From: Chthoniobacteraceae bacterium
GTDB taxonomy: Bacteria; Verrucomicrobiota; Verrucomicrobiia; Chthoniobacterales; Chthoniobacteraceae
Assembly (NCBI GenBank): GCA_037189865.1
Contig: JBBCIW010000002.1
Coordinates: 226,759 to 290,758 of the forward strand
Length of the DNA stretch: 64,000 nucleotides
Reading direction: 5' to 3'
The notes under the pieces are model-generated. The model made no database searches and was not told where the DNA came from. It saw only the letters and a program-made list of their open reading frames with translations. Positions 1-64,000 of the stretch are shown in pieces (position 1 is the first letter of the stretch; each line of letters starts with the position of its first letter). Both the position numbers and the translations under genes were made by a program.

Positions 1-862
1 GAATCATCAGCGCGTCGAAATACTCCTTAGAGCGAGCAGCGTTAGAGTACATCACATCGTCCATATAACCATCGAAACGGCGCGGCTGCACGTGGGTTGA
101 ATGACTGGTCTGATTGATTAACCCATTGCCGCCAAGCGCAAAATGATTGTAGGCGCCACTTCCCGACGCCCCCCAGTTGACCTTTGAGTTCTGGAAATCA
201 CCGACCAACTGCACCTCCGCATCGCCTTCCTTGCCAAAATAGATCTTGAGATCAGACAAGGCGGGATCATCCGTTCGCCCCTTCGCCGTTATTGCCACCA
301 AGTACCAGACATCCTCCTCAAACACCAGATTGGAGGAGCGGCCCGCCCACCCGGGCATACTAACCACCAGCCGCTGATTGCCGCCGACGGCATCCAGTTC
401 CAGACCGAGGTTCCAGAGTGAATCGTTCACCGTACCAACCCGATGCGACGCCAAAAGCTGCCCGATCCCATCATTAACCGTCGTCACCACAGGGTTCTTG
501 ATCCAAGCTTGAAAGGTAAACTCCTTGTCGACAAAGTGAGTCTCCATCGGCATCGTCCGATAAAGGGTGCTCCAACTCGTCGCACTACCAGAGTTGGGGC
601 CATGAAAACGAACAGCATTGCCAAAAAGTCCAGCCTGACCTGACTCGATCGTCGCTGCCCCGATATCCTTGGGAGTGCCGCTCCGGGAATTCCCGGAACT
701 ATCTGCAAAGGAAGTCACGCTTCCTGCCGATTCATCAAGCTTCCATAAAAGGAGGGTGCTGCCATCAGCCACGGCAGCCGTCGCCGCATCAGCGACGTTA
801 GCGCTGGCAACAAAGCACAGCGAAGCCATAGCCATAGCGCAAAGAGGGGATCGCGATTTCAT
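1..862 (-). CDS. Secreted LamG/concanavalin-A-like lectin-domain protein (3' end runs off the window)
   Basis: Absent from the ORF track because it has no stop inside the window. Hand translation of the minus strand from ATG (cat at 860-862) gives MKSRSPLCAMAMASLCFVASANVADA..., and I checked all 287 codons down to position 2 with no stop. The N-terminus is signal-peptide-like. The body (LWKLDESAGS, FTFQAWIK, LVFEEDVWYLVAIT, RFDGYMDDVMYS) resembles LamG-type jelly-roll domains. Confidence 0.6.
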   Translation of the reverse strand, partial: MKSRSPLCAMAMASLCFVASANVADAATAAVADGSTLLLWKLDESAGSVTSFADSSGNSRSGTPKDIGAATIESGQAGLFGNAVRFHGPNSGSATSWSTLYRTMPMETHFVDKEFTFQAWIKNPVVTTVNDGIGQLLASHRVGTVNDSLWNLGLELDAVGGNQRLVVSMPGWAGRSSNLVFEEDVWYLVAITAKGRTDDPALSDLKIYFGKEGDAEVQLVGDFQNSKVNWGASGSGAYNHFALGGNGLINQTSHSTHVQPRRFDGYMDDVMYSNAARSKEYFDALMI

Positions 863-923
863 GCCCGCATCGTGCGCCCGAGACCTTCTGACCGCAAGTT
901 AAAAATTCAATTAAATTCACCTG

Positions 924-952
924 TTGACACTAACCTTCTCGCTCACTATGCT
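924..952 (+). promoter_or_regulatory. Sigma70-like promoter candidate (TTGACA-17 nt-TATGCT) for the glycosidase operon
   Basis: TTGACA at 924-929, a 17-nt spacer, then TATGCT at 947-952. A 7-bp direct repeat AAATTCA (903-909 and 913-919, 10-bp period) lies just upstream. The predicted TSS is about 958-960, only 2-4 nt before ATG 962. Confidence 0.3.
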
Positions 953-961
953 TCAACCTGC

Positions 962-3952
962 ATGTCACCCAGTTTCCCTCCCTTTCTCCAGCGGCCTCTT
1001 TGCCTGATTCTCACCGGCTTTTCCTGCACGCTCTCCCCGATGGAAGCCCGGGAACTTACCGTCCCGAAAACAACCCAAGCCCCTCTGCTCGATGGCAAGG
1101 CTGACGAGCCTCTCTGGGCGAAAGCTGCGGAGATCACTAACTTCGTCCTCATTCACCCCGACACCCCTGCGGCGAGCCGCCCCACCCGCGCCCGGATGCT
1201 CTATGGCGATGCCGGACTCTACCTCGCCGTCGAGTGCACCGAGCCGGAAATCACCCGTCTTGAACCCTCCAAGGAAGATGGCGCCGCTGTCTTTACCCGT
1301 GAGAATGTCGAACTCTTCCTCTCCGTTCCCGGTGAGAGCTTCTACCATCAGCTCGCCTTCACCCCTGATGGCGCGCGCTTTAACTCCCACGGCCCCACAC
1401 GCCCCCCGATCGCCACCGGGAACTGGAAAGTCGCTACCCATCGTGGAGAGGGAAGCTGGAGCGCGGAACTCTTCCTCCCATGGGAGCATTTCGGCGCTGG
1501 TCCCCTCAAAGAAGGGTGGCGTTTTAACATGGCGCGAACCTCCACGCTCCCCACCCGGGAAGGCTCCATCTGGAACTACCTTCCGGAGAACGATCCTGAA
1601 GGACTTCGCTACCATCAACCACGCAACTTTGCGACCCTCCAACTCCAAGGAGCGCCGGAAAAAGCTCCGGAGATCATTGAACTCATTAGCGAAACCTTCG
1701 ACTACGCTGACGGCAAGACCGAAGCGCTCGCGTGGCAACTCTCCAGCTTTGAAGGGGGGAGTGTCACCCTCGACACCAATCAATACCATCGCGGAGAACA
1801 TCCCGATGCCCCTGCCGGAGCGAGCCTCCGCTTCACCCGCAATGAAGCCGCCTCCGGAGCCGCTGCCCGTTTCTCCTTCGGGACCATACCGCCAGCTTCA
1901 GCAGGACGCGTCGAGATCCGATGCGCCGCGATGACGACCTCCAACGACGCCCTCTTCTACCCGATCGTCATCGGCGACTGGTGCGCCAGAGTCGGCTTTG
2001 GAGCAGGTAATCAGATCTTCTATACCCGCCGCTCCGCCTCCGGGGAGGAAGAGAGCGTCGAGGTCGGCCCGAGCGAACCGTTGCAGTGGCACCACTTCCG
2101 CGTCGTGGTTTCGATTCCTAAAAACAGCTACGATTTTTATCTCGATGACAAGTTAATCGAAGCCGACATCCCGCTTGTTAAGCCGGTCCATGGCTGGAAT
2201 CACTACCTTGCCTCCACTGGCGGGGGTGCCGGGGGAGAGGTCGAGCAGGTTCACTTTCTCGATGATGTCCGAATGACCCTCTATCCGGCGGGGGCGGTCG
2301 CCCCAATCGCTACCCGTTCGGCAACCCCTGCGACACCTCCCGCTATTGCCGAAGCGAGCCTACGCGCCTTTAGCAAACCAATCGTCTACGGAGAGTTCGA
2401 GTCGATCGTCAAAAATGAGTTCCCCCTCGGTGTTACCTTCTCCAACGGCGGCGAGATGACTAACCGGCGCTGGCGCTGGATGGGGCCGCGATCCAGCGGA
2501 CGCCTCGACGCCATGAGCCCGTGGCAAAGCTACCGCGACTTAAAGCTCACATTACCCGAGCGTGGCGAATACGAGATCGCTATTGAATTTGTGAACATGA
2601 AAGTCTGGGGTGGCGGCGTCGCCCAGCCCGGTCTGGGAATCAGCGCAGGAGAGACTCAGGAAACGCTCTCACCCCGCTTTAGCGATGCTCCACGACAATG
2701 GACAACATGGAAGACCCTCCAACTCGAAGGCCAACCGTTGACTCTCTCCAAACCCAAAGGACGTAGCATAGGGATCACCGGCCTGCGTCTCACTCCTGCC
2801 GCGGGTGGCGAGCCGATTCTCTATCAAGGCGAAAGACTAGTAGAACTCCTGCGCTCCCATAACCAGATCTTTGAAGAAGGCAACCCGGAAGATGCCGTCG
2901 CCTTCCTTAAAGAACACCTCCCCACCCTCAAAGCCCTCAACGTTGACACCCTTCACTACCACGGCCCCTCTTCGCCAGAGGCGATGAATGCCACCCTCGA
3001 TCAACTTCACGAAAACGGCATGCGCGCGATCCTCTCCATTAACTGGTTTACCGGTGATACCGCTGCGTTGCTGGAGATGGATGAGAGCGAAGCGATCGAA
3101 GAGGTCAAACGCCGCTTTAGCCCTGTCGTCAACAAGATCAAAGGCCACCCGGCGCTCCTTGGTTATGGGATGATTGATGAACCATTTGTTGAACAGATCC
3201 CCGAATACCGCCTCATTTATGAAGGGCTGCGCCAGCTCGACCCCGACCACCCCGCCGTCGCGTGGCTCTGCCGCGCAAGCTGGAACAACGACGCCGCTTC
3301 GCGCCGTGGCATCGACAATATGAAAAAGTGGGTAGAAGGGGTCAAAGAGGAGCAACTCTTCAACGATCTCTACCCCATTCGCTACCCGGAGGAGGAATCG
3401 CTCAACCACCTCAAACACTACGCCCTTTCACTGGAAGATGATCAGCGACAAGCAGGCGGACGCCCGCTCTGGATCATGGCGCAGGCGATTGACTACGCTA
3501 ACGTGCTGCGTCACCCGACCCCGGCAGAGATCCGCGCTCAAGCCTACCTCTCGTTCGCCCACGGCGCGACTGGCCTCATTTACTATAACTACAACGCTCC
3601 CGACACCAGCCTCCTTGATGGCGATGGCAAACCGAACGAGCGAACCCGGGAGCTAGGCAAGGTCTTTGCCGAAATCGCCCCGCTGCGTGCGCTCCTCCTT
3701 GCTTCCCGCCGGGTAAAGCTAGATGCCAGTTCCCCGGACGACTTTGCCATCCAAGGTTTTGTGCATCACGACGGGCGGCAGCTTCTGGTCATTGCCAGTA
3801 AAGATGTCCGCTCCAAACGCACGCTGCATCTTACCCTGCCTGCCTCCCGAGTCACCGACCTGCGCACTAACGAAGCGCTCGTAGTCAACGAAGGAAAGCT
3901 AACCCTCGAACTCGAACCGGGCGACGGGCGCATCCTTGAGCTTCATCCATGA
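962..3952 (+). CDS. Secreted multidomain glycoside-hydrolase-like protein (CBM9-like N-terminal module plus (beta/alpha)8 GH-A-like C-terminal domain)
   Basis: The track ORF is 872..3952 (GTG). I prefer the in-frame ATG at 962 (M31) because GTG 872 lies only 10 nt from the divergent gene's start and upstream of the promoter-like element. MSPSFPPFLQRPLCLILTGFSC is signal-like. LLDGKADEPLWAKA...LYLAVECTEP...VELFL looks like a CBM9/DOMON-type module. The C-terminal third (MRAILSINW, LLGYGMIDEP, WIMAQAIDY) looks like a clan GH-A TIM barrel. The family cannot be assigned by eye. Confidence 0.65.
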   Translation: MSPSFPPFLQRPLCLILTGFSCTLSPMEARELTVPKTTQAPLLDGKADEPLWAKAAEITNFVLIHPDTPAASRPTRARMLYGDAGLYLAVECTEPEITRLEPSKEDGAAVFTRENVELFLSVPGESFYHQLAFTPDGARFNSHGPTRPPIATGNWKVATHRGEGSWSAELFLPWEHFGAGPLKEGWRFNMARTSTLPTREGSIWNYLPENDPEGLRYHQPRNFATLQLQGAPEKAPEIIELISETFDYADGKTEALAWQLSSFEGGSVTLDTNQYHRGEHPDAPAGASLRFTRNEAASGAAARFSFGTIPPASAGRVEIRCAAMTTSNDALFYPIVIGDWCARVGFGAGNQIFYTRRSASGEEESVEVGPSEPLQWHHFRVVVSIPKNSYDFYLDDKLIEADIPLVKPVHGWNHYLASTGGGAGGEVEQVHFLDDVRMTLYPAGAVAPIATRSATPATPPAIAEASLRAFSKPIVYGEFESIVKNEFPLGVTFSNGGEMTNRRWRWMGPRSSGRLDAMSPWQSYRDLKLTLPERGEYEIAIEFVNMKVWGGGVAQPGLGISAGETQETLSPRFSDAPRQWTTWKTLQLEGQPLTLSKPKGRSIGITGLRLTPAAGGEPILYQGERLVELLRSHNQIFEEGNPEDAVAFLKEHLPTLKALNVDTLHYHGPSSPEAMNATLDQLHENGMRAILSINWFTGDTAALLEMDESEAIEEVKRRFSPVVNKIKGHPALLGYGMIDEPFVEQIPEYRLIYEGLRQLDPDHPAVAWLCRASWNNDAASRRGIDNMKKWVEGVKEEQLFNDLYPIRYPEEESLNHLKHYALSLEDDQRQAGGRPLWIMAQAIDYANVLRHPTPAEIRAQAYLSFAHGATGLIYYNYNAPDTSLLDGDGKPNERTRELGKVFAEIAPLRALLLASRRVKLDASSPDDFAIQGFVHHDGRQLLVIASKDVRSKRTLHLTLPASRVTDLRTNEALVVNEGKLTLELEPGDGRILELHP

Positions 3953-5280
3953 CAACCGCCTTCCCAACCTCGCCTTTGACCCGCTTCCCGATCACCCGTT
4001 CGCTCCAGTGGTGGGAACGGGCGCAAGCCCGCATCCCATGCGGCACGCAATGTTATTCCAAGGGACCAACCGCCTATACGAAAGGATTCGCGCCGATTTA
4101 TCTGCAAAGCGGCGACGGCTGCCGGGTGCGGGATGTCGATGGCAACGAGTTCATTGATCTCGGTATGGGCCTGTGGGCCGTCACCCTCGGCCATGCCCAC
4201 CCGCGCCATATGGCAGCCGTCACGAAAGCGCTTCACCACGGCACACAACTCTCGCTCATGCACCCGCTGGAGGTTGAATACGCCGAGGCACTCGCGGAAG
4301 CGCTGCCGCTGGCTGAACAGGTTCGCTTTGGAAAAAACGGGTCCGACGTCACCACAGCCGCCGTTCGTCTCGCCCGGACTTGTACAGGCAGGGAGGTGAT
4401 CCTGCGCAGTGGCTACCACGGCTGGCATGACTGGTATATCGCCCAGAGCGAACATCCCGCCGGAGTTCCAGCCTTCAACCGCGCGATCACAGGCAACTTC
4501 CCAAGCAACCATCGCGCCGCCTTCGATACCCTCATGGAACGCTACGATGGGCAAGTCGCCGGGGTCATCATGGAGGGAATTCAGGCGGATACGATCGACC
4601 GCTCCTTCCTGAACCATATCCGCGAGACCACCCGGGCCCAAGGTGCGCTTCTTATCTTCGATGAAGTGATCAATGGCTACCGCTTCGCCTTGGGCGGGGC
4701 GCATGACTACCTCGGTGTTGATGTCGATCTCGCCGTCTTTGGTAAAGGGATCGCCAACGGCACCCCTCTCTCCATGATCGCGGGGAAGGCTCGCTATATG
4801 GAGCGATTTGACGAAACCTTCTTTAGTCTAACCTTTGGCGGCGAAACCCTTGGGCTGGCTGCCGGGCTGGAGGTGTTGCGAATTTATCAGGAGGAGAACG
4901 TAATCGCGCAGTTGGCTACCCTTGGGAAACGGCTCCACCGTGAAGCCGCCGCCGCGATCGCTCGCGCCGGGTTGGAAGAAGTCGTCAAAATCTCACCCCA
5001 TGCCGTGCGGACCACCTTTGAATGCACCACGCCAGCGGGTGAGACGCTCTCGCCCCTCGTGCTTAAAAGCCTGCTGCAACAGGAGATGCTCCGCCGGGGC
5101 ATCCTCTGGGGCGGCTGGCATGCCCTCTCCCTCGCCCTTGTGCACGATCACCGCGCCCAAGAACAACTCATCACCGCTTACGGCGAGGCGTTCGAGGCGC
5201 TCCGCCTTTCTCTGGAGCGCGGCTCCGTGGAAGCCGACCTGATCGGCGAACCGATCACCCCTATTTTCAAACGCCACTAA
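3949..5280 (+). CDS. Class-III (PLP-dependent) aminotransferase, glutamate-1-semialdehyde aminomutase-like paralogue
   Basis: 443 aa. GKNGSDVTTAAVRLAR, GYHGWHDW, LLIFDEVINGYR and FGKGIANG (PLP-lysine context) match the class-III aminotransferase layout. The ATGA overlap with the upstream stop (3949/3952) indicates translational coupling. Confidence 0.82.
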   Translation: MTTAFPTSPLTRFPITRSLQWWERAQARIPCGTQCYSKGPTAYTKGFAPIYLQSGDGCRVRDVDGNEFIDLGMGLWAVTLGHAHPRHMAAVTKALHHGTQLSLMHPLEVEYAEALAEALPLAEQVRFGKNGSDVTTAAVRLARTCTGREVILRSGYHGWHDWYIAQSEHPAGVPAFNRAITGNFPSNHRAAFDTLMERYDGQVAGVIMEGIQADTIDRSFLNHIRETTRAQGALLIFDEVINGYRFALGGAHDYLGVDVDLAVFGKGIANGTPLSMIAGKARYMERFDETFFSLTFGGETLGLAAGLEVLRIYQEENVIAQLATLGKRLHREAAAAIARAGLEEVVKISPHAVRTTFECTTPAGETLSPLVLKSLLQQEMLRRGILWGGWHALSLALVHDHRAQEQLITAYGEAFEALRLSLERGSVEADLIGEPITPIFKRH

Positions 5281-5284
5281 CGCT

Positions 5285-6289
5285 ATGCTTCGCCTTCTCC
5301 AAATCGGTGCCGGTTCCATGGGGAGCCGCCGCCTTCGCACCCTTTCCGTTCATCCCAACGCTGCCCTTGCTGTTTTTGACGAACGGGCCGATCGGCGGGA
5401 ACGGGCCGCCGCACGCTTCGGTCTCCCCACCTTCGCTACCCTTGAGGCAGCGCTGGCATGGAAGCCCGACGCCCTGATCATCTCCACCCCGCCCGATCGA
5501 CACACCCCCTATGTCGATCTTGCATTAACGCGGGGGCTGGCGCATTTCGTCGAAGCCGGAATCCGGGTCGAGCCAGAGCACGTCGGGGCCGCCACCGCCG
5601 CAAACGCCCCACTGTCAGCCCCATCGTGCACCTTCCATTTCATGCCGGCAATCCAACGTCTGGAGAAGATCGTACCCGAAGCCGTCGGCACGCTCCATGG
5701 CTACCAGATGTTCCTCTCCTGCAACCTTCCTCAGTGGCACCCGGAGGAACAGGGGAAGTTCTATGCCTACCATCCCGCTACCAATGCCGCCCGGGAGATG
5801 ACTCCTTTTGAACTTTTCTGGCTCAACCGCCTTTTTGGCGCCCCGACCGAGGCATTGGCGACCATCACCCGCCGTGGCACGCTCCCTACCCCCTCCGAGG
5901 ATAGCTATCTCGCCCAGTTCCAGCTTGATAACGGGGCAACGGGGCAACTCGGCGTCGTCATGGCCTCCCCCTCGCGCTTCCGACGAGGGGTAGCGATCGG
6001 CGAGCGCGGTGCGGTTGCCTTTGACCTGCTCACCGGTGTTATCGAAACCATGACAGCAGAGGGCAAAGCCGCCGAGCGAATCGAAACCGGCAGTATTGAA
6101 GAAGTCACCGAAGCCGTCTACGATGCGGAAATGAACGCCTTCTTCCACTCGCTGACAACGGGCGCTCCGTGGCCCCATTCCTACCGCGAAGCGGCGCAGA
6201 TTGGCGGAATTCTCGCCGCCATGGAACGGAGCGCCACCACCCGACGCTGGGAATGCGTCGACCCCGCGCTTCAACCCCACTTTTCATGA
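5285..6289 (+). CDS. Gfo/Idh/MocA-family NAD(P)-dependent oxidoreductase
   Basis: 334 aa. The N-terminal Rossmann signature is LQIGAGSMGSRRL. Length and layout are typical of the family. It starts 4 nt after the upstream stop. Confidence 0.72.
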   Translation: MLRLLQIGAGSMGSRRLRTLSVHPNAALAVFDERADRRERAAARFGLPTFATLEAALAWKPDALIISTPPDRHTPYVDLALTRGLAHFVEAGIRVEPEHVGAATAANAPLSAPSCTFHFMPAIQRLEKIVPEAVGTLHGYQMFLSCNLPQWHPEEQGKFYAYHPATNAAREMTPFELFWLNRLFGAPTEALATITRRGTLPTPSEDSYLAQFQLDNGATGQLGVVMASPSRFRRGVAIGERGAVAFDLLTGVIETMTAEGKAAERIETGSIEEVTEAVYDAEMNAFFHSLTTGAPWPHSYREAAQIGGILAAMERSATTRRWECVDPALQPHFS

Positions 6290-7512
6290 CGCTCGCCCCC
6301 ATCCTCCTCTCCGAAAACGGCTCCGACCGCGCCACTGCCTACCTGACGAGCCGCAAGATCGTCCGCCATGGCGGGAAGCTTTACGTCGCATGGCTCGACG
6401 CCGCGCCGGAGCAGGGTCGACTCCTCCCTACCCGTCTTGCTATCTGTGAGGAGAAAAGCGGTGCGGTGGAAAAAGTGCTCACCCTTGGCATGGGCTATAC
6501 CAACCATTGCGGCCCCGCGCTCAGCGTCGACCCCGACGGACGTTTTCACCTGATCCTCGGCGCGCATCACGGCCCGTTTCTTCACCGCTGGAGCGACACC
6601 CCCGCACTGGAAGAGAGCTGGAGCGAGCCGATCGCGCTCGGTCCGTATGATACCTACCCTAGCCTCGCCATCGACGCCGAAGGAACACTCCACCTCGCCC
6701 ACCGCCGCATGGAGCACCACTGGGAGCTCTGGTATCGGCGCAAACCCAAAGGCCAGCCGTGGGAAGCACCAAAGATCATCGCGATCTCGCCGCTACCGGG
6801 GTACAACCATTTCTATCAATCACTGAGCATCGGCCCAGACGGCACGCTCCATCTTCTCTTCGAGTTCTTCTATAGCTATACTGGCGCTTCCCATGATGCC
6901 AAAGGGCGCATGGCGGTGCATCTCACCTCGGAGGATCGCGGCAAAAACTGGTGGAACGAAGGGCGGCGATGCACCTTCCCGATGACCGTAGAGAGTGTCC
7001 GCTCCATCTGCTCCTATCCGCAGGGAGGGCTTAAAATCAGCAGTCACGTGGTCGATCGCCATGGCCGCCTCTGGTTTTGCGCCTCGCTCCCCGATGAACG
7101 GGAGCCCGTCCTCTTTCGCCGTGACACAGAAGGATGGACGCGCCCGCCGCTTCCAGCCGGACTCGCATCGCTCAACTTCCTTGGAGGCCGTGAGACGATG
7201 ATGAGCCGCGACGCCAGCGGGCAACTCCACCTCGTCACCGCCACCGGCTCCACCGATGAAGCATGGTATCACCCCTCGTTTGAAGTCTTCCACGCGACCT
7301 TCCCCGAAGATGGCGCCTCCCCCGGCTCCACCCGCCAACTCTCCACCCCCTCTCCCGCTGGTGGCAACTGGCTCCCTTCGCTCGAAGCGTGGGACTGGAC
7401 ACGCCGGGAACAGGAAGAGCTCGCCGTGGCGTGGACCCAAGGGGAGAGCTGCGGCGAAGGAGGCAATATCAACACGATCCGCACCAACGTCTTCCTCCTC
7501 CCGGCGTTGTGA
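6286..7512 (+). CDS. BNR-4-like beta-propeller protein, paralogue A (no signal peptide)
   Basis: The track ORF 6169..7512 is trimmed to ATG 6286, which overlaps the upstream TGA (ATGA). Motifs are SENGSDRATAYLT, NHCGPALSVDPDGRFHLILGAHHGPF, YPSLAIDAEGTLHLAHR and GPDGTLHLLF, i.e. repeated DG(T/R)xHL blades like the BNR_4 family (PF15892, from memory). Confidence 0.62.
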   Translation: MTLAPILLSENGSDRATAYLTSRKIVRHGGKLYVAWLDAAPEQGRLLPTRLAICEEKSGAVEKVLTLGMGYTNHCGPALSVDPDGRFHLILGAHHGPFLHRWSDTPALEESWSEPIALGPYDTYPSLAIDAEGTLHLAHRRMEHHWELWYRRKPKGQPWEAPKIIAISPLPGYNHFYQSLSIGPDGTLHLLFEFFYSYTGASHDAKGRMAVHLTSEDRGKNWWNEGRRCTFPMTVESVRSICSYPQGGLKISSHVVDRHGRLWFCASLPDEREPVLFRRDTEGWTRPPLPAGLASLNFLGGRETMMSRDASGQLHLVTATGSTDEAWYHPSFEVFHATFPEDGASPGSTRQLSTPSPAGGNWLPSLEAWDWTRREQEELAVAWTQGESCGEGGNINTIRTNVFLLPAL

Positions 7513-8753
7513 TTGCCCACCTCCTCTCCAACTGCGGATCAGACCGCGCCACGGCGTATGTCAATACCAACCGGATCGTCCGGTGTGGAGACTCCCTTTT
7601 CATCGGCTGGCTGGGTGCCCCGAAGGAGATAGGAAAGCTTGCTCCCGTCAACCTCAGTCACTATCACACCCCATCAGGAACGGCGGGGGAGCCTTTTTGC
7701 CTCGGCCACGGATACAACAACCATTGCGGTCCCGCCTTGTGTGCCGATGGCGACGGGCGACTGCACGCCATCATCGGCGCGGATCACCATCCCTTCCTCT
7801 ATCGCTGGTCAGACACGCCACACCTTCCTGAAAGCTGGAGCGAACCCGAAGCTCTTGGCCCTCACGATGCCTACCCCAGCCTCATCGCCGACCGGAACGG
7901 AACGCTTCACCTGACCCACCGCACCCTGAAAATGGGCGGCTATTGGGAACTCTGGTATCGACGCAAACCCAAAGGCAAACCGTGGGAGGCACCCGTCGTT
8001 CTTGCGATCACTCCCCTGCCGGGCTATAGCCATTTTTATCAATCCATCAGTACAGGCCCCAGCGGCACCCTCCACCTTCTCTTTCAATATTGCTACAGCT
8101 ATTCAGGGCGCTCGGCAGACGTACGCTCGCGAATGATCGTCCATCTTACATCCCCCGACGGGGGAACGCGCTGGTTCAACGAAGGCCGCCACTGCACACT
8201 CCCCTTAGCGATGGAGCATAATATCCCCGTTCTTTTCGACATGCGGGGCGGCTTCAAGATCACTAACCATCTGGTCGACGCTCAAGATCGCCTCTGGTTT
8301 TTCACCTCCCTGCCCGAACAACCGACTGGCGCTCTCCTTTGCCGCGAGGAATCCGGATGGCGACAGGTGGACCTCCCTGCCCGTTTTCGGCGTTTGAGCT
8401 TTGTCGGAGGGCGGGATGGCACCTTGAGCCGGGGCAACGACGGCACGATTCACCTTGTCATCCCCGCCCGCCCCGATGATCGGGAGGCCGATTGGTACGA
8501 TCCCGGCTTTGAGCTTTTTCATCTCGCCCTTTGCCCCGATGGAACGCGAACTGAGTGCCGTCAACTCTCCGCGACGGACCCCAACGCCGCAAGCTGGCAC
8601 CCGGCATTGGAACACTGGGACTGGGCGCGGAGCGACTTCGCCTCTCCGGCACTCTGTTGGACCCATGGTGTTACGGGTCTTCTGGGAGGAGCCAGCAATA
8701 TCAACGCCTTACGCACCAACGTCTTCCTCCTTCCCAAGCTGGGGAGCGATTAA
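7509..8753 (+). CDS. BNR-4-like beta-propeller protein, paralogue B (no signal peptide)
   Basis: The track ORF 7389..8753 is trimmed to GTG 7509 (GTGA overlap with paralogue A's stop), because the upstream part overlaps paralogue A out of frame. It is colinear with paralogue A over its whole length (roughly half the residues identical by eye): SNCGSDRATAYVN, NHCGPALCADGDGRLHAIIGADHHPF, YPSLIADRNGTLHLTHR, NINALRTNVFLLP. Confidence 0.62.
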   Translation: MIAHLLSNCGSDRATAYVNTNRIVRCGDSLFIGWLGAPKEIGKLAPVNLSHYHTPSGTAGEPFCLGHGYNNHCGPALCADGDGRLHAIIGADHHPFLYRWSDTPHLPESWSEPEALGPHDAYPSLIADRNGTLHLTHRTLKMGGYWELWYRRKPKGKPWEAPVVLAITPLPGYSHFYQSISTGPSGTLHLLFQYCYSYSGRSADVRSRMIVHLTSPDGGTRWFNEGRHCTLPLAMEHNIPVLFDMRGGFKITNHLVDAQDRLWFFTSLPEQPTGALLCREESGWRQVDLPARFRRLSFVGGRDGTLSRGNDGTIHLVIPARPDDREADWYDPGFELFHLALCPDGTRTECRQLSATDPNAASWHPALEHWDWARSDFASPALCWTHGVTGLLGGASNINALRTNVFLLPKLGSD

Positions 8754-8794
8754 GTTTTGAATTCCCCTCGATTCAGCGTAATGTAGGCGCATTC

Positions 8795-9523
8795 ATGACC
8801 TTGCCGCCCACCGAATTTGCCTACGCCCAGATCCGCAAACAGATTGTCTCCGGGGAACTCAAACCGGGGAGCACCCTCTCGGCCCTCGGGCTATCGAAGA
8901 AGATAGGGGTGAGCCGCACGCCGGTCCTCTTCGCGCTGCGCAACCTTGAAAAAGAGGGACTGGTAACCATCCAGCCACGAGTCGGCGCAGTCGTGCGAAG
9001 CATCAGTTCCGTCGAGGAGTACGACGAACTCCTCTCCCTGCGCGAGTTACTGGAGACCTTCGCCGCCGGGCTCGCTGCCGAGCGCCGTACGGAAGAAGAT
9101 CTCGCCCGGTTGGAGGTCGAGATGGAGAAGCTCAAGGTGTTGCAGAAGCTCAAAAAACCGTCCGAAATGGACGAAAAACGGGAGCGGGAACTCAACCTCG
9201 TCGACGTCACCTTCCACCTGCGCATCGTTCAGGCCGCGCACCACCGCCTGCTCCTCGAAGAGATCGGCCGCCATAGCCTGATCCACCGCGTCATCTTCCA
9301 GCCCTTCCAGAGCTTCACCCCGCCCGCCGACCAGATCGTCGCCATCCAGCGCGAATCGCTCGACGATCACTTGTGTATCTTCGAGGCGATCCGTGATCAG
9401 GAGATCGAAGCCGCCAAGGCTGCCATGGCCCAATCGTTCCGTGCCCTGCGCAAGAACAATCTCCTCGCGATCAACACCCTCCACGATCGCCAATGGCAGG
9501 AACCGCTCTCCGAACTGGCGTGA
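8795..9523 (+). CDS. GntR-family transcriptional regulator (FadR-like, FCD C-terminal domain)
   Basis: The track ORF 8555..9523 is trimmed to ATG 8795. The N-terminal wHTH is YAQIRKQIVSGELKPGSTLSALGLSKKIGVSRTPVLFALRNLEKEGLV. The helical C-terminal half contains FHLRIVQAAHH, typical of FCD domains. Confidence 0.85.
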   Translation: MTLPPTEFAYAQIRKQIVSGELKPGSTLSALGLSKKIGVSRTPVLFALRNLEKEGLVTIQPRVGAVVRSISSVEEYDELLSLRELLETFAAGLAAERRTEEDLARLEVEMEKLKVLQKLKKPSEMDEKRERELNLVDVTFHLRIVQAAHHRLLLEEIGRHSLIHRVIFQPFQSFTPPADQIVAIQRESLDDHLCIFEAIRDQEIEAAKAAMAQSFRALRKNNLLAINTLHDRQWQEPLSELA

Positions 9524-9621
9524 ACGGTGATGGAGCCCGTGTGACAAAACGTCGCACTTGATGCGGCTTGCATTCGCATTACTTATGCGATATAGGTTTT
9601 TCCCTGCTGCCATTCGCGTAG

Positions 9622-10404
9622 ATGGACCGCCTGCCGCTCATTTTTTCCACGATCTGCTTCCTGCTCGGATTCGCGTACACCATGTACACGTTCGGCGCAG
9701 GCAAGCACCGTTGGCCGCGCTTCAATCTCGTGGTGATGAGCCTCGGCTTTGCGTTGCAGACATGGTTTCTCCACCTGCGGGGTGCGGCGCTCGGGCGCTG
9801 CCCGCTGACCAACTTCTTTGAAGTGCTCATCTTTCTGGCGTGGTCGATGGTGCTCCTTTACCTCGTCGTCGGGACAGCCTACCGCCTCTCGCTCCTCGGG
9901 GCGTTTACTTCGCCGTTTGTTTTTCTCCTTCAGGTCGTCGCCCTGATCGCCCCGATCGACACCCCGGCCCGCCTCCTCTCCCGGCCCGATCCGTGGCTGG
10001 AGATGCACGCCGCCCTCTCGATCATCGCCTACGGGGCCTTTGCCATGGCAGGGGTCGCCGGAGTGATGTACGTGGCGCAGGAACGGCAGCTCAAAAGCCA
10101 CCACCTTAGCTCCATCTTCTACGAGATGCCGCCGATCATGCACCTCGCCGTCGCCAACAAACGGCTGCTCTGGACCGGGCTGATCCTTTTGACGATCGGC
10201 CTCTCCTGCGGCTTTCTGGTCCAAGGGCCGCTCAACGCCTACAAGATCGGCTGGGGGATCGTCATGTGGTTTATCTACCTCGGAATCGTCCTCGCACGGC
10301 GGATCGGCCCGCGCCGGATCGCGCTTCTCTCCGTCGCCGCGTTTTCCCTTTCCATCACCGCCCTCTGGGGGCTTAACTTCCTCGTCGCCCGAACCCGACT
10401 CTAA
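9622..10404 (+). CDS. Cytochrome-c-assembly-family (CcsA/YpjD/HemX-like) integral membrane protein
   Basis: 260 aa with about 8 hydrophobic segments. Its position directly upstream of hemA resembles the Bacillus hemA-hemX association. I saw no clear WGxxWxWD heme-handling motif. Confidence 0.65.
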   Translation: MDRLPLIFSTICFLLGFAYTMYTFGAGKHRWPRFNLVVMSLGFALQTWFLHLRGAALGRCPLTNFFEVLIFLAWSMVLLYLVVGTAYRLSLLGAFTSPFVFLLQVVALIAPIDTPARLLSRPDPWLEMHAALSIIAYGAFAMAGVAGVMYVAQERQLKSHHLSSIFYEMPPIMHLAVANKRLLWTGLILLTIGLSCGFLVQGPLNAYKIGWGIVMWFIYLGIVLARRIGPRRIALLSVAAFSLSITALWGLNFLVARTRL

Positions 10405-10412
10405 GAAAGACC

Positions 10413-11495
10413 ATGAACGTTTTGTGCCTGGGCGTCAGCCATCAGACAGCGAGTGTGGAGATCAGGGAACGCTTTGCGATCCCCGACACGCAACTTCCTG
10501 TCGTGACGCTCGAAGTCGGTGCGCTCCCGGGCGTGCGCGAGACGGTGATCGTCTCCACCTGTAACCGCGTCGAGTTCTACGCCGCCTCCGACAACGCCCC
10601 GGAAGCGCTCACGGCGCTCCGCTCCTACCTGAGCGACCGCTTCACCAGCAGCACTCCTCCCCTTCCCCTCGACCAGAAGAACGAGCCGTTTTACACCTTG
10701 AGCGGTCCGGCTTCGATCGAGCACCTCTTCCGCGTCGTCTCCGGGCTGGAATCGATGGTCCTCGGCGAGACAGAGATTCTCGGTCAGGTCAAAAAGGCGT
10801 ACGCCGCCGCTGCCGGGAGTGGGGCGACCTCCCGCCTGCTCAATAAACTCTTCCAACGCGCCTTCAACGTCGCCAAGGAAGTCCGCACCCGGACCAACAT
10901 CACGCGCGGCTCGGTCTCCGTCGGTTCAGTCGGGGTTGATCTGGCGGAGAAAATCTTCGGCAAGCTCGGGCGCTGCCACGCGATGATCCTCGGTGCGGGA
11001 GAGACGAGCGAACTGACCGCGCGCGCCCTCCTCTCCCGTGGCGTGCGGAGTATCTTTGTCTCCAACCGCTCCTACGACCGTGCCGCCCGGCTCGCAGCGG
11101 AGATGGGGGGTGAGGCGATCCACTTCGATCAGTGGGACCAACGCTTTTCCGACATCGACATCCTCATCTCCTCCACCGCCGCGCCGCACGCCATTATCAC
11201 CCCGGAGAAACTCGCCCCGGTGATGAAACGGCGGCAGGAGCGTCCGCTCTTTGTCATCGACCTCGCCGTCCCGCGCGATGCCGACCCGGCGATCAACCAA
11301 CTCGAAGGGGTCTACCTCTACGACATCGACGCCCTTCAAGCCATCGCCAACCGGGGTCTGGAGATCCGCCAGCGCGAGATCACCCAATGCGAAGCGTTGA
11401 TCGCCCGGCATGTCGACGAATTCCATGGCTGGCTGACCAGTTCCCCGGCCACTCCGCCGCTCCACCACCTCCCAATCGCCTCCCGCGAAGCATGA
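10413..11495 (+). CDS. hemA: Glutamyl-tRNA reductase (C-terminally short)
   Basis: MNVLCLGVSHQTASVEIRERFA, VIVSTCNRVEFY (catalytic Cys), GETEILGQVK and ILGAGETSE (NADPH site). It is 360 aa and ends soon after FHGWL. Confidence 0.9.
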   Translation: MNVLCLGVSHQTASVEIRERFAIPDTQLPVVTLEVGALPGVRETVIVSTCNRVEFYAASDNAPEALTALRSYLSDRFTSSTPPLPLDQKNEPFYTLSGPASIEHLFRVVSGLESMVLGETEILGQVKKAYAAAAGSGATSRLLNKLFQRAFNVAKEVRTRTNITRGSVSVGSVGVDLAEKIFGKLGRCHAMILGAGETSELTARALLSRGVRSIFVSNRSYDRAARLAAEMGGEAIHFDQWDQRFSDIDILISSTAAPHAIITPEKLAPVMKRRQERPLFVIDLAVPRDADPAINQLEGVYLYDIDALQAIANRGLEIRQREITQCEALIARHVDEFHGWLTSSPATPPLHHLPIASREA

Positions 11496-12406
11496 CCATC
11501 ACACTCGGCACCCGGGGGAGCGCCCTCGCCCTTGCCCAAGCCAACCTGACCCTCGAAGCGATCCGCCACCTTTGGCCCGAAGCCTCGACCCGCATCGTCG
11601 AATTCACCACCTCGGGCGATCGCAAGCTCGACTTGAGCCTCATCCGCCAGACCCCCTCGGGGGCCAAAGGGCTCTTTACCAAGGAACTCGAAGAAGCGCT
11701 CCTACGCGGAGAGATCGACATCGCCGTCCATAGCTGTAAGGACATGCCCGGGACCATGCCCGAAGGGTTGACGCTCGCCGCCCTCCTCCCGCGAGCCAAC
11801 ACCGGCGACATCCTCCTCACCCGCACGCCGCACCGCGATCTCGCCTCCCTCCCCCACGGCACCGCCTTGGCGACCAGCAGCGTGCGCCGCGCCCGCCAGC
11901 TTCTCTGGCAGCGACCCGATCTCAAGATCGAAGAGATCCGCGGCAACGTCCAGACCCGCCTGCGTAAGCTGCGCGAATCGGCCACGCTCGAAGGGATCGT
12001 CCTCGCCCAAGCCGGGCTGGAACGCCTTGGTTTCGACCCGCTGAGCGGCTCGTTGGAAAGCGAATCGGGCCGTTTCTACACCTTGCTCCTTGAGACCCTC
12101 CCTGCCATCGGCCAAGGGGCGATCGCCCTCCAGACCCGTCGGGAAGAGGCCGAACGGTTCGCCGCGCTCAACCACCTGCCGACCTGGCGGGCCGTCACTG
12201 CCGAGCGCGAACTAATGCGCCTGCTCGAAGGCGATTGCACCCTCCCGGTCGGCGTCGCCACGCGGGAAGAAGGCGAAACGCTCGCCATGGAAGCGATCCT
12301 CTTTGGCGAACCGGGAGACCCTCCACGCCTCGCCAAAGCCGACGGCTCCACCGCCGATCCGCTCGGGTTAGCCGCCAGCGTGTTTGCAGCGTTGCAAAAC
12401 GATTGA
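11492..12406 (+). CDS. hemC: Hydroxymethylbilane synthase (porphobilinogen deaminase)
   Basis: The track ORF 11132..12406 is trimmed to ATG 11492 (ATGA overlap with the hemA stop). Motifs are LGTRGSALALAQA, TSGDRKLD, KGLFTKELEEALL, IDIAVHSCKDMP and GNVQTRLRKL. Confidence 0.9.
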   Translation: MTITLGTRGSALALAQANLTLEAIRHLWPEASTRIVEFTTSGDRKLDLSLIRQTPSGAKGLFTKELEEALLRGEIDIAVHSCKDMPGTMPEGLTLAALLPRANTGDILLTRTPHRDLASLPHGTALATSSVRRARQLLWQRPDLKIEEIRGNVQTRLRKLRESATLEGIVLAQAGLERLGFDPLSGSLESESGRFYTLLLETLPAIGQGAIALQTRREEAERFAALNHLPTWRAVTAERELMRLLEGDCTLPVGVATREEGETLAMEAILFGEPGDPPRLAKADGSTADPLGLAASVFAALQND

Positions 12407-12431
12407 ACCCGGGGCAACCTTCCGGGTGTAC

Positions 12432-13961
12432 ATGGCGAAAACATCCACCCAAGGCATCTGTTATCTCACCGGCGCAGGCCCCGGCGATCTCGGACTGGTC
12501 ACGCTCAAAGCGCGTCAGTTGATCGAAAGCGCCGAAGTCCTCATCTACGACTACCTCTGCAACCCGGAAATGCTCGCATGGGCCCCGGCAGAGGCGGAGG
12601 TGATCTACGCCGGAAAGAAGGCCGGAGCCCACACGCTCACGCAGGATCAGATCAACGCCCTGCTCGTGGAAAAGACCAAGGCAGGCAAACGCGTCGTCCG
12701 GCTCAAAGGGGGCGATCCGTTCCTCTTCGGACGCGGGGGGGAAGAAGCCGAGGCGCTCGTCGCCGCCGGGCAGCGCTTTGAGATCGTCCCGGGCGTCTCC
12801 TCCGCCATCGCCGCCCCGGCTTATGCCGGCATCCCGGTCACCCACCGGGAACACAACGCCCAGTTGACCATCTTCACCGGCCACGAAAACCCGGAAAAAG
12901 AGAGTTCCTCGATCGACTACGCCGCGCTCGCCCAGCAAAAAGGGACGCGCGTCATGCTCATGGGGGTCGAGCGGCTCGAAGCGATCACCGCGTCGCTCAT
13001 CGCCGCCGGAGCCGCACCGCAGACGCCGATCGCCCTCGTGCGCTGGGGGACGACCGGGCGCCAGCAGACCGTGCGCGGCACGCTCGCCAACATCGCCGCT
13101 ACCGTGGCGCAAATCGGCTTCAAAGCCCCCGCCGTCGCCGTCATCGGCGAAGTCGTCACCCTGCGCGATTCGCTCAACTGGTTTGAAACCCGTCCGCTCT
13201 TTGGCAAACGGGTCGCCGTTACCCGCACCCGACAACAGGCCGGAGCTTTAAGCGAAACCCTCCGCGCCCTCGGGGCCGATGTCTTTGAACTCCCGACCAT
13301 CCGGATCGAGCCGCCCGCCAATCTCCTCGAATTCGGCCAGCTCGTGCAAGATTCCCACACTTACGACTGGCTCATCTTCACCAGCCCCAACGGGGTCGAC
13401 CGCTTTTTCGACCTCTTCTTCAAACTCTACAGCGACCTGCGCGAGATCGGCGGCGTGCGGATCGCCGCCATCGGCCCCGCCACAGCGGCACGGCTCAAGG
13501 CGCTCCACCTTCAGGTCGACCTCCAGCCCGAGCAATCGATCGCCGAAGGGATCATCAAGGCGTTCGTCGCCGAAGGATCGGTGGAGAACGAAAAAATCAT
13601 GATCATCCGGCCTGAGGCGGCCCGCAACGTGCTTGCTACAGAGTTAACGAAAATGGGAGCCATCGTCGACGAAGCCATCGCCTACCGCACCGTCCCCGAA
13701 ACCGACGGCAGCGGCATCGCCCGCTTCCGCGATGAAGGGGCCGACCTCATTACCTTCACCAGCGCCTCCACCGCGGAGAACTTTATGGCACTCGGCCTCC
13801 CCCTCCCGCCTCACCTCAAAACCGCCAGTATCGGCCCGATCACCTCTCAAGCGATGAAGAAACTGGGCCTTTCCGTCGATCTCGAAGCAAAAAAGCACGA
13901 TATTGAAGGCTTGAGCCACGCCATCCGGGCGTATTATACCGGTAGCGAAGGGAAAAAATAA
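12432..13961 (+). CDS. cobA-hemD: Bifunctional uroporphyrinogen-III C-methyltransferase / uroporphyrinogen-III synthase fusion
   Basis: The N-terminal half has SUMT motifs (YLTGAGPGDLGLVTLKA, VVRLKGGDPFLFGRGGEE, VPGVSSAIAAPAYAGIPVTHR). The C-terminal half (RVAVTRTRQQAGALSETLRALGADVFELPTIRI ... ITFTSASTAENF) is HemD-like. ATG 12432 is chosen inside track ORF 12384..13961. Confidence 0.85.
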   Translation: MAKTSTQGICYLTGAGPGDLGLVTLKARQLIESAEVLIYDYLCNPEMLAWAPAEAEVIYAGKKAGAHTLTQDQINALLVEKTKAGKRVVRLKGGDPFLFGRGGEEAEALVAAGQRFEIVPGVSSAIAAPAYAGIPVTHREHNAQLTIFTGHENPEKESSSIDYAALAQQKGTRVMLMGVERLEAITASLIAAGAAPQTPIALVRWGTTGRQQTVRGTLANIAATVAQIGFKAPAVAVIGEVVTLRDSLNWFETRPLFGKRVAVTRTRQQAGALSETLRALGADVFELPTIRIEPPANLLEFGQLVQDSHTYDWLIFTSPNGVDRFFDLFFKLYSDLREIGGVRIAAIGPATAARLKALHLQVDLQPEQSIAEGIIKAFVAEGSVENEKIMIIRPEAARNVLATELTKMGAIVDEAIAYRTVPETDGSGIARFRDEGADLITFTSASTAENFMALGLPLPPHLKTASIGPITSQAMKKLGLSVDLEAKKHDIEGLSHAIRAYYTGSEGKK

Positions 13962-14006
13962 ATTTACCCTTTCTTCCCTCTCCGATACGGTATTCCCCTG
14001 CTACCG

Positions 14007-15620
14007 ATGAACATTCCATCCCACCCGTCTCAAGGCAGTGACACCCCGAAGGGCTCCAGCGGCAAGCGCAAGGCCGTCGGCATCGACCTTGGCACCACGT
14101 TCTGTGCCATGGCGCACATCGACGAAAACGGGCGGGGCCAGATCATTCCCAACGCCGAAAGCGAGCGGATCACCCCGGTCGTCATCCTCTTTGACGGGGC
14201 GACCGCCATCGTCGGCAGCGCCGCCAAACAGAACGCCGTCGCGGAGCCGGAGAAGATCGTCGACTTCATCAAACGCGAAATTGGCAAGAGCAAGAACGAG
14301 TACCACCGCGAATTCGCCGGGAAAGTCTGGGCGGCGGAGGAACTCTGCGCGCTCGTCCTGCGCAAGCTCAAGCAGGACGGGGAAAAATTCCTCGGCTGCG
14401 CGATCAGCGATGTCGTCATCACCGTTCCCGCTTACTTCAGCGATCTGGAACGGACCGCCACGATGCACGCCGGGCAACTCGCCGGGTTCAACGTCCTGCA
14501 AGTTCTCAACGAGCCGACCGCCGCCGCGCTTGCCTACGGGATCGACCGGCGCGAGGGGCATGAAACCGTCTTTGTCTTTGACCTCGGCGGCGGCACCTTT
14601 GACGTCACCATCATGCGCATCTCCGAGCATCACATCCAGATGCTCGCCAGTAGCGGCGACCATAAACTCGGCGGCAAGGATTGGGACGACGTCATCGTCA
14701 ACTGGGTGAGCGAGGAGTTTGACCGGCAGTTCGGGGAGAACCCGCTGCTCGATCTCCACAGCTATCAGGATCTCTACAACCGGGCGCTCACCGCCAAGAT
14801 CCAACTCTCCAGCCGCAACTCGACGACCCTCGTCCACAGCTACGCCGGGCACAGCCTCAAAATTGAGCTGACCCGCGATGAATTCGAGTACCGCACGCAA
14901 CACCTCGTCGAGCGGACCCGCGCTATTTGCGAAATCGCGCTGGCCGAGTCCGAATTACAGTGGAACCAGATTGACCGCATCCTGCTCACCGGCGGGATGA
15001 CCCGGATGCCCTCCGTGCGCGAGATGATCCGTGAGATGAGCGGACGCCCGATCGCCGAGGATGTCAGCCCGGACGAAGCGGTCGCCATGGGGGCTGCCTT
15101 GCAGGCGACGCTCGTCCTGCTCGGCAAAGAGGACGAAGGGGGCGAACGGCTCATCTCTGAGGAGACACGCGGCAAGCTCTCCAGCTCCGACGGGGCGCTC
15201 GTCCGTGTCACCAACATCACCACGCACACCCTCGGCGTGGTCCTCTGGGACGACGAGCAGATGGAGGAGTACGTCTTCCCGATGATCCGCAAATCGACCA
15301 CCATCCCTGCGGAGATCCAAAATTCCTTCGGCACCGCGAAGGCGAACATGAAAAACGTCATCGTCCGGGTGGTCGAGGGAGAAAGCACCGTCCCCTCCGA
15401 GTGCATTCCGCTCGGCATTTGCGACGTCGAACTCCCGCCGTTTTTGCCGAAAGGATCGCCCGTCCAGTTGACCTATCGGTATGACCAGAATCAGGTGCTC
15501 GAAGTCACCGTCGACGCCTACGGCAATCAGAACAAAGTCAAAATCGCCCGCGACATCGGGCTGACAGAAGCGGAAATGGAGACCGCCACGGCGGATCTGA
15601 TGCGGATCAACGTGGAGTAA
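14007..15620 (+). CDS. Non-canonical, C-terminally truncated Hsp70-family ATPase (HscC-like size)
   Basis: 537 aa. Motifs are VGIDLGTTFCAMA, VITVPAYFSDLERTAT, LNEPTAAALAYG, FDLGGGTFDVTIM and LTGGMTRMPSVREMI. It has a beta-sandwich substrate-binding region but no long helical lid and no EEVD tail. Confidence 0.85.
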   Translation: MNIPSHPSQGSDTPKGSSGKRKAVGIDLGTTFCAMAHIDENGRGQIIPNAESERITPVVILFDGATAIVGSAAKQNAVAEPEKIVDFIKREIGKSKNEYHREFAGKVWAAEELCALVLRKLKQDGEKFLGCAISDVVITVPAYFSDLERTATMHAGQLAGFNVLQVLNEPTAAALAYGIDRREGHETVFVFDLGGGTFDVTIMRISEHHIQMLASSGDHKLGGKDWDDVIVNWVSEEFDRQFGENPLLDLHSYQDLYNRALTAKIQLSSRNSTTLVHSYAGHSLKIELTRDEFEYRTQHLVERTRAICEIALAESELQWNQIDRILLTGGMTRMPSVREMIREMSGRPIAEDVSPDEAVAMGAALQATLVLLGKEDEGGERLISEETRGKLSSSDGALVRVTNITTHTLGVVLWDDEQMEEYVFPMIRKSTTIPAEIQNSFGTAKANMKNVIVRVVEGESTVPSECIPLGICDVELPPFLPKGSPVQLTYRYDQNQVLEVTVDAYGNQNKVKIARDIGLTEAEMETATADLMRINVE

Positions 15621-15626
15621 GCCGGA

Positions 15627-17279
15627 ATGCGCCTGCCCCGTCCGCTGCCTGATAACCCTCTGAAATGGAACGGCTGGAAGAACTTCAACTCCAGCAATCC
15701 GTACGAACGGCTCTGCCTTGAATTTGAGTCGAACCCGACGCAGGAGCAGATCGACGAACATTGGCGACTGCTGCTGGTCTGGTGGCAAAAGAAACTCCCG
15801 CTCAAAAACCAGCCAAGCAACCCGATGGCGCAGGTCTTGCGGATCGGGCTCGATGAAGCGGCAGGGAAACTGACCGAAGCCCGCTCGATCTTGAGCGACC
15901 CCGCGCAACGGGCGCAGGTCGACGCGCAAGTCCTCGGAGCCGCGCGGGAAGCGGCGCTGGGGGAATTTCGCAAATTCCTCACCTTCGCCCTGACGACTGG
16001 CAAGCTGCATGAGGATGAGGAGGAGAGCCTCTACCTGACCGGGGCGCAACTCGGCCTCCCGCGCGAGGAGATGGAGACGATCATCGCCGCCACTCTTGAA
16101 GAGAAAGGGGCGCACCGCGTCCGGCGCATCGATACCACCGAGGCTCCCACCGCCGCTGCGCCTCCCCCTTCTCCCGCGGCGGCTCCTACTGCCGCCCCAC
16201 CGACCTCTCCAGCAGAGGAATTCCTGCGGATGCTCCGCCTCTCCGGGATCGACGAGATGACCGACGACCAGCGCGACGCCTTCTGCAACATGGGCGAAGC
16301 GCTCGGGCTGACCGGTGGCGAGGCCGAGGATGTCATCGACGACTACCTCGATGAACAGATGACCGGCACCCCGACCAGCTTCAAACCGGCCGTCCGCACG
16401 CCAGTTCCCAAAAAACCGCTCCCAGCGACCCCTAAAACCGCTGCACCGGCCCCCTCCCCCCTCCCCGCCGCTGCGCGTCCACAGCCGAAGGCAGTCTTTG
16501 TCGATTCACCGCTCCATCGCGCGGAAGAAAAGCAACGGTTTCCCCCGTTTCGTAACGGGTGCGGGATGGAGATGCGGCTCATCAACAGCGGCTCCTTTTT
16601 AATGGGGAGCAACCTCCCGGATGCCGCCGCCAACGAGCAACCGGTGACGCCGACCAAGATCTCCGCCTTCTACATGGCGCGAACCCCGGTCACCAACGCA
16701 CAGTACGAGGCGTTTGCCCCCGAGCATCGCGCCAAACGGACCCCTTGGGCCGATGATCACCACCCGGTTGTCTACGTCTCCGCAAAGGAAGCCGAGGCGT
16801 TCTGCCAATGGCTAAGCCAACGCGAAGGGAAGCGCTACCGCCTGCCGACCGAGGCGGAATGGGAATACGCCGCACGCGGCCCCGCCAACCTGACTTACCC
16901 TTGGGGCGACGCACCCCCCACCGGGCGGGAGGCCAACTTTGCCGACGCCAGCACCAGCTTCCCCTGGGCAGACAGGACCGTCACCGACGGCTATGCGCAG
17001 AGTTCCCCCGTCGGCGCCTTCCCCAAAGGGGCCAGCCCGTTTGGGCTTGATGACATGGCCGGCAACGTCTGGGAATGGTGTCTGGATGGTTTAAGCGCCT
17101 ACACCGGGCGGGAGAGGATCAACCCACGCGGCCCACAGGAAAGCCCGAGACGCATCTGCCGCGGCGGAAGCTGGAAAGCCCGCCTCAACAGCCTGCGTGC
17201 TTCTGCCCGAGCCTTCAACGCCCCGCAACTTTCCGCCCACGACATCGGCTTCCGCGTCGTGTGTGAGATTGCGGGGTGA
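15627..17279 (+). CDS. Multidomain protein: HPD-less J-like domain, two helical LGL-x-x-E modules, Pro/Ala linkers, and a C-terminal FGE/SUMF1-like domain lacking the catalytic Cys pair
   Basis: 550 aa, starting 6 nt after the Hsp70 stop. Residues 24-100 (NPYERLCLEFESNPTQEQIDEHWRLLLVWWQKKLPLKNQ...ILSDPAQRAQVD) fit the J-domain helix pattern but have LPL where HPD should be. Residues about 305-548 carry FGE-sulfatase hallmarks (RLPTEAEWEYAARG, DMAGNVWEWCLD, RGGSW, GFRVV). Confidence 0.75.
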   Translation: MRLPRPLPDNPLKWNGWKNFNSSNPYERLCLEFESNPTQEQIDEHWRLLLVWWQKKLPLKNQPSNPMAQVLRIGLDEAAGKLTEARSILSDPAQRAQVDAQVLGAAREAALGEFRKFLTFALTTGKLHEDEEESLYLTGAQLGLPREEMETIIAATLEEKGAHRVRRIDTTEAPTAAAPPPSPAAAPTAAPPTSPAEEFLRMLRLSGIDEMTDDQRDAFCNMGEALGLTGGEAEDVIDDYLDEQMTGTPTSFKPAVRTPVPKKPLPATPKTAAPAPSPLPAAARPQPKAVFVDSPLHRAEEKQRFPPFRNGCGMEMRLINSGSFLMGSNLPDAAANEQPVTPTKISAFYMARTPVTNAQYEAFAPEHRAKRTPWADDHHPVVYVSAKEAEAFCQWLSQREGKRYRLPTEAEWEYAARGPANLTYPWGDAPPTGREANFADASTSFPWADRTVTDGYAQSSPVGAFPKGASPFGLDDMAGNVWEWCLDGLSAYTGRERINPRGPQESPRRICRGGSWKARLNSLRASARAFNAPQLSAHDIGFRVVCEIAG

Positions 17280-17365
17280 ACGCCCCCGCCAATTCCCGGC
17301 ACGGCCACAACAGAGCCAGAAACCCCTTGTCATCAAGGAAGGGAGGATAGCAAAATGGGGAAGTG

Positions 17366-18187
17366 ATGATAGCAAACCGCTCCCCCTTCGTCCCTTTCCT
17401 GCTTTTCGCCGCCGCTTTAGTAAGTCTTCGCCACAGCGCCGCGGCAGATGTTTCCCCGACAGAAGCCGGTCCCTATATCGGTATTTTCGGGGGAATCGGT
17501 TCGTCCTCCGTGACGAGCCTCCAACAGACAGGTGCCGTCTACCTCAATCCTCCCCACAGTTATCCCAAGCTTCCCGTCAACGCCAAAGGTCCGACGGATA
17601 CCAACAACGACATCTTTGTCGCAGGCATCCAGATCGGTTACGAATGGGATCGACCCACCTTCACATCGGGATGGGGTATCCTGCCTGCCGTCGAATTTGA
17701 AGGACTCTACATCGGGGAGCATTCCCCGATCGGGGAGATGCCGGTTCGCCCCCGGTTTTTGGGGACACAGTACGTTGAAATTCCGCTCACAACGGGCGTC
17801 GCCTTGGCCAACGCCGTTTTGACACTCAAGACACCTTATTCTGACAGAATTTTTCCCTACCTTGGCCTTGGCGTTGGGGCGGCCTTCACTTTCATCAATG
17901 GATCAGATTCCTCCAATCCGTCCGAACCCGGCATCAACCATTTCAACTCCGACCCGGACGCGTCTGACATCGCCTTCGCCTTACAGGCAAAAGCGGGGAT
18001 CAAGGCCAAAATACACAAAAACGTCTTCCTCTTTCTCGAATACCGATACCTTTTTATTGATTCAACTAGCTACACTTTCGGTTCGACAGATTATCCCGGC
18101 GCTCACCTCCCGACAACCAGTTGGCGTGTCGACCTTGGTCGTCAGGAATACAATTTGTTCACTGCTGGCCTGCAATATAAATTCTGA
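17366..18187 (+). CDS. Outer-membrane beta-barrel protein (OmpA-like/porin-family 8-10 strand barrel)
   Basis: The track ORF starts at GTG 17363, and an ATG follows at 17366. The signal peptide is MIANRSPFVPFLLFAAALVSLRHSAAA. It shows alternating amphipathic strands, Gly/aromatic girdle residues and a C-terminal ...GLQYKF with terminal Phe, typical of BAM substrates. Confidence 0.6.
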   Translation: MIANRSPFVPFLLFAAALVSLRHSAAADVSPTEAGPYIGIFGGIGSSSVTSLQQTGAVYLNPPHSYPKLPVNAKGPTDTNNDIFVAGIQIGYEWDRPTFTSGWGILPAVEFEGLYIGEHSPIGEMPVRPRFLGTQYVEIPLTTGVALANAVLTLKTPYSDRIFPYLGLGVGAAFTFINGSDSSNPSEPGINHFNSDPDASDIAFALQAKAGIKAKIHKNVFLFLEYRYLFIDSTSYTFGSTDYPGAHLPTTSWRVDLGRQEYNLFTAGLQYKF

Positions 18188-18240
18188 CATTCACACCATT
18201 CCCAATGCAGATCGCCGGGGAAATAGAGCACGCAATAAGC

Positions 18241-18266
18241 GTCAACGCCACAGGGTCAACGCCACA
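18241..18266 (+). repeat. Tandem 12-bp direct repeat GTCAACGCCACA x2 (14-bp period) just upstream of ATG 18278
   Basis: GTCAACGCCACA occurs at 18241-18252 and again at 18255-18266, separated by GG. The second copy ends 11 nt before the start codon. Confidence 0.5.
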
Positions 18267-18277
18267 TCCAACTTAAA

Positions 18278-19195
18278 ATGACGCACCCTGTTATCGCAAC
18301 CATAGCTAGTCTTGCGATTTTAACGGCTTCATGCCAAGCGCAAGAACAATCACCGGGATCGTGGGCCTCCCTGATCAAAGCGAAAGCACTGACCGAAACT
18401 GCCTTACAGCTAAAAGAAACCGATCAATGGCCAATGATCCTTCCACCAACCGGGATCAATCGCCTCGCTAAAGAGGAGCAAGCGGAAATGCTCCAACGTA
18501 TCGACGCCGTTAAGGAGTTTCTGGAAAAGATTGAAGCAGAGATCGAGGCGCTATCGACTCTGAGTGAAAAGGCTCTGGCAACTGGTGGATATGTCAATGT
18601 TCTACTGGCAGATAGCTTTCATCGGGTGATCCTCTACCGTTTGTCCAACTGGCTGATCTCCCATCCTGATGATGCCGCTTTTTGTGAAAGGCTGCTGACT
18701 TCAGTCGGTCCAAAAATGAGCCAAAATGATGTCGATGTGCTCCAGATCGCCGCCGATGACGATCCGAGGTTCATTGAGGAAAAACCGGACTTTGCTCAGA
18801 TCGATCCGACCAAAAGCATCTATCAATCACTCAGGACCCTTGGGATACCGGAACGTGATGTATTAGAGGCAGCCATGGTGCCGTGGCCACAAACCAGTCA
18901 GCTTTTGGAAACACCCTCCGCCATTTCATTGGCAATCCGTACCACCGATACCGCTGCGATCAGAGAGGTTCACCTCGCCGGACTCATCGAGTTTTTCAAA
19001 AAAGGAGGCGTGGTCTCTGAACTAAACGCTGCTGACGTCAGAGCTTTTGAAAAACGGATGGGAAAGTCTTTGAGAACTTTCAAATCCCTTCAATTCGGCA
19101 TTCGCCGTCTTAGTGTCATGCATCTACTGGCTCTGTTTGACATTCATAAGGATCCATCAATAGGTGCATTTTTCTTAAAAACAGCACTCCAATAG
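18278..19195 (+). CDS. Hypothetical secreted/lipoprotein-like helical protein (no family recognised)
   Basis: 305 aa. The N-terminus MTHPVIATIASLAILTASCQAQ is signal-like with a possible lipobox Cys. GC is clearly lower than in flanking genes. I recognise no motifs. Confidence 0.5.
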   Translation: MTHPVIATIASLAILTASCQAQEQSPGSWASLIKAKALTETALQLKETDQWPMILPPTGINRLAKEEQAEMLQRIDAVKEFLEKIEAEIEALSTLSEKALATGGYVNVLLADSFHRVILYRLSNWLISHPDDAAFCERLLTSVGPKMSQNDVDVLQIAADDDPRFIEEKPDFAQIDPTKSIYQSLRTLGIPERDVLEAAMVPWPQTSQLLETPSAISLAIRTTDTAAIREVHLAGLIEFFKKGGVVSELNAADVRAFEKRMGKSLRTFKSLQFGIRRLSVMHLLALFDIHKDPSIGAFFLKTALQ

Positions 19196-19297
19196 AACCC
19201 CAAAGCGTTAACTTTCCTGTAAATCCCCTTTTACGCCTTCGCAAAAGCGACTGCATCCGCGAGATCAAGCTGCATCTATGGATCGCAGAAACCATCA

Positions 19298-19987
19298 CTA
19301 TTCTCCCCGAACCCGGGTGATAGAGACCCACTGGTGGAGGCGATGTGCCAGTAACCCGGCGGCCTCCAGTTGTGGATCGTGCCCGGTTGTAAGCTCCGTG
19401 ACCTCACACCCCGGGAGGCGTCCGGCGGCCTCACTTTGCCATTCCGGGCAGATGCACTCGTCCTTCTGGCAAACGAAATAGGCTTTGGGTCGCTCGGGTG
19501 AAAAAGGAAGGTCCATTTTCTCTTCGTAGAGCACGGGGAGGAACCGAGCGGAGGTGCGAGGTTGGCTGGCGATCTCCTCCAGCCATTGAGAGGTGAAAAT
19601 CGATCGTTGGCCTTCAAACATCTGTTCCAAAAGGGAGAACCCCGGTTCAGGCACTAGTGCGGCGATGTAGACCTCCCCCATCACCCTGCCCGGTGTCACG
19701 CGCTGTGCCAGCCGCTCCAAAAGCAATCCCCCTGCGGAATGCCCTACGAGAACGACCTCTGTTGAGGTCTCCGCCTCCTCCAGCGCTAGGGCGAGCCGAT
19801 CGACCACCCTGCGCACTCCTTCTTTCCAAGGCAACCCATGGAGATCGATGCCTCGCCAGCGATGCCCCAAGCCTTCGAGCCACTCTCCGCAGCACGCCCA
19901 GCTTCGTGCATCCTCCTCCGAACCGCTGATGAAGAAAAAGCTTACCCCACCTTGATTAAAAGGTCGCACGAGGCTCCACATGCCCAT
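19298..19987 (-). CDS. Alpha/beta-fold hydrolase (esterase-like)
   Basis: The track ORF 19298..20083 is trimmed to an internal ATG (19987 or 19981) to limit overlap with the upstream gene's 3' end. The nucleophile elbow is VLVGHSAGG, and a C-terminal TTGHDP supplies a His. Size is typical of small carboxylesterases. Confidence 0.6.
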   Translation of the reverse strand: MGMWSLVRPFNQGGVSFFFISGSEEDARSWACCGEWLEGLGHRWRGIDLHGLPWKEGVRRVVDRLALALEEAETSTEVVLVGHSAGGLLLERLAQRVTPGRVMGEVYIAALVPEPGFSLLEQMFEGQRSIFTSQWLEEIASQPRTSARFLPVLYEEKMDLPFSPERPKAYFVCQKDECICPEWQSEAAGRLPGCEVTELTTGHDPQLEAAGLLAHRLHQWVSITRVRGE

Positions 19988-20657
19988 CGAAGAAGAGGAC
20001 ATTGCGAACCTTGCGGTGCACGGGGTCATTCGGTACACGCGGGTCGGTCTGATAGTGGCCCTCCATGGCAATACGGCGATCAAACTCCCAGAACGCGGGC
20101 GTCGTGGCGGGATTAGCCAGTGCCGTGACCATCATCGGCGCGAGAGGCTCGCCCCCCGCTCGACCAAAAGGGAAAATCGAAGTCTGTTCATCCTCGTTCC
20201 CAACGAGGATCTCCCCTGCTGAATAATAGCAGATCGGATGATCGGCAGCCGCGCCATGGGCCTCCCATGCCGGGCAGGTGAGGATCTTTGCCAAGGCACT
20301 CTGGCCGGGGTTCACCCTCGGCAGATCGAGATATGGCCCCAGCAAGGTCACCAGATTGCCGCTCTCCACGTCAAACTCCCCCGTCGCATCACTCTGGTAG
20401 AGAGGACTTTGACCACGCCACAACGGCCCCGGTAACCGAAAATGATGCTCGGCACTATATAGATTAAGGGCGAGACCGATCTGGCGTAAGTTCGTGAGGC
20501 AACTAGTCTCCTGCTGACTGGCACGCCAACGCCCCACGCCACCCACCAATGCCACGCTCACCAAAGCAACGATCGTTAAAGCAAGCGTCAGTTCCAGCAA
20601 GGTCATTGCTTTACGCTTCGCATAGGGGGAAATGCTTACGGAAATTCGAGCCTTCAT
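19956..20657 (-). CDS. Prepilin-type N-terminal methylation-domain protein of the DUF1559 / H-X9-DG family
   Basis: The start is set at MKARISV... (20657). The class-III signal is KRKA|MTLLELTLALTIVAL (Glu at +5). The DUF1559 motif is SCLTNLRQIGLALNLY. The C-terminal motif HRKVRNVLFFDGH is H-X9-DG. Confidence 0.75.
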   Translation of the reverse strand: MKARISVSISPYAKRKAMTLLELTLALTIVALVSVALVGGVGRWRASQQETSCLTNLRQIGLALNLYSAEHHFRLPGPLWRGQSPLYQSDATGEFDVESGNLVTLLGPYLDLPRVNPGQSALAKILTCPAWEAHGAAADHPICYYSAGEILVGNEDEQTSIFPFGRAGGEPLAPMMVTALANPATTPAFWEFDRRIAMEGHYQTDPRVPNDPVHRKVRNVLFFDGHVEPRATF

Positions 20658-20859
20658 CGTAAAAAAAGATCCATAGCCTCCAAGTTGAGCCAAGTCAACT
20701 TCCTTCTAGGAACAACACCCTAGGGGAAAACCTGCTCCGCTATCATAGCAATGAGTAAGGAGATACAAATATCATCGACGATTCATCTCTTAATAAGATC
20801 GATGATCCATCGTCAGAAGATGCAAAGATCCTCCCTCGCCCCACTCCCTTACACTTTAC

Positions 20860-20904
20860 GAAAAAACCCATCCTTATCCGATTAAAATTCGGATAAGGAT
20901 GGGT
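20860..20904 (-). terminator. Rho-independent terminator of the pseudopilin gene
   Basis: There is a perfect 16-bp inverted repeat ACCCATCCTTATCCGA (20866-20881) / TCGGATAAGGATGGGT (20889-20904) with a 7-nt loop. On the minus strand the stem is followed by TTTTTT (A-run 20861-20866). It lies 59 nt downstream of the stop at 20963. Confidence 0.75.
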
Positions 20905-20962
20905 TGAATCTCCTAATGGGAAAGGACGAAAATTCCTTCCGAAGAAATTTGATGAATTATTA

Positions 20963-21667
20963 TTACAGCGGGTTCAGCACGGACTGGGCACCTACCCCAC
21001 CAGTTCCACCTGCCGACAGCCAGTTATCATGGCTCAAAAAGATATTATCTATCTCAGATCCGCCAACGGGCCCTTTGACAGCGAGATTATCGGTGGTTTT
21101 GATACGTTCAACACGTCCGCTGCCATCCACACGAATCACAATGGCGGCTTCGCCCTTCCAAAGCCCCCCTTTCTGCGTTTCATCTGCAGAGTAGAGAGCC
21201 GTCGTTGCATCAGCAAAACCATCCGCAATGATCGGGAAGTTCGGATTGGAGGTATCCGAGAGATTCTTGACGTAAGCCCAGTGATTGTTGCCCGTGATCA
21301 GAACCTTCTCCGCAGTGGTGGTATCTTCATCAGGTTGCTCTGTGCTCCACTTGGACTTAGCAACGTAGAAAATCTTCTCACTTTTGATGTAATCAGGAAC
21401 GATGTGCTTAAATGCCTCATTGGAGTTCCCGGCATCTGCAGCACTTCCAAAGGCCTTCGACGGGAAGGCACCATCATTGTCGCCAGCGTACATCTTCAGA
21501 CCGAGATAGATCTGCTTGGCATCACTGAGCGCCTTGGTCTGCTGACCACGCGTGATCACCCCGGTGAAGGCAGGAACCGCGATACCGGCCAGAATGGCGA
21601 TAATCGAGATAACGACCAGAAGTTCGATCAGCGTGAAGCCCTCTTTCGGGGTGTGGCGTATTTTCAT
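20963..21667 (-). CDS. Type II secretion/type IV pilin-like pseudopilin (prepilin N-terminal cleavage/methylation domain)
   Basis: MKIRHTPKEG|FTLIELLVVISIIAILAGIAVPAF is a canonical GFTLIE prepilin signal. It has no H-X9-DG motif and appears monocistronic, with its own terminator. Confidence 0.8.
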   Translation of the reverse strand: MKIRHTPKEGFTLIELLVVISIIAILAGIAVPAFTGVITRGQQTKALSDAKQIYLGLKMYAGDNDGAFPSKAFGSAADAGNSNEAFKHIVPDYIKSEKIFYVAKSKWSTEQPDEDTTTAEKVLITGNNHWAYVKNLSDTSNPNFPIIADGFADATTALYSADETQKGGLWKGEAAIVIRVDGSGRVERIKTTDNLAVKGPVGGSEIDNIFLSHDNWLSAGGTGGVGAQSVLNPL

Positions 21668-21837
21668 ATTTGGGGGTCTACTTTGAATTTTCTTGAACTG
21701 GAATATTTCAGGATTCGGGGGTTCGTACCTCTAGGTATAGAAGCTATGACAGAGTCAGCGTACCGGAGAAAACCGGGAGTGCAACTCCTTTTTTTCCTGT
21801 TTTCCATGCAAAAAGCTCTTTTTCCCTTGTCGGGATA

Positions 21838-24087
21838 TTAGCTTTCGTTATGATCGCCCGGTTTTTCTTTTTCCCACCGGAATCCGACCACGGAAAGTGG
21901 CGGTAAAACGAGACTCAAGGCATGGGACCGCCCCTGCCACGGGAGTTCCAGCGCGGTCACTCCCCCGAAATTCCCCAGCCCGCTCCCTCCGTAGGCATCC
22001 GCATCGGTGTTGAGCACCTCCTCGTACCACCCCCGGTGCGGGACGCCGATCCGGTAATTCTCCCTCACGACCGGGGTGGCGTTGATCACAAAAACCAGCA
22101 GCGAGCCATCGGCCCCCTTGCGCAGGAAGGCGACGACGGAGTGGTCCGCGTCATGAAAGTCGATCCACTCGAACCCTTCGAAGGTATCATCAAGACTCCA
22201 GAGCGCCTCTTCCCCCCGGTAAAGCTCGTTCAAATCGCGCACGAGACGGCGCACGCCATTGTGAAAATGGGAATCAAGCAGATGCCAGTCGAGGCTCTTG
22301 GCGTGATTCCATTCCGCCCATTGCCCGAACTCCCCACCTTGAAAGAGCAGCTTCTTGCCGGGGTGCGCGTACATCCACGCGTAAAAGAGGCGCAGGTTGG
22401 CGAACTTCTGCCAGAGGTCACCCGGCATTTTCCCAAGCAGTGACCCCTTGCCGTGGACGACTTCGTCGTGACTGAGCACCAGCACGAAATGCTCATGAAA
22501 CGCGTAGAGGAGCGAAAAGGTGATCTCCCCCTGATGATAACGACGAAAGACCGGTTCGCGCGCCATGTACTCCAGAAAGTCGTGCATCCACCCCATGTTC
22601 CACTTCAACCCGAAGCCGAGGCCACCCAAATAGGTAGGCCGTGTGACCCCGGGCCATGCGGTCGACTCTTCGGCGATCGTCATGATGCCGGGATGGCGTG
22701 CGTAGCAGACCTCGTTGAACTCCTTGAGGAACGCAATCGCCTCAAGGTTCTCCCGCCCGCCGTGGTGGTTGGGAATCCACTCGCCCGCCTGCCGGGAGTA
22801 GTCGAGATAGAGCATCGAGGCGACGGCATCAACCCGCAACCCGTCGATGTGGTATTTCTCCAGCCAGAAGAGGGCGTTGTTGATCAGGAAGTTGCGTACT
22901 TCATTGCGCCCGTAGTTGAAGATGAGCGTCCCCCAATCGGCATGTTCGCCCTGTCGCGGGTCGGCGTGCTCGTAGAGTGCGGTGCCGTCGAACCGGGCCA
23001 GCCCGTGGGCGTCCTTGGGGAAGTGACCGGGAACCCAGTCGAGAATAACGCCGATACCGCGCTGGTGGCAGCGGTCGACAAAACGGCGAAACTCATCGGG
23101 ATGCCCGAAACGGCTCGTCGGGGCGAAATAGCCGGTGACCTGATACCCCCAGGAGCCATCGAAAGGATGCTCGGCAACCGGCATCAACTCCAAGTGGGTG
23201 TACCCCATGTCGCAGACGTAATCGAGGAGGCGATCAGCCAGTTCCAGATACGAAAGAGGGCGATCCCCCTCTTCGGGAATCCGCGCCCATGAGCCGAGGT
23301 GAACCTCGTAAATGGAGACCGGGCGGCGGTGCCACTCCTGCTCGCGCCGTGCGGCCATCCACTCGGCGTCGCCCCACTCGTAGCGCCCGAGATCGTAAAC
23401 AATGGAGGCGGTCTGCTGGCTGTGCTGACCGTAGAAGGCGTACGGGTCGCTTTTGAGCGTGAGATGCCCGGCCTGATCGCGGACTTCAAATTTATAATGC
23501 GCCCCCGGCTGCACCCCGGGCAGGAAGATCTCCCAGACGCCGCTCTCGAAATGCTTGCGCATTGGGTAAATCCGCCCGTCCCAGCCGTTAAAATCGCCCA
23601 CGACGCTCACCCGCTCCGCATTCGGCGCCCAGACGGCGAAGTGGCACCCGTCAACCCCCTCAAACTTCGCGGCATGCGCCCCGAGCTTTTCGTCAATCTG
23701 CCAATGCTTGCCTTGAAGGAAGAGGTGCGTATCGAGTTCCCCAAAGCGCGAACCAAAGGCATACGGATCGTGCGTGGTCCACTCCGTACCATCATGCCCG
23801 GTCAGGCGCAGACGGTACGGGAAGCGGGTGATCGCGAAGCTCGCCGGGATGAGCGCTTCAAAAAAACCGGCGGGATCGAAACGCCGCGCCGGGAAGCGGT
23901 GCACTTCGCCCTCGCCGGAAAGCGGAGCGACCTCGACCTCCACCGCTCGAACATCGGGCCGGAGCACACGGACCACAAACGTCCCCCCCGCTTCGTGCAG
24001 ACCGAGGTGAGCAAAAGGATCGCCATGCCGGGCGGCGAGCAGGCTCTCAAGGTGGCGCGGGTCGAGCGTCGGGGAAAGGTGGTTCAT
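21838..24087 (-). CDS. glgB: 1,4-alpha-glucan branching enzyme (GH13)
   Basis: The track ORF 21838..24303 is trimmed to ATG 24087 ([29 protein letters not shown]). It has the GH13 conserved regions: [34 protein letters not shown] and [14 protein letters not shown]. Confidence 0.92.
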
Positions 24088-24100
24088 GGGCAAGCAGGGA

Positions 24101-25387
24101 TCACGGTAGGGAGACGGGCAACGGGGCAGAGGCAGGGAACGGGCGGACCGGTTCCTTAAAGAGCATCTGGAGATTGGGCCAGACGCTCTCCCATGAGAAA
24201 CGACGCACCACCTCCCGCCGCGCTGCCCGAAGGTCATCCCCCTCCTGATCAAGCGCATCGAGGAGTTGGCGGGCGATCTGGCGCGGCTCGGCGGCGGAAT
24301 CAAAGAAACGCAAGCTCGGGAGAGCGAGGGTGTTCATCGGTTCGCGATCGACACAGAAAAGCAGGAGCCGATGGAGCGCCCCTTCGAGTAGCGGCAGCCC
24401 GAACCCCTCCTGATCGCTCGGGAAGAAGAGAACGTCGCTCAAAGTGTAGAGCGAAATAAGATCGTGCTTGCCGACCGGCCCGTGCTGATGGAGGAAGATA
24501 ACCTCCTCCTCCGAAAGACCGAGCCGTTCGCGCAGCGCGAGAAGTTCGGAAAGGTAGCGCCCGCTATCAGGGTGATGCTCATCGGGGGCGCCGGTCACCA
24601 GCAGCCGCGCCTTTACTCCCCAGTGGTCACGAAGGGCGGCGACCAGTTGCAGCCCGAGTTCCACCCGTTTGCGCCGTACGAGACGGACGGGGTGGAGCAG
24701 GAGGAGATCGGCCTCCAGCCAACGGTGCTGCCGCGCGAGCGCCTCGACGGCAGGGGTGAGGTTGAGGAACGTCAGCGGGTCAATCGCATTGGGGATCACC
24801 GCCTCGACCTCACTGCCGGTCAGCGTAGAAAACTCCCGCGCGCGTGTCCGGGAGATGCCGACCACGCGCACCGCCGGGTGCCGCTGGGAGAGGAGCGCCC
24901 ACGGCCACGGCGCTCCCGGGTGAGCCGCCGGGTAAGCCGGATTGAGCGCCGCCAAATCGTGCACCCACGCAATCAGCCGCCCCTTGGGGAGAAGATCGGC
25001 CCATTCCCAGAGCGCCACCGTTGCCGCCAGATGAAACGGCATGGAAAAAAGATTGTGGACGATGACGCGGTCCGCCTCCTCAACCCAAGGGGTCAGCGCC
25101 TGCCGCATCGCTCGCACCAACCGCTTAAAAGGGCCACCGGGGGGGAATCCTCCCCCTTGACGCCGTACGGTTGCCAACTCCGCCTCCGCCTCCACGGCGA
25201 GGGGATGCCCCTGATCCAGCTCCGGTAAGAGCACCATCTTAATACGGGGATCGCGACTCTCCCCCGAAGCGGCGACGACCGTCACCTCATGTCCCGCCGC
25301 TGCGAGAAGGTTGGCATGCGCCTGCATCACCAACTCCACACCCGCCAGCGAGGGGGTGTACCGATAATGGAAGAGAGTCACCTTCAC
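24101..25387 (-). CDS. GT4-family (group 1) glycosyltransferase
   Basis: 428 aa with a GTG start. It shows the GT-B layout: an N-terminal [38 protein letters not shown] and a C-terminal [10 protein letters not shown] (E-x7-E-like motif region). It ends 13 nt upstream of the glgB start. Confidence 0.72.
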
Positions 25388-25466
25388 AAAGCCACTTGTC
25401 AGTAGCGGCTTTCGCCCGGCAAGACAAGCGGAGGATGCAATAAGAGCAATTTTCGGTTGACTTTGA

Positions 25467-25511
25467 TGGCACGTGCCTGCAAAAGTTCACTTGCGGTTGT
25501 GGCACGTGCCA
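25467..25511. promoter_or_regulatory. Pair of CG-centred palindromic operator candidates, TGGCACGTGCC(T/A), 33 bp centre-to-centre
   Basis: TGGCACGTGCCT is at 25467-25478. TGGCACGTGCCA, a perfect 12-bp palindrome, is at 25500-25511. The proximal site ends 13 nt before the LacI-family ATG (25525). The region is the divergent intergenic space between GT4-glgB and the LacI cassette. Confidence 0.45.
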
Positions 25512-25524
25512 TCTTAAAAAACTC

Positions 25525-26604
25525 ATGAGTTTCGTTACCCAGAATCAGATCGCCACCGAGGCAGGAGTTTCCCGTTCGACCGTGCAAGCCGTTCTCTCCA
25601 GCACATCGGCGCAAAGCCGCATCTCCCCCCAAGTGCGCGAGCATGTCCTCGCCGTCGCCACCCGCCTTAACTATCGGCCCAACCGCTTTGCACAGGCGAT
25701 GCGCAAGGGCAAGAGCGGGCTGATCGGCATCATCAACTTCGGCGATCTCTATGAATTGACCGAACGCAAGGTTCTGGCCGCCTCCGAAGCGATCGTACGG
25801 GAAGGATACGAACCGCTCGTGCAGGAATCGATCTGGTCCTCGCGCGGCAGCAAAGGGAGCGATGTCAGCCGGGAAGTATGCCGGAGGATGCTCGAATCGC
25901 GCGTGGAGGGGGTGCTTCTCGTTAATCCCGGCGGTGTCTTCCGGCAGGAACATCTCGACCAGCTCCTTAAAGCAGGCATTCCGGTGGTCACCTCTGGTGG
26001 GGCCGGACTCTTACAGGGCGTCCCGGATTTTGTTTCGGACCGCGAATGGGGCTACGAACAGGTGGCCCGCCATCTCTTCGGGCTTGGCTACCGCCGCCTT
26101 GCGCTCATCGCCATGCCCGACTCCGATGTCGGGGCGGCCACGGCGCGAGCCGCCGAAAACTTTGGTATCGAGGAGATGCCACCCGCTCTTTGGCCGCTCC
26201 ACCACCTGCCCGAACGACCCGGCCCCCACCAGATGCTCAACTTCCGGGTCGGTAAGGAGGCGATGACCACCCTGCTCGCCGGGCCGCACCGCCCGGAAGC
26301 GGTCCTTTGTAGTAACGACGAAGTGGCGCAAGGGGCGTTAACCGCATGCGGCGAGGCGGGGGTCCGCATCCCCGACGATCTCGCCGTGACCGGGTTCGAT
26401 GACTTTTTCTCTTCGGAATACGGCCTCGTACCGCTCACGACGCTGACTCACCCGATTGCAGAAATCTCCACCAAAGCGGTGGCGTGCCTGCTGGAACTCA
26501 TCCGCACCGGCCGCAAGCCGCAGACTCATGTCGAAAAAATCCGCGGCCATCTCACCATCCGCCGCTCCTGTGGCGCCTTCCTCCAAACCTCCCGATCCCT
26601 ATGA
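25525..26604 (+). CDS. LacI-family transcriptional regulator
   Basis: The N-terminal HTH is QNQIATEAGVSRSTVQAVLS. A periplasmic-binding-protein-like sugar-binding core follows, with VTGFDD near the C-terminus. Confidence 0.88.
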   Translation: MSFVTQNQIATEAGVSRSTVQAVLSSTSAQSRISPQVREHVLAVATRLNYRPNRFAQAMRKGKSGLIGIINFGDLYELTERKVLAASEAIVREGYEPLVQESIWSSRGSKGSDVSREVCRRMLESRVEGVLLVNPGGVFRQEHLDQLLKAGIPVVTSGGAGLLQGVPDFVSDREWGYEQVARHLFGLGYRRLALIAMPDSDVGAATARAAENFGIEEMPPALWPLHHLPERPGPHQMLNFRVGKEAMTTLLAGPHRPEAVLCSNDEVAQGALTACGEAGVRIPDDLAVTGFDDFFSSEYGLVPLTTLTHPIAEISTKAVACLLELIRTGRKPQTHVEKIRGHLTIRRSCGAFLQTSRSL

Positions 26605-28106
26605 AACTCCATCCCCATCCCTCCAAAACCGTGGCAGCGCTCTCGCTTGCCGTCGCCTTCCTCCTTCCGGTGCCGGCCGTGCGTGCCGCCGACGCCGCCT
26701 TCACCCTCACCCTCGTCAGCGGCACCAACAGTTGGGACTCCGCACCGTGGCAGCTTGTCTCCGGCTCCGGGTCGGTCCCCGGGGCAGGCGATGACATCCT
26801 TAGCCTGAGCGGCAACAGTTCGGCCATGTCCGAACTCTTTCTCAATGGCGCACAAGCCGTTGACAACCTGACCAAATCATCCAATGAAGCGTTCCGCATC
26901 TACAACTCCAACAGCGCCGGAGCCACCGGCAGCCTGACGATCTCGGAGGGGCTCACCGTGGAGAATGGCCAGATCTATCTGCGCAGTTTCGACCCGACCG
27001 GCCAACTGACCGTTTCCACCTCCACCCTCACCCTCGGCTCCACCACAGCCGGCACCACTGGTCGCCTCCAGTTCGGAGACCACGCCAACTATCGCAACGT
27101 CAACTTCACCGTCACCGGCACCACCACTCTCAAGGGAGTCAATGCTGCCGTGATCCTCGGCCTCGGGTTGACCGAAGCCGATAGCCTCATTGATCTAGGC
27201 CATCTCCTCTTTGACAACAACACCGGCGGGGGCATTTTCATCGAACACGGAGTGTTGAACGTCGCCAGCCTTCGCAATCAGGGGGGTGCCGAGGGTCTCT
27301 TTGTCGAAACGGGGGCGGCGCTTCGCCTCGATGGCGATGCAGGCGATCCCAATCACCCCTCGGGCGGAGCCAACTTCTCGCTGGCCATCTACAACGGCGG
27401 GCGGGTGGAAAAAACCGGCTCCAACCTGCAAACCCTTTCCAGAGCAGGCGGAAATCCCTACACAGGCGGCACCCTGATCTCCGGTGGCGTGCTGGCGATC
27501 TCCAACACCGAGAACAGCGGGATCGGACGCGGGGCCGTGGAAATCCGTGATAGCGGAACGCTGGCCGGGAGCGGACAGGTGCAACTCAACAACGCGAGCG
27601 TCACCGTCAAGGCCGGGGGAAGCATCGCTCCCGGAGCCGATGGCGTCGCCGGGTTCAACCAGCTCACCTTGAGCGGGATGAACAAATCGACCTCCACCGT
27701 GCTGGAGATGGAGGAGGGGGCAACCTTCCGCTTTGACCTCAACGCTTCGGGCGAGAGCGACCGCATCCTCTTTGGCCACTATGCTCCCGGCGATCTGGTG
27801 CTGGATAGCGACGGCATCACCGTGCATGTCAACGGCCCCCTTTCAGAAAACGTCACCTACACCCTTTTTGAGTTCTATTCCGATTATGTCGGATCAGCGA
27901 AGGTCTCCAGCGGCTTGAACTCAGGGTTCATCATGGGAAGCGGCTTTGAGGGTTTCAACGCCACGTTCCACTATGATGAAGCCGACTTCGGCGGCGTGGG
28001 GAGCATCACGATGACCGTCGCGGCCATTCCTGAACCGGGCACCGCCGGCTTGACGCTCGCCGCCCTTGCCCTCGCCGCCCTCCTCCACCACAAGCGGCGG
28101 CATTAA
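26601..28106 (+). CDS. Surface protein with autotransporter-associated beta-strand (PATR) repeats and a PEP-CTERM sorting tail
   Basis: The track ORF 26484..28106 is trimmed to ATG 26601 (ATGA overlap with the LacI stop). The signal peptide is MKLHPHPSKTVAALSLAVAFLLPVPAVRAADA. A PATR-type repeat is GGNPYTGGTLISGGVLAISN. The C-terminus IPEPGTAGLTLAALALAALLHHKRRH is PEP + TM + basic. Confidence 0.75.
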   Translation: MKLHPHPSKTVAALSLAVAFLLPVPAVRAADAAFTLTLVSGTNSWDSAPWQLVSGSGSVPGAGDDILSLSGNSSAMSELFLNGAQAVDNLTKSSNEAFRIYNSNSAGATGSLTISEGLTVENGQIYLRSFDPTGQLTVSTSTLTLGSTTAGTTGRLQFGDHANYRNVNFTVTGTTTLKGVNAAVILGLGLTEADSLIDLGHLLFDNNTGGGIFIEHGVLNVASLRNQGGAEGLFVETGAALRLDGDAGDPNHPSGGANFSLAIYNGGRVEKTGSNLQTLSRAGGNPYTGGTLISGGVLAISNTENSGIGRGAVEIRDSGTLAGSGQVQLNNASVTVKAGGSIAPGADGVAGFNQLTLSGMNKSTSTVLEMEEGATFRFDLNASGESDRILFGHYAPGDLVLDSDGITVHVNGPLSENVTYTLFEFYSDYVGSAKVSSGLNSGFIMGSGFEGFNATFHYDEADFGGVGSITMTVAAIPEPGTAGLTLAALALAALLHHKRRH

Positions 28107-28117
28107 CCATAGAGGCC

Positions 28118-28981
28118 ATGGCCACCTATCTACCCCCCTGCCGTCGGGCGGGCGCGACGTTGCTCGAAGGGCTCGTCGTCCTGGTCGTCCTCGGTGTGCT
28201 GGCCGCACTGCTTCTCCCGGTTTTGGGGAACATGCGCGCCCGCAATGCTCAGGTGACCTGTGTCAACAACCTGCGCCAGCTCGGCGCGGCGACCTTTCAG
28301 TACGCGGCCGATCACCGTCAGCTCCTCCCGGCCTACGCCATCGACGCCGGGCATGGCCCCCCCGGGCAAAGTCTGGTGACAGCGGGGACCACCGCCGGAT
28401 TATGGTTCTACAACCTTGCCCCCTACGTCGGTGTCCCCCGGCGTGAGGTGGACGGCTACTCTGCGCTGGAGCGAATGGAACTCGGGGCAACCGCTGCCGG
28501 GATCGAGAAGCCATGCATCTTCACCTGCCCCGCGCATTCACGCAAGGAGAGCAACTTCTACTGGACACCCGATCCGATGACGTGGCCCTCCACCATCCCC
28601 GTCAGCTACTCCACCAACGCCTTTCACATCGGCGCAGCAGCGAGCGCCGGCGGGTACACCGGTGAGGCGGATCGCGTCGTCCGCGGCTTCCCGCTCAGTT
28701 CCGTCGTCGCGCCGGGGCGCAAGATCTGGCTCATGGATTGCGCCGACGCCTACGGGGCGATTGTCTCCAGCCAGGGAAGATGGTCGCCGCAGGGGGATCG
28801 CAACTACAACACCCTCTATCAAGGCTTTACCCGCCATAGTGAAGGGGGCAACGCCCTCTTCTTTGACGGGCATGTCGAGTGGCTCCCGCTCACCACCTTT
28901 ACCGAACCGGCCAACGGCAGTTTCGATCGCACCATCCTGCTCTACTTCGCCCCCCTGCGCCACCCTTCTCAAGATCAATGA
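28118..28981 (+). CDS. Prepilin-type N-terminal domain protein, DUF1559 / H-X9-DG family
   Basis: RRAG|ATLLEGLVVLVVLGVLAALLLPVL, then TCVNNLRQLGAATFQY, then a C-terminal HSEGGNALFFDGH (H-X9-DG). Confidence 0.75.
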   Translation: MATYLPPCRRAGATLLEGLVVLVVLGVLAALLLPVLGNMRARNAQVTCVNNLRQLGAATFQYAADHRQLLPAYAIDAGHGPPGQSLVTAGTTAGLWFYNLAPYVGVPRREVDGYSALERMELGATAAGIEKPCIFTCPAHSRKESNFYWTPDPMTWPSTIPVSYSTNAFHIGAAASAGGYTGEADRVVRGFPLSSVVAPGRKIWLMDCADAYGAIVSSQGRWSPQGDRNYNTLYQGFTRHSEGGNALFFDGHVEWLPLTTFTEPANGSFDRTILLYFAPLRHPSQDQ

Positions 28982-31665
28982 ATCCCATCCACTCCTTCCT
29001 GCCGCGCTGTTTTTTTAGCTTATTGTTCCTTTTCTGCGCCCTCCCGCTCCGTGCTGAAACGCTCCCCCCTGAAACCTTTTTTGTCGCCCCCCATGGCAAA
29101 AAAGAGGGCATCGGAAGCCGTGAAGACCCGCTGGCGACCATCGAACAGGCTCTAGCCCTCCTCCCACCCGAAGAAGGGGGAACGATCGCGCTGCTCGGCG
29201 GCATTTACACCCAAACCGTCGATCTCCCGGAAACCACCGACGCAGGCCCCCTCCTGATCACCGCCGCACCGGGGGAGGAGGTCATCTTCGAGGGCGGCAC
29301 GAAGATCACGCAATGGGAGCCTGCCCCCGACGCGCCGGGGCTTTTCATCGTCCACGCTCCGGACCGCAAAACGATGTTCGGCCAGCACCAATGGTTTGAA
29401 ATCTGGGAGAACGGCAACCGGGTCCGCTACAACAGAGTCCCCGATGCCGCCAGCGTCGCGGCATGGCCCGGCAGCGTCACCTTTCTTGAAGGCGAACGCC
29501 TTCTCCTCCACCCCAGCCATGGCGGCACCCCCAAGGGGCTCGACCTCTGGCACAACCAGCAGGCGCAAGGGTGGTCCATCGAGCGCAGCAACACGACCGT
29601 ACGCGGTATCACCCTGCGCAACTACCTCGGAGGCGCTGAGGCACGCGCCGTGACGATCGGCAGGACGGCAACCGACGTCACCATGGAGAAGTGCCAGTTC
29701 ATCAACAGCTCCATCGGGGTCAGCACTTCCGGCACGAACGTCCGCATTGAACATTGCGAGTTCCGGGAAGTCGGGATGGGGCTACGCCACGCCGGACTCG
29801 ATCTGAGCGTGCGCCATTGCCTCTTCCAAAGCGCTGCCGGCCCGTTCGCCTTCCACGATTTTATCCCCGCCCTGCGCGATGCCCTCCGGATGTACTATCC
29901 GGCCAAAGGGATCACCTTTGAGCACTGCGTGACCGCCGGTTTCTGGGCCGGGATTTATATCAAGACCGATCCGGATGAGGCCCACCCCTGCCTGATCCGT
30001 CACAACACCTTTACCGATGGCATCCGTTCCGGGGCGATTGATCCCCAGCCTCACAGCCGCTACATCGCCAACATCGTCGGCCCGACAGAACCGGGGGTCG
30101 CCGATGACGGGGTGGCCCCCAACGGGCGCTACCTTGAAGAGATCGGAGCGAAACTCGAAGGGAACTATTTCTACGGCAAAGGGGGCGAGGCCCGTGGCAG
30201 CAACCTCGCCGGGCCGGAGCCGTTTGTCGACCTTGCAGCGGGGAAACTCGCTTTGCGCAAAGGCGTCGCGCTCCCGGCTTTTGAGGGAGATCGCCCACCG
30301 GGGGCCGGGCGGGCGAAAGTCTCATGGAGCAAGCACCTCGCAGCAAAGCTCACCCCTCCCAAAGTGGAGAAACGCCCATTCGCCTTCGTCGGCACTCCGC
30401 TGGCCACAGCCTCCAACGCCGGAGCGCTCATCATCGCCCGGTTCACCCACCCGGCTCAAGGGACACTGCGCTACCGCCTGGCCACAGAGACGCAATGGCA
30501 CACCGCCGCCGGACGCGACCACTCGCAGGAAGGCAACCCCTCCCTGCTCTTCGCTCTGATCGAAGGGGAACTGGAGGCCGAAAGCGATTACGAGTTCGAG
30601 ATCGAAGCCCTCGGCCCCAAGGGGGAGAAAGTCACCTCCGACCCCGTTTCCCTCCGCACGGAAGGCGGGCCAAAGGAGATCCGCGCCAGCGTCCCTGACG
30701 GCTTGCAGGCAGCCCTCGACCGCGCCCTCCCCGGCGATACGGTGGTACTGGAGAAAGGGGTCTACACCCGCCCCGCACTCCTCAACCACGGCGGGACGCC
30801 GGAGGCCCCGCTCACTCTGCGCGGAGCGGGGAAACGCGAGACAATCCTCGACGGCGGCAGGAAGATCGACCACCTCCTGCGTCTCAACAAGGCGCACCAT
30901 GTGGTGATCCGTGGGCTCCAGATCCGCTGGTTTCGCGAGATCGGCCTCCATGCCGTCGCCTCCTCTTACGGCACGCTCGAAGATTGCTGGATCTCCAACA
31001 ATTTCCTTGATGCTACCGGTGGAGCCAGTGGCGAGAACGTTCTGCTGGCAGACTCACCCCACTGGAAGATCCGGCGCTCCATCTTCACCGGTGCCAACAG
31101 CGGAGTTTCCATTTCCCACTCTCCCGGCCTGACCTTTGAGAACAATACCGCCTTCGGTAACCTGGGCGGCGGTCTGAGTATGGCTTATTCCAGCCGGGGG
31201 AGTCGTCTGATCCGTAACACCCTCAATTTTACGGGGAATGACTCGTTCTGGATCGTCGAAAAAGACCCCGCCGCCTTCGCCTCGCTCGTCGCTGAGGAGA
31301 ACAACTACGGCTCGCTTGTGAAGATGGAAAACAAATACCCCGAGAACCGCTTCACCCCCGCGTCGCACTACGGGCACATTAACGAAGCCAAGCGGATCGG
31401 CGTCTACGGGCCGATCCCCCCGGAGCGCAAGCGGATCGAAGGGTTGTCGGAGGCCGGGTTTACCGAAAGCCAATACCTCGATCTCCTCTTCTTCTACCGG
31501 ATGGACGATTGGCGGCAATTCTCCGGCAAGGATCGCACCTCCATCTTTGCCGACCCCCTCTTTGCCAACCCGAGGAAAGGGGATTTCCGCCTGCTGCCCG
31601 GCAGCCCCAACCTCCTGCCCGATGGCGGGCTGATCGGAGCCGAACCTGCAGCGAAACAACCGTAA
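28978..31665 (+). CDS. Secreted protein with two right-handed parallel beta-helix regions (pectate-lyase-fold, DUF1565-like N-caps)
   Basis: The track ORF 28879..31665 is trimmed to ATG 28978 (ATGA overlap). The signal peptide is MNPIHSFLPRCFFSLLFLFCALPLRA. There are two cap-like motifs, GGTIALLGGIYTQ and GDTVVLEKGVYTR, each followed by beta-helix-like repeats (e.g. NNTAFGNLGGGLSMAYS). Confidence 0.68.
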   Translation: MNPIHSFLPRCFFSLLFLFCALPLRAETLPPETFFVAPHGKKEGIGSREDPLATIEQALALLPPEEGGTIALLGGIYTQTVDLPETTDAGPLLITAAPGEEVIFEGGTKITQWEPAPDAPGLFIVHAPDRKTMFGQHQWFEIWENGNRVRYNRVPDAASVAAWPGSVTFLEGERLLLHPSHGGTPKGLDLWHNQQAQGWSIERSNTTVRGITLRNYLGGAEARAVTIGRTATDVTMEKCQFINSSIGVSTSGTNVRIEHCEFREVGMGLRHAGLDLSVRHCLFQSAAGPFAFHDFIPALRDALRMYYPAKGITFEHCVTAGFWAGIYIKTDPDEAHPCLIRHNTFTDGIRSGAIDPQPHSRYIANIVGPTEPGVADDGVAPNGRYLEEIGAKLEGNYFYGKGGEARGSNLAGPEPFVDLAAGKLALRKGVALPAFEGDRPPGAGRAKVSWSKHLAAKLTPPKVEKRPFAFVGTPLATASNAGALIIARFTHPAQGTLRYRLATETQWHTAAGRDHSQEGNPSLLFALIEGELEAESDYEFEIEALGPKGEKVTSDPVSLRTEGGPKEIRASVPDGLQAALDRALPGDTVVLEKGVYTRPALLNHGGTPEAPLTLRGAGKRETILDGGRKIDHLLRLNKAHHVVIRGLQIRWFREIGLHAVASSYGTLEDCWISNNFLDATGGASGENVLLADSPHWKIRRSIFTGANSGVSISHSPGLTFENNTAFGNLGGGLSMAYSSRGSRLIRNTLNFTGNDSFWIVEKDPAAFASLVAEENNYGSLVKMENKYPENRFTPASHYGHINEAKRIGVYGPIPPERKRIEGLSEAGFTESQYLDLLFFYRMDDWRQFSGKDRTSIFADPLFANPRKGDFRLLPGSPNLLPDGGLIGAEPAAKQP

Positions 31666-31677
31666 CGCTTTTTTCCC

Positions 31678-32913
31678 ATGACCACCCTGACTGCCCTGCC
31701 TGATGCTATTGAGCGCGACCGCGCCGTGGCTCTCGCCCTGCTCAAACCGTCCAAGCGCGATCTCGACTACGGCTTGGCGCTCCACCGCGAATGCCTCGTC
31801 GCCGAGTCGTACAGTCTCGGCCTGCATGCCCCGGTCGACGCTGAGGCCCTCGACCGCGAAGCCGCCTCCGGCGCCTCCGCCAGCGAATGGAGCGATCTCT
31901 TCGAAGATCACCTCATGCTCAACTGGACCTCCACCCCCGAGCTTCTTGCCCAATATCGGCAGGCGTGGGAGACTTCCGGCGTTGGCTGCCTCTTTATCAA
32001 CGCCGGGGAGGAGGGGAACCGTCCTGAGCGTCTCCTTAAACGGCTCGCCCGCTATACGGCGCTTATCGACACCTTGCCCGATCTCCTCGCACGGGCGACC
32101 ACGGCAGAGCAGATCCGCGCCAACCACCGTGCCGGGAAGCGCTCGCTCTGCTTCGCCCTCAACGGCGTTCCGCTCCCCGGGCGCTGCGAAAACGTGCAGG
32201 ATGAACTGCGGGAAATTCGCACCTTCGCCCGGCTCGGGGTGCGGATGATGCACCTCACCTACCAGCGGCGTAACCCGATCGGCGATGGTTGCGGGGAGAT
32301 CAACGACGGCGGGTTGAGCCACTTCGGCCACGCCGTCGTAGGGGAACTTAACCGGCTTGGCGTCGTCATTGACCTCGCCCATACCGGCTGGAAAACGTGT
32401 CTCGATGTCGCAAAGACGACGCAACGCCCCGTGCTGGTGAGCCATTCGGCGGTCCACGCCTTGAGCGGCCATCTGCGGGCCAAGCCCGACAACGTGATTC
32501 GCGCCGTGCTCGACACCGGCGGGACCATGGGGATCACCAACTACCCCGATTTTCTCGGTTTAAGCGGCGATCTCTCCGCGTTGCTGGAGCATATCGACTA
32601 CATGGTGCGGACCTTTGGGGAAGATTCCGTCACCATCGGCACGGACGATGCGTACAAAACAACCGATGCCGCCGAAACACTTGAAACGCTCCAGTGGCCC
32701 GCCGCCCGCGAACGCTGGGAGGGCCTCTGGCCCAATGAAACGCCGGGGAGCGATCCTCGCTGGACCAGCCCGGAGTTGCACCAAAGCATGGCGTGGACGA
32801 ACTGGCCTCTTTACACCGTCGGGATGGTGATGCGCGGCTATCGGGATGAAACGATCGCCAAGATTCTGGGAGGAAACCTCCTGCGGGTCATCGCCGCCAA
32901 CACCGAGCGATGA
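31678..32913 (+). CDS. Membrane (renal-type) dipeptidase, peptidase family M19
   Basis: 411 aa. MMHLTYQRRNPIGDGCGE, VIDLAHTG, VLVSHSAVHAL and TIGTDD fit the M19 metal-ligand pattern. Confidence 0.82.
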   Translation: MTTLTALPDAIERDRAVALALLKPSKRDLDYGLALHRECLVAESYSLGLHAPVDAEALDREAASGASASEWSDLFEDHLMLNWTSTPELLAQYRQAWETSGVGCLFINAGEEGNRPERLLKRLARYTALIDTLPDLLARATTAEQIRANHRAGKRSLCFALNGVPLPGRCENVQDELREIRTFARLGVRMMHLTYQRRNPIGDGCGEINDGGLSHFGHAVVGELNRLGVVIDLAHTGWKTCLDVAKTTQRPVLVSHSAVHALSGHLRAKPDNVIRAVLDTGGTMGITNYPDFLGLSGDLSALLEHIDYMVRTFGEDSVTIGTDDAYKTTDAAETLETLQWPAARERWEGLWPNETPGSDPRWTSPELHQSMAWTNWPLYTVGMVMRGYRDETIAKILGGNLLRVIAANTER

Positions 32914-32943
32914 AAAACATTGCCCCGCGCGGCAAACCGGGGC

Positions 32944-33681
32944 ATGGTCAGCGCTGTCATGCTCTCACGTGCGCTCCGGCTGCTGGTCGCTGGCTCTTTC
33001 CTGCTTTTGGCGGCAGGAAGCGGGGCGCAACCGGTCATTCCCCCGGAAGCCAAGCCGATCCTTGAGCAATTCTTCAAGCTCTACCAACAAGCGGGGGCTT
33101 TCAGCGTCAATGCCCGGCAGATCCGTCGCGTCAATGGGACAGCGACCGCCGACGCCTCCATGCAGGTCCTCGCCCGTAAACCGAACGAAGCGTGGATTCA
33201 GATTCAGGCCGAGGATACCGCGATCACCATGGTCAGCGATGGACGGCAACTCGTCGTCCACCAATCGCCGCCCAACTCCTGGGTCACCAAGCCGGGGGCA
33301 GTCTCTTTTCAGGAGTTGACCCGCAACATGCTCACCGGGCTGGAGTCGCTGAGTTCGAGCGATGTGCGCGCCTCCGTCCTTGCCGATGTCCTCTCGGTGA
33401 CGATGAGCCCGTCGGAGAAAATCGGCGGGCGCGATTGCTGGCGCTTCGAGTTCACGCAACCGGGGATCTCCATCGGCTGCTGGATTCACAAGGCACCGGA
33501 ACCCTTTCTGGAGAAGCTCGTCATCCGTACCCTCTCCGGGGCCGATGAGGCGATCGAGTTTGAAACCACCTTTGTGAACTGGAAGATCAACCCGCAAATC
33601 ACGCGCGAGATGTTCCGTTTTACCCCGCCGCACGATGCTGAGGAAGCCGTGCTACCCAAGGAAGAAGCCCCTAAGTCGTAA
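32944..33681 (+). CDS. LolA-like/DUF2092-like periplasmic protein (tentative)
   Basis: The track ORF starts at TTG 32920. I prefer ATG 32944 (or 32959), giving the signal peptide MLSRALRLLVAGSFLLLAAGSGA. Size, beta-rich pattern and the C-terminal MFRFTPP motif resemble LolA-fold proteins. Confidence 0.42.
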   Translation: MVSAVMLSRALRLLVAGSFLLLAAGSGAQPVIPPEAKPILEQFFKLYQQAGAFSVNARQIRRVNGTATADASMQVLARKPNEAWIQIQAEDTAITMVSDGRQLVVHQSPPNSWVTKPGAVSFQELTRNMLTGLESLSSSDVRASVLADVLSVTMSPSEKIGGRDCWRFEFTQPGISIGCWIHKAPEPFLEKLVIRTLSGADEAIEFETTFVNWKINPQITREMFRFTPPHDAEEAVLPKEEAPKS

Positions 33682-33732
33682 ACCCCCTTGCCACCCGCAC
33701 CCGGGTGGGGCAGGATAAGGTTGCTCTCGGCC

Positions 33733-34197
33733 ATGACACCAGCTCCTTCCTCTGAAGTTCCCAAGCCCCATCCGCCCAGCAGCCGCACCCTGCCGCCCGG
33801 CGGCGTGATCCCGTGGGTGCGCCGCGTTAATGACCGTTGGCTCGTCCATCAGGGGCTCAACACCTCTGCCGGGCTTTACATGGATTACCTCGCCGAGCAC
33901 GACCCGGCCCGGCTGGAGACCTCCTGCCACACGGCATGGAAAATGGCCGGTACCGGGGAACCGAGCGAAGACCCCAAACCACTCTTTTACGGTGGACTCT
34001 TCTCGCTCTGCCGTCCGGAGGAGGAGGCCCGATTCCTCGCGAGCCACCTTTTTACCCTGTTGACCAATCCTCACCGTCCGCTGGAAGCCTTTGAGGCCTT
34101 GGTGACCCAACATGCCGTCACCCCTGCCGCGAGGGAAAAGGCGCTCCAGTTGCGCCAACGCATCGCGCAGGTCGCTAAAGAACCAGCGACGACCTAG
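33733..34197 (+). CDS. Hypothetical protein
   Basis: The track ORF is 33688..34197 (TTG), and the first ATG is at 33733. I recognise no motifs. Its stop shares the CTAG tetranucleotide with the stop of the convergent gene. Confidence 0.35.
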   Translation: MTPAPSSEVPKPHPPSSRTLPPGGVIPWVRRVNDRWLVHQGLNTSAGLYMDYLAEHDPARLETSCHTAWKMAGTGEPSEDPKPLFYGGLFSLCRPEEEARFLASHLFTLLTNPHRPLEAFEALVTQHAVTPAAREKALQLRQRIAQVAKEPATT

Positions 34198-36275
34198 GCG
34201 GAGGCGCACCCCCGACGGCGGGACCGCGTTCCCCAAAAACCGGCCATGCCCGCGACGCCGAGGAGAAAGACGACCGATGGCTCCGGCACCGCTTGCGGTA
34301 CGACGAGCAGACGCACGCCGTGATCATCGTACATGATCCGAAAGCCGTAGGTATTCGCCCCGTGCGTCATCGTGAAGAAGCCATCGTCGGCAGCCTGTCC
34401 GTTAATGGAAGCGAACGTACCGCTACGCAGATCGGTGCTGGTCAGTAGATGGAACTCCGTGCCGACTTCGGGCGCATAGCCGAGTTGAAGCTCCAAAAGC
34501 CCCCCTTCCATTTGCGCCGTTGTTCCGACAACATAGCGATCAAAATCAGCAGCAGCATTGAGCGAGAGGCGCCATGTGGCCCCACTTTCCAGCAGAAACG
34601 CCCCGGTCGTGGTCACGCTGCTCGCCCCGTTGCCCTCCAGCGTCGCTCCGGTGCGGACACTCAAAGCGGAGGTAGAGGTAAGGCTCCCCTCCAGACGGGT
34701 CACCCCTGCGGCAAGATCAGTCGCACCGGTATAGCGATGGGTTCCTTCCATCACTAGCGTGCCGCCGGTCGTTTTGGTCAAGGTCGCACCGGCGTTGTAC
34801 TCTCCGAGGTCGACCAGCGTCCCGCTCTCTAAGCGAAATTCGGTAAGGTTAGTGATGGAAGTGCCGCGCAGGTCGAGTCGCCCTCCGTTGAGATGGATCG
34901 AGGAGGTGACCGCGCTCTCCGCACTCCCGACGATCCCTCCGGCAACCCGCAGCGTCCCGCCGCTCAGTTCCACATGCGCTTCCACCGCCTCACTCCCGCC
35001 GACCTGCTCTCTGGAACCGAGGTGGAGCCGACCAGAGCTGGTCTCGCTCCCCTGCGTACGGATTAAGACATCCACCATTCCCCCCGTGATCTTGAGCACA
35101 CCGACGGTCTTCTCCTTCGCCGTGCCTAAGTTCTCAGCCAGATGGATCGAACCGCTAATGAAAGATCCCCCGCCGACCTCCAGCGTCCCGGTTGAAGTCG
35201 CGCTAGCTACGCTAGTCGATGTTGAGCTTTGGCCGATACGCGTAACAAAAGCATCCGCGCTCCCCTCATCCATTCGGAACGCCCCGCTCGTCCCGCCGCC
35301 GACGATTGAGGTCGCCCCCGAACCGACCACCAGCTGACCCAGAAGAGCATTCACCGCCGTCCCCCTAAGGTCGACCTCGCCCCGGACCCCTGCCCCGGCT
35401 GACGCCCCCCGAACCCCTACGTAGAGATCGGCCCGAGTCGCCCCGCCCGCCTTACCGCGAATTCTTACTGCCGCATCACTCACACCCGATGCCAGTTTCA
35501 TCGCACCAAAGCCGACATTCGCTGTCCCTGTACGCCCAATGGCAGCTCCTACCTGAATCACATCAAAGTTAAGACTACTATTGGCACCAAGCTCAAGAAG
35601 GCTACCATCTGCAAGCGCCCCAGAGGTAAAATAACCAATTTGGAGGCTCTGGGCCACCAGCGTGCTGCTTTGAGCGAGGCGCAAGGTGCCGCGTCCGTAG
35701 CCGCTCATCGCACCACCGACCTGCACAGCCGTGCCGGTCCCGTTCAGAGTGACTTGAAGGGTAGCTAACTCGGAAAGATCCAGCATCGCACCATTGCCGC
35801 CACGTCCATCGCTGGAGACGGCGAAGGTCAGGTTAGCAACCGTCGTCCCGGAGATCCGCAACTCCCCGTCGCCCTTGATCGCTACCTGATTGAGCCGTCC
35901 GCTCGAACTGGTATCAGGATTACCGGAGCGAAAAATGCCGGTCGACGGCTTCGTCCCACTGGCGATAGTCTGAAGAAGCACGGCATCAGGAATCTCAAGG
36001 ACGTGCCATTGCGTTCCCTGATTGCCAAAATAGAGGGAGTTAACCGTCGTGTTCGCATCAACCACACTACCCGTCACCGTGCGCTCGGTCATCCCATCGG
36101 CAGCAAAGCGAACATCCACTGTACTTCCCGGTGGGGTGCTATTGGCCCAGTTATCAGGATTCGACCAGTTCCTGTTATCAGGCGAAGCGCCGCTCCAGAC
36201 GGTCTGCGACGATGCCAAAGGGACAAAACAGCCAAAGGCCAAAAGACTACATAAAAGAGCAGGGGAGGTTTTCAT
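34194..36275 (-). CDS. Surface protein with PATR (autotransporter-associated beta-strand) repeats and a PEP-CTERM tail
   Basis: 693 aa. The signal peptide is MKTSPALLCSLLAFGCFVPLASSQ. It is a Gly/Thr/Ser-rich beta-helix-like repeat protein. PATR motifs include GGTLVMEGTHRYTGATDLAAGVTRLEG. The C-terminus is VPEPSVVFLLGVAGMAGFWGTRSRRRG. Confidence 0.75.
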   Translation of the reverse strand: MKTSPALLCSLLAFGCFVPLASSQTVWSGASPDNRNWSNPDNWANSTPPGSTVDVRFAADGMTERTVTGSVVDANTTVNSLYFGNQGTQWHVLEIPDAVLLQTIASGTKPSTGIFRSGNPDTSSSGRLNQVAIKGDGELRISGTTVANLTFAVSSDGRGGNGAMLDLSELATLQVTLNGTGTAVQVGGAMSGYGRGTLRLAQSSTLVAQSLQIGYFTSGALADGSLLELGANSSLNFDVIQVGAAIGRTGTANVGFGAMKLASGVSDAAVRIRGKAGGATRADLYVGVRGASAGAGVRGEVDLRGTAVNALLGQLVVGSGATSIVGGGTSGAFRMDEGSADAFVTRIGQSSTSTSVASATSTGTLEVGGGSFISGSIHLAENLGTAKEKTVGVLKITGGMVDVLIRTQGSETSSGRLHLGSREQVGGSEAVEAHVELSGGTLRVAGGIVGSAESAVTSSIHLNGGRLDLRGTSITNLTEFRLESGTLVDLGEYNAGATLTKTTGGTLVMEGTHRYTGATDLAAGVTRLEGSLTSTSALSVRTGATLEGNGASSVTTTGAFLLESGATWRLSLNAAADFDRYVVGTTAQMEGGLLELQLGYAPEVGTEFHLLTSTDLRSGTFASINGQAADDGFFTMTHGANTYGFRIMYDDHGVRLLVVPQAVPEPSVVFLLGVAGMAGFWGTRSRRRGCASA

Positions 36276-36303
36276 GAGGTAATATTGGGTTCTAAAAGGA
36301 GGG

Positions 36304-37725
36304 TTAGCTAAATCGTAAAGTGTAAAGAATCGCCTCTTGGAGATAAAAGCGGAGCTGGACCGTCCGACCGCGCAACCCGGCTAGCGAAGGAGTGGAGCGC
36401 CAATGAAGCGCCCCGCCTTCCCAAAGGCTCTCCTCCATGGAGAATCCGGGTAGAGTCGAAGCGGAATGAAAACCATCCCCCTGCGCATCGAGCAATTCTG
36501 CGCGAACCAGAGGGGTGCCGCCATCAGGGCCGACCTCCACGAAAATCTGATCACTCTCAAGGACAAAACGCCGGGTCAGCAGATAGCCCCCGTTCGACCC
36601 CGTTCCCCACCCGATAAGACGATCCTTCTCAAAGAGGGCCACTCCGGTCGCCGTCGTCCGAGACGCTCCATGGCTGTTCTGGGGCTGATCGGCACCGATA
36701 TAGTAAAGCCGTAGATGCTTCCCCTCTTCCACCAAAGCGGAAAAAGTAATCGACTCGGCATCCCAAGCCCCGGGAGACCCGTTGGGAACAGGGCATGGAC
36801 GCGTCGGAAGCCGCTGCCAGAGCAGGCCCTCCCGACTGTAGACCAGCTCGCATACTTTGGGTAGCAACGCCGGGTTATCCATCCACCCTGCAAACCCCAG
36901 AAACAGATCGTGGTAGCGAACCGCGTGAAAGGTATCGAGATCAGGCAGGCCGACTTCATCCGCCAGCGCCATCCCGTGTGGCGCGCTCCAATGCAGCCGA
37001 TCCTCACTATAGCAGCAAGCGAGCCGCCGCCGGGGATGCCCGTTGGCATACGCCCCTTCGCGCCGCATCGCCACCGTCGCCGGTCGACGGTAAAGAAACC
37101 AGCCGCCACCCTCTGCTTCCACCATGGAATAGCTACCATCACACGCTCCACGAAAAAGGACGATCGGTTGCGGTCCGAAGCACCACCGCTTCCCATCAGG
37201 AGAAGTCATCTGCACCAGACAACGTTCCCGCTCTCCGGGCGGCGTTGTCTTAACCAGAGCCACAAAGCGCTGCGCCGGATCCTGCGCCTCCTGATCCAGC
37301 CAGACCTCTTCGAGCAGGAACGTTCCATCGTCACGATGGAGAATGCGGTTGGGTGCTTCACCGCCTCCCCCGGTATCCGGAGTCGACCAACGAAGCCCGT
37401 CCCGGCTCTCCGCGTAGTAAGTTGAATAGTTGTAGCCCGTCTCTATCCCCGGCTCGATGCGATAGCGTTGATACCACCCCTTCCAGAGATCCTCTACGGG
37501 ATCATAGATCACCCGATGAAGCCCGGGGAGCGGCCCATCCTTCCCGCCAGCATCGCCAACGAGCGGCCCCAGCCGGGTCATCGGCCCGGTCTTGCGCTCC
37601 AATCCATAGTGATCCTCGACCAGATAGTCATCCACAAGGGAAAAAGTCCCGCGCCCGATTCGTAACGGTTCCCCGGCGAAGTAGCGACTCCGCCAAGGTT
37701 GGAAAAGAGGGTTAGCAGGGTTCAT
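36304..37725 (-). CDS. Hypothetical cytoplasmic-looking protein, beta-propeller glycosidase-like (tentative)
   Basis: 473 aa with no signal peptide. Recurrent W/Y-rich blade-like segments (YYAESRDGLRWS, MTSPDGKRWCFG, CYSEDRLHWSAP) are reminiscent of 5-bladed propeller glycosidases/phosphorylases. The ATGA overlap with the upstream gene is at 37722-37725. Confidence 0.45.
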   Translation of the reverse strand: MNPANPLFQPWRSRYFAGEPLRIGRGTFSLVDDYLVEDHYGLERKTGPMTRLGPLVGDAGGKDGPLPGLHRVIYDPVEDLWKGWYQRYRIEPGIETGYNYSTYYAESRDGLRWSTPDTGGGGEAPNRILHRDDGTFLLEEVWLDQEAQDPAQRFVALVKTTPPGERERCLVQMTSPDGKRWCFGPQPIVLFRGACDGSYSMVEAEGGGWFLYRRPATVAMRREGAYANGHPRRRLACCYSEDRLHWSAPHGMALADEVGLPDLDTFHAVRYHDLFLGFAGWMDNPALLPKVCELVYSREGLLWQRLPTRPCPVPNGSPGAWDAESITFSALVEEGKHLRLYYIGADQPQNSHGASRTTATGVALFEKDRLIGWGTGSNGGYLLTRRFVLESDQIFVEVGPDGGTPLVRAELLDAQGDGFHSASTLPGFSMEESLWEGGALHWRSTPSLAGLRGRTVQLRFYLQEAILYTLRFS

Positions 37726-39017
37726 GGCATCGGCGCTCCTTCCAGAACGGGCGTGCGGTCTTCACGGACCGACGCCACACTCCCCTGATGTAAGTAAGCC
37801 GCAGCGGCCTGAAGAAAGAAGATCGTCCCAAGATCCCGCAAATGATAGGGGGAGCGATCGCTCCCATCCGGTGGAAGCACTTTTTCAAGAATCGCTCCGC
37901 GCAGGTGAGGGTCGCGCGGGGAGACTAGCTGCATTTTCAAGCAAAAATCGAGCGCCTTACGGGCATAGGGAAGATACCGCTCCTCATCGAAAACCTTCGC
38001 CACTCGAAGAAAAAGAATCGCTGCACAGGCGCTGCCGCTCGTCGCGTGTCCGAAGCTCTCTGTGTTAAAGCCGACGCTGGTGTGCCTAAATAGGCCACCA
38101 TCACGGCGCAAAGCATGGCTATACCAATTTGCACTACGAAACGCTGCCTCCCGGAAGCGCTCGTCTCCTGTATGGAGCCAAGCATCGACCATCGCATTGC
38201 CCCACCAATAGGCATGGCGTGGATGAAGCTGCTCTGCCTCCAGATTGCACGGAAGATAGCGCAACCAGTTTCCCGCAGGGAATTCACTTGCCAGCAGCCG
38301 CTCGACGGTTTCAAGAAAGATCGTCTCCCACCGCTGCTCCCCGCCGCGGAGATAGCCTCGAAGGAAAGCGGCATCATCCGCGAGCGGACGACGACGCCGT
38401 TCAGAAGGGATATGACGGTAGCCGGAAACAAGCGCAAATTGCCCGCTGCTCCTATCATAGCTATTTTCAAAAAGCCCGCCACCACGATAGGCATGATCTG
38501 CCACCCAACCGAGCGCACCGAGCGCCGCCTGCTGATAGTCACTCCTCCCTGTCGCATCTCCCAAGGCGAGAAGACCACGGATTGATTCCAGAATGGCGCT
38601 GGTATTGATGGTGTCAGGCGAATCTTCGTAAGCCAGCAGCAACCCGGCGTCACGATCGCTCGCCAGTGCCACCCGATTACGCAGCAGAAATCCGCCGATC
38701 TCTTCCGCAACCCGCTGGCAAGCGAAATCCCCAGCCCACGGCGCACATTCCAACAACGCGACAGCCGCCTGTGCCGAATGCCAATAGGGACAGAAATAGC
38801 TCCACTGACCTCTGGCAGCGCTGTATTCACCACGGATCGCTCCCCGCCAATCATCGTATAGCATTCCGAGCGTCCCCTCCCCCTCTCCGGGTTGGCGCTG
38901 CCGATTGATCGCTACCTCACCCAACCAGTGGCAAGCCAAGGGAATGGCGCGCAGGAGACGCTCTTCAAGCTCCATCGGGTCGGGGCCGGGCAGAATCGAT
39001 GGTAATCCGTGATTCAT
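37722..39017 (-). CDS. Hypothetical (alpha/alpha)6-toroid-like protein (six-hairpin glycosidase / terpenoid-cyclase-like fold, tentative)
   Basis: 431 aa and helix-rich, with repeated aromatic/Gly motifs (YFCPYWHSAQAAVALL, YRGGGLFENSY, RRDGGLFRHT, SGSACAAILFL). ATGA overlaps occur at both ends. Confidence 0.45.
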   Translation of the reverse strand: MNHGLPSILPGPDPMELEERLLRAIPLACHWLGEVAINRQRQPGEGEGTLGMLYDDWRGAIRGEYSAARGQWSYFCPYWHSAQAAVALLECAPWAGDFACQRVAEEIGGFLLRNRVALASDRDAGLLLAYEDSPDTINTSAILESIRGLLALGDATGRSDYQQAALGALGWVADHAYRGGGLFENSYDRSSGQFALVSGYRHIPSERRRRPLADDAAFLRGYLRGGEQRWETIFLETVERLLASEFPAGNWLRYLPCNLEAEQLHPRHAYWWGNAMVDAWLHTGDERFREAAFRSANWYSHALRRDGGLFRHTSVGFNTESFGHATSGSACAAILFLRVAKVFDEERYLPYARKALDFCLKMQLVSPRDPHLRGAILEKVLPPDGSDRSPYHLRDLGTIFFLQAAAAYLHQGSVASVREDRTPVLEGAPMP

Positions 39018-40834
39018 TTTTTCTCCACTTTCGGCAGTTTCGGCAGTTGCACGACCGGATTGGCAGCGAGGGACGTAAAACGCTCCTCCTCATCCAGCCG
39101 GAATTGAAAAAGCCAGTTGCCGCCCGGCTCAGCAGGCATCTTCGGGTAGACCGTCAGATACGGCTGCCCCGCCTTCCCTATATAAAAGCGATACCAGCGG
39201 TTAAGGCGATCTTCCTTCTTCGCCGGAAAACGGAGCAGATGAGGAAGAGGACGATAGGTCACTTTCTCCCCGCTCGCTACCCCTTCGAGCACGTTGTCCA
39301 CCAGACGGCGCAAGACGCCATTGATCACCACCTCCCCATCCTCGCGCCGGAAGGCACCGCCGTGGACTTCCACCAGCGGCCCGTGTTGATCCCGCGAAAG
39401 ACGTGCTTCATACCCTTCAATCCACCGCGCCGCATGACTGCGCAACGGCAAGCGCCCCCGTCCATCGCTATCCCGCATTCCCATCGGATTGAAGCCGCTC
39501 CCGTGCGCATCAAACCAGAGGTCTCCGCTCGCTTTGCTACCATAGCGCTCCCCCGGGCTAAGACTGGTCCGGTGAAAGACGACGTCGATCCCTTTTGCCG
39601 AAGGAGGCGAGGTTGCCTCCACCCGATAGAGATCATTAGCCATCGCCCGGATGATCCGGGTATCGGAGACCAGAAGGTCGTCCGGCCCTGTTGCGACAAA
39701 CAACGTTTCCGCTTTGACAAAGTAGATCAACGCATTGCGGATCGGACACCCTGCCGAACGGATCAACGCCTTGCGTGCCCCCACTTTCTCCAGATAAAGC
39801 TCCCCGATGTGGATGATCCCCTCAAAGGTAAGCAGCACCTCCGGCGTGCCTTTGACGCCATCCTCACCCCAGACGGACTCAATCGCGTTGTTCGTGAAGG
39901 AAGAACCGCCACTGCGGATGAGAATGGAGCTATCCGTACGCACCGGCGATTCCTCCGGCAGGGAGAGGTGCGAGTACGTATTCTGATGAACCACCGAGGA
40001 GCCGCCGCCAACCATATAGACTGGTGCCTTCCCTGGCCCGTGGACTTCCGCCAGTTGTTTGGCAGTCGCTCCCTCCTTGGGTAGGGAAACATAGCGAAAC
40101 TCATTATTGCTGATATTGGAATAATAGAACCCATCAAGAAAGAGCAGCCCCACTCCGTAGCGAAGCGAACAGCGCACCATGTGGCACCCGCTTGTAAACT
40201 CCTCGGCCCAGACGCAATAGCGAGCCTTGCTCCCGCCATTGAAGCCGAGATCGAAGAGGTGGATCTGCCGCAGTTTGCGCTTCTTGAGGCGAAACTGAAT
40301 GAGATCCTTGAACGGTTCGCCATCGTAAACGAGCGCCGTGGTCCGTGAGTTCTGCCCTTGAAGCGTGAGGGGGCCGCTTTCGACCACCAGCGTCCGGGTC
40401 ACGCGATAGTTCCCGGCAGGAAACCAGATGGCGGTCGAAGGTGAACGACCCGCCCCTCTCCCGGTGAGCGTGGCGAGATCGAGCGCCTTTTGGATCGCTT
40501 GCGTATCATCGCTCTTTCCATCTCCCCTTGCCCCGAACCAGCGGATATTGAGCATTCCGTTCCCTTCCATGATCCGGCGCCACACCCCCTTGCCTCCCTC
40601 GGCGGCAATCACCGTGACCCCATCGACGGAGAGAGCAGAGGAGGCGCTTTGCCAATAGAATCGGCCGCCACCACCATCGCCCGGCTCGTGGTAGCCAAGA
40701 AGATCAACCACCGCCTCTGGTCTCCCCTCGTGACGGGTTAGCGAAGCAAGATCAGGAAAGGCACGGCCTGCCTCGGCATGGAGCGCGAGAGGCAAAACAG
40801 CCATCAACAGAAGATAGAGGAAACGCTGGATCAT
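39014..40834 (-). CDS. Secreted pectate-lyase-superfamily (Pectate_lyase_3-like) right-handed beta-helix protein
   Basis: The signal peptide is MIQRFLYLLLMAVLPLALHA. The hallmark NIRWFGARGDGKSDDTQAIQKALDLA is found in the rhamnogalacturonase/tailspike-like Pectate_lyase_3 family. Confidence 0.7.
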   Translation of the reverse strand: MIQRFLYLLLMAVLPLALHAEAGRAFPDLASLTRHEGRPEAVVDLLGYHEPGDGGGGRFYWQSASSALSVDGVTVIAAEGGKGVWRRIMEGNGMLNIRWFGARGDGKSDDTQAIQKALDLATLTGRGAGRSPSTAIWFPAGNYRVTRTLVVESGPLTLQGQNSRTTALVYDGEPFKDLIQFRLKKRKLRQIHLFDLGFNGGSKARYCVWAEEFTSGCHMVRCSLRYGVGLLFLDGFYYSNISNNEFRYVSLPKEGATAKQLAEVHGPGKAPVYMVGGGSSVVHQNTYSHLSLPEESPVRTDSSILIRSGGSSFTNNAIESVWGEDGVKGTPEVLLTFEGIIHIGELYLEKVGARKALIRSAGCPIRNALIYFVKAETLFVATGPDDLLVSDTRIIRAMANDLYRVEATSPPSAKGIDVVFHRTSLSPGERYGSKASGDLWFDAHGSGFNPMGMRDSDGRGRLPLRSHAARWIEGYEARLSRDQHGPLVEVHGGAFRREDGEVVINGVLRRLVDNVLEGVASGEKVTYRPLPHLLRFPAKKEDRLNRWYRFYIGKAGQPYLTVYPKMPAEPGGNWLFQFRLDEEERFTSLAANPVVQLPKLPKVEKK

Positions 40835-40836
40835 CT

Positions 40837-41583
40837 TTATTCAAAATCACCGAAAAACCGGAGCCACTCCGGCTGATTGAGATCGGAAGCATCCGGCTTG
40901 GCTACCCATTCCACATGCCCGTCATAGAAGAGAACATTCGCTCCCTGATAATGTCGCCACGCGAGGGAGTCATACTCCTTTTTGGTACGACGAAACCAGA
41001 CAGCGTCCGAATCGATCACCCACGCCGTTTTCCCCGGTTCATTCAAAGGGAAGAGGCGCCCTGCCCTGCGGCTAAAGAGCATTTGACGCGAGAGTGGACG
41101 GGCAGGAAGACCACGCGCTGCCATATCAACATTCGTCAGCGCCGCACCGTTCAGGGCGTAACCGCTCCAGGCCGATAGCCCCTGAGTCATCGCCGGGCAA
41201 CGGAAGATCAGGGCCGAGGGAGGGCGCGTCCCATCCGTCCGGGGAACCTGCGAGGGGTAGCCGGTTGCGGCGATAAACTCGTAAATTGAATCCTGCCAAA
41301 GAAAATGCCCCTTCCCCCACGGGGCGAGATCAGTGGTGTTGTCCTTGGAATACCACGGCTGCCAATTCTGGTAACAAGCAGCGTACTGACTAAGCGCCAC
41401 TCCGATCTGGCGTAGATGATGGACACAAGAAGCGTTGCGACTAGCGGACGAGACACGAGTAAGCGCCGGCAAAAGAAGAAGCAACCCCACGCAAAGCAAA
41501 CCGACGACTACCAGTAGCTCTGCCAGCGTCACAGCATATTGACCCCGGGGTTTCGGGGAGATTGAGGGGGACAACCATCGCAT
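40837..41583 (-). CDS. Prepilin-type N-terminal domain protein, DUF1559 / H-X9-DG family
   Basis: PRGQYA|VTLAELLVVVGLLCVGLLLLLPAL, then SCVHHLRQIGVALSQY, then a C-terminal HYQGANVLFYDGH (H-X9-DG). It is the first gene of the minus-strand operon. Confidence 0.75.
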   Translation of the reverse strand: MRWLSPSISPKPRGQYAVTLAELLVVVGLLCVGLLLLLPALTRVSSASRNASCVHHLRQIGVALSQYAACYQNWQPWYSKDNTTDLAPWGKGHFLWQDSIYEFIAATGYPSQVPRTDGTRPPSALIFRCPAMTQGLSAWSGYALNGAALTNVDMAARGLPARPLSRQMLFSRRAGRLFPLNEPGKTAWVIDSDAVWFRRTKKEYDSLAWRHYQGANVLFYDGHVEWVAKPDASDLNQPEWLRFFGDFE

Positions 41584-41605
41584 CGGAGAAGATCATGACA
41601 CATTT

Positions 41606-41720
41606 CATGTCTACATGCAAGAAAAACTTAAATCTTTCCAACTCAACGCCTCTAAGGCACTAATCTTCCAAAGAATCGACATAAATTCATGATTTCCACT
41701 ATGTTATAATTTGTCTACAT
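41606..41720. promoter_or_regulatory. Divergent control region: two TGTCTACAT boxes plus an extended -10 (TGTTATAAT) for the GntR-PBP gene
   Basis: CATGTCTACATG is at 41606-41617 (5-bp arms CATGT/ACATG) and lies 22 nt upstream of minus-strand ATG 41583. TGTCTACAT recurs at 41712-41720. TGTTATAAT at 41702-41710 on the plus strand is a perfect extended -10 that abuts the second box. The whole 222-bp spacer is AT-rich. Confidence 0.4.
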
Positions 41721-41805
41721 ACTTACTAACTCAGATCAGCGAAAGAGAAATCTCATTTCTTTTCATCCCTCTCTCAGTTATCGGTACACAGACAAGCCAC
41801 CTGCC

Positions 41806-42906
41806 ATGAAACCGATCTACGCCGTCATCGCCGAGACCCTTGAGAAGCGTCGCCAGTCGCTGGAGAGCTCCCTCCTACTACCGGATGAGAATGCATTGGC
41901 GGCTGAATTCTCCGTGGCGCGGGAGACGATCCGGCGCGCCCTTAAAGTGCTCGAAACCGCCGGTGCGATCACCCGCAAACGGGGGGTAGGCACCTTCCTC
42001 CACCCGCTCCAGATCAAGAGCGACGGACTACGCGGCAAACGGGTCGCCGTTGTTCCGCCATGGTGGGCGGAAAAGCCTGATTCATGGTACACTTCCGTGC
42101 TCTACGAAGGGATCACCCAATGGGCGCAGGCGCACGATTGCCAGTTTACGATCCTCCATGCCGAGCGCTTCCCGCTCCATGAGCACGATTGGCAGGAGCG
42201 CATCCGCCAGAGCAACGTCTCGGGCGTCCTCTGGATCCAGCCGCAGGAGCAGCAGATCCGCCTCGTCGAGCGGACGGCGCGGCTCTTCCCTACTGTCGTC
42301 CTCGGCCGCACGCTGCTTGGCATCGGCCTCCACCACGTCGTGCCGGACTACGAGAAAGCCGCGCTCCTCCTCGACGACTACCTTACCTCGCGGGGCGTGT
42401 CATGCTATGCTATGATCGAGAAGAACACCTTTGACCCGTTCACCCTCCGCTGGATCGAGGCGGTCCGCCATGCCCACGCCCAAAGGGGGGCTCAATTCGA
42501 CGCTGCCCGCCTCTTTTTTGACTACCAATGCTTCCAGCCCGATCAACTGGCTGATCTGGTGCTCGATTACTTCCTTAAAGCCCATCCCGATGTCAAGGGA
42601 CTGGTCTTTCCGGCGTCAGGCTGCCTCCATTGGCTCCAGCTTGACGAACGTTTTCGCCATCTTGTCTTAAACGGAATGGCACTAGTCACCACCAATTACG
42701 GCCCCTTCCCACTCGAAGCCCTCTTCCCCGGCCATACCGTCACCCACATCGAATGCGACTGGGCGCGAATGGCTTCCCGGGCGATGGATAGTCTGGCGCT
42801 TCTGGCGGAGGGAAAGCCGACGCCGGAAGTTCTTTACGATGATGTTCAGCTAATCGAGGGAAACCTTGGCGACAGCGCTGGCGAAGCGACGGTATCGGCC
42901 TCCTAA
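41806..42906 (+). CDS. GntR-family regulator with a C-terminal periplasmic-binding-protein/LacI-type sugar-binding domain
   Basis: The N-terminal wHTH is LPDENALAAEFSVARETIRRALKVLETAGAITRKRGVGTFL. The remaining 290 aa or so have the PBP type-1 alpha/beta pattern (KRVAVVPP..., GVLWIQPQ...). Confidence 0.78.
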   Translation: MKPIYAVIAETLEKRRQSLESSLLLPDENALAAEFSVARETIRRALKVLETAGAITRKRGVGTFLHPLQIKSDGLRGKRVAVVPPWWAEKPDSWYTSVLYEGITQWAQAHDCQFTILHAERFPLHEHDWQERIRQSNVSGVLWIQPQEQQIRLVERTARLFPTVVLGRTLLGIGLHHVVPDYEKAALLLDDYLTSRGVSCYAMIEKNTFDPFTLRWIEAVRHAHAQRGAQFDAARLFFDYQCFQPDQLADLVLDYFLKAHPDVKGLVFPASGCLHWLQLDERFRHLVLNGMALVTTNYGPFPLEALFPGHTVTHIECDWARMASRAMDSLALLAEGKPTPEVLYDDVQLIEGNLGDSAGEATVSAS

Positions 42907-42910
42907 AAAA

Positions 42911-43645
42911 CTACCGCGTGGTATAAACACCGCTGCACCACGGTGGATTTCTAGAATAGTTGGTGCGCCGGTAAAGATCATTGCGCACGTGGGCTACTTC
43001 GATGTGCCCGTCGCAGAACATCAGGGTAGCATACCCTTGGTGCCTGCCGGTCACGATGGTATTCTCATTGGTAAGATCAGCCGCAGCAGCGAAATCAGGG
43101 TAGAATTCATACCAACCGCCGGCGCTCTGCTTGAGTTCACGTGATTCCGCCAGCATCAACACCTTCGCCGGATCGCGAATCTCATCCAGCCGCGCCCGCC
43201 GTTGCAGGGTGGGATAGCCGTTATTGGGCATCAATCCGAATTTATTGACTCCAAAGCTGATATTGGCCCAAGGGTTCTGCGGTGTCTTGAGCAGTAACGA
43301 GCGTTCCGGGCGTTCACTCACGGGGTGAGCGGGACAATAGAAGGTATCAATATCCTTGAGATAACCTTCATGGTAAAGCCGCCCGGACCAGATCGTGGCA
43401 TAGGGGGCGGTGGTTGTCTCGCCGCTATAGGGAAACACCCGTCCATGCTCTCCCACAAAGAGAAGCAACGCGCTGCCGACCTGCCGCATCCTTGCAAGGC
43501 AGACCCCCTGATCCCCCTTACCGCGCAAATAACCTGCCGTTGCCCCCAATAACACCACGGCAATCGCCACGATGAAAAGAGCCACCATCGCCTCTGTCAA
43601 AGTGAAGGCAGCGACCAACTGAGGGGAACCTGATCGCTTCTTCAT
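42911..43645 (-). CDS. Prepilin-type N-terminal domain protein, DUF1559 / H-X9-DG family
   Basis: PQLVAA|FTLTEAMVALFIVAIAVVLLG, then VCLARMRQVGSALLLF, then a C-terminal HQGYATLMFCDGH (H-X9-DG). It has an ATGA overlap with the upstream PATR gene. Confidence 0.75.
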   Translation of the reverse strand: MKKRSGSPQLVAAFTLTEAMVALFIVAIAVVLLGATAGYLRGKGDQGVCLARMRQVGSALLLFVGEHGRVFPYSGETTTAPYATIWSGRLYHEGYLKDIDTFYCPAHPVSERPERSLLLKTPQNPWANISFGVNKFGLMPNNGYPTLQRRARLDEIRDPAKVLMLAESRELKQSAGGWYEFYPDFAAAADLTNENTIVTGRHQGYATLMFCDGHIEVAHVRNDLYRRTNYSRNPPWCSGVYTTR

Positions 43646-45093
43646 TTCAACGCTCTACGGTTACGATGCCGCCATCCTGCCAGCACGACCACCCCTGCGG
43701 CAAGATAAGAAAGCGTCGCCGCCTCCGGTACGGCTACAAACTCCAGCACGAGATCGCTCCCATCGCTCCGCACAGTAAAGATTCCTTGCGTCTCCCATTG
43801 GGCGAGGTCAAAGGCGAAGCGTTCCGTGAAGACACCGGGGCTCATCCCCAAAAGCGCCCCCTCCACCTCTGCGATCGTCCATTGGTAAGTCTGGTTGGCT
43901 ACCCATGCAGACGACGCCCCTTCGCTCAAGGCAAGAGTAAAGGTCTGCGAAGAGGAGAGCGCACTCAAATCAAGATCACCCAGAATAGCTAGCGAACCGC
44001 CGGTCGTCGACGTCAGAGTCAGCTCCAAGCCCCCCCCTTGCGTCCAGCTTTGACTTGCCCCGAAGGTCAGTTCATCCGCCCCGGGGGCGAGCGTCTGTCC
44101 TGAGCCGATCGAAAGACTCTGGTTAATCCGCCCCGTGCCACTGATCCGCCCCGACGTTAAGGTTAGCGGAGCCGTCACCGCAACGCTGCTGCGGGTAGCC
44201 AACTCGCCACCATTGATCACGATAGCCGAACTCGCATTGATCGACCCGCTCCCCGAGAGCGTTAACCGCCCGGCCTCAATCGTCGTTGTCCCGGTGTAAG
44301 AATGCGTTCCGGTTAGTTGCTGCTCCCCTGCTCCCTGTTTAACGATGGAGAGCTTGGCGGTGGTGGCTCCAGTGCTTTTGTCTAACAAAAGGCCACTGAA
44401 ACTCACCGGCGTTGGACTGGTGTTATTGAGATAAAGCGTACCGGCGGTCGCCGTCGCGCTAGCATTGGAAGCACGAATCGTCCCCGCTCCGGTGAGGGAG
44501 GAGATTTCCACGCTTCCATTGACCGAAGCATTGCTGATCGTCAGCGTTCCCGCAACATCGAGTCGGCCCAACTTCGGCCTTTGGGTCATAGCGTCAATAT
44601 TGAAAAATGCGCCACTGGCTAATGTCGTGCTTCCGCTGACCGTCAGGGAATTTAACGTTGTCCCTGCATTAAAGCCGAGGCGGAAATGTCCGCCCTCCAC
44701 GTTCAACGTTTGCGCACTCACCGAAAAGCTACCTCCGAGTAATTGAAGCTGTCCGCTGCGATGTGCAAAATTGACGACATCCAGCTCATAAGCCCCTCCT
44801 CCGGTCATCTGAAGGTTGAATCCACCGCTCCCTACCGTTGTTAAAGCCAGAAGATCGAGATTCTGATAAATCGTCATCCCAAGATTGCCCCCCGACGTAT
44901 CAAAGTTAATCTGTGCCGTATCACCGGGACCAGAAGGGTAGCCACCTGAAGGCGAACCCTCAATCAACCATTCTCGGGACGTCCAAGTCCCACCGGGCGG
45001 AAGATCGACGGTATAGTCAGCAGCGCGGCCCGACACCGACAGGAAAGCCAGCGCCAGAATACTTAGAAGCGGAGGGTGGGTGGGTGTTTTCAT
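43642..45093 (-). CDS. Surface protein with PATR repeats and a degenerate PEP-CTERM-like tail (VPEA)
   Basis: The signal peptide is MKTPTHPPLLSILALAFLSVSGRA. The PATR motif is GAGEQQLTGTHSYTGTTTIEAGRLTLSGSG. The C-terminus VPEAATLSYLAAGVVVLAGWRHRNRRALK is PE(A) + TM + basic. Confidence 0.7.
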   Translation of the reverse strand: MKTPTHPPLLSILALAFLSVSGRAADYTVDLPPGGTWTSREWLIEGSPSGGYPSGPGDTAQINFDTSGGNLGMTIYQNLDLLALTTVGSGGFNLQMTGGGAYELDVVNFAHRSGQLQLLGGSFSVSAQTLNVEGGHFRLGFNAGTTLNSLTVSGSTTLASGAFFNIDAMTQRPKLGRLDVAGTLTISNASVNGSVEISSLTGAGTIRASNASATATAGTLYLNNTSPTPVSFSGLLLDKSTGATTAKLSIVKQGAGEQQLTGTHSYTGTTTIEAGRLTLSGSGSINASSAIVINGGELATRSSVAVTAPLTLTSGRISGTGRINQSLSIGSGQTLAPGADELTFGASQSWTQGGGLELTLTSTTGGSLAILGDLDLSALSSSQTFTLALSEGASSAWVANQTYQWTIAEVEGALLGMSPGVFTERFAFDLAQWETQGIFTVRSDGSDLVLEFVAVPEAATLSYLAAGVVVLAGWRHRNRRALK

Positions 45094-45099
45094 AAAGGG

Positions 45100-46383
45100 T
45101 TAGGGATAGGATCGGGTGGACGAAGCAGCGAAAATCGACGGTACGATGTGGAAGGTTCCGCGCCAATGGTCCTCGCCCCAGTGAGCCGTCTTTGCGGAGA
45201 CCTCCATCTCATAACCACCTGTCAGCAAAAAATCGGTGGGAACCTCCCATTGATGATCCAGTTTCCCGGAAAGGGGGAAGCGCGTTTCCCAACTTCGTTG
45301 ACTATTTAACTGGCGCACGGTCACCGTGACCTCGCCCTGCGCTGCAGAAGCGGGATGGAGCGCAAGGCTCAAGGCGGGACGGAGCGGCAATTCGCCGACC
45401 TCAACCACAGGCCATAATCCGGCAACACTCAACAACCGTGGCGTTCGCACGCTGCCGACCCAGCCCGAGACCAGTCGCCCGCTCTCCGCGTCAACCAATT
45501 CCACAGCCAACGTATGGCCTCCTGCGCGGGCAAGCCTAACCTCCCACTCCGTTTCGATCGCCCCATCCACGGGAGTCAATACCGCCCCGTGGGGCGCACG
45601 TTCGCTCCCTTCCCCGACTTGTAAGCGGTAACTACCCGATGGCACCCCCTCCCAACGCAACGCCAGCCGATGCTCCCCCAATAGCAACCCCCGCAGCGGC
45701 GGCAACACTGCCCGGACCATGCCTCCCTGCGGCGGCTGCCCCTGCCATTGTAAAAGGCCGTGGCGCTCGCGCTCGCCATAGCCTTTGCGAACCGGAGCCC
45801 ACGATTGATAAATGAGCCGCTCGCGCCATGTCCGCGCGACATTGAGGCGCCATGGCGAACCAGCCTTTGCTTCAAGGTTAGGCAAGGCAATCGCCATCTC
45901 AACACTCCAGCGCCCCCCGCCGCGATGCACCGCCGACTCCCAGAGAGGCGACCAGTCGCTCTTCCCCTTCGCCCCCACCTCCTGAAAAAACGTCGCTCCA
46001 TGGGCATTGACGACAAACTGGTAAAGCGGCCCCCCTTCGGTATGCAAAAACAGTTCCACCGCATCATCAGAACAGACCGCGCTGGTTCCCGACTCCTTGG
46101 TCACCACCAGCACCTCCTCCTGCTCGCTCTCCACCCGCACCAGCAACGTCTCCCCGGCCCGCACCATCTGAAAAGTCACCTTGCCTAGCGGAGCGTCATC
46201 CCCGGGATGGCGTTTGAGGGTATAGAATTGATCATAGCGTGGAAGCTCTTTCCAGAACGCCTCCTGCGCCCGGCCATCGACCTGCCAGCGTTCCTCCACC
46301 TGCGCCACTTCCACCACCGGCAGCGTTTCCGCGCCAGCGTGCACCGACCACGCCAACACCGTCAGCAGAAGCCAAGGCTTCAC
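45100..46383 (-). CDS. Secreted CBM9/DOMON-like carbohydrate-binding-module protein
   Basis: GTG start (GTGA overlap with the upstream stop). The signal peptide is MKPWLLLTVLAWSVHAGA. WQVDGRAQEAFWKELPRYDQFY ... DDAVELFLHTEGGPLYQFVVNAHG parallels the N-terminal module of the 962-3952 protein. Confidence 0.5.
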   Translation of the reverse strand: MKPWLLLTVLAWSVHAGAETLPVVEVAQVEERWQVDGRAQEAFWKELPRYDQFYTLKRHPGDDAPLGKVTFQMVRAGETLLVRVESEQEEVLVVTKESGTSAVCSDDAVELFLHTEGGPLYQFVVNAHGATFFQEVGAKGKSDWSPLWESAVHRGGGRWSVEMAIALPNLEAKAGSPWRLNVARTWRERLIYQSWAPVRKGYGERERHGLLQWQGQPPQGGMVRAVLPPLRGLLLGEHRLALRWEGVPSGSYRLQVGEGSERAPHGAVLTPVDGAIETEWEVRLARAGGHTLAVELVDAESGRLVSGWVGSVRTPRLLSVAGLWPVVEVGELPLRPALSLALHPASAAQGEVTVTVRQLNSQRSWETRFPLSGKLDHQWEVPTDFLLTGGYEMEVSAKTAHWGEDHWRGTFHIVPSIFAASSTRSYP

Positions 46384-49300
46384 TTCGCCACCCCCTCCTC
46401 CCCACCTTGCAACTTGAGGATATGGGTAGCCAAGCCCCAGCGAACCCTCTCCAGCGCTTCGCTTCCATTGAGTCCATGGCGGATCTCGCCCCCGGCTTCC
46501 TTGGGATCATCACTCTCAATCAGGCGCCGGGCATCGACCGGGAGACGCTCGCGCAAGTCGGCGAGGAACTGCTCTGCCTCAGCGCGCGCCTCCTCGAGAG
46601 CGCGATTCCCCTTAGCGGCAGCAATCGCGGCTTCCAGCGTGGCAAGGTAGCGATGATCGGTGATCCCGGCCCGCGCCTCCTCCCCATCAAGCGTAAAGAT
46701 CGGCCCTTTCGGTGTGGGATAGCTAATGGAGTAGGCCGTTTGCTCCCGCGACGGATTGGCGACGTCATCCCAAGTATAAGCGGTATGCGAGCGATAATGC
46801 CACTGGAAACGCCCACCGGCTTTCATCGCCCAAGTCCAAAGGCCCTGTGTCAGCCGTTGTTTGCCGACATTATAGATCCAGAATGCCGATCGGCTATCCG
46901 TAATAAAGCGGACCGACTCCTCGTTAATCGGGAAAGCATAGTTAGGCATCGAGAGATCAAGATGCGGCACCATCACCCGTTCATACGGGCCATTGAGAGA
47001 GGCAATCGTGCGAATCCCCAACCGTTTACGCACCTCTTTAAGCGAAGCGGCTACCTCCGCGCCAAGGTCTGCCCCCGGCTGGCCGTAGTTGCTCCGCTCA
47101 TCACTGATATAGTAAAGAATCTCCGGCCAATCGTTCTTGCGCCGTGTCACTTCGAGCATCTCAACCAATTCCGCATAAGCCGCATACCACGCAGGGGTGA
47201 AGGGAGGCTTGAGCGAATCATCCAGCCACGAAAGGCGATTGGGAGTACCAGGCGTCGGTCCGTAAGGAGTCATACCATAGAATGGCATCGGCCCGAACCC
47301 GGCTTCCTTATAGAGATTCATCCAGAGCGTGAAGCGATCCCCCTCGATGAGGCTGATCTTTCCATCCTCAAAACGGAGATCTCCACGAAGATCGTCCCCG
47401 AAGGCGACGGAATTCACCCCCAGTGTCCGCATCGCCGCTAGTTCACGCCGTTCCTGTTCAATAATCAGATCGCGAAGCTCGAGAGCCTCTTTCTTCAGAT
47501 CAGCTCCATAGACATTACGATGCCAGAAGAAAGCGTACCAAGGCTCGGAGGGCTTGTAATAGAACCCCTGCACAATCGGAAGCGGCTCCAATTCAAACCC
47601 CAACACCCGCAAGCGCACCGGCAGCAATGTCTCCGCCCCGCCTTCCTCTTTTAACCGCAAGTGTCCGCTATAGACTCCAGCGGGTGTCCCTTTGGGCACC
47701 TCAACATTGACCCACCAACTCCAGTTCAACCCTTTGCGGATCGGCACCGGGCGCGGATGATCAAGCGGGAGAGCGCGCACCTGATAGCGATACCCTCCCG
47801 ATTCGCCTTTCGCCCCGGCGTTCCAGAAAAGGTAACGGGCAATCCCTACCTTCAGCGCCCCGGCCTCAATCCGACCGGCCTCCCCTTCAAGCGCCAGCGC
47901 TTCGAGCTCCACCGTTCCCTTGTCTTCGAGCCCGTGAAGCGTGAACCAGAGCGGCACCACCTCGCCCGGCGTCCCGAAGCTCTCCAGCCTTTCGAGCCGA
48001 TCACTACCCTTCACCGGACGGGCATATGGATAGCGAGGCTCCTCCACCGGACGATGGTACAAGGCGAATCCCCGCTCCTTCTCTTGTGCATTCGGGCTCC
48101 AATCCCCCTCCTTGTCCGCTGGAGCCGGCACTTCATGAAGAACGGTATCACGGCGGCGTTCAGCGGCGATTCCCTCCACCACCGTTTGCAAGGCGACATC
48201 CCCCTTTTTAGGGAGAATCACCAAGGCACCCAGCGGGAGGTTCTCCCACTCGACCAGAAGCCGCCCTTCCTTCACCTCGACGCTCGTGGTGAACTCACGA
48301 AACCGCGGCACAACAAAGTCGTTATAATAGTCCGCCCCCGGCAGCCAGAATTTATCGTACCCATCGTAAAGCCCGCGCATCAGAATCTCAGCAGGGGTTT
48401 CCTGCTCGGTCCAAAGCTCCTTCCCGTTTACTCGGAGTTGCGAATTAAAATAGTAGCGACGCACCGCCTGATGAGTGGAAACATCCCCGCTCAAAAGCCA
48501 GAGATCATAGTTCCCATCAGGCAGGTCGACACGGAAAGTTGCCTTCTTTGCGGAGATCACATCGCGCCCTAGCGCTTCCGGGCGGCCACTATCGAACGCT
48601 GCCGGATCAGTCATTCCGCTAAAACCCCATCCTCTGTCAGGTGTATAGCTATCCTTGGGCGAGACCGCTTCAAAGCGATCGAACACCGCAGACCCCTCCG
48701 GGCCGAAATCAAAGAAACGACCGCCCGCCTTCTCCTGTGCCAGCATCGCTTCATCGCGAGCACGGGCGAGGATCACCGGAGCCACCCTCACGCGGGAGAG
48801 CGCCACCGCCCGCTGGCCGCCAGCCGCAGCGCGGAAGTCAAGCTCCGCCAACTGGACCCCCTTGGGAATGACGACCTGATAGTGACGCGACTTCCATCCA
48901 TCCGTGTTGGTTTCATCACTAGTGAGCAACGAAGCCCGATGGAGAATCGTGGTTTCTTTCAGAGGGATGCGGGTTCGATGCCCTTCCTCATCGAGATAAT
49001 AGAGCCAGACATAAAGACTCAACCCATAGTTAGGATGCAGCGGAGCATCCTTCAACAGATAGTCGAAGCTAACCCGGTAGCTCAGTCCCGGTTCTACCCG
49101 AAAACGCGCCGAGCTAAATCCCGGCTCCTTCTCCTCTCCGATCCCCAGAACCAGCGCGGCACGCTCCTCCACGGTCGCCAGTTCAGCATTGATCGCACCC
49201 GGCAGTGGCGCGCTCCCCTCCTGTAACGTCAACGCACCGGCATCAAGAAGATTGGCTTCCAAAGCAGGAGCCTCGCCGGTGGCTTCCTTTTCCAGAGTAT

Positions 49301-49580
49301 AGCGAAAGCGTGTCTCCCCTTCGACCTCCATCCCCGGCACGCTCCATAGGAGCACCGTCCCCTTCTCCTCCCGGCGGAGCGTAGCCGCAAGCGCCTCCCC
49401 GCTCGCCTCATGCACCACCCGAACCCCTTTCCATGCTTCGTCAGACTGTGAAAGCGGGAGCCATGCCGCCGCCACACTAGGATGCGGCTGCTGAGTCACA
49501 TCGACGACGCCCGTGGGCGATGTAGCCCAAAGCGGCTGGGCAACCAGCAGAAAGATCAGGGGGAAAACTCGAATCATCAT
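46380..49580 (-). CDS. Large secreted protein, putative polysaccharide-active enzyme (family not recognised)
   Basis: 1066 aa. The signal peptide is MMIRVFPLIFLLVAQPLWA. The N-terminal half is beta-rich. The C-terminal half has a TIM-barrel-like pattern (LGVNSVAFGDD, ILYYISDERSNYG, RFQWHYRSH). The functional call is inference only. Confidence 0.55.
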   Translation of the reverse strand: MMIRVFPLIFLLVAQPLWATSPTGVVDVTQQPHPSVAAAWLPLSQSDEAWKGVRVVHEASGEALAATLRREEKGTVLLWSVPGMEVEGETRFRYTLEKEATGEAPALEANLLDAGALTLQEGSAPLPGAINAELATVEERAALVLGIGEEKEPGFSSARFRVEPGLSYRVSFDYLLKDAPLHPNYGLSLYVWLYYLDEEGHRTRIPLKETTILHRASLLTSDETNTDGWKSRHYQVVIPKGVQLAELDFRAAAGGQRAVALSRVRVAPVILARARDEAMLAQEKAGGRFFDFGPEGSAVFDRFEAVSPKDSYTPDRGWGFSGMTDPAAFDSGRPEALGRDVISAKKATFRVDLPDGNYDLWLLSGDVSTHQAVRRYYFNSQLRVNGKELWTEQETPAEILMRGLYDGYDKFWLPGADYYNDFVVPRFREFTTSVEVKEGRLLVEWENLPLGALVILPKKGDVALQTVVEGIAAERRRDTVLHEVPAPADKEGDWSPNAQEKERGFALYHRPVEEPRYPYARPVKGSDRLERLESFGTPGEVVPLWFTLHGLEDKGTVELEALALEGEAGRIEAGALKVGIARYLFWNAGAKGESGGYRYQVRALPLDHPRPVPIRKGLNWSWWVNVEVPKGTPAGVYSGHLRLKEEGGAETLLPVRLRVLGFELEPLPIVQGFYYKPSEPWYAFFWHRNVYGADLKKEALELRDLIIEQERRELAAMRTLGVNSVAFGDDLRGDLRFEDGKISLIEGDRFTLWMNLYKEAGFGPMPFYGMTPYGPTPGTPNRLSWLDDSLKPPFTPAWYAAYAELVEMLEVTRRKNDWPEILYYISDERSNYGQPGADLGAEVAASLKEVRKRLGIRTIASLNGPYERVMVPHLDLSMPNYAFPINEESVRFITDSRSAFWIYNVGKQRLTQGLWTWAMKAGGRFQWHYRSHTAYTWDDVANPSREQTAYSISYPTPKGPIFTLDGEEARAGITDHRYLATLEAAIAAAKGNRALEEARAEAEQFLADLRERLPVDARRLIESDDPKEAGGEIRHGLNGSEALERVRWGLATHILKLQGGEEGVAK

Positions 49581-49616
49581 AAAGAAAGGTTATGGAAGAG
49601 GGAGCGCTGTTAGGTC

Positions 49617-49660
49617 GTGTCGTCACGAGAGTGGCTGTCAAGTCACTCTCGTGACGACAC
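49617..49660 (-). terminator. Very strong stem-loop spanning the LacI stop codon (candidate terminator/attenuator or RNA-stability element)
   Basis: The arms are perfect 17-bp repeats GTGTCGTCACGAGAGTG (49617-49633) / CACTCTCGTGACGACAC (49644-49660). The stem can extend by G-U, C-G and U-A pairs, leaving a 4-nt loop that contains the stop (TGA at 49638-49640). No U-tract follows on the minus strand. Confidence 0.4.
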
Positions 49661-50726
49661 TCCCTACGCTCCCGCGTTCGATCACTTGCATTTCAACAAT
49701 CTCGCGACGGCGAACCGCGTCCGGGTTTCCAGTCACAATCTCCTTGAGCAGCAGAAACATGCGACGGCCAATCTCGCGGCGAGGGTCGTGTAGGGTCGTC
49801 AGCCCCGGTCGGCTCACGAAGGCGCACTGGGCATCATCAAACCCAAAAAGAGAGAGGTCATTCGGCACGCTCAACCCGAGCGATTGCACAGCGGCCATGG
49901 CGTCACATGCAAGGTCGTCATTGGTCGTGAAGTAAAAGCGCGGGTCTTTCTCCGGGTTCCACTTCCGGAAGGTCTCCGCAATCGCCGCCTGCCGCTCCTC
50001 ACGGGAAAGGGCAAGATCATAGCGATGAACCACTTCCAACCCGCACGGTTCCTCCAGTAACAGAGCGGCTGCGCTGCATTCCTGCACACGATACGCCGTG
50101 TTGGTATAGCTCAAAAAGCCAAAACGCCGATGCCCCTTCTCCAGTGCGTAGCGCCATGCGCGGCGGTAGCCATAAACACGGTCGGCATAGACCATGGCAC
50201 CGGGGTAGTCATCGAAATCCCGGGCGATATTGGAATGGGCCACCATCGGCACAGCATTCTCCCAAAGACAGTTAATCGTCGCGGGCAGAAGCCGCATGTT
50301 GAACATTCCCGCAAAACCACCCCCTTCGATCAACTCGCGCACAAAAGCCAACTCGTCCGTCCCCAAAGGGAAATCAACGATCTCGATGCGATCGCGCGTC
50401 TGCGCTGCTGCCTCAAGAATCCCCTCGACATAATCCCAGAAGAAGCTACGCCCCTCTCTCGGCCCAACTCCTATATCAGCATAGGGTAGCAAAAACGGTA
50501 ACTTCCTACCCTCCTGCTCTTTAAGCCAACGCTCCGGGGCGCGCGTCGGGAGACGGTAGCCCGCCTGCCGGGCATATTGCCGGATGCGCCGCGCCGTCGC
50601 CGGACGAACATTGGAAAGCCCCCGCAACGCTCTTGAAACGGTGATGTGCGAGACGCCGCACGCCTGCGCAATGCTTTCAAGTGTCATGGAACCTACAATC
50701 TGAGGGGAGCCTTTCTGATTTGTCAT
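49638..50726 (-). CDS. LacI-family transcriptional regulator
   Basis: The HTH is MTLESIAQACGVSHITVSRALRG. A PBP-like core follows, with LFGFDD near the C-terminus. It is the first gene of minus-strand cassette C. Confidence 0.88.
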   Translation of the reverse strand: MTNQKGSPQIVGSMTLESIAQACGVSHITVSRALRGLSNVRPATARRIRQYARQAGYRLPTRAPERWLKEQEGRKLPFLLPYADIGVGPREGRSFFWDYVEGILEAAAQTRDRIEIVDFPLGTDELAFVRELIEGGGFAGMFNMRLLPATINCLWENAVPMVAHSNIARDFDDYPGAMVYADRVYGYRRAWRYALEKGHRRFGFLSYTNTAYRVQECSAAALLLEEPCGLEVVHRYDLALSREERQAAIAETFRKWNPEKDPRFYFTTNDDLACDAMAAVQSLGLSVPNDLSLFGFDDAQCAFVSRPGLTTLHDPRREIGRRMFLLLKEIVTGNPDAVRRREIVEMQVIERGSVGSVVTRVT

Positions 50727-50739
50727 GTTCAGACTTTGT

Positions 50740-50775
50740 TGACAGCATCATTCCACTGTCATAGATTGACGTCAA
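50740..50775. promoter_or_regulatory. Operator/promoter candidates upstream of the LacI gene: TGACAG-N10-CTGTCA and palindrome TTGACGTCAA
   Basis: TGACAG is at 50740-50745 and CTGTCA at 50756-50761. The perfect 10-bp CG-centred palindrome TTGACGTCAA is at 50766-50775. Read on the minus strand, TTGACG-17 nt-AATGAT resembles a sigma70 promoter about 20 nt before ATG 50726. Confidence 0.3.
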
Positions 50776-50888
50776 AAACTTTATATCAATGTTCAAACTA
50801 ACATTTGACAACACCATACCATCAAGGCACAAAGCCTCACTCTCAAGGGAGGTGCCGGGGAATAGGGATGCAGGGCGATGGCCCGGCT

Positions 50889-52991
50889 TTAAAAAGCAAA
50901 CCCGACGCTGATATGGAGTGCGCCGAAGGGCTTTTTCTCGCCCTGAATCGGGTTAAACCCGTAATCGACCCGGATCGGCCCGATCGGCAAAGCATAGCGA
51001 AGCCCCGCGCCGACGGCGAAGCCGCTCGTGCCAAAGCCGTTCTCCAGCTTGCGCCCGACGGTTCCAGCGTCAAAGAAGACGGCTCCTTTGAGGTTCCCCC
51101 AGATCGGGAAGACGTTTTCAATATTGAGCGTCGTGAAGGTCTCGCCGCCAACCGAGCGCCCGCCGGAGTCCATCGGCCCCATGCTCCGCTCGACATAGCT
51201 ACGGACGCTGCGGCTGCCGCCATTGAAAAACCGTTCGTCAATCGGCAGGCGTTCATCGCCAATCGGCACGATGATCCCACCGCGCAGCCCGACTGCCAGC
51301 AAGGTCTTGCCTAGTGGCAAGTAATAGGAAACCCGTCCCGTGCTTCGGAAAAAACCAATCGAACTCCCTAGCGCTCCGTGCGCAATATCAACCGAACCGT
51401 TCACGACTAAACCTTTATTGGGATTGAGCGCACTGTCGCGGTAATCAAGGGTGAAGGAAGTTCCAATGCTATTGGCAAAGTACGACGTCGGCCCAAGTTC
51501 CTCGTGATCCATCGTCCCGCTTCTGACTTCCAGCGCCCGCCCGAGAACAAAGGCGGAAACCTCAAGATGCTTACCGAACTTGCGCGAAAGATGCGCCAAC
51601 GCGCCACTCTCCAGCTTGGAATAATCCTTGAAATCCTGATTGAGCGCGTAGAGCCGCAGCCGCAAGTTATAGTCATTGTTCCAGAACCACGGGTCGGTAT
51701 AAAGAATCTCACCGCGCAAGAGATTCTGAGCGATCTCAGCACTGACTGAAAACGGCCGCCCCATACCGAAAAGGTTACGATCGAGGTAACGCGCACCAAG
51801 GATCGCCCCTTCCAGCGAACCATAACCGACGACGAAACCAAGCTCCCGCGCTTTCGCCTCCTCGACCTTGAAATTCAACTGCACCTCATTGCCGGCAATC
51901 GCCTTTTGCCGCATCCGAAGGTTAGTGAAAAGCCCGGTCCCCATCAGCTTGCGGTAGCGTTCGTCGACGATCGTTGGCGTATACGGTTTGCCGCGCAGGT
52001 CACTGAAACGGTTCTCCAAAAAAGAGGGGCGCAGTCGCTTCAATCCTTTCTGAGTGACTCCATCAAAAGTGTGAACCTCCCCGGCATCAATCGTAAAGAC
52101 CACCGGCACGTTCCCATCCACCGCCCGCTCCGGGTAGCCTTCGGAGCTAACTTTAACGCGGAAATAACCGCGCGTGCGGTAGTAATAGTTCACCTTTCGA
52201 TCAAGCGCGATCACCCCTTGCGAAGTGTACGGCTTGGCAAGAAGCGGCTTCAACTCTTCGAGCAGATCCGGCCCCGGGGCTGTTTTGGTTTCAAACGTCA
52301 GCTCGCCAAAACGGTAGGGAATCCCTTCGTGGATATAGAGCACCACATCCGCCCGGGTCCGATCGGGAGAGAGGGTGATCTCCGGTTCATCGACCAGCGC
52401 ATCAAGGTAGCCAAGCGAGGCGTAAAGCCCGCGCACCCGCTCGGCTCCGCTCGTCACCTCCCCTTCGTTAAAGGGCATCACCTTCTCCCCGCTCTGGGGC
52501 GCCTGCTCCGCCGTTCCGGTAAAGTAGGGGAGAAGCTGCTCCGTCGGGATCTGTGCATTGCCCTGCAACGTCACCGTCCCCAAACGGGTCAGCGGCCCTT
52601 CGCTAATAGTCAGGCGCAAACTTTGACTACCCCCGATCACCCATGCCACATCGGCCTGTGAATAGCCAAGCTTGCGATAATGAACCCCGAGGAAAAAGGC
52701 CGCATCATCCGCGAGCGCCGGAGAGATCCCGAGGGTAGCGATCTCCGCCAACTGATCCCCAATGACCTTGCGGATCGCCTCCTCATCCAGATGCCGGTTT
52801 CCTGAAAGTTGCAGGTTCACTTTCCGCGCCGCCTCCGGGGCAGCTTCCGCCAGCGGGGGTGGAGGAGCCGGGAGGGGTTCCACGGCTTCCAGCGCCGCTT
52901 CATCCTCCGCTTCGGGCAGACTCTCCTGCGCCAGAAGCGCGGTGGAGCAAAGAGCGAGCAACAAGGTAAGAGGGAAGCGGGGCAATCTCAT
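50889..52991 (-). CDS. tamA: Omp85-family outer-membrane protein (TamA/BamA-like; POTRA repeats plus a 16-strand barrel)
   Basis: 700 aa. The signal peptide is MRLPRFPLTLLLALCSTALLA. POTRA-like repeats follow, then a C-terminal barrel ending ...ALHISVGFAF (terminal Phe). It has an ATGA overlap with the upstream tamB-like gene. Confidence 0.8.
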   Translation of the reverse strand: MRLPRFPLTLLLALCSTALLAQESLPEAEDEAALEAVEPLPAPPPPLAEAAPEAARKVNLQLSGNRHLDEEAIRKVIGDQLAEIATLGISPALADDAAFFLGVHYRKLGYSQADVAWVIGGSQSLRLTISEGPLTRLGTVTLQGNAQIPTEQLLPYFTGTAEQAPQSGEKVMPFNEGEVTSGAERVRGLYASLGYLDALVDEPEITLSPDRTRADVVLYIHEGIPYRFGELTFETKTAPGPDLLEELKPLLAKPYTSQGVIALDRKVNYYYRTRGYFRVKVSSEGYPERAVDGNVPVVFTIDAGEVHTFDGVTQKGLKRLRPSFLENRFSDLRGKPYTPTIVDERYRKLMGTGLFTNLRMRQKAIAGNEVQLNFKVEEAKARELGFVVGYGSLEGAILGARYLDRNLFGMGRPFSVSAEIAQNLLRGEILYTDPWFWNNDYNLRLRLYALNQDFKDYSKLESGALAHLSRKFGKHLEVSAFVLGRALEVRSGTMDHEELGPTSYFANSIGTSFTLDYRDSALNPNKGLVVNGSVDIAHGALGSSIGFFRSTGRVSYYLPLGKTLLAVGLRGGIIVPIGDERLPIDERFFNGGSRSVRSYVERSMGPMDSGGRSVGGETFTTLNIENVFPIWGNLKGAVFFDAGTVGRKLENGFGTSGFAVGAGLRYALPIGPIRVDYGFNPIQGEKKPFGALHISVGFAF

Positions 52992-55900
52992 CGGAAACGA
53001 ATCAGGTAACGGACTTCACCACGGACATCCCCCTCCAGGTCAAGCCCCGCGCCGATCTCCACCTGATCGGTCACGCGGAAGGCACCGCCGAGTTGCTGAC
53101 GTCCGGTACGGGGGTCGACGGAACCGGCATCAAACGTAAAGCGATCAGCAAAATCGTTCGGCTTCTCCGCGCTTGCCGGAGGGGGGCTTTTACGCCGGAA
53201 TGCCTTGCGGTAAAGATCCTGCAAGAGCAGGAAAGCGGCACGACTGGCGAGCAGTTCGCTATTGCCCGCAAATTCATCCGAAGTCGCCCCGGTGGCGAGC
53301 AACGTCACAATCTCCTCCTGCGGCAGCGGCGGTTCACTGGTGAAGACCGTTTCCGGGTTCTCAGCCGTTCCATAGATATAGGCATGGATCTGATAATTGC
53401 GCAGGCGCGAGGTGCCATGAATATCAAAGACCGGGTTAAACGGCTCACCCGCCGTGAAATAAACATAGCCATAGTCCACCGCCAGCGAACTAAAGGGGAG
53501 CGAAGCGACAAACTTGCGGATACTCGCCGTCCCCTCCAGCGTCGGGGCGAGCCCCGTGCCGCCAAAGCGTAGATCGGCATGAACCTCGCCGTTGGCCATG
53601 TTGCTGCGGATGATAAACGGCTCAGTTGTCTTGATCGCGATCGCGAACTTCCAGTCGCGGATCGGCGCCGCCGTGATCGAAGGAGCGGTCATCGGCCCCT
53701 GTGCCGTCCGTTGCGGCGCAGGATCACTAGGCAAGCCAATCGGCAAAATCTCAATATCGCGGAAGAACCGGCTGCGGTTGATCCCGACGCTCCCGCTCAC
53801 CTCGGCCTCGCGCAGTGGCCCTTTGATGCGGATATTGGCATCCGCACGCACCGTCAGACTATCGTTACGAGCCAGAAGCGAACCGGTCGATTGAAAGAGG
53901 AGATCCATCTGCGGATTGGCCGGATCAGCCAGCCCGATCTTCCCCGAAAGTCGAAACGGCCCACCCGCCCCCGCCCCTTCAAAGCGGCGAAACGTCAGCG
54001 CATCATCCGCAAACGCGAGATCAGCCCGGAAACCGCTGATCCCCGGCAGGTTGCTGTTAGCAAAACGGATCGCGGGAATGTTCGCCATCAACCCACCTTT
54101 AAAGACCGGCTTCTCCACCGTCCCGCTCACCGAGGCATCGACCCCGATCTCCCCCTCCAGATAACGGATCGCCGGGAAATAGCGCGAGAGAATCGCGGCC
54201 GAAGAGTTCGGAAGGCGCACACTCATACGAACCGGCGTTTGCGGATCGAGCTTCTTCTCCTCGCGCAGTTTTTGCAACGGCAGCGGGAGATCGCCATTGA
54301 AAACCAGCGGTTTCAACCCCGGCACAGCGACGTTCCCTTCCAGCTTGAGCCGATCTTCATGGAAGCGAAGCGCCGCATCAAAGCTCGACGGAGCCAACCG
54401 CTCCGCCGCCCGCGCCCGCAACTCCCGCCCAGCGAGAGTCAGTGTCGCCTCAGGAGCCTCCACCCGCCCCCCGAGGGTCAGCGAAGCGTCGAGAAACCCG
54501 GTCAACGGCGGCCCCTGCGGCTCCTCGACGGCACGGCGCCGCGCCGTCGGTTTCGCGGAGACCCGCTTCTCAGGCTGGCGAACGGCCTTCCCCTCCACCT
54601 CCTTTTTAGGAGCGATTTTCTGAACTCCCGCAAGCAGCTTTTCCACCGCGACCCGCTCTAACACAAGTTTCCCTTCCAACGCCCCGGCAGCGGGGAGGAT
54701 CGTCTCGGGTTGATCAGGTGTACGCAGATCAAGCGGCACCGCCAGCGACCCGGCGATCACCCCCTCCTTACCGATCCCGATCCGCAAATCATTGAGATAA
54801 AGCCGCTGCTCCCGCAGAAAGAGACTCCCCTGTAACGACCCCTGATCGGCAATCACCCGCAGCGTCGGCACTTCGATCTTCTCCGGCGAATAATTCCCGG
54901 CAATCTCCACCGAAAGCCCGCTCATCTCTGCCACACTCCCGTTCTGAAGCGAAAAGTTGACCTCCCCCTCCTGTCGCAACAGCGTGCGCAACTGCCCGCT
55001 CCCTTTCCAGTTGAGTTGCACGGCCCCGCTCAACGGTCGCCCAAGAAGCGGCGAAAAAATCGAGAGATCCGAGAGCTTCCCGCTCACCTCCCCCTGATAG
55101 GCAAATGGCTCCGCCAGTTCGACCTGCCCCGTCCCGTTGACCTGATCGCCCCCCGGCAGGTCGAGCCGCAGCGTCGTGATCTTCGCCACATTCTCCTCCA
55201 CCGGGACGACGATCTCGAAGCGCTCCGCCTTAAATTCGCGAAACCCGAGTTGCGTCGCCTCCAGACGACTCTCCCCCCGAATCGTCTCCCCCGCCTTCTT
55301 TTCAAAACGTCCGCTTGCCGAAACGACCCCTCGCACGACCCCTTCCCCCTCTGGCTCGGCCTGCATCGCCGCCAGCGATGGGATCTTCACCTCGAACCCA
55401 GCCTCCCCGGCGAGCGCATCAACCGTGAACGCCCCTTGCGGCAGCTTCATAGCGGCGTGGAGCGTCGCCTCATTCTCCCCTTGTTCGATCGTCGCACGGC
55501 TGACCTTGAGTTCCCCCTCCTCCATCCGCGCCTCGACACGGCTGCGGTCGATCTTCCACGGCCCGACGCTGATCCCCGAAAGCGCCGTCTTCGTCTCCAT
55601 CACCATCCCCCGGAACCACGGGCTCCCCTCAGGCCGCTCCTCCAGACGATATTTGAGCACGAACTCCGACTCCCCCTTCTCCACGCCGTAGCTCTGCTCC
55701 CCCGCCTTGGCGGCGAGCCGTTCCAGCGTCCCTTTGACCGTCAACCGGGCAAGCTGGTCATCAATAGTAAAAACCCCCTCCCCTTCGAGTTCCCCGCCGG
55801 TAAACGCAGGGTAAAACCGCCTCGGCTCCGGGATTTCAAACTCCAGCTTGGCCTCGAAACCATCGGTGAAAAGATCCGCTGAACTCTCTGGCAACTGGTA

Positions 55901-57016
55901 TTCACTGGCGAGGGCGAGCCGGTTGGCCCCGGTGGTGATCTCCGTGCGGTGCAACTGCGCCACGCCGTTATGAATCGAAACCGCCGCGCGGAGATCGCCG
56001 ACATCCACCCGGCTCATCACCCCGCCGGTGAGCACCAGCGTCGCATCCCCCCGCCACGTCTGCGGGAGATCGGGCGAGCCGCCGACCTGCACCCACGCCG
56101 CTTCGACCACCCCTTCCATCTCCGGTTTAAGCTGCAAAAAATCGCGCAACTTGCCGATTGGCAATCCGCGCACCGCCGCCGTCACCTGCGCGTAATCTTC
56201 CTCCTCGCTCTGCTGCCGCCAGAGGAAGAAGGCGACCTCCCCATCGAGCACCGTCCCCCGAAACGAGAGATAATGCACCCCCTCCGCCCGCCGCGAACTA
56301 TCGAGCACCACCTGCGAAACGTTTACATCATCGCCAAGGCGCAACCCGCTCACCGCAAGATGCCGGTCGCGGTAGGTTGTCTTCGCATCAATCCCGCTCC
56401 ATGAGCCGTACTTAGGAACACTGACCTCATCCGCCTGCAACACCCCTTCCTCGCTCGGATGGAGCGTCACCGTCGCATTGCGGACCACGAGGTTCCCTTC
56501 GGGCTGCTGGACAACAAGGTTGATCCGCTTCGCCGCGACGTTATCGGTAAAGAGCGCCGGTTGCTCCAGAATGTTGCGCAGAAGATTGGCAAACTTCACC
56601 TTCTGCGTCTGCGTCGCCTTCACCGGGGAGACCTCCATATCGACATCTTCGACCCGATAGCTGGAGATGAGGTTGCTCTTCCCCTCGCGGATCAGGTCCC
56701 AGATATTATAATGGACATCAAAGTAGCCGACCTTCGCGAAATCGAGGGGAGAAGGGCCGGTCGCCCGCGCCTCAAGATTGCGGATCGAAAAATGGGTGAA
56801 AAAATCGCCGTCGAGTTCCAGCGTCAGGTCGAGATTCTCCGTCGCCGCCAACCCGATTGCCGCCTCGCGCAAGACATAACGCAGAATCGGCCGATAAAAC
56901 GCCATCCCGACAAGGACAAGCACGAGGAAGAGCGCCGTCGCCATCCGCAACCACCAACGCCACCCCCGCCTTTTGCGAGGTGTTTCGGGCTGGGGGGCTT
57001 GATCCTCTTCGCTCAT
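52988..57016 (-). CDS. tamB: Translocation and assembly module protein TamB (DUF490 family)
   Basis: The track ORF 52988..57118 is trimmed to ATG 57016 (MSEEDQAP...), which gives an N-terminal anchor WRWWLRMATALFLVLVLVGMAFY. It is a very long beta-rich protein. The C-terminal DUF490-like region ends ...GEVRYLIRFR. Confidence 0.82.
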   Translation of the reverse strand: MSEEDQAPQPETPRKRRGWRWWLRMATALFLVLVLVGMAFYRPILRYVLREAAIGLAATENLDLTLELDGDFFTHFSIRNLEARATGPSPLDFAKVGYFDVHYNIWDLIREGKSNLISSYRVEDVDMEVSPVKATQTQKVKFANLLRNILEQPALFTDNVAAKRINLVVQQPEGNLVVRNATVTLHPSEEGVLQADEVSVPKYGSWSGIDAKTTYRDRHLAVSGLRLGDDVNVSQVVLDSSRRAEGVHYLSFRGTVLDGEVAFFLWRQQSEEEDYAQVTAAVRGLPIGKLRDFLQLKPEMEGVVEAAWVQVGGSPDLPQTWRGDATLVLTGGVMSRVDVGDLRAAVSIHNGVAQLHRTEITTGANRLALASEYQLPESSADLFTDGFEAKLEFEIPEPRRFYPAFTGGELEGEGVFTIDDQLARLTVKGTLERLAAKAGEQSYGVEKGESEFVLKYRLEERPEGSPWFRGMVMETKTALSGISVGPWKIDRSRVEARMEEGELKVSRATIEQGENEATLHAAMKLPQGAFTVDALAGEAGFEVKIPSLAAMQAEPEGEGVVRGVVSASGRFEKKAGETIRGESRLEATQLGFREFKAERFEIVVPVEENVAKITTLRLDLPGGDQVNGTGQVELAEPFAYQGEVSGKLSDLSIFSPLLGRPLSGAVQLNWKGSGQLRTLLRQEGEVNFSLQNGSVAEMSGLSVEIAGNYSPEKIEVPTLRVIADQGSLQGSLFLREQRLYLNDLRIGIGKEGVIAGSLAVPLDLRTPDQPETILPAAGALEGKLVLERVAVEKLLAGVQKIAPKKEVEGKAVRQPEKRVSAKPTARRRAVEEPQGPPLTGFLDASLTLGGRVEAPEATLTLAGRELRARAAERLAPSSFDAALRFHEDRLKLEGNVAVPGLKPLVFNGDLPLPLQKLREEKKLDPQTPVRMSVRLPNSSAAILSRYFPAIRYLEGEIGVDASVSGTVEKPVFKGGLMANIPAIRFANSNLPGISGFRADLAFADDALTFRRFEGAGAGGPFRLSGKIGLADPANPQMDLLFQSTGSLLARNDSLTVRADANIRIKGPLREAEVSGSVGINRSRFFRDIEILPIGLPSDPAPQRTAQGPMTAPSITAAPIRDWKFAIAIKTTEPFIIRSNMANGEVHADLRFGGTGLAPTLEGTASIRKFVASLPFSSLAVDYGYVYFTAGEPFNPVFDIHGTSRLRNYQIHAYIYGTAENPETVFTSEPPLPQEEIVTLLATGATSDEFAGNSELLASRAAFLLLQDLYRKAFRRKSPPPASAEKPNDFADRFTFDAGSVDPRTGRQQLGGAFRVTDQVEIGAGLDLEGDVRGEVRYLIRFR

Positions 57017-57174
57017 AAAGTGGTGACAAGATGGTGTTATCGTCGCTTCCTCGGGTGAGGGCAAGCGCAGAGCGTTCCCCTCCCTCAGCGGAATCGGATG
57101 CTCCCCCCGCTTTGGCACCCTTTTTGAAAACCGCTCGCCTCACGCCCGATTTCGTTTTTTAATCACAACGCATC

Positions 57175-58071
57175 ATGGCGAACCGACCTGAACACGCCTT
57201 CAAGCAAGCTCTTCTCTACCTCTGGCGGGTGCTCAAACGCACGGTCATGAAGTACATCGACACCGATGGAGAGCTTCGCGCCGCCGCGTTTACCTACTAC
57301 GCTTTTTTCGCCCTCTTCCCGCTGATGCTGCTCTTTGTCTCCATCGGCTCATGGTTCCTTCAGGGCAACGAGGAGGAGGCGACCCAGTCGATCCTCTCGG
57401 TCGTTGAGCACTACATCCCCATGGAGACCAACGGGGAGAATCTGATCGCCTCGACCATCAAAGGGGTCGTCGAATCGCGGCGCACGGCGGGTCTCGTCGC
57501 CTTTCTGGCGCTGACGTGGAGCGCGCTCCGCTTCTTTCAGGCACTCGTACAGGGGGTCAACGAAGCGTGGGGGCAGGAGGCTTACTCATGGTGGCGGCTC
57601 CCGCTGGCCAATCTCGGCATGGTCGCGATTACGGCGAGCACGCTCCTGCTCGGCGTCATCGCCCCGGTCGTCATGAAAGCAATCGAGACCTACTGGCGCC
57701 ACCTTGGCGTCTACGGGTACGACCTGCTCGCCTACTCCTTCTCCCTCGGGCGGTTGATCCTCCCCTCGCTGATCCTCTTCTACGGTCTGCTGATGTTTTA
57801 CAAATATGCACCACGCCGTAAAACAAAGTTTCGCGAAGTGGTGGCAGCGGCGCTGGTCGTCACCATCGGCCTCCAACTCCTCTCCAAAGGGTTTGTGATC
57901 TACGCCGATAACTTCGGGCGCTTCAACCGCCTCTACGGGACGTTGAGCGGCGTGGTCGCCGTGCTAATGTGGATCTACCTTTCCGGCTCGATGCTGATCT
58001 TTGGCGGGTGCCTCTCCGCCGCGCAGTCCGAGGAAGCGGGAGAAGGAAAGATTGACGATCCCGCCAAATAA
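57175..58071 (+). CDS. YihY/BrkB-family inner-membrane protein
   Basis: 298 aa with six hydrophobic segments. The N-terminal pattern is RAAAFTYYAFFALFPLMLLFV, and YGTLSGVVAVLMWIYLSGSMLIFG lies near the C-terminus. Both are typical of the family. Confidence 0.82.
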   Translation: MANRPEHAFKQALLYLWRVLKRTVMKYIDTDGELRAAAFTYYAFFALFPLMLLFVSIGSWFLQGNEEEATQSILSVVEHYIPMETNGENLIASTIKGVVESRRTAGLVAFLALTWSALRFFQALVQGVNEAWGQEAYSWWRLPLANLGMVAITASTLLLGVIAPVVMKAIETYWRHLGVYGYDLLAYSFSLGRLILPSLILFYGLLMFYKYAPRRKTKFREVVAAALVVTIGLQLLSKGFVIYADNFGRFNRLYGTLSGVVAVLMWIYLSGSMLIFGGCLSAAQSEEAGEGKIDDPAK

Positions 58072-58095
58072 CCCCAGAACCTTTTGATCAAAGCC

Positions 58096-59196
58096 ATGAC
58101 ACGCCAACGCTGGTTGCTCCTGCTCGCCCTTGCCCTCGGCTGGGTCTTCGCCCTCTCCTCCGCCGCCTTTGCCCAAAGCGCGGAGGCGACACCGAAAAAT
58201 ATCATCTACCTCATTGGCGATGGCATGGGAGTGGGGCACATCACCGCCGCCGCTACCGTGCACGGCGCTCCGCTGGCGATGGAGCAATGCAGCATCGCCG
58301 GGTTGGCCAAAACCTCTGCTGCCAACGCCTTCGTCACCGACTCCGCCGCTGCCGGGACGGCGCTCGCCACCGGTTATAAAACCAACAACGGCGTGCTCGG
58401 CCTCACCCCGGAAGGGCGCAAGGTCCCCTCAATCCTCTCCTACGCCAAGAGCGCCGGCAAGGCGACCGGGATCGTCGTCTCTTGCTCGGTGACGCACGCC
58501 ACCCCGGCAGCGTTTGTCGCTCATCAGAAATCACGCAAAATGCAGGAGGAGGTCGCCGCCGATTACCTCACCGCCCTGCCCGACGTCTTTATCGGCGGGG
58601 GGCGCAAGTACTTTGAGGAACGCTCCGATGGGAAGAACCTCTCCGATGCCTTGCGCAAGGAGGGGTATCGCGTCGCCTACTCCCTTAACGAAGTGATCGA
58701 AACACGCGAAGGCCGCCTCGCCGCTCTCCTCGCCCCCGATCACCCTCCCCGCGTGAGCAAAGGGCGTGAGGGGATGCTGGAACGCTCCGTGGAGAGCGCC
58801 TTGAGCCTCCTTTCGCAAAACCGCAACGGCTTCGTCCTGATGGTCGAAGGGTCGCAGATCGACTGGGGTGGTCACGCCAATGACCTCGATTTCATCGTCG
58901 AGGAGACGCTCGACTTCGACCGCGCCGTCGCCGCCGCCCTCAAGTTCGCCGCCAAACATGGCGACACCCTCGTCGTCGTCACAGCCGATCACGAAACCGG
59001 TGGCCTGCAAGTGATCGACGGCAGCCTCGCCGAAAAACGGGTCACCCCCGGCTGGGGCACCAAGAACCACTCCGCCGTCATGGTCCCGGTACTGGCGGAA
59101 GGGCCGGGAGCCACCCGCTTTGGGGGCGTCTATGAGAACACGGAAATCTTTCACCGCATGATGGCGCTCCTTGGTCTTAAAGAAGAGAAACCGTGA
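58096..59196 (+). CDS. Alkaline phosphatase (PhoA family), secreted
   Basis: The track start is TTG 58084. I prefer ATG 58096, giving the signal peptide MTRQRWLLLLALALGWVFALSSAAFA. Motifs are NIIYLIGDGMG, VTDSAAAGTALATGYKT (active-site Ser), MVEGSQIDWGGHAN and TADHETGG. Confidence 0.88.
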   Translation: MTRQRWLLLLALALGWVFALSSAAFAQSAEATPKNIIYLIGDGMGVGHITAAATVHGAPLAMEQCSIAGLAKTSAANAFVTDSAAAGTALATGYKTNNGVLGLTPEGRKVPSILSYAKSAGKATGIVVSCSVTHATPAAFVAHQKSRKMQEEVAADYLTALPDVFIGGGRKYFEERSDGKNLSDALRKEGYRVAYSLNEVIETREGRLAALLAPDHPPRVSKGREGMLERSVESALSLLSQNRNGFVLMVEGSQIDWGGHANDLDFIVEETLDFDRAVAAALKFAAKHGDTLVVVTADHETGGLQVIDGSLAEKRVTPGWGTKNHSAVMVPVLAEGPGATRFGGVYENTEIFHRMMALLGLKEEKP

Positions 59197-60764
59197 AACA
59201 CCCACTCCCCCCACTGTTGGTCACAGCAGCGCTCCTCCTCACCGGAGCGCCGCTCCGAGCCGAACTCTCCCTCCCTTCGCATTTCTCCCATCACGCCGTC
59301 TTCCAGCGCTCGCCCACCACGGCAATCTGGGGCAAAGGGACGCCGGGCGAGAAAATCAGCATCACCCTCGGCTCCGCTCAAGCAGAGGCCACCGTCGACG
59401 AACACGGGCAATGGCGCACCTCGCTCAACCTGAACGAAGCGGAGGCCGGACCTCATACCTTGCTGGTCAAAGGGGAGAAAAAGAGCTTCACCGCCAGCAA
59501 CATCCTAATCGGTGATGTTTGGCTCGCCTCAGGACAATCGAACATGGCCTTCCAGATCAAAGCCGGGAGCGATGCCGAAAGCCCCGAGGCCCAGCTCGAA
59601 ATCCCGACCCTGCGCGAATTCCGCCCCCGGGTGCAGGCCGGGCCGGAGCCAATGGACGACATGGAAGGACGCTGGATGGTCGCCAAACCGCCCTCCAACG
59701 GCAATTTCAGCGGTGTCGCCTACTTCTTTGGCAAACGGCTGACCGAGACGCTCAAAATCCCCATCGGGATCATCAACAACTCGTGGAGCAACACGCCGAT
59801 TGAACCGTGGATCGCCCGGCAGACCCTCGAAACCGACCCAATCCTCGGGGAAGATGCCGCCAAAGCCCGCGAATTCTTTGAGCAACAACCCAAAGACCAG
59901 ACGCCACCCCCGTTACAGGCCCGACACGTCCCCGGCTGGATTCACAACGGCATGGTCGCCCCGCTGGTCGGCACCACGCTACGCGGTTTCATCTGGTATC
60001 AGGGGGAATCGAACGCCAACCGCGCCGCGCTCTACCGCAAAACCTTCCCGCTTCTCATCCAGAGTTGGCGTACCGAATGGGGTCAGGGCGATCTCCCGTT
60101 CTACTTCTGCCAACTCGCCGCCTACACCGCTAAAATCGACGACCCCAACAAAGCAAGCCCGTGGGCCGAACTGCGCGAGGCGCAAGCCCAAACGCTGGCC
60201 CTCCCGCAGACCGGCATGGCCGTCCTGCTCGACGCCGGGGAGGAACTCGACATCCACCCGCGTGACAAACGGACCCCGGGAGAACGTCTCGCCGCTCTCG
60301 CCCTACGCGATACCTACGGGAAGACTCTCCCCGCCGAAGGGCCGCGCCTGCTCAAAGCCGAAGTGCAAGGGAGTGAGATGATCCTCCAATTCAGCACCGG
60401 AGAGGGAGGCGCACTCGTCGCCCAACCGCTCCCGGAGAGCTACCGCAAAAAGTCGCTCGATGAAGAGAGCGTCCCGCTCGTCCTCCCCCGTCCCGGCTCC
60501 GCGTTACAAGGGTTCGCCGTGTGCGGTGCGGATCATCACTTTCACTGGGCTGATGCCCGGATCGAAGGGGATCGTGTCATCGTCTCCTCCCCGGAAGTGC
60601 CGACCCCCGTCGCTGTCCGTTACGGCTGGGCGAACAACCCGACTTGTAACCTCACCAACGCAGCCGGTTTCCCGGCGGCCCCGTTCCGAACCGACGCCCT
60701 TCCCCTTTCCACGGAGGGAAACCGGCTCGTCCTCCCCAAAATCGCCCCGCCAAAGTCGAATTAA
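59193..60764 (+). CDS. Sialate O-acetylesterase-like (SASA/DUF303, SGNH-type carbohydrate esterase), secreted
   Basis: GTG start overlapping the upstream TGA. It has a signal-like N-terminus. GDVWLASGQSNM (nucleophile Ser block) and GFIWYQGESN are typical of the family. Confidence 0.78.
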   Translation: MKHPLPPLLVTAALLLTGAPLRAELSLPSHFSHHAVFQRSPTTAIWGKGTPGEKISITLGSAQAEATVDEHGQWRTSLNLNEAEAGPHTLLVKGEKKSFTASNILIGDVWLASGQSNMAFQIKAGSDAESPEAQLEIPTLREFRPRVQAGPEPMDDMEGRWMVAKPPSNGNFSGVAYFFGKRLTETLKIPIGIINNSWSNTPIEPWIARQTLETDPILGEDAAKAREFFEQQPKDQTPPPLQARHVPGWIHNGMVAPLVGTTLRGFIWYQGESNANRAALYRKTFPLLIQSWRTEWGQGDLPFYFCQLAAYTAKIDDPNKASPWAELREAQAQTLALPQTGMAVLLDAGEELDIHPRDKRTPGERLAALALRDTYGKTLPAEGPRLLKAEVQGSEMILQFSTGEGGALVAQPLPESYRKKSLDEESVPLVLPRPGSALQGFAVCGADHHFHWADARIEGDRVIVSSPEVPTPVAVRYGWANNPTCNLTNAAGFPAAPFRTDALPLSTEGNRLVLPKIAPPKSN

Positions 60765-60824
60765 CCCCCCGTTCTTTTTGGGTTTGACGCCGGGGCGTTT
60801 CCTTTGGAGACTCCCCCCCTTTCC

Positions 60825-61301
60825 ATGCGTCATACATTATCGGTTCTTGTCGAAAATAAGTTCGGAGTGCTCACCCGCATTGCCGGAATGTTCAGTGGCC
60901 GCGGTTTCAACATTGACACCCTCAACGTAGCCCCGACCCTTGACCCTGAAAAATCGCGGATGACGATCGTCGTCCGTGGCGATGACACCGTATTGGAACA
61001 GGTCATCAAGCAGTTGAACAAGCTCGTCAACGTCCTGACAATCGACGACTTCCGCGACGATGACGCCATCGACCGCGAACTGCTCCTTTTGCGCGTCAAC
61101 GCCGACGCCGGATCGCGTGCCGAAATCATGCAGATCTGTAACATCTTCCGCGCCAGAATCATCGACGTGCAACACAAGAACGTTGCCATCGAAATCACCG
61201 GCGACGAAAGCAAACTGGAGAAATTCCTCTTTTTGATGGAGCCCTTCGGCGTCACTGATCTGACCCGCACCGGCAAAATCGCCCTCGCCCGCCGCCAGTA
61301 A
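60825..61301 (+). CDS. ilvN: Acetolactate synthase small (regulatory) subunit
   Basis: The start is set at ATG 60825. [38 protein letters not shown] is the classic ACT-domain N-terminus of IlvH/IlvN. Confidence 0.9.
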
Positions 61302-61317
61302 CCTTCTACCCTTCTTT

Positions 61318-62343
61318 ATGCCAGCTAAAATCTACACTGACAACGACGCCAGCCTGGAGCCGCTCCAGGGCAAAACCGCAGCCGTCATCGGCTTTGGCTC
61401 TCAGGGGCACGCCCACGCCCTCAACCTCAAAGACTCCGGCATCAACGTCATCATCGGCCTCTATCCGGAGAGCAAGTCGCGCCAGGTCGCTCTGGAAAAA
61501 GGGTTTGAAGTGTTCGACACCGCCGAGGCGGTGAAGAAGGCCGACGTGATCTTCGTCGCTGTCCCTGACACCAAGATTCCCGCTGTCTACAAGGCTGACA
61601 TCGAAGCCAACCTCGACAGCAGCAAGACGCTCCTTTTCAGCCACGGCTTTGCCGTTCACTTCAAGACGGTCGAACTCCCGACCGACATCGACGTCATCCT
61701 CGTCGCGCCGAAGGGGCCGGGCCATATCGTCCGCCGCCAGTTCACCGAAGGCAAAGGGGTTCCCTCGCTCATCGCCGTCTTCCAGAACGCCAGCGGTAAG
61801 GCGAAGGAAGTCGCCCTCGCTTGGGCCAAGGGGACCGGTGGCACCCGCGCCGGGGTCATCGAAACCTCCTTCAAGGAAGAGACCGAAACCGATCTCTTCG
61901 GTGAGCAGGTTGTCCTTTGCGGTGGCGCGAGCGCCTTGGTTGCTGCCGGGTTTGACGTGCTGGTGGAAGCCGGCTACTCCCCGGAGATGGCCTACTTCGA
62001 GTGTCTCCACGAATTGAAGCTGATCGTCGACCTGATGAACGAATCGGGCATCGCCGGGATGCGTTTCTCGATCTCCGAGACCGCCAAGTGGGGCGACGTC
62101 ACCATCGGACCGCGCATCATCGACGACTCCGTGAAGGCTCGCATGCGCGAAGTCCTCAAGGAGATCCAGAGCGGCCAGTTTGCCCGCGAGTGGGTCGCTG
62201 AGTACGAAGGTGGCTACAAGCGCTACAACGCCTTGCTCGAAGCCGGGGAAAAACACCCGATCGAAGAGACCGGCGAACTCCTGCGTTCCACCATGCCGTG
62301 GATCCAGAAGAAGAACCTGCGCGGGGCGCAAGCCGCTTACTAA
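61318..62343 (+). CDS. ilvC: Ketol-acid reductoisomerase (class I)
   Basis: 341 aa. Motifs are [48 protein letters not shown] and LCGG. Confidence 0.95.
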
Positions 62344-62378
62344 GCAGACTTCTCAGGGTTCACCTGATCATTTAACTA

Positions 62379-62420
62379 GGGCCGATTCCGCACCTTTTTG
62401 CGGGATCGGCCCTCTTTGTT
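62379..62420 (+). terminator. Rho-independent terminator after ilvC
   Basis: GGGCCGATTCCGCA (62379-62392), loop CCTTTT, TGCGGGATCGGCCC (62399-62412; 13/14 pairs plus one G-T), followed by TCTTTGTT. Confidence 0.7.
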
Positions 62421-62454
62421 GGGGCGTATCAGAGGGGAACCTTACCTTTTTCTT

Positions 62455-62682
62455 ATGAAACCGCTCCTAGTTACCGGCGTTATCCTGATCATCCTCGGCG
62501 CACTCTCCCTCGGCATCCCGGCCTTACGCTATACCGAGCGCGAGGAAGTGCTCAAACTCGGCCCGATCGAAGCGGTCGCCGAGCGGGAGCGCTCCGTCCC
62601 GATCCCGCCGGTGGTCGGCTGGGTCCTTCTCGCCGGGGGGCTTGGGCTGGTCGGCTTCGGTGCGATGCGTGGCAAAGGATAG
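62455..62682 (+). CDS. Small two-TM membrane protein (hypothetical)
   Basis: ATG 62455 lies inside track ORF 62398..62682. MKPLLVTGVILIILGALSLGIP ... VVGWVLLAGGLGLVGFGAM gives two hydrophobic helices in 75 aa. Confidence 0.45.
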   Translation: MKPLLVTGVILIILGALSLGIPALRYTEREEVLKLGPIEAVAERERSVPIPPVVGWVLLAGGLGLVGFGAMRGKG

Positions 62683-62722
62683 CTTGTCACCCGGCACGGG
62701 GGGTGCTTACCATCGGGCCACC

Positions 62723-63613
62723 ATGTCCACCACCTCCGTGCAGCCGCAGACTTTTACCCTTGGCCACTCTCCCGATCCTGACGACGCGTTCATGTTCTAC
62801 GCGATGGCGGAGGGGAAGATCGACCTGCGCGGCTATCGCTTCGAGCATATCCTGCAAGATATCCAGACCCTCAACGAACGGGCCACCCGGGGCGAACTCC
62901 ACATTTCGGCGATCTCGATCCACGCCTACGCCTACGTCCTCGACCGCTACGCCCTCCTGCCGTGCGGCGCAAGCATGGGTGACGGCTACGGGCCGATGCT
63001 GATCGCCACCTCCCGCGACGGGCTCGCCCCCGGTGCTTCCGATGATGAAATCCGAGCCTGGCTCAAAGGGAAGCGGATCGCTGTTCCCGGCGAGATGACG
63101 AGCGCCTACCTCGCCCTGCGCCTCTTCCTCGGAGCGGAAACGCCCCTCGAAACGGTCGTCGTCCCGTTTGATGAAATTTTTGCCCACGTCAAAGCCGGGG
63201 AGAGCCCGGTCGGCCTGATTATTCACGAAGGACAGGTCACCTACGAGCGCGACGGCTTCCTGAAAATCCGCGACTTCGGCGAATGGTGGAAAGAGCGCCA
63301 TCAACTCCCGCTCCCGCTCGGCGGCAACGTGATCCGCAAAGATCTCCCTGCCCCGCTGCGCCGCGAACTCTCCGATCTCCTGCGCGAGAGCGTGCAGTAC
63401 GGCCTTGATCACCGCGCCGCCGGGGTCGCCCATGCCATGCCGCTCGCCCGCGACATGAACACAGAACTGGCCGACCGCTTCATCGGCATGTATGTCAACG
63501 ACTACACGCTCGACTACGGCGAAGCGGGCCGGCGTTCCATCCGCCTCTTCCTCAAAGAAGCAGCAGACGCCAAGCTGATCCCCGCTCCGGTCGAGCTGGA
63601 ATTCGTCGAATAA
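62723..63613 (+). CDS. mqnD: Futalosine-pathway menaquinone biosynthesis protein, MqnD-like (1,4-dihydroxy-6-naphthoate synthase family; MqnA/MqnD superfamily)
   Basis: ATG 62723 lies inside track ORF 62642..63613. LGHSPDPDDAFMFYA, GLIIHEGQVTYE and DFGEWWKERHQLPLPLGGNVIRKDL run colinear with the MqnD sequences I remember (SPCPND..., IIHESRFTY, LG.WWE..TGLPLPLG). Separating MqnA from MqnD needs an HMM. Confidence 0.65.
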   Translation: MSTTSVQPQTFTLGHSPDPDDAFMFYAMAEGKIDLRGYRFEHILQDIQTLNERATRGELHISAISIHAYAYVLDRYALLPCGASMGDGYGPMLIATSRDGLAPGASDDEIRAWLKGKRIAVPGEMTSAYLALRLFLGAETPLETVVVPFDEIFAHVKAGESPVGLIIHEGQVTYERDGFLKIRDFGEWWKERHQLPLPLGGNVIRKDLPAPLRRELSDLLRESVQYGLDHRAAGVAHAMPLARDMNTELADRFIGMYVNDYTLDYGEAGRRSIRLFLKEAADAKLIPAPVELEFVE

Positions 63614-63630
63614 CGCCGCCCGCTCCCCCC

Positions 63631-64000
63631 ATGAGTCGCGGCCTTGTCGTCCATACCGGCAACCAGCTTGAGACGCTGGCCGACGACCTCGCCGCCCTTC
63701 TCGCCACCTCCCCGCCCGACCCGCTGCGGCGGGAGGTGGTGGTCGTCCAGAGTCAGGGGATGCAACGCTGGGTCACGCTGCGGCTGGCCGAGCGGCTCGG
63801 GCTCTGCATGCAGGTCGTTTTCCCTTTCCCGAGAGCCTTCCTCGAAGAGAGCCTCCACGCCCTCCTCCCCGGAGAGGCAAACGCTCCCGCTGCCACGATC
63901 GAGGCGATGACGTGGCGGCTCCAGACCCTTCTCCCCGCCTTTCTGCCGCAACCGGCGTTTGAGCCGCTGCGCCATTACCTGAGCGATGGCGACCCGCTCA
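63631..64000 (+). CDS. recC: Exodeoxyribonuclease V gamma subunit RecC, N-terminal fragment (runs off the window)
   Basis: Not in the track (no stop in the window). Hand translation gives MSRGLVVHTGNQLETLADDLAALL...REVVVVQSQGMQRWVTLRLAERLGLCMQVVFPFPRAFL...MTWRLQTLLPAFL...LRHYLSDG. This matches the E. coli RecC N-terminal pattern (YHSN.L..L ... VQS.GM.QWL ... F.LP..F ... M.WKLM.LLP ... L..YL.DD). Confidence 0.75.
   Translation, partial: MSRGLVVHTGNQLETLADDLAALLATSPPDPLRREVVVVQSQGMQRWVTLRLAERLGLCMQVVFPFPRAFLEESLHALLPGEANAPAATIEAMTWRLQTLLPAFLPQPAFEPLRHYLSDGDPL

Follow-up and report, generated by a model that had tools for sequence, protein, structure and literature searches.

A lidless Hsp70 and a downstream J-like, FGE-bearing adaptor candidate form a conserved gene pair in Chthoniobacterales

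A two-gene module within the window (the whole stretch of 64,000 nucleotides of Chthoniobacteraceae DNA that was analysed) probably constitutes a dedicated, insulated non-canonical Hsp70 system in which an adaptor selects a conserved target. Within a wider family composed of GrpE, a lidless Hsp70 and an HPD-less J-like adaptor, for which a literature search found no published description, it represents the soluble branch with an FGE-like domain. Its two genes lie in one frame (Table 1), and because the adaptor starts 6 nt past the Hsp70 stop, translational coupling between them is plausible.

Table 1. Features of the module and its upstream neighbours (window coordinates).
Feature	Position	Strand	Basis
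Co-directional upstream genes, whole block	9622..13961	+	Pfam
CcsA/HemX-like	9622-10404	+	Pfam
hemA	10413-11495	+	Pfam
hemC	~11477-12406	+	Pfam
cobA/hemD fusion	12384-13961	+	Pfam
Lidless Hsp70, 537 aa	14007..15620	+	ORF check of window; Pfam HSP70 E=6e-115; NCBIfam scores, identities, NJ split
Nucleotide-binding domain, aa 22-369	14070..15113	+	ATPase residues intact
Gln165, at DnaK Arg167 position	14499..14501	+	Q in 106/120 orthologues
28-aa lineage-specific insertion, then altered interdomain linker	15114..15224	+	Alignment
Substrate-binding beta-sandwich, aa ~407-517	15225..15557	+	Alignment to DnaK/HscC
Short C-terminal helix GLTEAEMETATADLMRINVE; no lid helices B-E, no EEVD tail	15558..15617	+	Pfam, alignment
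Adaptor/co-chaperone candidate (J-like, TerB-like x2, FGE-like), 550 aa	15627..17279	+	ORF check of window, Pfam, family alignment
J-like domain, aa 23-105, without HPD	15693..15941	+	hhalign, Foldseek
Invariant motif WWQKKLPLKNQPSNP(M/L/I), in place of helix II end and HPD loop	15780..15827	+	Alignments
TerB-like helical repeat 1, aa 108-166	15948..16124	+	AF2; match to P0357 repeats
Pro/Ala-rich disordered linker 1	16125..16208	+	pLDDT <50 at aa 170-189; 21% mean identity
TerB-like helical repeat 2, aa 195-244	16209..16358	+	Three-helix pattern as repeat 1
Pro/Ala/Lys-rich linker 2, ending in conserved SPLxRAEEKxxFPxF	16359..16568	+	Alignment
FGE-sulfatase-like (C-type-lectin-like) domain, non-catalytic	16569..17267	+	Pfam FGE-sulfatase, aa 315-545, E=1e-53
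Segment RGGSWKARLNSLRASAR, FGE Cys pair (LCHESYC) deleted/replaced	17160..17210	+	Alignment to T. curvata and human FGE

The preliminary description, made from the sequence alone, had proposed that the upstream protein is an Hsp70 with a full ATPase and beta-sandwich but neither lid nor EEVD tail. Our analysis supports this: the Pfam HSP70 match covers profile positions 1-513 of 599, and equivalents of the DnaK ATPase residues D8, K70, E171, D194, T199 and D201 are kept in 120/120 orthologues. Aligned with E. coli DnaK, HscA and HscC, the protein ends in ...RINVE with nothing past a short helix after the beta-sandwich and therefore lacks lid and EEVD; throughout the wider Hsp70 clade, zero residues align beyond DnaK position 535. 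Relative to DnaK, the protein lacks residues ~83-110, the 209-212 loop and the 'GrpE signature' loop. The interdomain linker reads LVRVTNITT where DnaK-type proteins have VLLLDVTP, with the D393 equivalent being Asn in all 120 orthologues and VLLL replaced by V/I-K/R-V-T. Alignment of the beta-sandwich to DnaK and HscC shows that 6-7 aa have been inserted into loop L1,2; the P419 and K414 equivalents are kept while D477 becomes R/T/H and D481 becomes N.

As also proposed, this is not the housekeeping DnaK/DnaJ system; the Hsp70 falls outside DnaK, HscA and HscC. Its NCBIfam scores fall far under the curated cut-offs (DnaK, 397 bits against 648; HscA, 317 bits against 708), and its identity to the E. 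coli proteins is 34% (DnaK), 31% (HscA) and 33% (HscC), compared with 43-49% to Hsp70s adjoining distant J-like adaptors. A neighbour-joining tree built on a small reference set (three E. coli proteins and four metagenomic DnaK-like sequences) splits the clade from DnaK/HscA/HscC with a bootstrap of 97/100 and has HscC as its nearest canonical branch. Judged by sequence, the Hsp70 belongs to a clade separate from those of DnaK, HscA and HscC.

The pairing of the two genes is conserved, as expected for a dedicated Hsp70/adaptor pair. In 78 of 80 species-representative Chthoniobacterales genomes the Hsp70 gene lies directly upstream of its partner; one of the two remaining cases is a contig end and the other a true exception. 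The adaptor N-terminus is encoded in 400 genomes. The locus is syntenic across the order, its G+C content resembles that of the flanks, and Hsp70 identity (70-91%) is higher than that of the neighbouring hemD. All folded domains have a dN/dS of 0.07-0.28 (Hsp70, 0.07-0.13; adaptor domains, 0.14-0.28). Taken together, these patterns identify the module as a vertically inherited core-genome locus of Chthoniobacterales under purifying selection.

The reported lack of grpE stands for the window, where we found no GrpE-like gene at the locus or elsewhere in the 64 kb, and the locus is likewise without one in this window's subclade. It does not extend to relatives, since 59/80 loci carry a GrpE-like gene, above the Pfam GrpE cut-off, directly upstream of the Hsp70. 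That the 'GrpE signature' loop is deleted in the Hsp70 is hard to square with a dedicated GrpE.

The order GrpE, lidless Hsp70, J-like adaptor recurs in six or seven unrelated metagenomic contexts and is found in many further metagenome loci. Distant adaptors are mostly membrane-anchored and end in PEGA, PDZ, TPR, Ig/BACON-like, LamG-like (lectin-like), FGE or MshEN domains, a swappable head that fits an adaptor role. One related membrane-anchored adaptor (P0319) has ~5 predicted TM segments, which may place its FGE-like domain outside the cytoplasm. The soluble adaptor of Chthoniobacterales may have changed role relative to such forms. In agreement with the preliminary description, the partner has no signal peptide, and it is also without a TM segment (maximum 19-aa hydropathy, 0.55).

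The genomic neighbourhood raises the possibility, unlikely in our estimate, of a chaperone reserved for one pathway, tetrapyrrole/heme or cytochrome biogenesis, comparable to HscA/HscB for Fe-S assembly, that is co-transcribed with hemX-hemA-hemC-cobA/hemD and whose head binds an enzyme or intermediate, for example controlling HemA stability. All genes of the cluster point the same way, no terminator-like site was seen on the + strand between hemD and the Hsp70 gene, and the hem genes and the module may form one operon. Furthermore, hemD precedes the module in 58/80 genomes and at Chthoniobacterales-type metagenome loci, genes downstream of the module vary, and hscBA inside the isc operon offers a precedent. 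However, about eight loci with full flanks have no hemD upstream, hemA and hemC are non-adjacent in locus L001, no distant family member lies near heme genes, and nothing links FGE-like domains to tetrapyrroles. Synteny within one order may be inherited rather than functional.

We consider it still less probable that the module serves conflict or stress sensing, as the preliminary description had suggested, with the FGE-like head recognising a molecule derived from an invader or from damage and the Hsp70 acting as a nucleotide-dependent switch that sets off a response. Head domains do vary in the wider family, some of whose loci include an Hsp70-vWA fusion, a rhomboid and a nearby NACHT/NERD protein, and precedents exist in conflict systems with HSP70, GrpE and DnaJ-fused proteins (PMC7159879) or with EACC1-protease modules to which a lidless DnaK-like domain is fused (PMC12642450). 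Against this, the locus is fixed, syntenic beside heme genes and vertically inherited in Chthoniobacterales with flank-like G+C, the FGE domain is under purifying selection (dN/dS 0.15-0.25) with many invariant residues, and no effector gene is linked. PADLOC returned zero matches for the Hsp70 and a single sub-threshold, implausible Cas8e match (E=0.011) for the partner, and none of the viral contigs searched had the module. The conflict-system suggestion is thus not upheld for this lineage.

At the C-terminus of the adaptor, the FGE-like domain has FGEs and the Cys-less ToxD as its best PDB sequence matches (E~1e-30). Both catalytic FGE cysteines are absent, with 'GGSW---KARLNSLR' opposite 'GGSFLCHESYCNRYR' of a solved FGE, and the RGGSWKARLNSLRASAR motif is conserved across the adaptor family. 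The Cys-less domain cannot make formylglycine, consistent with the non-catalytic, Cys-less assignment made earlier. Its suggested role as a substrate-recruiting, target-selecting head fits our data, as related adaptors have different binding domains in this position.

The substrates of FGE are unfolded sulfatases, and PVC bacteria are often rich in sulfatases. A Cys-less FGE-like domain could, in the manner of human pFGE/SUMF2, still bind the CxPxR motif of unfolded sulfatases and deliver these proteins to the Hsp70 ahead of their modification or export. True FGEs are the closest solved sequence relatives, pFGE/SUMF2 is also matched, and the fold is preserved together with many FGE core residues. 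We nevertheless regard a sulfatase-specific holdase as very unlikely: the segment round the active-site Cys pair, part of the peptide site, is deleted, the loci examined have no linked sulfatase genes, and Cys-less FGE-like domains are widespread in unrelated contexts (PorK/GldK, PvdO, ToxD).

The adaptor has the two helical modules and the Pro/Ala linkers described previously, the helical modules being present in its AlphaFold2 model. Both modules are repeats of one TerB-like unit. The region of repeat 1 has helices at 92-121, 129-141 and 146-160 and matches repeats of the bona fide TerB protein P0357; repeat 2 (consensus TDDQRDAFCNMGEALGLTGGxAEDxIDxYL) is the most conserved part of the adaptor, with 75% mean identity. 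The linkers are the least conserved (21% and 28% identity), the second lying where distant relatives have TM helices.

The adaptor N-terminus has no Pfam DnaJ match at E<=0.1, so calling it J-like required more tests. In hhalign comparisons with real J-domains, the family alignment reached a probability of 86% and the wider family 96.8% (E 2.4e-10). The AlphaFold2 model of aa 1-245 (pLDDT 87.5) has the J-domains of Tid1, DNAJC12 and HCG3 as best PDB fold matches in Foldseek, although the E-values are weak (>1). The motif WWQKKLPLKNQPSNP(M/L/I) is invariant in 28/28 family sequences and 70/70 paired loci, and the HPD position aligns with LPL (family alignment) or NP-M (wider-family alignment). 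Distant relatives have a second J-like domain, which Pfam DnaJ detects in 15/32 cases, whereas 31/32 lack HPD. We take the N-terminal domain to be a homologue of J-domains that has lost HPD, in line with the initial proposal. That it is some other helical adaptor, for example Death-like, and the 550-aa protein an Hsp70 client or unrelated neighbour, is suggested by the missing Pfam match and HPD and by a THOC1 death domain ranking first, weakly (E 0.13), in a PDB profile search, but is highly improbable given the hhalign result, J-domains as three of the top four fold matches, the Pfam DnaJ matches of relatives and the consistent adjacency of the domain's genes to Hsp70 and GrpE across distant lineages.

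The surfaces through which J-domains and Hsp70s normally meet have changed on both partners. We compared the contact residues listed in PMC8215388, where DnaK R167 bonds Asp35 of the J-domain HPD. The R167 position is Gln in 106/120 orthologues and A, G or Q in distant members, while R167 is kept in DnaK, HscA, HscC and Hsp70-vWA fusions. The acidic patch of the Hsp70 has gone basic (E206 to R/K, E217 to R/Q, and the D477 change above) and the D211 loop is deleted. Conversely, the basic DnaJ helix II is acidic in the adaptor: the R22 equivalent is Glu in 26/28 sequences and E/D overall, K23 becomes D/E/S, R27 becomes Q, K48 and K51 become A, and K26 is retained as R47. This charge-swap argument rests on profile alignments that disagree on the tripeptide replacing HPD (LPL versus NP-M). 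At metagenome loci, Arg is absent at 167 in 24/25 lidless Hsp70s preceding an HPD-less J-like protein; full-length DnaK-like proteins there retain R167 and D393. J-like proteins such as Pam16 tether or regulate. Since changing H or D of HPD abolished ATPase stimulation in every system tested (PMC8215388), the J-like domain may likewise only tether or regulate.

In the dedicated, insulated system that we favour, the Hsp70 would be an active ATPase with a normal peptide-binding beta-sandwich; being lidless, it could bind and release targets fast and accept bulky or folded ones. The downstream protein would be its private adaptor, whose J-domain-derived N-terminus most likely docks at the usual NBD/linker/SBD-beta site, possibly stimulating the ATPase. 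With contacts rewired on both sides, the pair would be mutually specific and insulated from housekeeping DnaK/DnaJ. The FGE-like head may deliver a single conserved ligand or client to the Hsp70; alternatively, it may gate the J-like domain when bound. A dedicated GrpE-like exchange factor would complete the triad in most relatives, having presumably been lost from the locus in the window's subclade.

Several known systems share parts of this arrangement. E. coli HscC with DjlB/DjlC is likewise a specialised non-heat-shock Hsp70 beside its own J-proteins, and HscC shares with the module's Hsp70 the deletion of DnaK residues ~76-101, the lost D211 and GrpE-signature loops and an insertion in SBD-beta loop L1,2 (PMC8215388); DjlC also deviates from HPD (HPE). 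However, HscC is only 33% identical and apart in the NJ tree, has a shortened lid and keeps R167 (no lid and Gln in the module), and is thought GrpE-independent, whereas a dedicated GrpE accompanies most relatives of the module. In DjlB/C the J-domain is readily recognised, and FGE and TerB parts are missing. HscA/HscB is the paradigm of an Hsp70 and dedicated J-protein in a biosynthetic operon serving a single client class; unlike the module, HscA (31% identity, NCBIfam score far under cut-off) has a lid and R167, HscB has HPD, and no GrpE is involved.

DjlA-type proteins combine TerB-like helical repeats with a J-type domain, as the adaptor does, and are membrane-anchored like the distant adaptors, but the module's adaptor has the opposite domain order, has lost HPD and carries an additional FGE-like head. 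DjlA partners housekeeping DnaK, not a private Hsp70. TerB-DnaJ (DjlA-type) is a listed J-protein architecture class (PMC10410713). Myxococcus xanthus StkA, likened here by description only, is a 540-aa non-heat-inducible DnaK homologue that regulates exopolysaccharide and is not a general foldase (PMC4319316); its length suggests that it is lidless, and the proteins encoded beside it, StkB and StkC, resemble SCP2 and PhaE rather than J-proteins. GAP1-N2 GTPase conflict systems combine an Hsp70, a GrpE of its own and a J-domain protein that has additional binding repeats (PMC7159879), and EACC1-protease fusions have a DnaK-like domain without lid helices (PMC12642450). These systems are tied to GTPases, proteases or effectors and read as defence, whereas the module has no such partner and behaves as core genome.

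Human pFGE/SUMF2, ToxD, PorK/GldK and PvdO have the FGE-sulfatase fold without the Cys pair, like the adaptor head, but are neither fused to a J-like domain nor paired with an Hsp70; our literature search found no paper combining FGE-fold and J-like/Hsp70 terms. Mitochondrial Pam16/Tim16 and DNAJB13 have, like the adaptor, a J fold without the catalytic tripeptide. HPD-less J-like proteins are regulators or tethers of Hsp70 systems. Pam16/Tim16 and DNAJB13 work beside a true J-protein, whereas the module encodes no HPD-bearing J-protein and shows matching changes in the Hsp70 surface and the J-like domain.

The window Hsp70 matches Pfam PF00012 (E=6e-115, profile positions 1-513 of 599), and alignment with E. 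coli DnaK, HscA and HscC shows that both the actin-fold nucleotide-binding domain (NBD) and the peptide-binding beta-sandwich are complete. Its catalytic ATPase residues are kept in all 120 orthologues. The C-terminus is a single short helix, ...GLTEAEMETATADLMRINVE, reaching 20 aa past the beta-sandwich, and the protein is therefore without the alpha-helical lid and the acidic C-terminal tail of DnaK. The protein lies outside DnaK, as the preliminary description held, and outside HscA: it scores 397 bits against a DnaK equivalog cut-off of 648 (NF001413), 393 against 823 (TIGR02350) and 317 against about 709 for the NCBIfam HscA model. Its surroundings are heme genes and not an isc operon, and HscB is absent. 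Identity is 34% to E. coli DnaK, 31% to HscA and 33% to HscC, and rises to 43-49% for the Hsp70s that adjoin distant J-like adaptors. A neighbour-joining tree of 61 sequences separates the lidless Hsp70s from the three E. coli types and four full-length DnaK-like proteins in 97 of 100 bootstraps, the nearest canonical branch being HscC, for which the E. coli protein is the sole reference.

Scans of the partner's N-terminus against Pfam, NCBIfam and PADLOC gave no DnaJ, TerB or defence match (Pfam E<=0.1). An AlphaFold2 model of residues 1-245, built with 19 homologues (mean pLDDT 87.5), has a helical domain (aa ~15-105) and after it two three-helix modules, separated by a disordered stretch (170-189). 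Among Foldseek matches in the PDB, the J-domains of Tid1, DNAJC12 and HCG3 rank first, second and fourth, with probability up to 0.96 and a TM-score of 0.62 on the target; all E-values exceed 1 because the 245-aa query covers several domains. Profile-profile comparison with ten genuine J-domains gave 86% for the close family and 96.8% (E 2.4e-10) for an alignment of distant relatives, and a profile of the J-like domain run against PDB sequences returned weak non-J matches only (THOC1 death domain, E 0.13; TetR), the THOC1 match being the one signal that competes with J-domain homology and a minor rival. The fold and homology of PF00226 are present, though under Pfam detection. Between helices II and III the HPD signature gives way to an invariant KKLPLKNQPSNP; the replacing motif, WWQKKLPLKNQPSNP, is invariant in 28/28 and 70/70 sequences, and the HPD position aligns to LPL or to NP-M in two profile alignments that disagree. 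Judged from its sequence, the adaptor N-terminus is evidently a J-domain descendant that has no HPD.

The two helical modules that follow are copies of one unit, EF.+.L....G.L...E...L...G..LGL...E....I. The adaptor family profile matches the repeats of a protein called as TerB by Pfam (E=8.7e-24) with E 2.5e-10, which justifies the name TerB-like; pairwise BLASTP to that protein gives 5e-5, and the adaptor modules have no Pfam TerB (PF05099) match at E<=0.1.

We then asked how the residues that join a J-domain to its Hsp70 are represented in this pair. In the DnaJ-DnaK complex, D35 of HPD contacts R167 and Q378, H33 contacts the interdomain linker at L391, and the basic J-domain residues R22, K26, R27, K48 and K51 lie opposite the acidic E206, D211, E217 and D477 (PMC8215388). 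Within the lidless clade, R167 is replaced by Gln in 106 of 120 orthologues, E206 by Arg or Lys, E217 by Arg or Gln and D477 by Arg, Thr or His; the D211 loop is deleted, and the linker VLLLD has become V/I-K/R-V-T-N. The window Hsp70 itself has Q, R, a deletion, Q and R at R167, E206, D211, E217 and D477, with LVRVTN as its linker. On the adaptor side, R22 is replaced by Glu in 26 of 28 sequences, K23 by Asp, Glu or Ser, R27 by Gln, and both K48 and K51 by Ala, leaving K26, as an invariant R47, the sole surviving basic contact. Both surfaces are therefore altered in a complementary direction, and this two-sided change is sequence evidence for co-evolution of the Hsp70 and its adaptor. In 79 metagenome loci, from a scan with the Hsp70 clade alignment, 25 lidless Hsp70s stand directly before an HPD-less J-like protein, and 24 of these have no Arg at position 167; R167 and D393 are both kept by the full-length DnaK-like proteins of the set. 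The adaptor motif being invariant in Chthoniobacterales, it offers no variation to compare with Hsp70 position 167. We infer that the J-like domain probably docks at the canonical Hsp70 site, and the rewired contacts would insulate the pair from DnaK and DnaJ. An ordinary dnaK-dnaJ pair was considered and rejected.

The adaptor C-terminal domain (aa 315-545) has the FGE-sulfatase fold (Pfam E=1e-53; PDB FGEs E~1e-30). Where solved FGEs read GGSF-LCHESYC-NRYR, the adaptor reads GGSW-KARLNSLR, three residues shorter and with both cysteines missing; the copper-binding catalytic pair (human C336/C341) is lacking family-wide. The FGE fold of the adaptor is inactive and may instead bind a conserved ligand or client. 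Sulfoxide synthases of the EgtB/OvoA/SenA type were also considered and rejected, with partial matches only (55-84 bits against cut-offs of 360-420) and no DinB domain. Neither the Hsp70 nor the adaptor has a signal peptide or transmembrane (TM) segment, and literature searches found no paper combining Hsp70 with FGE-sulfatase or formylglycine. Pfam searches, alignments and modelling thus bear out the architecture given in the preliminary description, namely a truncated Hsp70 and a Cys-less FGE-like partner, both without signal peptides, the partner having an HPD-less J-like N-terminus and two helical modules; at the level of Pfam families, the Hsp70 and FGE-sulfatase assignments stood but DnaJ (PF00226) found no match.

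The pairing is conserved. Homologues of the adaptor N-terminus number >1,300 at 90% clustering, among which the best 120 are without exception ~550-aa FGE-bearing proteins from Verrucomicrobiota/Chthoniobacteraceae. With each GTDB species represented by one genome, 400 genomes proved to encode a relative; all of the best 80 belong to Chthoniobacterales, and they include the cultured Chthoniobacter flavus Ellin428. The adjacency noted earlier in the window holds in 78 of these 80 loci, the adaptor gene being immediately preceded by that of an Hsp70 orthologue; chance adjacency was considered and rejected. One exception is a contig end; the true exception is a Chthoniobacter flavus MAG (L008) in which the 6 kb upstream of the adaptor gene hold no Hsp70. 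Upstream in that MAG, the long ORF is spurious, being an antisense frame in GC-rich sequence.

In 58 of the 80 loci cobA/hemD is found upstream, and complete genomes repeat the order CcsA/HemX-like, hemA, hemC, cobA/hemD, Hsp70, adaptor, with varying genes downstream. The Hsp70 is 70-91% identical across Chthoniobacterales, above hemD. Comparison with four relatives puts dN/dS at 0.07-0.13 in the Hsp70; in the adaptor, the J-like domain has 0.14-0.28 and the FGE-like domain 0.15-0.25. These values are rough because dS is close to saturation. The G+C content of the region equals that of its flanks; PADLOC-DB gave no match to the Hsp70 and a chance-level Cas8e match to the adaptor (E 0.011), and a scan of viral contigs found none with the module. 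The locus is vertically inherited core genome and not an island; a mobile defence island was considered and rejected.

In the window, the gene directly upstream of hemA-hemC-cobA/hemD encodes a CcsA-family 'cytochrome c assembly' protein, itself preceded by a GntR/FCD regulator gene. The hemX-hemA arrangement of Bacillus resembles this CcsA-type gene with hemA. Beginning ~900 nt past the adaptor gene, G+C falls from ~62% to 52% in a stretch that is not conserved beside the module in other genomes.

A third gene belongs to the module in most relatives. In 59 of the 80 Chthoniobacterales loci, a gene of 245-290 aa that reaches the Pfam GrpE gathering score stands between hemD and the Hsp70. The 14 loci of the subclade that includes the window, with Hsp70 identity of at least 80%, lack it and have hemD immediately before the Hsp70; in the window itself no GrpE-like gene stands at 13961-14007 or elsewhere in the 64 kb. 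The earlier remark that grpE is lacking is thus right for the window and wrong for most of its relatives. With this gene present in 59 of 80 loci and missing in one subclade, the ancestral module comprised an exchange factor, the Hsp70 and the adaptor. We define here as a class the cassette of GrpE, lidless Hsp70 and HPD-less J-like adaptor; the window has the lidless Hsp70, a non-Arg residue at 167 and the WW..NP-type J-like adaptor behind it, and is without the dedicated GrpE-like gene directly upstream.

Features of the window and of related loci (L numbers; genomes and metagenomes)
Feature	Location	Strand	Remarks
GntR/FCD regulator	window 8798-9523		
CcsA-family gene to cobA/hemD	window 9622-13961		
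Hsp70 ORF	window 14007-15620	+	537 aa; same frame as adaptor ORF, 6 nt apart
Adaptor ORF	window 15627-17279	+	550 aa
Sigma-70-like promoter match	window 17327-17356		only one in the region; before the beta-barrel gene
Outer-membrane beta-barrel protein (PF13505)	window 17363-18187		signal peptide; downstream; not syntenic in relatives
Low-G+C stretch	window 18001-22000		
Secreted-looking unannotated protein	window 18278-19195		in low-G+C stretch
Two proteins with prepilin-type N-terminal segments	window 19956-20693, 20963-21667	-	
GrpE-like gene, examples	L019:3472-4320; L064:3560-4297; L003:5503-6324		59 of loci L004-L083
Adaptor gene, Chthoniobacter flavus MAG	L008:5971-7626		
Rhomboid, Hsp70-vWA, GrpE, lidless Hsp70 order	L089:1100-5984; L093:1914-6916		
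Adaptors with two J-like domains and FGE-like domain	L089:6001-8595 (P0319); L124:1134-3794		864-887 aa
Tandem lidless Hsp70 pair	L125/L126 (7995-11787)		
Hsp70s beside response-regulator genes	L108:7980-9560; L121:7962-9560		
MshEN-type adaptors	L141, L144, L147, L149, L155, L156, L158, L162, L164, L165		directly after Hsp70

For the wider family, a full HMMER search of 1.84 billion representatives turned up just 227 clusters with similarity to the adaptor N-terminus. The parts common to the distant ones among them are the J-like domain (HYxRLGL...R..WW.....NP...A..L.D..KK..YD) and the first TerB-like repeat. Most distant adaptors have a second J-like domain; among 32 of them, Pfam detects DnaJ in 15, HPD is missing in 31 and one to six TM segments are predicted in 26. 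Their C-termini carry PEGA, PDZ, TPR, BACON/Ig-like, LamG-like, PA-IL, RodZ_C and, twice, FGE domains. Wherever flanks are available, the adaptor gene directly follows an Hsp70 of 511-534 aa, and a GrpE gene precedes that Hsp70 where the upstream gene is identifiable (L087, L089/90, L092, L093/94, L095); in L096/97 the upstream ORF is unannotated. Two unrelated contigs, L089 and L093, share the order rhomboid protease, Hsp70-vWA fusion (678-696 aa, R167 kept), GrpE, lidless Hsp70, membrane J-like adaptor. P0319, an adaptor relative from L089, and its counterpart in L124 combine a J-like domain, TerB-like repeat, second J-like domain (Pfam DnaJ) and FGE-like domain. P0319 has about five predicted TM segments and may expose its FGE-like domain beyond the cytoplasm, in contrast to the soluble window protein of 550 aa. 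In a further adaptor subfamily, ~315-380 aa long, the J-like domain is fused to MshEN (PF05157), a c-di-GMP receptor module; position 167 of the partner lidless Hsp70s is Asp or Glu.

Several arrangements were seen in passing. Tandem lidless Hsp70 pairs follow GrpE in L125/L126, L131, L134 and L159; position 167 of the first copy is Arg in all but L159, where it is Ala, and that of the second is A, K or R. The Hsp70s of L108 and L121, 61-66% identical to the window's, have neither adaptor nor GrpE. In L089, a gene for a NERD/NACHT protein lies 4.5 kb downstream.

Taken together, our analysis establishes a conserved pairing, a lidless Hsp70 clade with intact ATPase residues that branches apart from the canonical types in the tree, and a GrpE-like third member. 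These findings are best read as a dedicated Hsp70 module, with the adaptor selecting the target. As to what that target is, the conserved linkage to hemA-hemC-hemD points to a tetrapyrrole connection, and the FGE ancestry of the head domain to sulfatase-type peptides; we regard each as a minority possibility. The conflict system raised in the preliminary description agrees with some distant relatives and with published precedents (PMC7159879; PMC12642450) but does not fit the core-genome behaviour of this locus.

The dedicated module can be given a more specific, tentative form, which we consider possible if on balance somewhat doubtful: the pair would be the Chthoniobacterales member of a fourth type of prokaryotic Hsp70 system, working as a chaperone switch gated by a ligand or envelope signal and not as a folding machine. 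The parts of such a system would be a private GrpE, a lidless Hsp70 with a charge-inverted J surface and no R167, and HPD-less J-like adaptors, mostly membrane-anchored, whose sensor heads are interchangeable (FGE-like, c-di-GMP-binding MshEN, PDZ, PEGA, lectin-like, TPR). Signals would then be transduced via Hsp70.

The family amounts to a natural experiment in Hsp70/J rewiring, in which HPD and R167 were lost and charges swapped under strong purifying selection. It bears on the long-debated matter of what J-domain signalling minimally requires and on what keeps paralogous Hsp70 systems free of cross-talk, and the swappable heads, a c-di-GMP receptor domain included, suggest bacterial Hsp70s as signalling devices. 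The module is present in the cultured Chthoniobacter flavus Ellin428, making direct tests possible.

Specialised Hsp70s served by a dedicated co-chaperone are already known as a kind of system, and three prokaryotic types are recognised, DnaK, HscA and HscC (PMC8215388); there is a reasonable chance that the module marks a fourth. The largest census of J-proteins dropped every HPD-less sequence (PMC10410713) and would therefore have missed this adaptor family by design. Myxococcus StkA, compared with the lidless clade by description only, is a short (540 aa) non-heat-shock Hsp70 homologue with a regulatory role (PMC4319316). HscC has 550-580 aa, a shortened lid, a deletion of residues 76-101 and an L1,2 insertion, and is probably GrpE-independent (PMC8215388). 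Like HscC, the lidless clade is without DnaK residues ~83-110, the D211 loop and the GrpE-signature loop, and has the L1,2 insertion. Unlike HscC, to which it is 33% identical, the window Hsp70 is without any lid, and its relatives have a dedicated GrpE.

Follow-up and report, generated by a model that had tools for sequence, protein, structure and literature searches.

Why would a prepilin-like protein be encoded together with a surface beta-helix protein and exported enzymes, under a LacI or GntR regulator? The question is raised by a 64-kb window (the whole stretch of DNA analyzed, 64,000 nucleotides) from a soil-type, Chthoniobacterales-like Verrucomicrobium, in which a preliminary description had mapped three such cassettes and proposed that they form a recurrent module doing what SusC/D does elsewhere. 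Our results support this interpretation in part: the recurrence holds, and the SusC/D-equivalent role is unsupported. All 18 of the mapped genes were found where they had been placed (Table 1). In each cassette, a single HX9DG prepilin-like gene is joined by a single gene for a PATR beta-helix protein that ends in a PEP-CTERM-type tail; genes for enzyme-like exported proteins and for a regulator, LacI or GntR in type, complete the set. The 14 junctions are all short (≤57 nt), but only 6 are the 4-bp overlaps said to predominate; the PATR-HX9DG junctions are, as described, an 11-nt gap in cassette A and a 4-bp overlap in cassette C.

Table 1. Features of the three cassettes and their surroundings (aa, amino acids; TM, transmembrane).
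Feature	Position	Strand	Support or remark
HX9DG gene, fourth in window	19956..20693	-	outside the described range; no PATR partner
Candidate LacI operator pair	25467..25511	.	palindrome TGGCACGTGCC(A), two copies
Cassette A	25525-34197	+	
LacI-family regulator (A)	25525..26604	+	LacI 1.7e-9, Peripla_BP_3 7.8e-27
PATR beta-helix protein, signal peptide (A)	26601..28106	+	TIGR02601; IPEP + TM helix + KRRH tail
HX9DG/DUF1559 prepilin-like protein (A)	28118..28981	+	DUF1559, TIGR04294
895-aa exported protein, two parallel beta-helix regions (A)	28978..31665	+	family match
Peptidase M19 dipeptidase, no signal peptide (A)	31678..32913	+	E 3.3e-62
DUF2092 (LolA-like) periplasmic protein, signal peptide (A)	32920..33681	+	family match
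169-aa ORF (A)	33688..34197	+	no family match
Cassette B	34194-41583	-	
PATR/PEP-CTERM protein, 693 aa, last gene (B)	34194..36275	-	PEP-CTERM 21.1 bits, TIGR02601 24.9 bits
473-aa protein, no signal peptide (B)	36304..37725	-	no family or PDB relative
431-aa protein (B)	37722..39017	-	sub-threshold alpha/alpha-barrel carbohydrate-active families
606-aa exported beta-helix protein (B)	39014..40834	-	PF12708 3.2e-11
HX9DG/DUF1559 prepilin-like protein, first gene (B)	40837..41583	-	DUF1559, TIGR04294
GntR-family regulator, 366 aa	41806..42906	+	helix-turn-helix domain match
Cassette C	42911-50726	-	
HX9DG prepilin-like protein, last gene (C)	42911..43645	-	motif + BLAST
PATR protein (C)	43642..45093	-	PATR 3.3e-8; VPEA + TM helix + RHRNRR tail
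427-aa exported protein, CBM9-like N-terminal domain (C)	45100..46383	-	CBM9_2 E=0.028
1066-aa exported protein (C)	46380..49580	-	weak GH123 N-terminal + galactose-binding-like domains
Very stable RNA hairpin	49600..49675	-	-54.2 kcal/mol, z -9.65
LacI-family regulator (C)	49638..50726	-	above curated cut-off

Family calls were counted as firm only when they passed curated HMM cut-offs. Firm calls were obtained for both LacI proteins, the GntR helix-turn-helix domain, DUF1559 and TIGR04294 in the HX9DG proteins of cassettes A and B, the PATR repeat (TIGR02601) in all three PATR proteins, PEP-CTERM in the cassette B protein, Peptidase M19, DUF2092, Beta_helix/NosD, and PF12708 (formerly Pectate_lyase_3). 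The LacI gene of cassette A is the first of its operon and overlaps the next gene by 4 bp. The two TGGCACGTGCC palindromes, 33 bp apart from start to start and 14 bp 5' of its ATG, are the only such sites across the window and are likely operators for cassette A. The GntR gene and cassette B point away from each other, with 222 bp of AT-rich sequence between them; of the GntR-PBP regulator described, the helix-turn-helix was confirmed, but Pfam did not detect the PBP half. In cassette C, the hairpin lies at the end of the LacI gene, ahead of the enzyme genes. The window contains no type II secretion (T2SS) or type IV pilus (T4P) assembly genes, prepilin peptidase, or exosortase. Genes for a GT4 glycosyltransferase and GlgB lie directly upstream of cassette A, and TamA/TamB adjoin cassette C.

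What kind of protein is HX9DG? The AF2 model of the cassette A protein (pLDDT 85.5) revealed a pilin-like architecture. The protein has a class III leader with Glu5, both conserved across the family, an alpha-1 helix of ∼50 residues, and a four-stranded head. Leader residue -1 is Ala in cassettes B and C, whereas Gly is canonical. In structure comparisons, the alpha-1 helix matched GspG and T4 pilins; the match to solved pilins was confined to this helix, and the head has no solved relative and no recognizable binding site or lectin-like fold. The model also had no match among periplasmic-binding-protein folds. The cassette C protein gave no HMM match at E≤0.01 and was assigned by its H-X9-DGH motif, its AFTLTE prepilin N terminus, and a BLAST match (6e-17) to HX9DG genes at other loci. 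The fourth HX9DG gene of the window comes after a GspG/PilA-like prepilin gene (20963-21667); it also overlaps a gene for an alpha/beta-hydrolase. The predicted structure assigns HX9DG to the subunits of the type IV pilin class.

The PATR protein of cassette A was modeled as a right-handed beta-helix (pLDDT 88.7). Foldseek placed it closest to CBM89 (7jvi), followed by autotransporter passengers, the likeness to CBM89 being at the level of fold only (TM 0.39-0.46, 12% identity). CBM89 is a xylan-binding beta-helix module (PMC8810776), and a mucin-binding beta-helix CBM is known from a verrucomicrobial source (bioRxiv 10.1101/2025.09.11.675649). The PEP-CTERM score of the cassette A protein falls narrowly under the cut-off (18.6 versus 20.7 bits), and the HMM gives no match to the cassette C tail. 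Judging from the model, the PATR protein is most plausibly a polymer-binding, noncatalytic-looking surface protein anchored at the envelope by PEP-CTERM.

The remaining proteins were more heterogeneous. The family of the 895-aa protein was found at 10 loci, each time directly after an HX9DG gene, and the N terminus of the 606-aa protein resembles GH55 glucanase (3eqn, 3.8e-10), pectin lyase, and mannuronan epimerase. Other labels carried less far: the "alpha/alpha toroid" 431-aa protein matches GH76, Pec_lyase, PL2, and C5-epimerase, all below threshold; "CBM9-like" rests on the CBM9_2 match in Table 1 and on homology to the N terminus of proteins with a weak CBM9_1 match; and neither profile nor PDB comparison supported a "propeller-like" 473-aa protein. 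Three of the window "enzymes" (the M19, 431-aa, and 473-aa proteins) lack a signal peptide, and the gene status of the 169-aa ORF is uncertain because an antisense ORF (33652-34209) competes with it. That the enzymes look carbohydrate-active is supported for partners at other loci, which fall mostly in such families (GH42-like, PcRGLX, heparinase-like, DUF5696/GH101-like, DUF4838, BNR, and sulfatase); for several window proteins, family matches are sub-threshold or absent. Cassette A and its relatives carry M19/M14 peptidases and PGA_cap, and the substrate may therefore not be a pure glycan.

Is the arrangement a copy-number accident? The window by itself is suggestive, at least two of its three PATR genes lying beside one of its four HX9DG genes (p ∼0.06). 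Across related loci, the HX9DG-PATR/enzyme/regulator pattern was robust. We compared the genes around 45 HX9DG genes, seven of the loci having been ascertained through PATR, with 254 distant genes. PATR/PEP-CTERM genes occupied position -1 of HX9DG in 15/43 cases versus 8/254 distant genes (OR 16.5, p=5e-9; the p values given here overstate independence because the loci are interrelated as paralogues and orthologues) and position +1 in 1/45. Proteins of ≥700 aa were found at +1 in 22/45 versus 14/254 (p=4e-12), with a signal peptide in 17/21 and a lipobox in about a third, and regulators at -1 or -2 in 17/84 versus 6/254, LacI-type regulators being enriched. These enrichments persisted in HX9DG-ascertained loci alone (for the directional PATR adjacency, p=3.5e-5). 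Thus, the proposed adjacency exceeds chance, and with order, strand, and junctions conserved, the recurrent, regulator-headed module is supported.

The pairing is also old. In 13/15 contexts, the gene for a homologue of cassette A PATR (35-59% identity) has a prepilin/DUF1559 gene directly after it, with regulators varying between LacI and AraC and enzymes among beta-helix, PcRGLX, and DUF6259 proteins. Gene order, strand, and short junctions are kept between paralogues that diverged long ago as well as between genomes. The divergence of PATR, HX9DG, and the beta-helix enzyme is correlated, at identities of ∼40-60% (Mantel p≤0.0045), and one MAG holds at least five ancient paralogous triads; the triad has therefore been kept as a unit. 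Exceptions occur: one related locus reads LacI > PATR > beta-helix with HX9DG absent, and although regulators and enzymes are enriched beside HX9DG, four remote contexts lack a regulator and two a recognizable enzyme. In Lentisphaerota, LacI occupies -1 of HX9DG in 7/14 cases versus 1/64, and a PATR/PEP-CTERM partner was found beside HX9DG in 0/14. The most widely shared core, Lentisphaerota included, is regulator > HX9DG > large exoenzyme; PATR, described as a general part of the module, is one within Chthoniobacterales, to which this partner is confined.

How might such cassettes work? No TonB-dependent receptor or SusD match was found, and none of the 215 genes in the 45 HX9DG operon runs encodes a multi-pass membrane protein. 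Without SusC/D or an inner-membrane transporter, the cassettes are therefore not Sus-type PULs, and of a SusC/D-like role, the binding and degradation half alone is plausible. We tentatively favor the reading that they are substrate-inducible extracytoplasmic degradation modules in which a private HX9DG protein couples exported proteins or substrate to a shared T2SS/T4 machine. A LacI or GntR repressor, heading or facing each operon, would control exported proteins most of which appear to be distantly related to carbohydrate-active folds of the beta-helix, alpha/alpha-barrel, and GH123-like kinds, with peptidases in cassette A. A prepilin peptidase would process the HX9DG protein, which would join a shared type II secretion/type IV filament machine encoded elsewhere and act as an operon-specific adaptor for export or display of the large exoproteins (many of them predicted lipoproteins at related loci), much as the Klebsiella Pul secreton handles pullulanase. 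Breakdown products would be imported by transporters whose genes lie outside the cassettes, and would lift repression.

Our results fit this cargo-adaptor step and a substrate-capture role alike. In a possible but doubtful alternative, HX9DG would confer substrate specificity on a retractable type IV-like fiber, as one of its subunits or as its tip; helped by PATR, it would bind the target polymer and draw it toward the periplasm, or inside, for cutting there by the operon's enzymes. Uptake of this "fishing-rod" kind was proposed for Planctomycetes after dextran internalization (Boedeker et al. 2017, reviewed in PMC12078418). The operon-private, highly divergent HX9DG and PATR proteins, as substrate specificity predicts, the absence of transporters, the confident pilin-like model, and the carbohydrate-binding beta-helix nearest to PATR favor it. 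Against it, the HX9DG head lacks a recognizable binding site, the cassettes have no linked retraction ATPase, and the top positional signal, a large signal-peptide or lipoprotein enzyme at +1, fits export no less well. Moreover, we know of no demonstration of whole-polymer uptake in Verrucomicrobia.

Remodeling of the cell's own envelope is unlikely. The cassettes would then build or edit a self-made matrix rather than serve nutrition, with beta-helix epimerases or lyases acting on it, in keeping with the known tie of PEP-CTERM sorting to the production of exopolysaccharides (Haft 2006, as cited in PMC3048395). The epimerase-like N terminus in cassette B and the flanking GT4/GlgB and TamA/TamB genes agree with this; within the cassettes, however, glycosyltransferase, polymerase, and exporter genes are absent. 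Partners at related loci are catabolic (GH42-like, PcRGLX, sulfatases, heparinase-like, and M14/M19 peptidases), and catabolic operons are where LacI/GntR regulators with sugar-binding domains are typically found.

The view of HX9DG as a solute-binding or sensor protein, tethered to the membrane in the periplasm and without a filament, that feeds oligomers to a transporter or signals to the regulator is quite improbable. Pfam lists DUF1559 as SBP_bac_10, a 2009 paper termed it a solute-binding family (PMC2754498), and the N-terminal helix could be a plain membrane anchor; the confident pilin model, the missing periplasmic-binding-protein match, the family-wide leader with Glu5, and the count of 0/215 ABC or other multi-pass transporters argue otherwise. 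Meaningless adjacency of two numerous families (HX9DG alone has 36,766 clusters at E≤1e-30), which the window's p value would allow, is very improbable given directional enrichment (-1, not +1), short or overlapping junctions, co-divergence, and persistence of the pair with differing regulators and enzymes.

HX9DG/DUF1559, among the largest families of proteins with no established function, thereby gains a first consistent genomic context; our literature search found no paper describing the regulator/HX9DG/PATR/exoenzyme architecture. How does it compare with known systems? Like Bacteroidota Sus-like PULs, the cassettes are regulator-linked and presumably substrate-specific, bring together putative binding proteins of the surface and exported enzymes that would degrade polymers, and occur as several clusters, apparently of different specialization, side by side in a genome. 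Unlike PULs, they have no SusC TonB-dependent transporter, SusD, or any transporter, use LacI/GntR rather than HTCS, ECF-anti-sigma, or SusR regulators, and, where PULs have lipoprotein SGBPs, carry a beta-helix protein with a PEP-CTERM tail together with a pilin-like subunit. The Pul system of Klebsiella oxytoca is likewise sugar-regulated, and its pseudopilins, which belong to the type IV pilin class, bring a large glycanase, a lipoprotein, out to the cell surface; the large proteins after HX9DG genes in related loci often have lipobox signal peptides too. In Pul, however, one fixed set of five pseudopilins, encoded with the machine genes, serves the cargo, whereas here each enzyme operon has a single private pilin-like gene, no machine genes, and an HX9DG head domain without a solved relative. 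The PATR > HX9DG order and apparent translational coupling are reminiscent of PilY1/PilC tip complexes, in which a large nonpilin adhesin is encoded beside the pilin-class subunits that present it (PMC12918778), but PATR is an unrelated beta-helix with its own PEP-CTERM membrane anchor, and one pilin-like gene per cassette stands against a four-gene minor-pilin set. PATR shares its repeat and predicted right-handed beta-helix with type Va autotransporter passengers and CBM89, with a PEP-CTERM tail where autotransporters have a C-terminal beta-barrel translocator. The "fishing-rod" hypothesis also invokes dedicated pilin-like proteins handling polymeric sugars in PVC bacteria; as reviewed, it names neither a gene family nor loci, and the cassettes, although from a Verrucomicrobium, are concrete candidates.

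Listing and translating the open reading frames reproduced the earlier gene map and confirmed that the window holds three adjacent regulator-linked gene cassettes, A, B, and C, each with a prepilin-like HX9DG protein (TIGR04294/DUF1559, PF07596) and a PATR protein, a beta-helix protein with a TIGR02601 repeat and a PEP-CTERM-type tail. Most family assignments in the cassettes passed curated cut-offs. All 14 junctions are 57 nt or shorter, and 4-bp overlaps, which the preliminary description took to be the majority, account for six of them. Of its fold labels, "propeller" (473-aa protein) is without any support, while "toroid" (431-aa protein) and "CBM9" (427-aa protein) correspond to sub-threshold matches only. 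The cassettes are flanked by housekeeping genes (haem synthesis, GlgB, TamA/TamB, and IlvC). TamA (Omp85/POTRA) and TamB lie directly upstream of cassette C (50889-57118, minus strand), a proximity that may be coincidental; the TAM complex helps autotransporter-type beta-helix proteins in other bacteria. GC content is 0.56-0.59 in cassettes B and C (34000-50000) versus 0.62-0.64 in cassette A (26000-34000) and the flanks, and third-position GC is likewise lower, a difference that may point to a separate history or to another level of expression.

Genes of the three cassettes and pairing sites of the cassette A family
Feature	Coordinates	Strand	Basis or remark
Cassette A LacI	25525-26604	+	LacI HTH and effector domain matches
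Cassette A PATR	26601-28106	+	signal peptide; IPEP, TM helix, KRRH tail
Cassette A HX9DG	28118-28981	+	HMM and motif
Cassette A 895-aa exported protein	28978-31665	+	two beta-helix regions
Cassette A peptidase M19	31678-32913	+	
Cassette A DUF2092 (LolA-like)	32920-33681	+	
Cassette A 169-aa ORF, uncertain	33688-34197	+	
Cassette B PATR/PEP-CTERM	34194-36275	-	
Cassette B 473-aa protein	36304-37725	-	
Cassette B 431-aa protein	37722-39017	-	
Cassette B PF12708 beta-helix protein, 606 aa	39014-40834	-	
Cassette B HX9DG	40837-41583	-	HMM and motif
GntR regulator	41806-42906	+	divergent from cassette B over 222 bp
Cassette C HX9DG	42911-43645	-	motif, N-terminus, BLAST homology
Cassette C PATR	43642-45093	-	
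Cassette C 427-aa protein	45100-46383	-	
Cassette C 1066-aa protein	46380-49580	-	
Cassette C LacI	49638-50726	-	LacI HTH and effector domain matches
M14/M19/PGA_cap pairing sites	L005 8150-10624; L008, L014, L017 at +2; window 31678-32913; L001, L021		

Is the pairing of PATR with HX9DG more than a local coincidence? With about 50 genes, three PATR and four HX9DG, at least two PATR-HX9DG adjacencies are expected in the window by chance with p ~0.06; this window-internal statistic is weak, and the case therefore rests on other genomes. For the cassette A PATR, no more than about a dozen homologues were detectable, and a profile search added only 3, all distant. Counting all loci, HX9DG directly follows the PATR homologue in 13/15. 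On four Pfam-annotated contigs from other genomes (L001, L002, L003, and L005), the gene after the PATR homologue is N_methyl/DUF1559, and the pair is kept despite a varying regulator (LacI or AraC) and beside varying enzymes (beta-helix with M19 or M14, PcRGLX, DUF6259). Related locus L050 carries both genes in one operon, non-adjacent as in cassette B, and L007 reads LacI > PATR > beta-helix with HX9DG missing between.

We also counted neighbors from the HX9DG side, for which a scan of one genome per species gave 34 loci from Chthoniobacterales, Lentisphaerota, Planctomycetota, and Opitutaceae. A metagenome scan gave only 5 loci, and 3 of these repeat loci from the other searches. A custom gene caller and flags, checked on the window, yielded 45 HX9DG genes in all; since the caller misses some HX9DG genes under a competing long antisense ORF (as in L011 and L012), the counts are conservative. 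Compared with genes at least 4 positions away from HX9DG (n = 254), and with p-values that are optimistic because the loci are mutually related, PATR/PEP-CTERM genes were concentrated directly upstream (position -1) of HX9DG (15/43 versus 8/254; OR 16.5, p = 5e-9), with no enrichment directly downstream (+1; 1/45 versus 8/254). Proteins of at least 700 aa were concentrated at +1 (22/45 versus 14/254; p = 4e-12), and LacI/GntR-type regulators at -1 or -2 (17/84 versus 6/254; each position p <= 1.2e-4). Among the large same-strand proteins at +1, 17/21 carry a signal peptide and about one-third a lipobox. When HX9DG-ascertained loci alone were considered, PATR occupied -1 in 9/15 cases versus 6/113 in Chthoniobacterales; the Lentisphaerota loci had LacI at -1 in 7/14 versus 1/64, a large protein at +1 in 8/16, and no PATR. 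Nine triads of PATR > HX9DG > ~930-aa beta-helix protein showed correlated divergence of all three members (37-63% identity; Mantel p <= 0.0045).

Enrichment and conserved order across related loci establish the recurrent regulated module as real. These loci are regulator-linked, tightly packed, evolutionarily conserved modules whose constant element is one pilin-class HX9DG gene adjoining large exported proteins. The PATR partner did not hold up as a universal part, being absent from the Lentisphaerota loci; it is the modules of Chthoniobacterales that carry an extra PEP-CTERM beta-helix protein just upstream of HX9DG.

In one Chthoniobacteraceae MAG (GCA_035555975), the order PATR > HX9DG > large enzyme recurs in at least six cassettes of ancient divergence (L002, L008, L010, L011, L015, and L016), five with the ~930-aa beta-helix protein and one with PcRGLX. 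These paralogues diverge from one another as much as from the copies of other genomes, and the presence of at least five ancient paralogous triads in one MAG indicates that the triad is kept as a unit. Victivallis and relatives (L029, L030, L033, and L035) have a conserved four-gene unit in which any PEP-CTERM protein is absent, in the order LacI > HX9DG (~235 aa) > ~1250-aa GH42-like > ~630-aa DUF5696/GH101-like protein. Four remote HX9DG contexts contained no regulator; in two, HX9DG is the last gene of an enzyme operon (sulfatase-sulfatase-HX9DG and SGL-like-370 aa-HX9DG), and in the other two the neighbors are unannotated.

Three further regions of the window lie outside the cassettes. A fourth HX9DG gene (19956-20693, minus strand) comes after a classic GspG/PilA-like prepilin gene (20963-21667; GFTLIELLVV) and has an overlap with a gene for an alpha/beta-hydrolase; its neighborhood (19298-21667, minus strand) holds no PATR gene and no regulator, and local GC is low (0.52). 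A carbohydrate-type cluster at 872-9523 (plus strand) encodes a 1026-aa protein with a GH42-like C-terminus and with a CBM9-like N-terminus that shares homology with that of the cassette C 427-aa protein, and further an aminotransferase, a GFO/IDH/MocA oxidoreductase, two BNR_4 proteins, and a GntR-FCD regulator. HX9DG and PATR are absent from it, so not every carbohydrate-type cluster carries them. At 14007-17279 (plus strand), a DnaK-like Hsp70 gene is followed after 6 nt by a gene for a 550-aa protein whose C-terminus is an FGE-sulfatase (SUMF1-like) domain.

The H-X9-D-G motif is present in all three cassette HX9DG proteins and in the product of the fourth gene. The HX9DG identity given previously was supported by HMM for cassettes A and B (TIGR04294, 24.3 and 23.5 bits against a cut-off of 19; PF07596, 42.3 and 33.4 bits); for cassette C it comes from motif, N-terminus, and BLAST homology, with no HMM match. 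N_methyl and GspG N-terminal matches and reading of the sequences revealed a class III leader, Glu at +5, and a hydrophobic alpha-1 helix, with Gly at leader position -1 in cassette A and Ala there in cassettes B and C. A family profile found GspG, PilA, and PilE through their alpha-1 helix (up to 1e-15). The AF2 model (pLDDT 85.5, pTM 0.83) consists of a helix (15-65) and a head with four strands, the last hairpin being formed by the H-X9-DG motif; as judged from secondary structure, alpha-1 would pack on the antiparallel sheet as in the pilin fold. PDB sequence and Foldseek searches recognized only the alpha-1 helix of GspG/type IV pilins and gave no significant match to the head, which is thus without a solved relative. 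In an alignment of 41 sequences, C48, D250, and H252 are invariant and H240, C137-P138, W96, Y103, and Y164 nearly so; the Cys pair and the His/Asp/His set suggest a disulfide and a metal site. The 64-kb window encodes no prepilin peptidase and no assembly ATPase/platform.

Our profile collected 36,766 DUF1559/HX9DG clusters (50% identity) at E <= 1e-30, and the family is the largest paralogous one in many PVC genomes. Planctomycete genomes have 68-74 copies each, and two essential genes of Planctopirus limnophila belong to the family, which has no known role (PMC10632474, PMC2754498) and was described in 2023 as "of unknown function" and "the biggest paralog group" (PMC10632474). We found no paper giving HX9DG/DUF1559 a function, none tying it to LacI-controlled or carbohydrate-active-enzyme operons, and no description of it as an operon-specific partner of regulators and exported enzymes.

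For the PATR proteins, the PEP-CTERM tail reported earlier was recovered by the model in cassette B (21.1 and 20.9 bits) and fell just under the Pfam cut-off in cassette A (18.6 bits); the "PEA" variant of cassette C is visible by eye only and was not recognized by the PEP-CTERM model. The features of a PEP-CTERM substrate (signal peptide, C-terminal P-E-P, TM helix, and basic cluster) are present, and no exosortase gene lies in the window. The cassette C PATR (43642-45093) is annotated by NCBI as 359 aa (P0121, the short version), a call that loses the N-terminal signal peptide, versus 483 aa in the full ORF and the Logan call (P0120). The AF2 model of the cassette A PATR (pLDDT 88.7) is all-beta with a C-terminal TM helix at 479-500, and its best fold match is CapCBM89 (7jvi), followed by the autotransporter passengers Ssp, EspC, pertactin, and Hap. 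CapCBM89 is a non-catalytic xylan-binding beta-helix (PMC8810776), and Akkermansia is reported to possess a beta-helix CBM that binds mucin (bioRxiv 10.1101/2025.09.11.675649); on the basis of this fold match and the Akkermansia precedent, a binding role for PATR is plausible. The Autotransporter domain had no match in the cassette proteins and the PATR model ends in a single TM helix; lacking a beta-barrel translocator, PATR is not an autotransporter.

Among the cassette enzymes, PF12708 and Beta_helix matches exceeded the cut-off, and GH123_N, GH76, and CBM9 matches fell below it. The 606-aa protein of cassette B matches the N-terminal region of GH55 glucanases, a pectin lyase, and mannuronan epimerases; the 895-aa protein of A and the 1066-aa protein of C show marginal similarity to PL6 and GH123, respectively, and a PDB sequence search with the 431-aa and 473-aa proteins of B gave no match. 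Elsewhere, the proteins after HX9DG include members of the GH42-like, DUF5696/GH101-like, PcRGLX, heparinase-like, DUF4838, BNR/sortilin-like, and M14 families. In the cassette A family, the ~930-aa beta-helix protein is paired with an M14 carboxypeptidase or M19 dipeptidase, and once with PGA_cap. These partners suggest that the substrate of this family may contain peptide, for example poly-gamma-glutamate or a peptidoglycan-like polymer, and may not be a plain glycan.

Both LacI proteins combine an N-terminal LacI HTH with a periplasmic-binding-protein-like effector domain. The palindrome TGGCACGTGCC(A) occurs twice at a spacing of 33 bp, shortly before the start of the cassette A LacI gene, and these are its sole copies in the window; judging from sequence and position, they are a plausible candidate operator pair of an autoregulated cassette A operon. 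The AT-rich divergent region between cassette B HX9DG and GntR (41584-41805) contains TGTCTACAT twice (~41609 and 41715), possibly GntR operator half-sites, as well as face-to-face promoter-like hexamers. Promoter and terminator scans gave chance-level results. An exceptionally stable RNA hairpin at 49600-49675 (minus strand; -54.2 kcal/mol, z -9.65; 25-nt arms, 4-nt loop, no U-tract) covers the cassette C LacI stop codon together with the 57 nt that separate LacI from the 1066-aa gene, and could act as an insulator, processing site, or stabilizer between regulator and enzymes.

The proposal that the cassettes are equivalent to SusC/D-type loci was not borne out: TonB-dependent receptor, SusD, and transporter are all absent. 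TonB_dep_Rec, Plug, and SusD had no match in the 18 cassette proteins or in the Pfam-annotated related loci, and genes with at least 5 TM segments numbered 0/215 in 45 HX9DG operon runs versus 18/385 other genes (p = 3e-4).

How might such a module work? In the explanation we favor, the repressor would respond to a breakdown product, a prepilin peptidase would cleave HX9DG, and HX9DG would join a shared type II secretion/type IV filament machine encoded elsewhere and make it serve its own operon. HX9DG would thus be a cargo adaptor through which the operon's enzymes and PATR protein are exported or surface displayed, a role favored because the sharpest positional signal is the large signal-peptide or lipoprotein enzyme directly downstream. 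We regard the general module reading as fairly probable and the complete explanation as slightly short of an even chance; the adaptor step itself is doubtful. Its main rival is fishing-rod capture, already proposed for Planctomycetes (PMC12078418), and our results do not separate fishing-rod from cargo adaptor. Remodeling of the surface or EPS by the modules is less likely. So is a tethered solute-binding protein, as a Pfam SBP_bac_10 reading would have it, which we rejected on a model unlike periplasmic binding proteins and on the lack of transporters. Chance adjacency of HX9DG and PATR is also less likely and was rejected on the directional enrichment. In a further reading, which we put forward tentatively and think rather unlikely, HX9DG/DUF1559 proteins would be exchangeable, substrate-specific subunits of a single type IV filament machine, into which every catabolic operon plugs a subunit of its own, either for polymer capture or for enzyme export. 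If this were true, PVC bacteria would forage for glycans with a modular system built on filaments in place of SusC/D, and PEP-CTERM beta-helix proteins would be the binding partner specific to the Chthoniobacterales lineage.

Bacteria of the PVC group, which have no Sus-type loci, rank among the main degraders of complex polymers in soil, oceans, and guts, and their way of binding, cutting, and taking up polymers is recognized as an open question (PMC12078418). The conserved layout regulator > (PATR) > HX9DG > exoenzyme ties the HX9DG family to putatively inducible degradation operons, and each cassette supplies a single regulator with a candidate operator and a single pilin-like gene with its presumed cargo or substrate partners. 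With these loci, which involve a very large and uncharacterized family, that question of PVC biology becomes directly testable.

Compared with known systems, the cassettes resemble Sus-like PULs in their apparent logic of regulator, putative binding protein, and candidate enzymes in several specialized copies; they have neither the defining SusC/D nor a transporter, so they should not be filed as PULs. PATR differs from type Va autotransporters in having no C-terminal beta-barrel translocator. The parts themselves belong to known families (type IV pilin class, HX9DG/DUF1559, PEP-CTERM, and LacI), and the cassettes would be operons of carbohydrate-active enzymes that make use of type II secretion or type IV filaments. 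Should the private pilin prove to be the specificity element of filament-based foraging, there is a real chance of something more distinct. The Pul secreton exports lipoprotein pullulanase, much as the cargo-adaptor role would provide for the enzymes of each operon.
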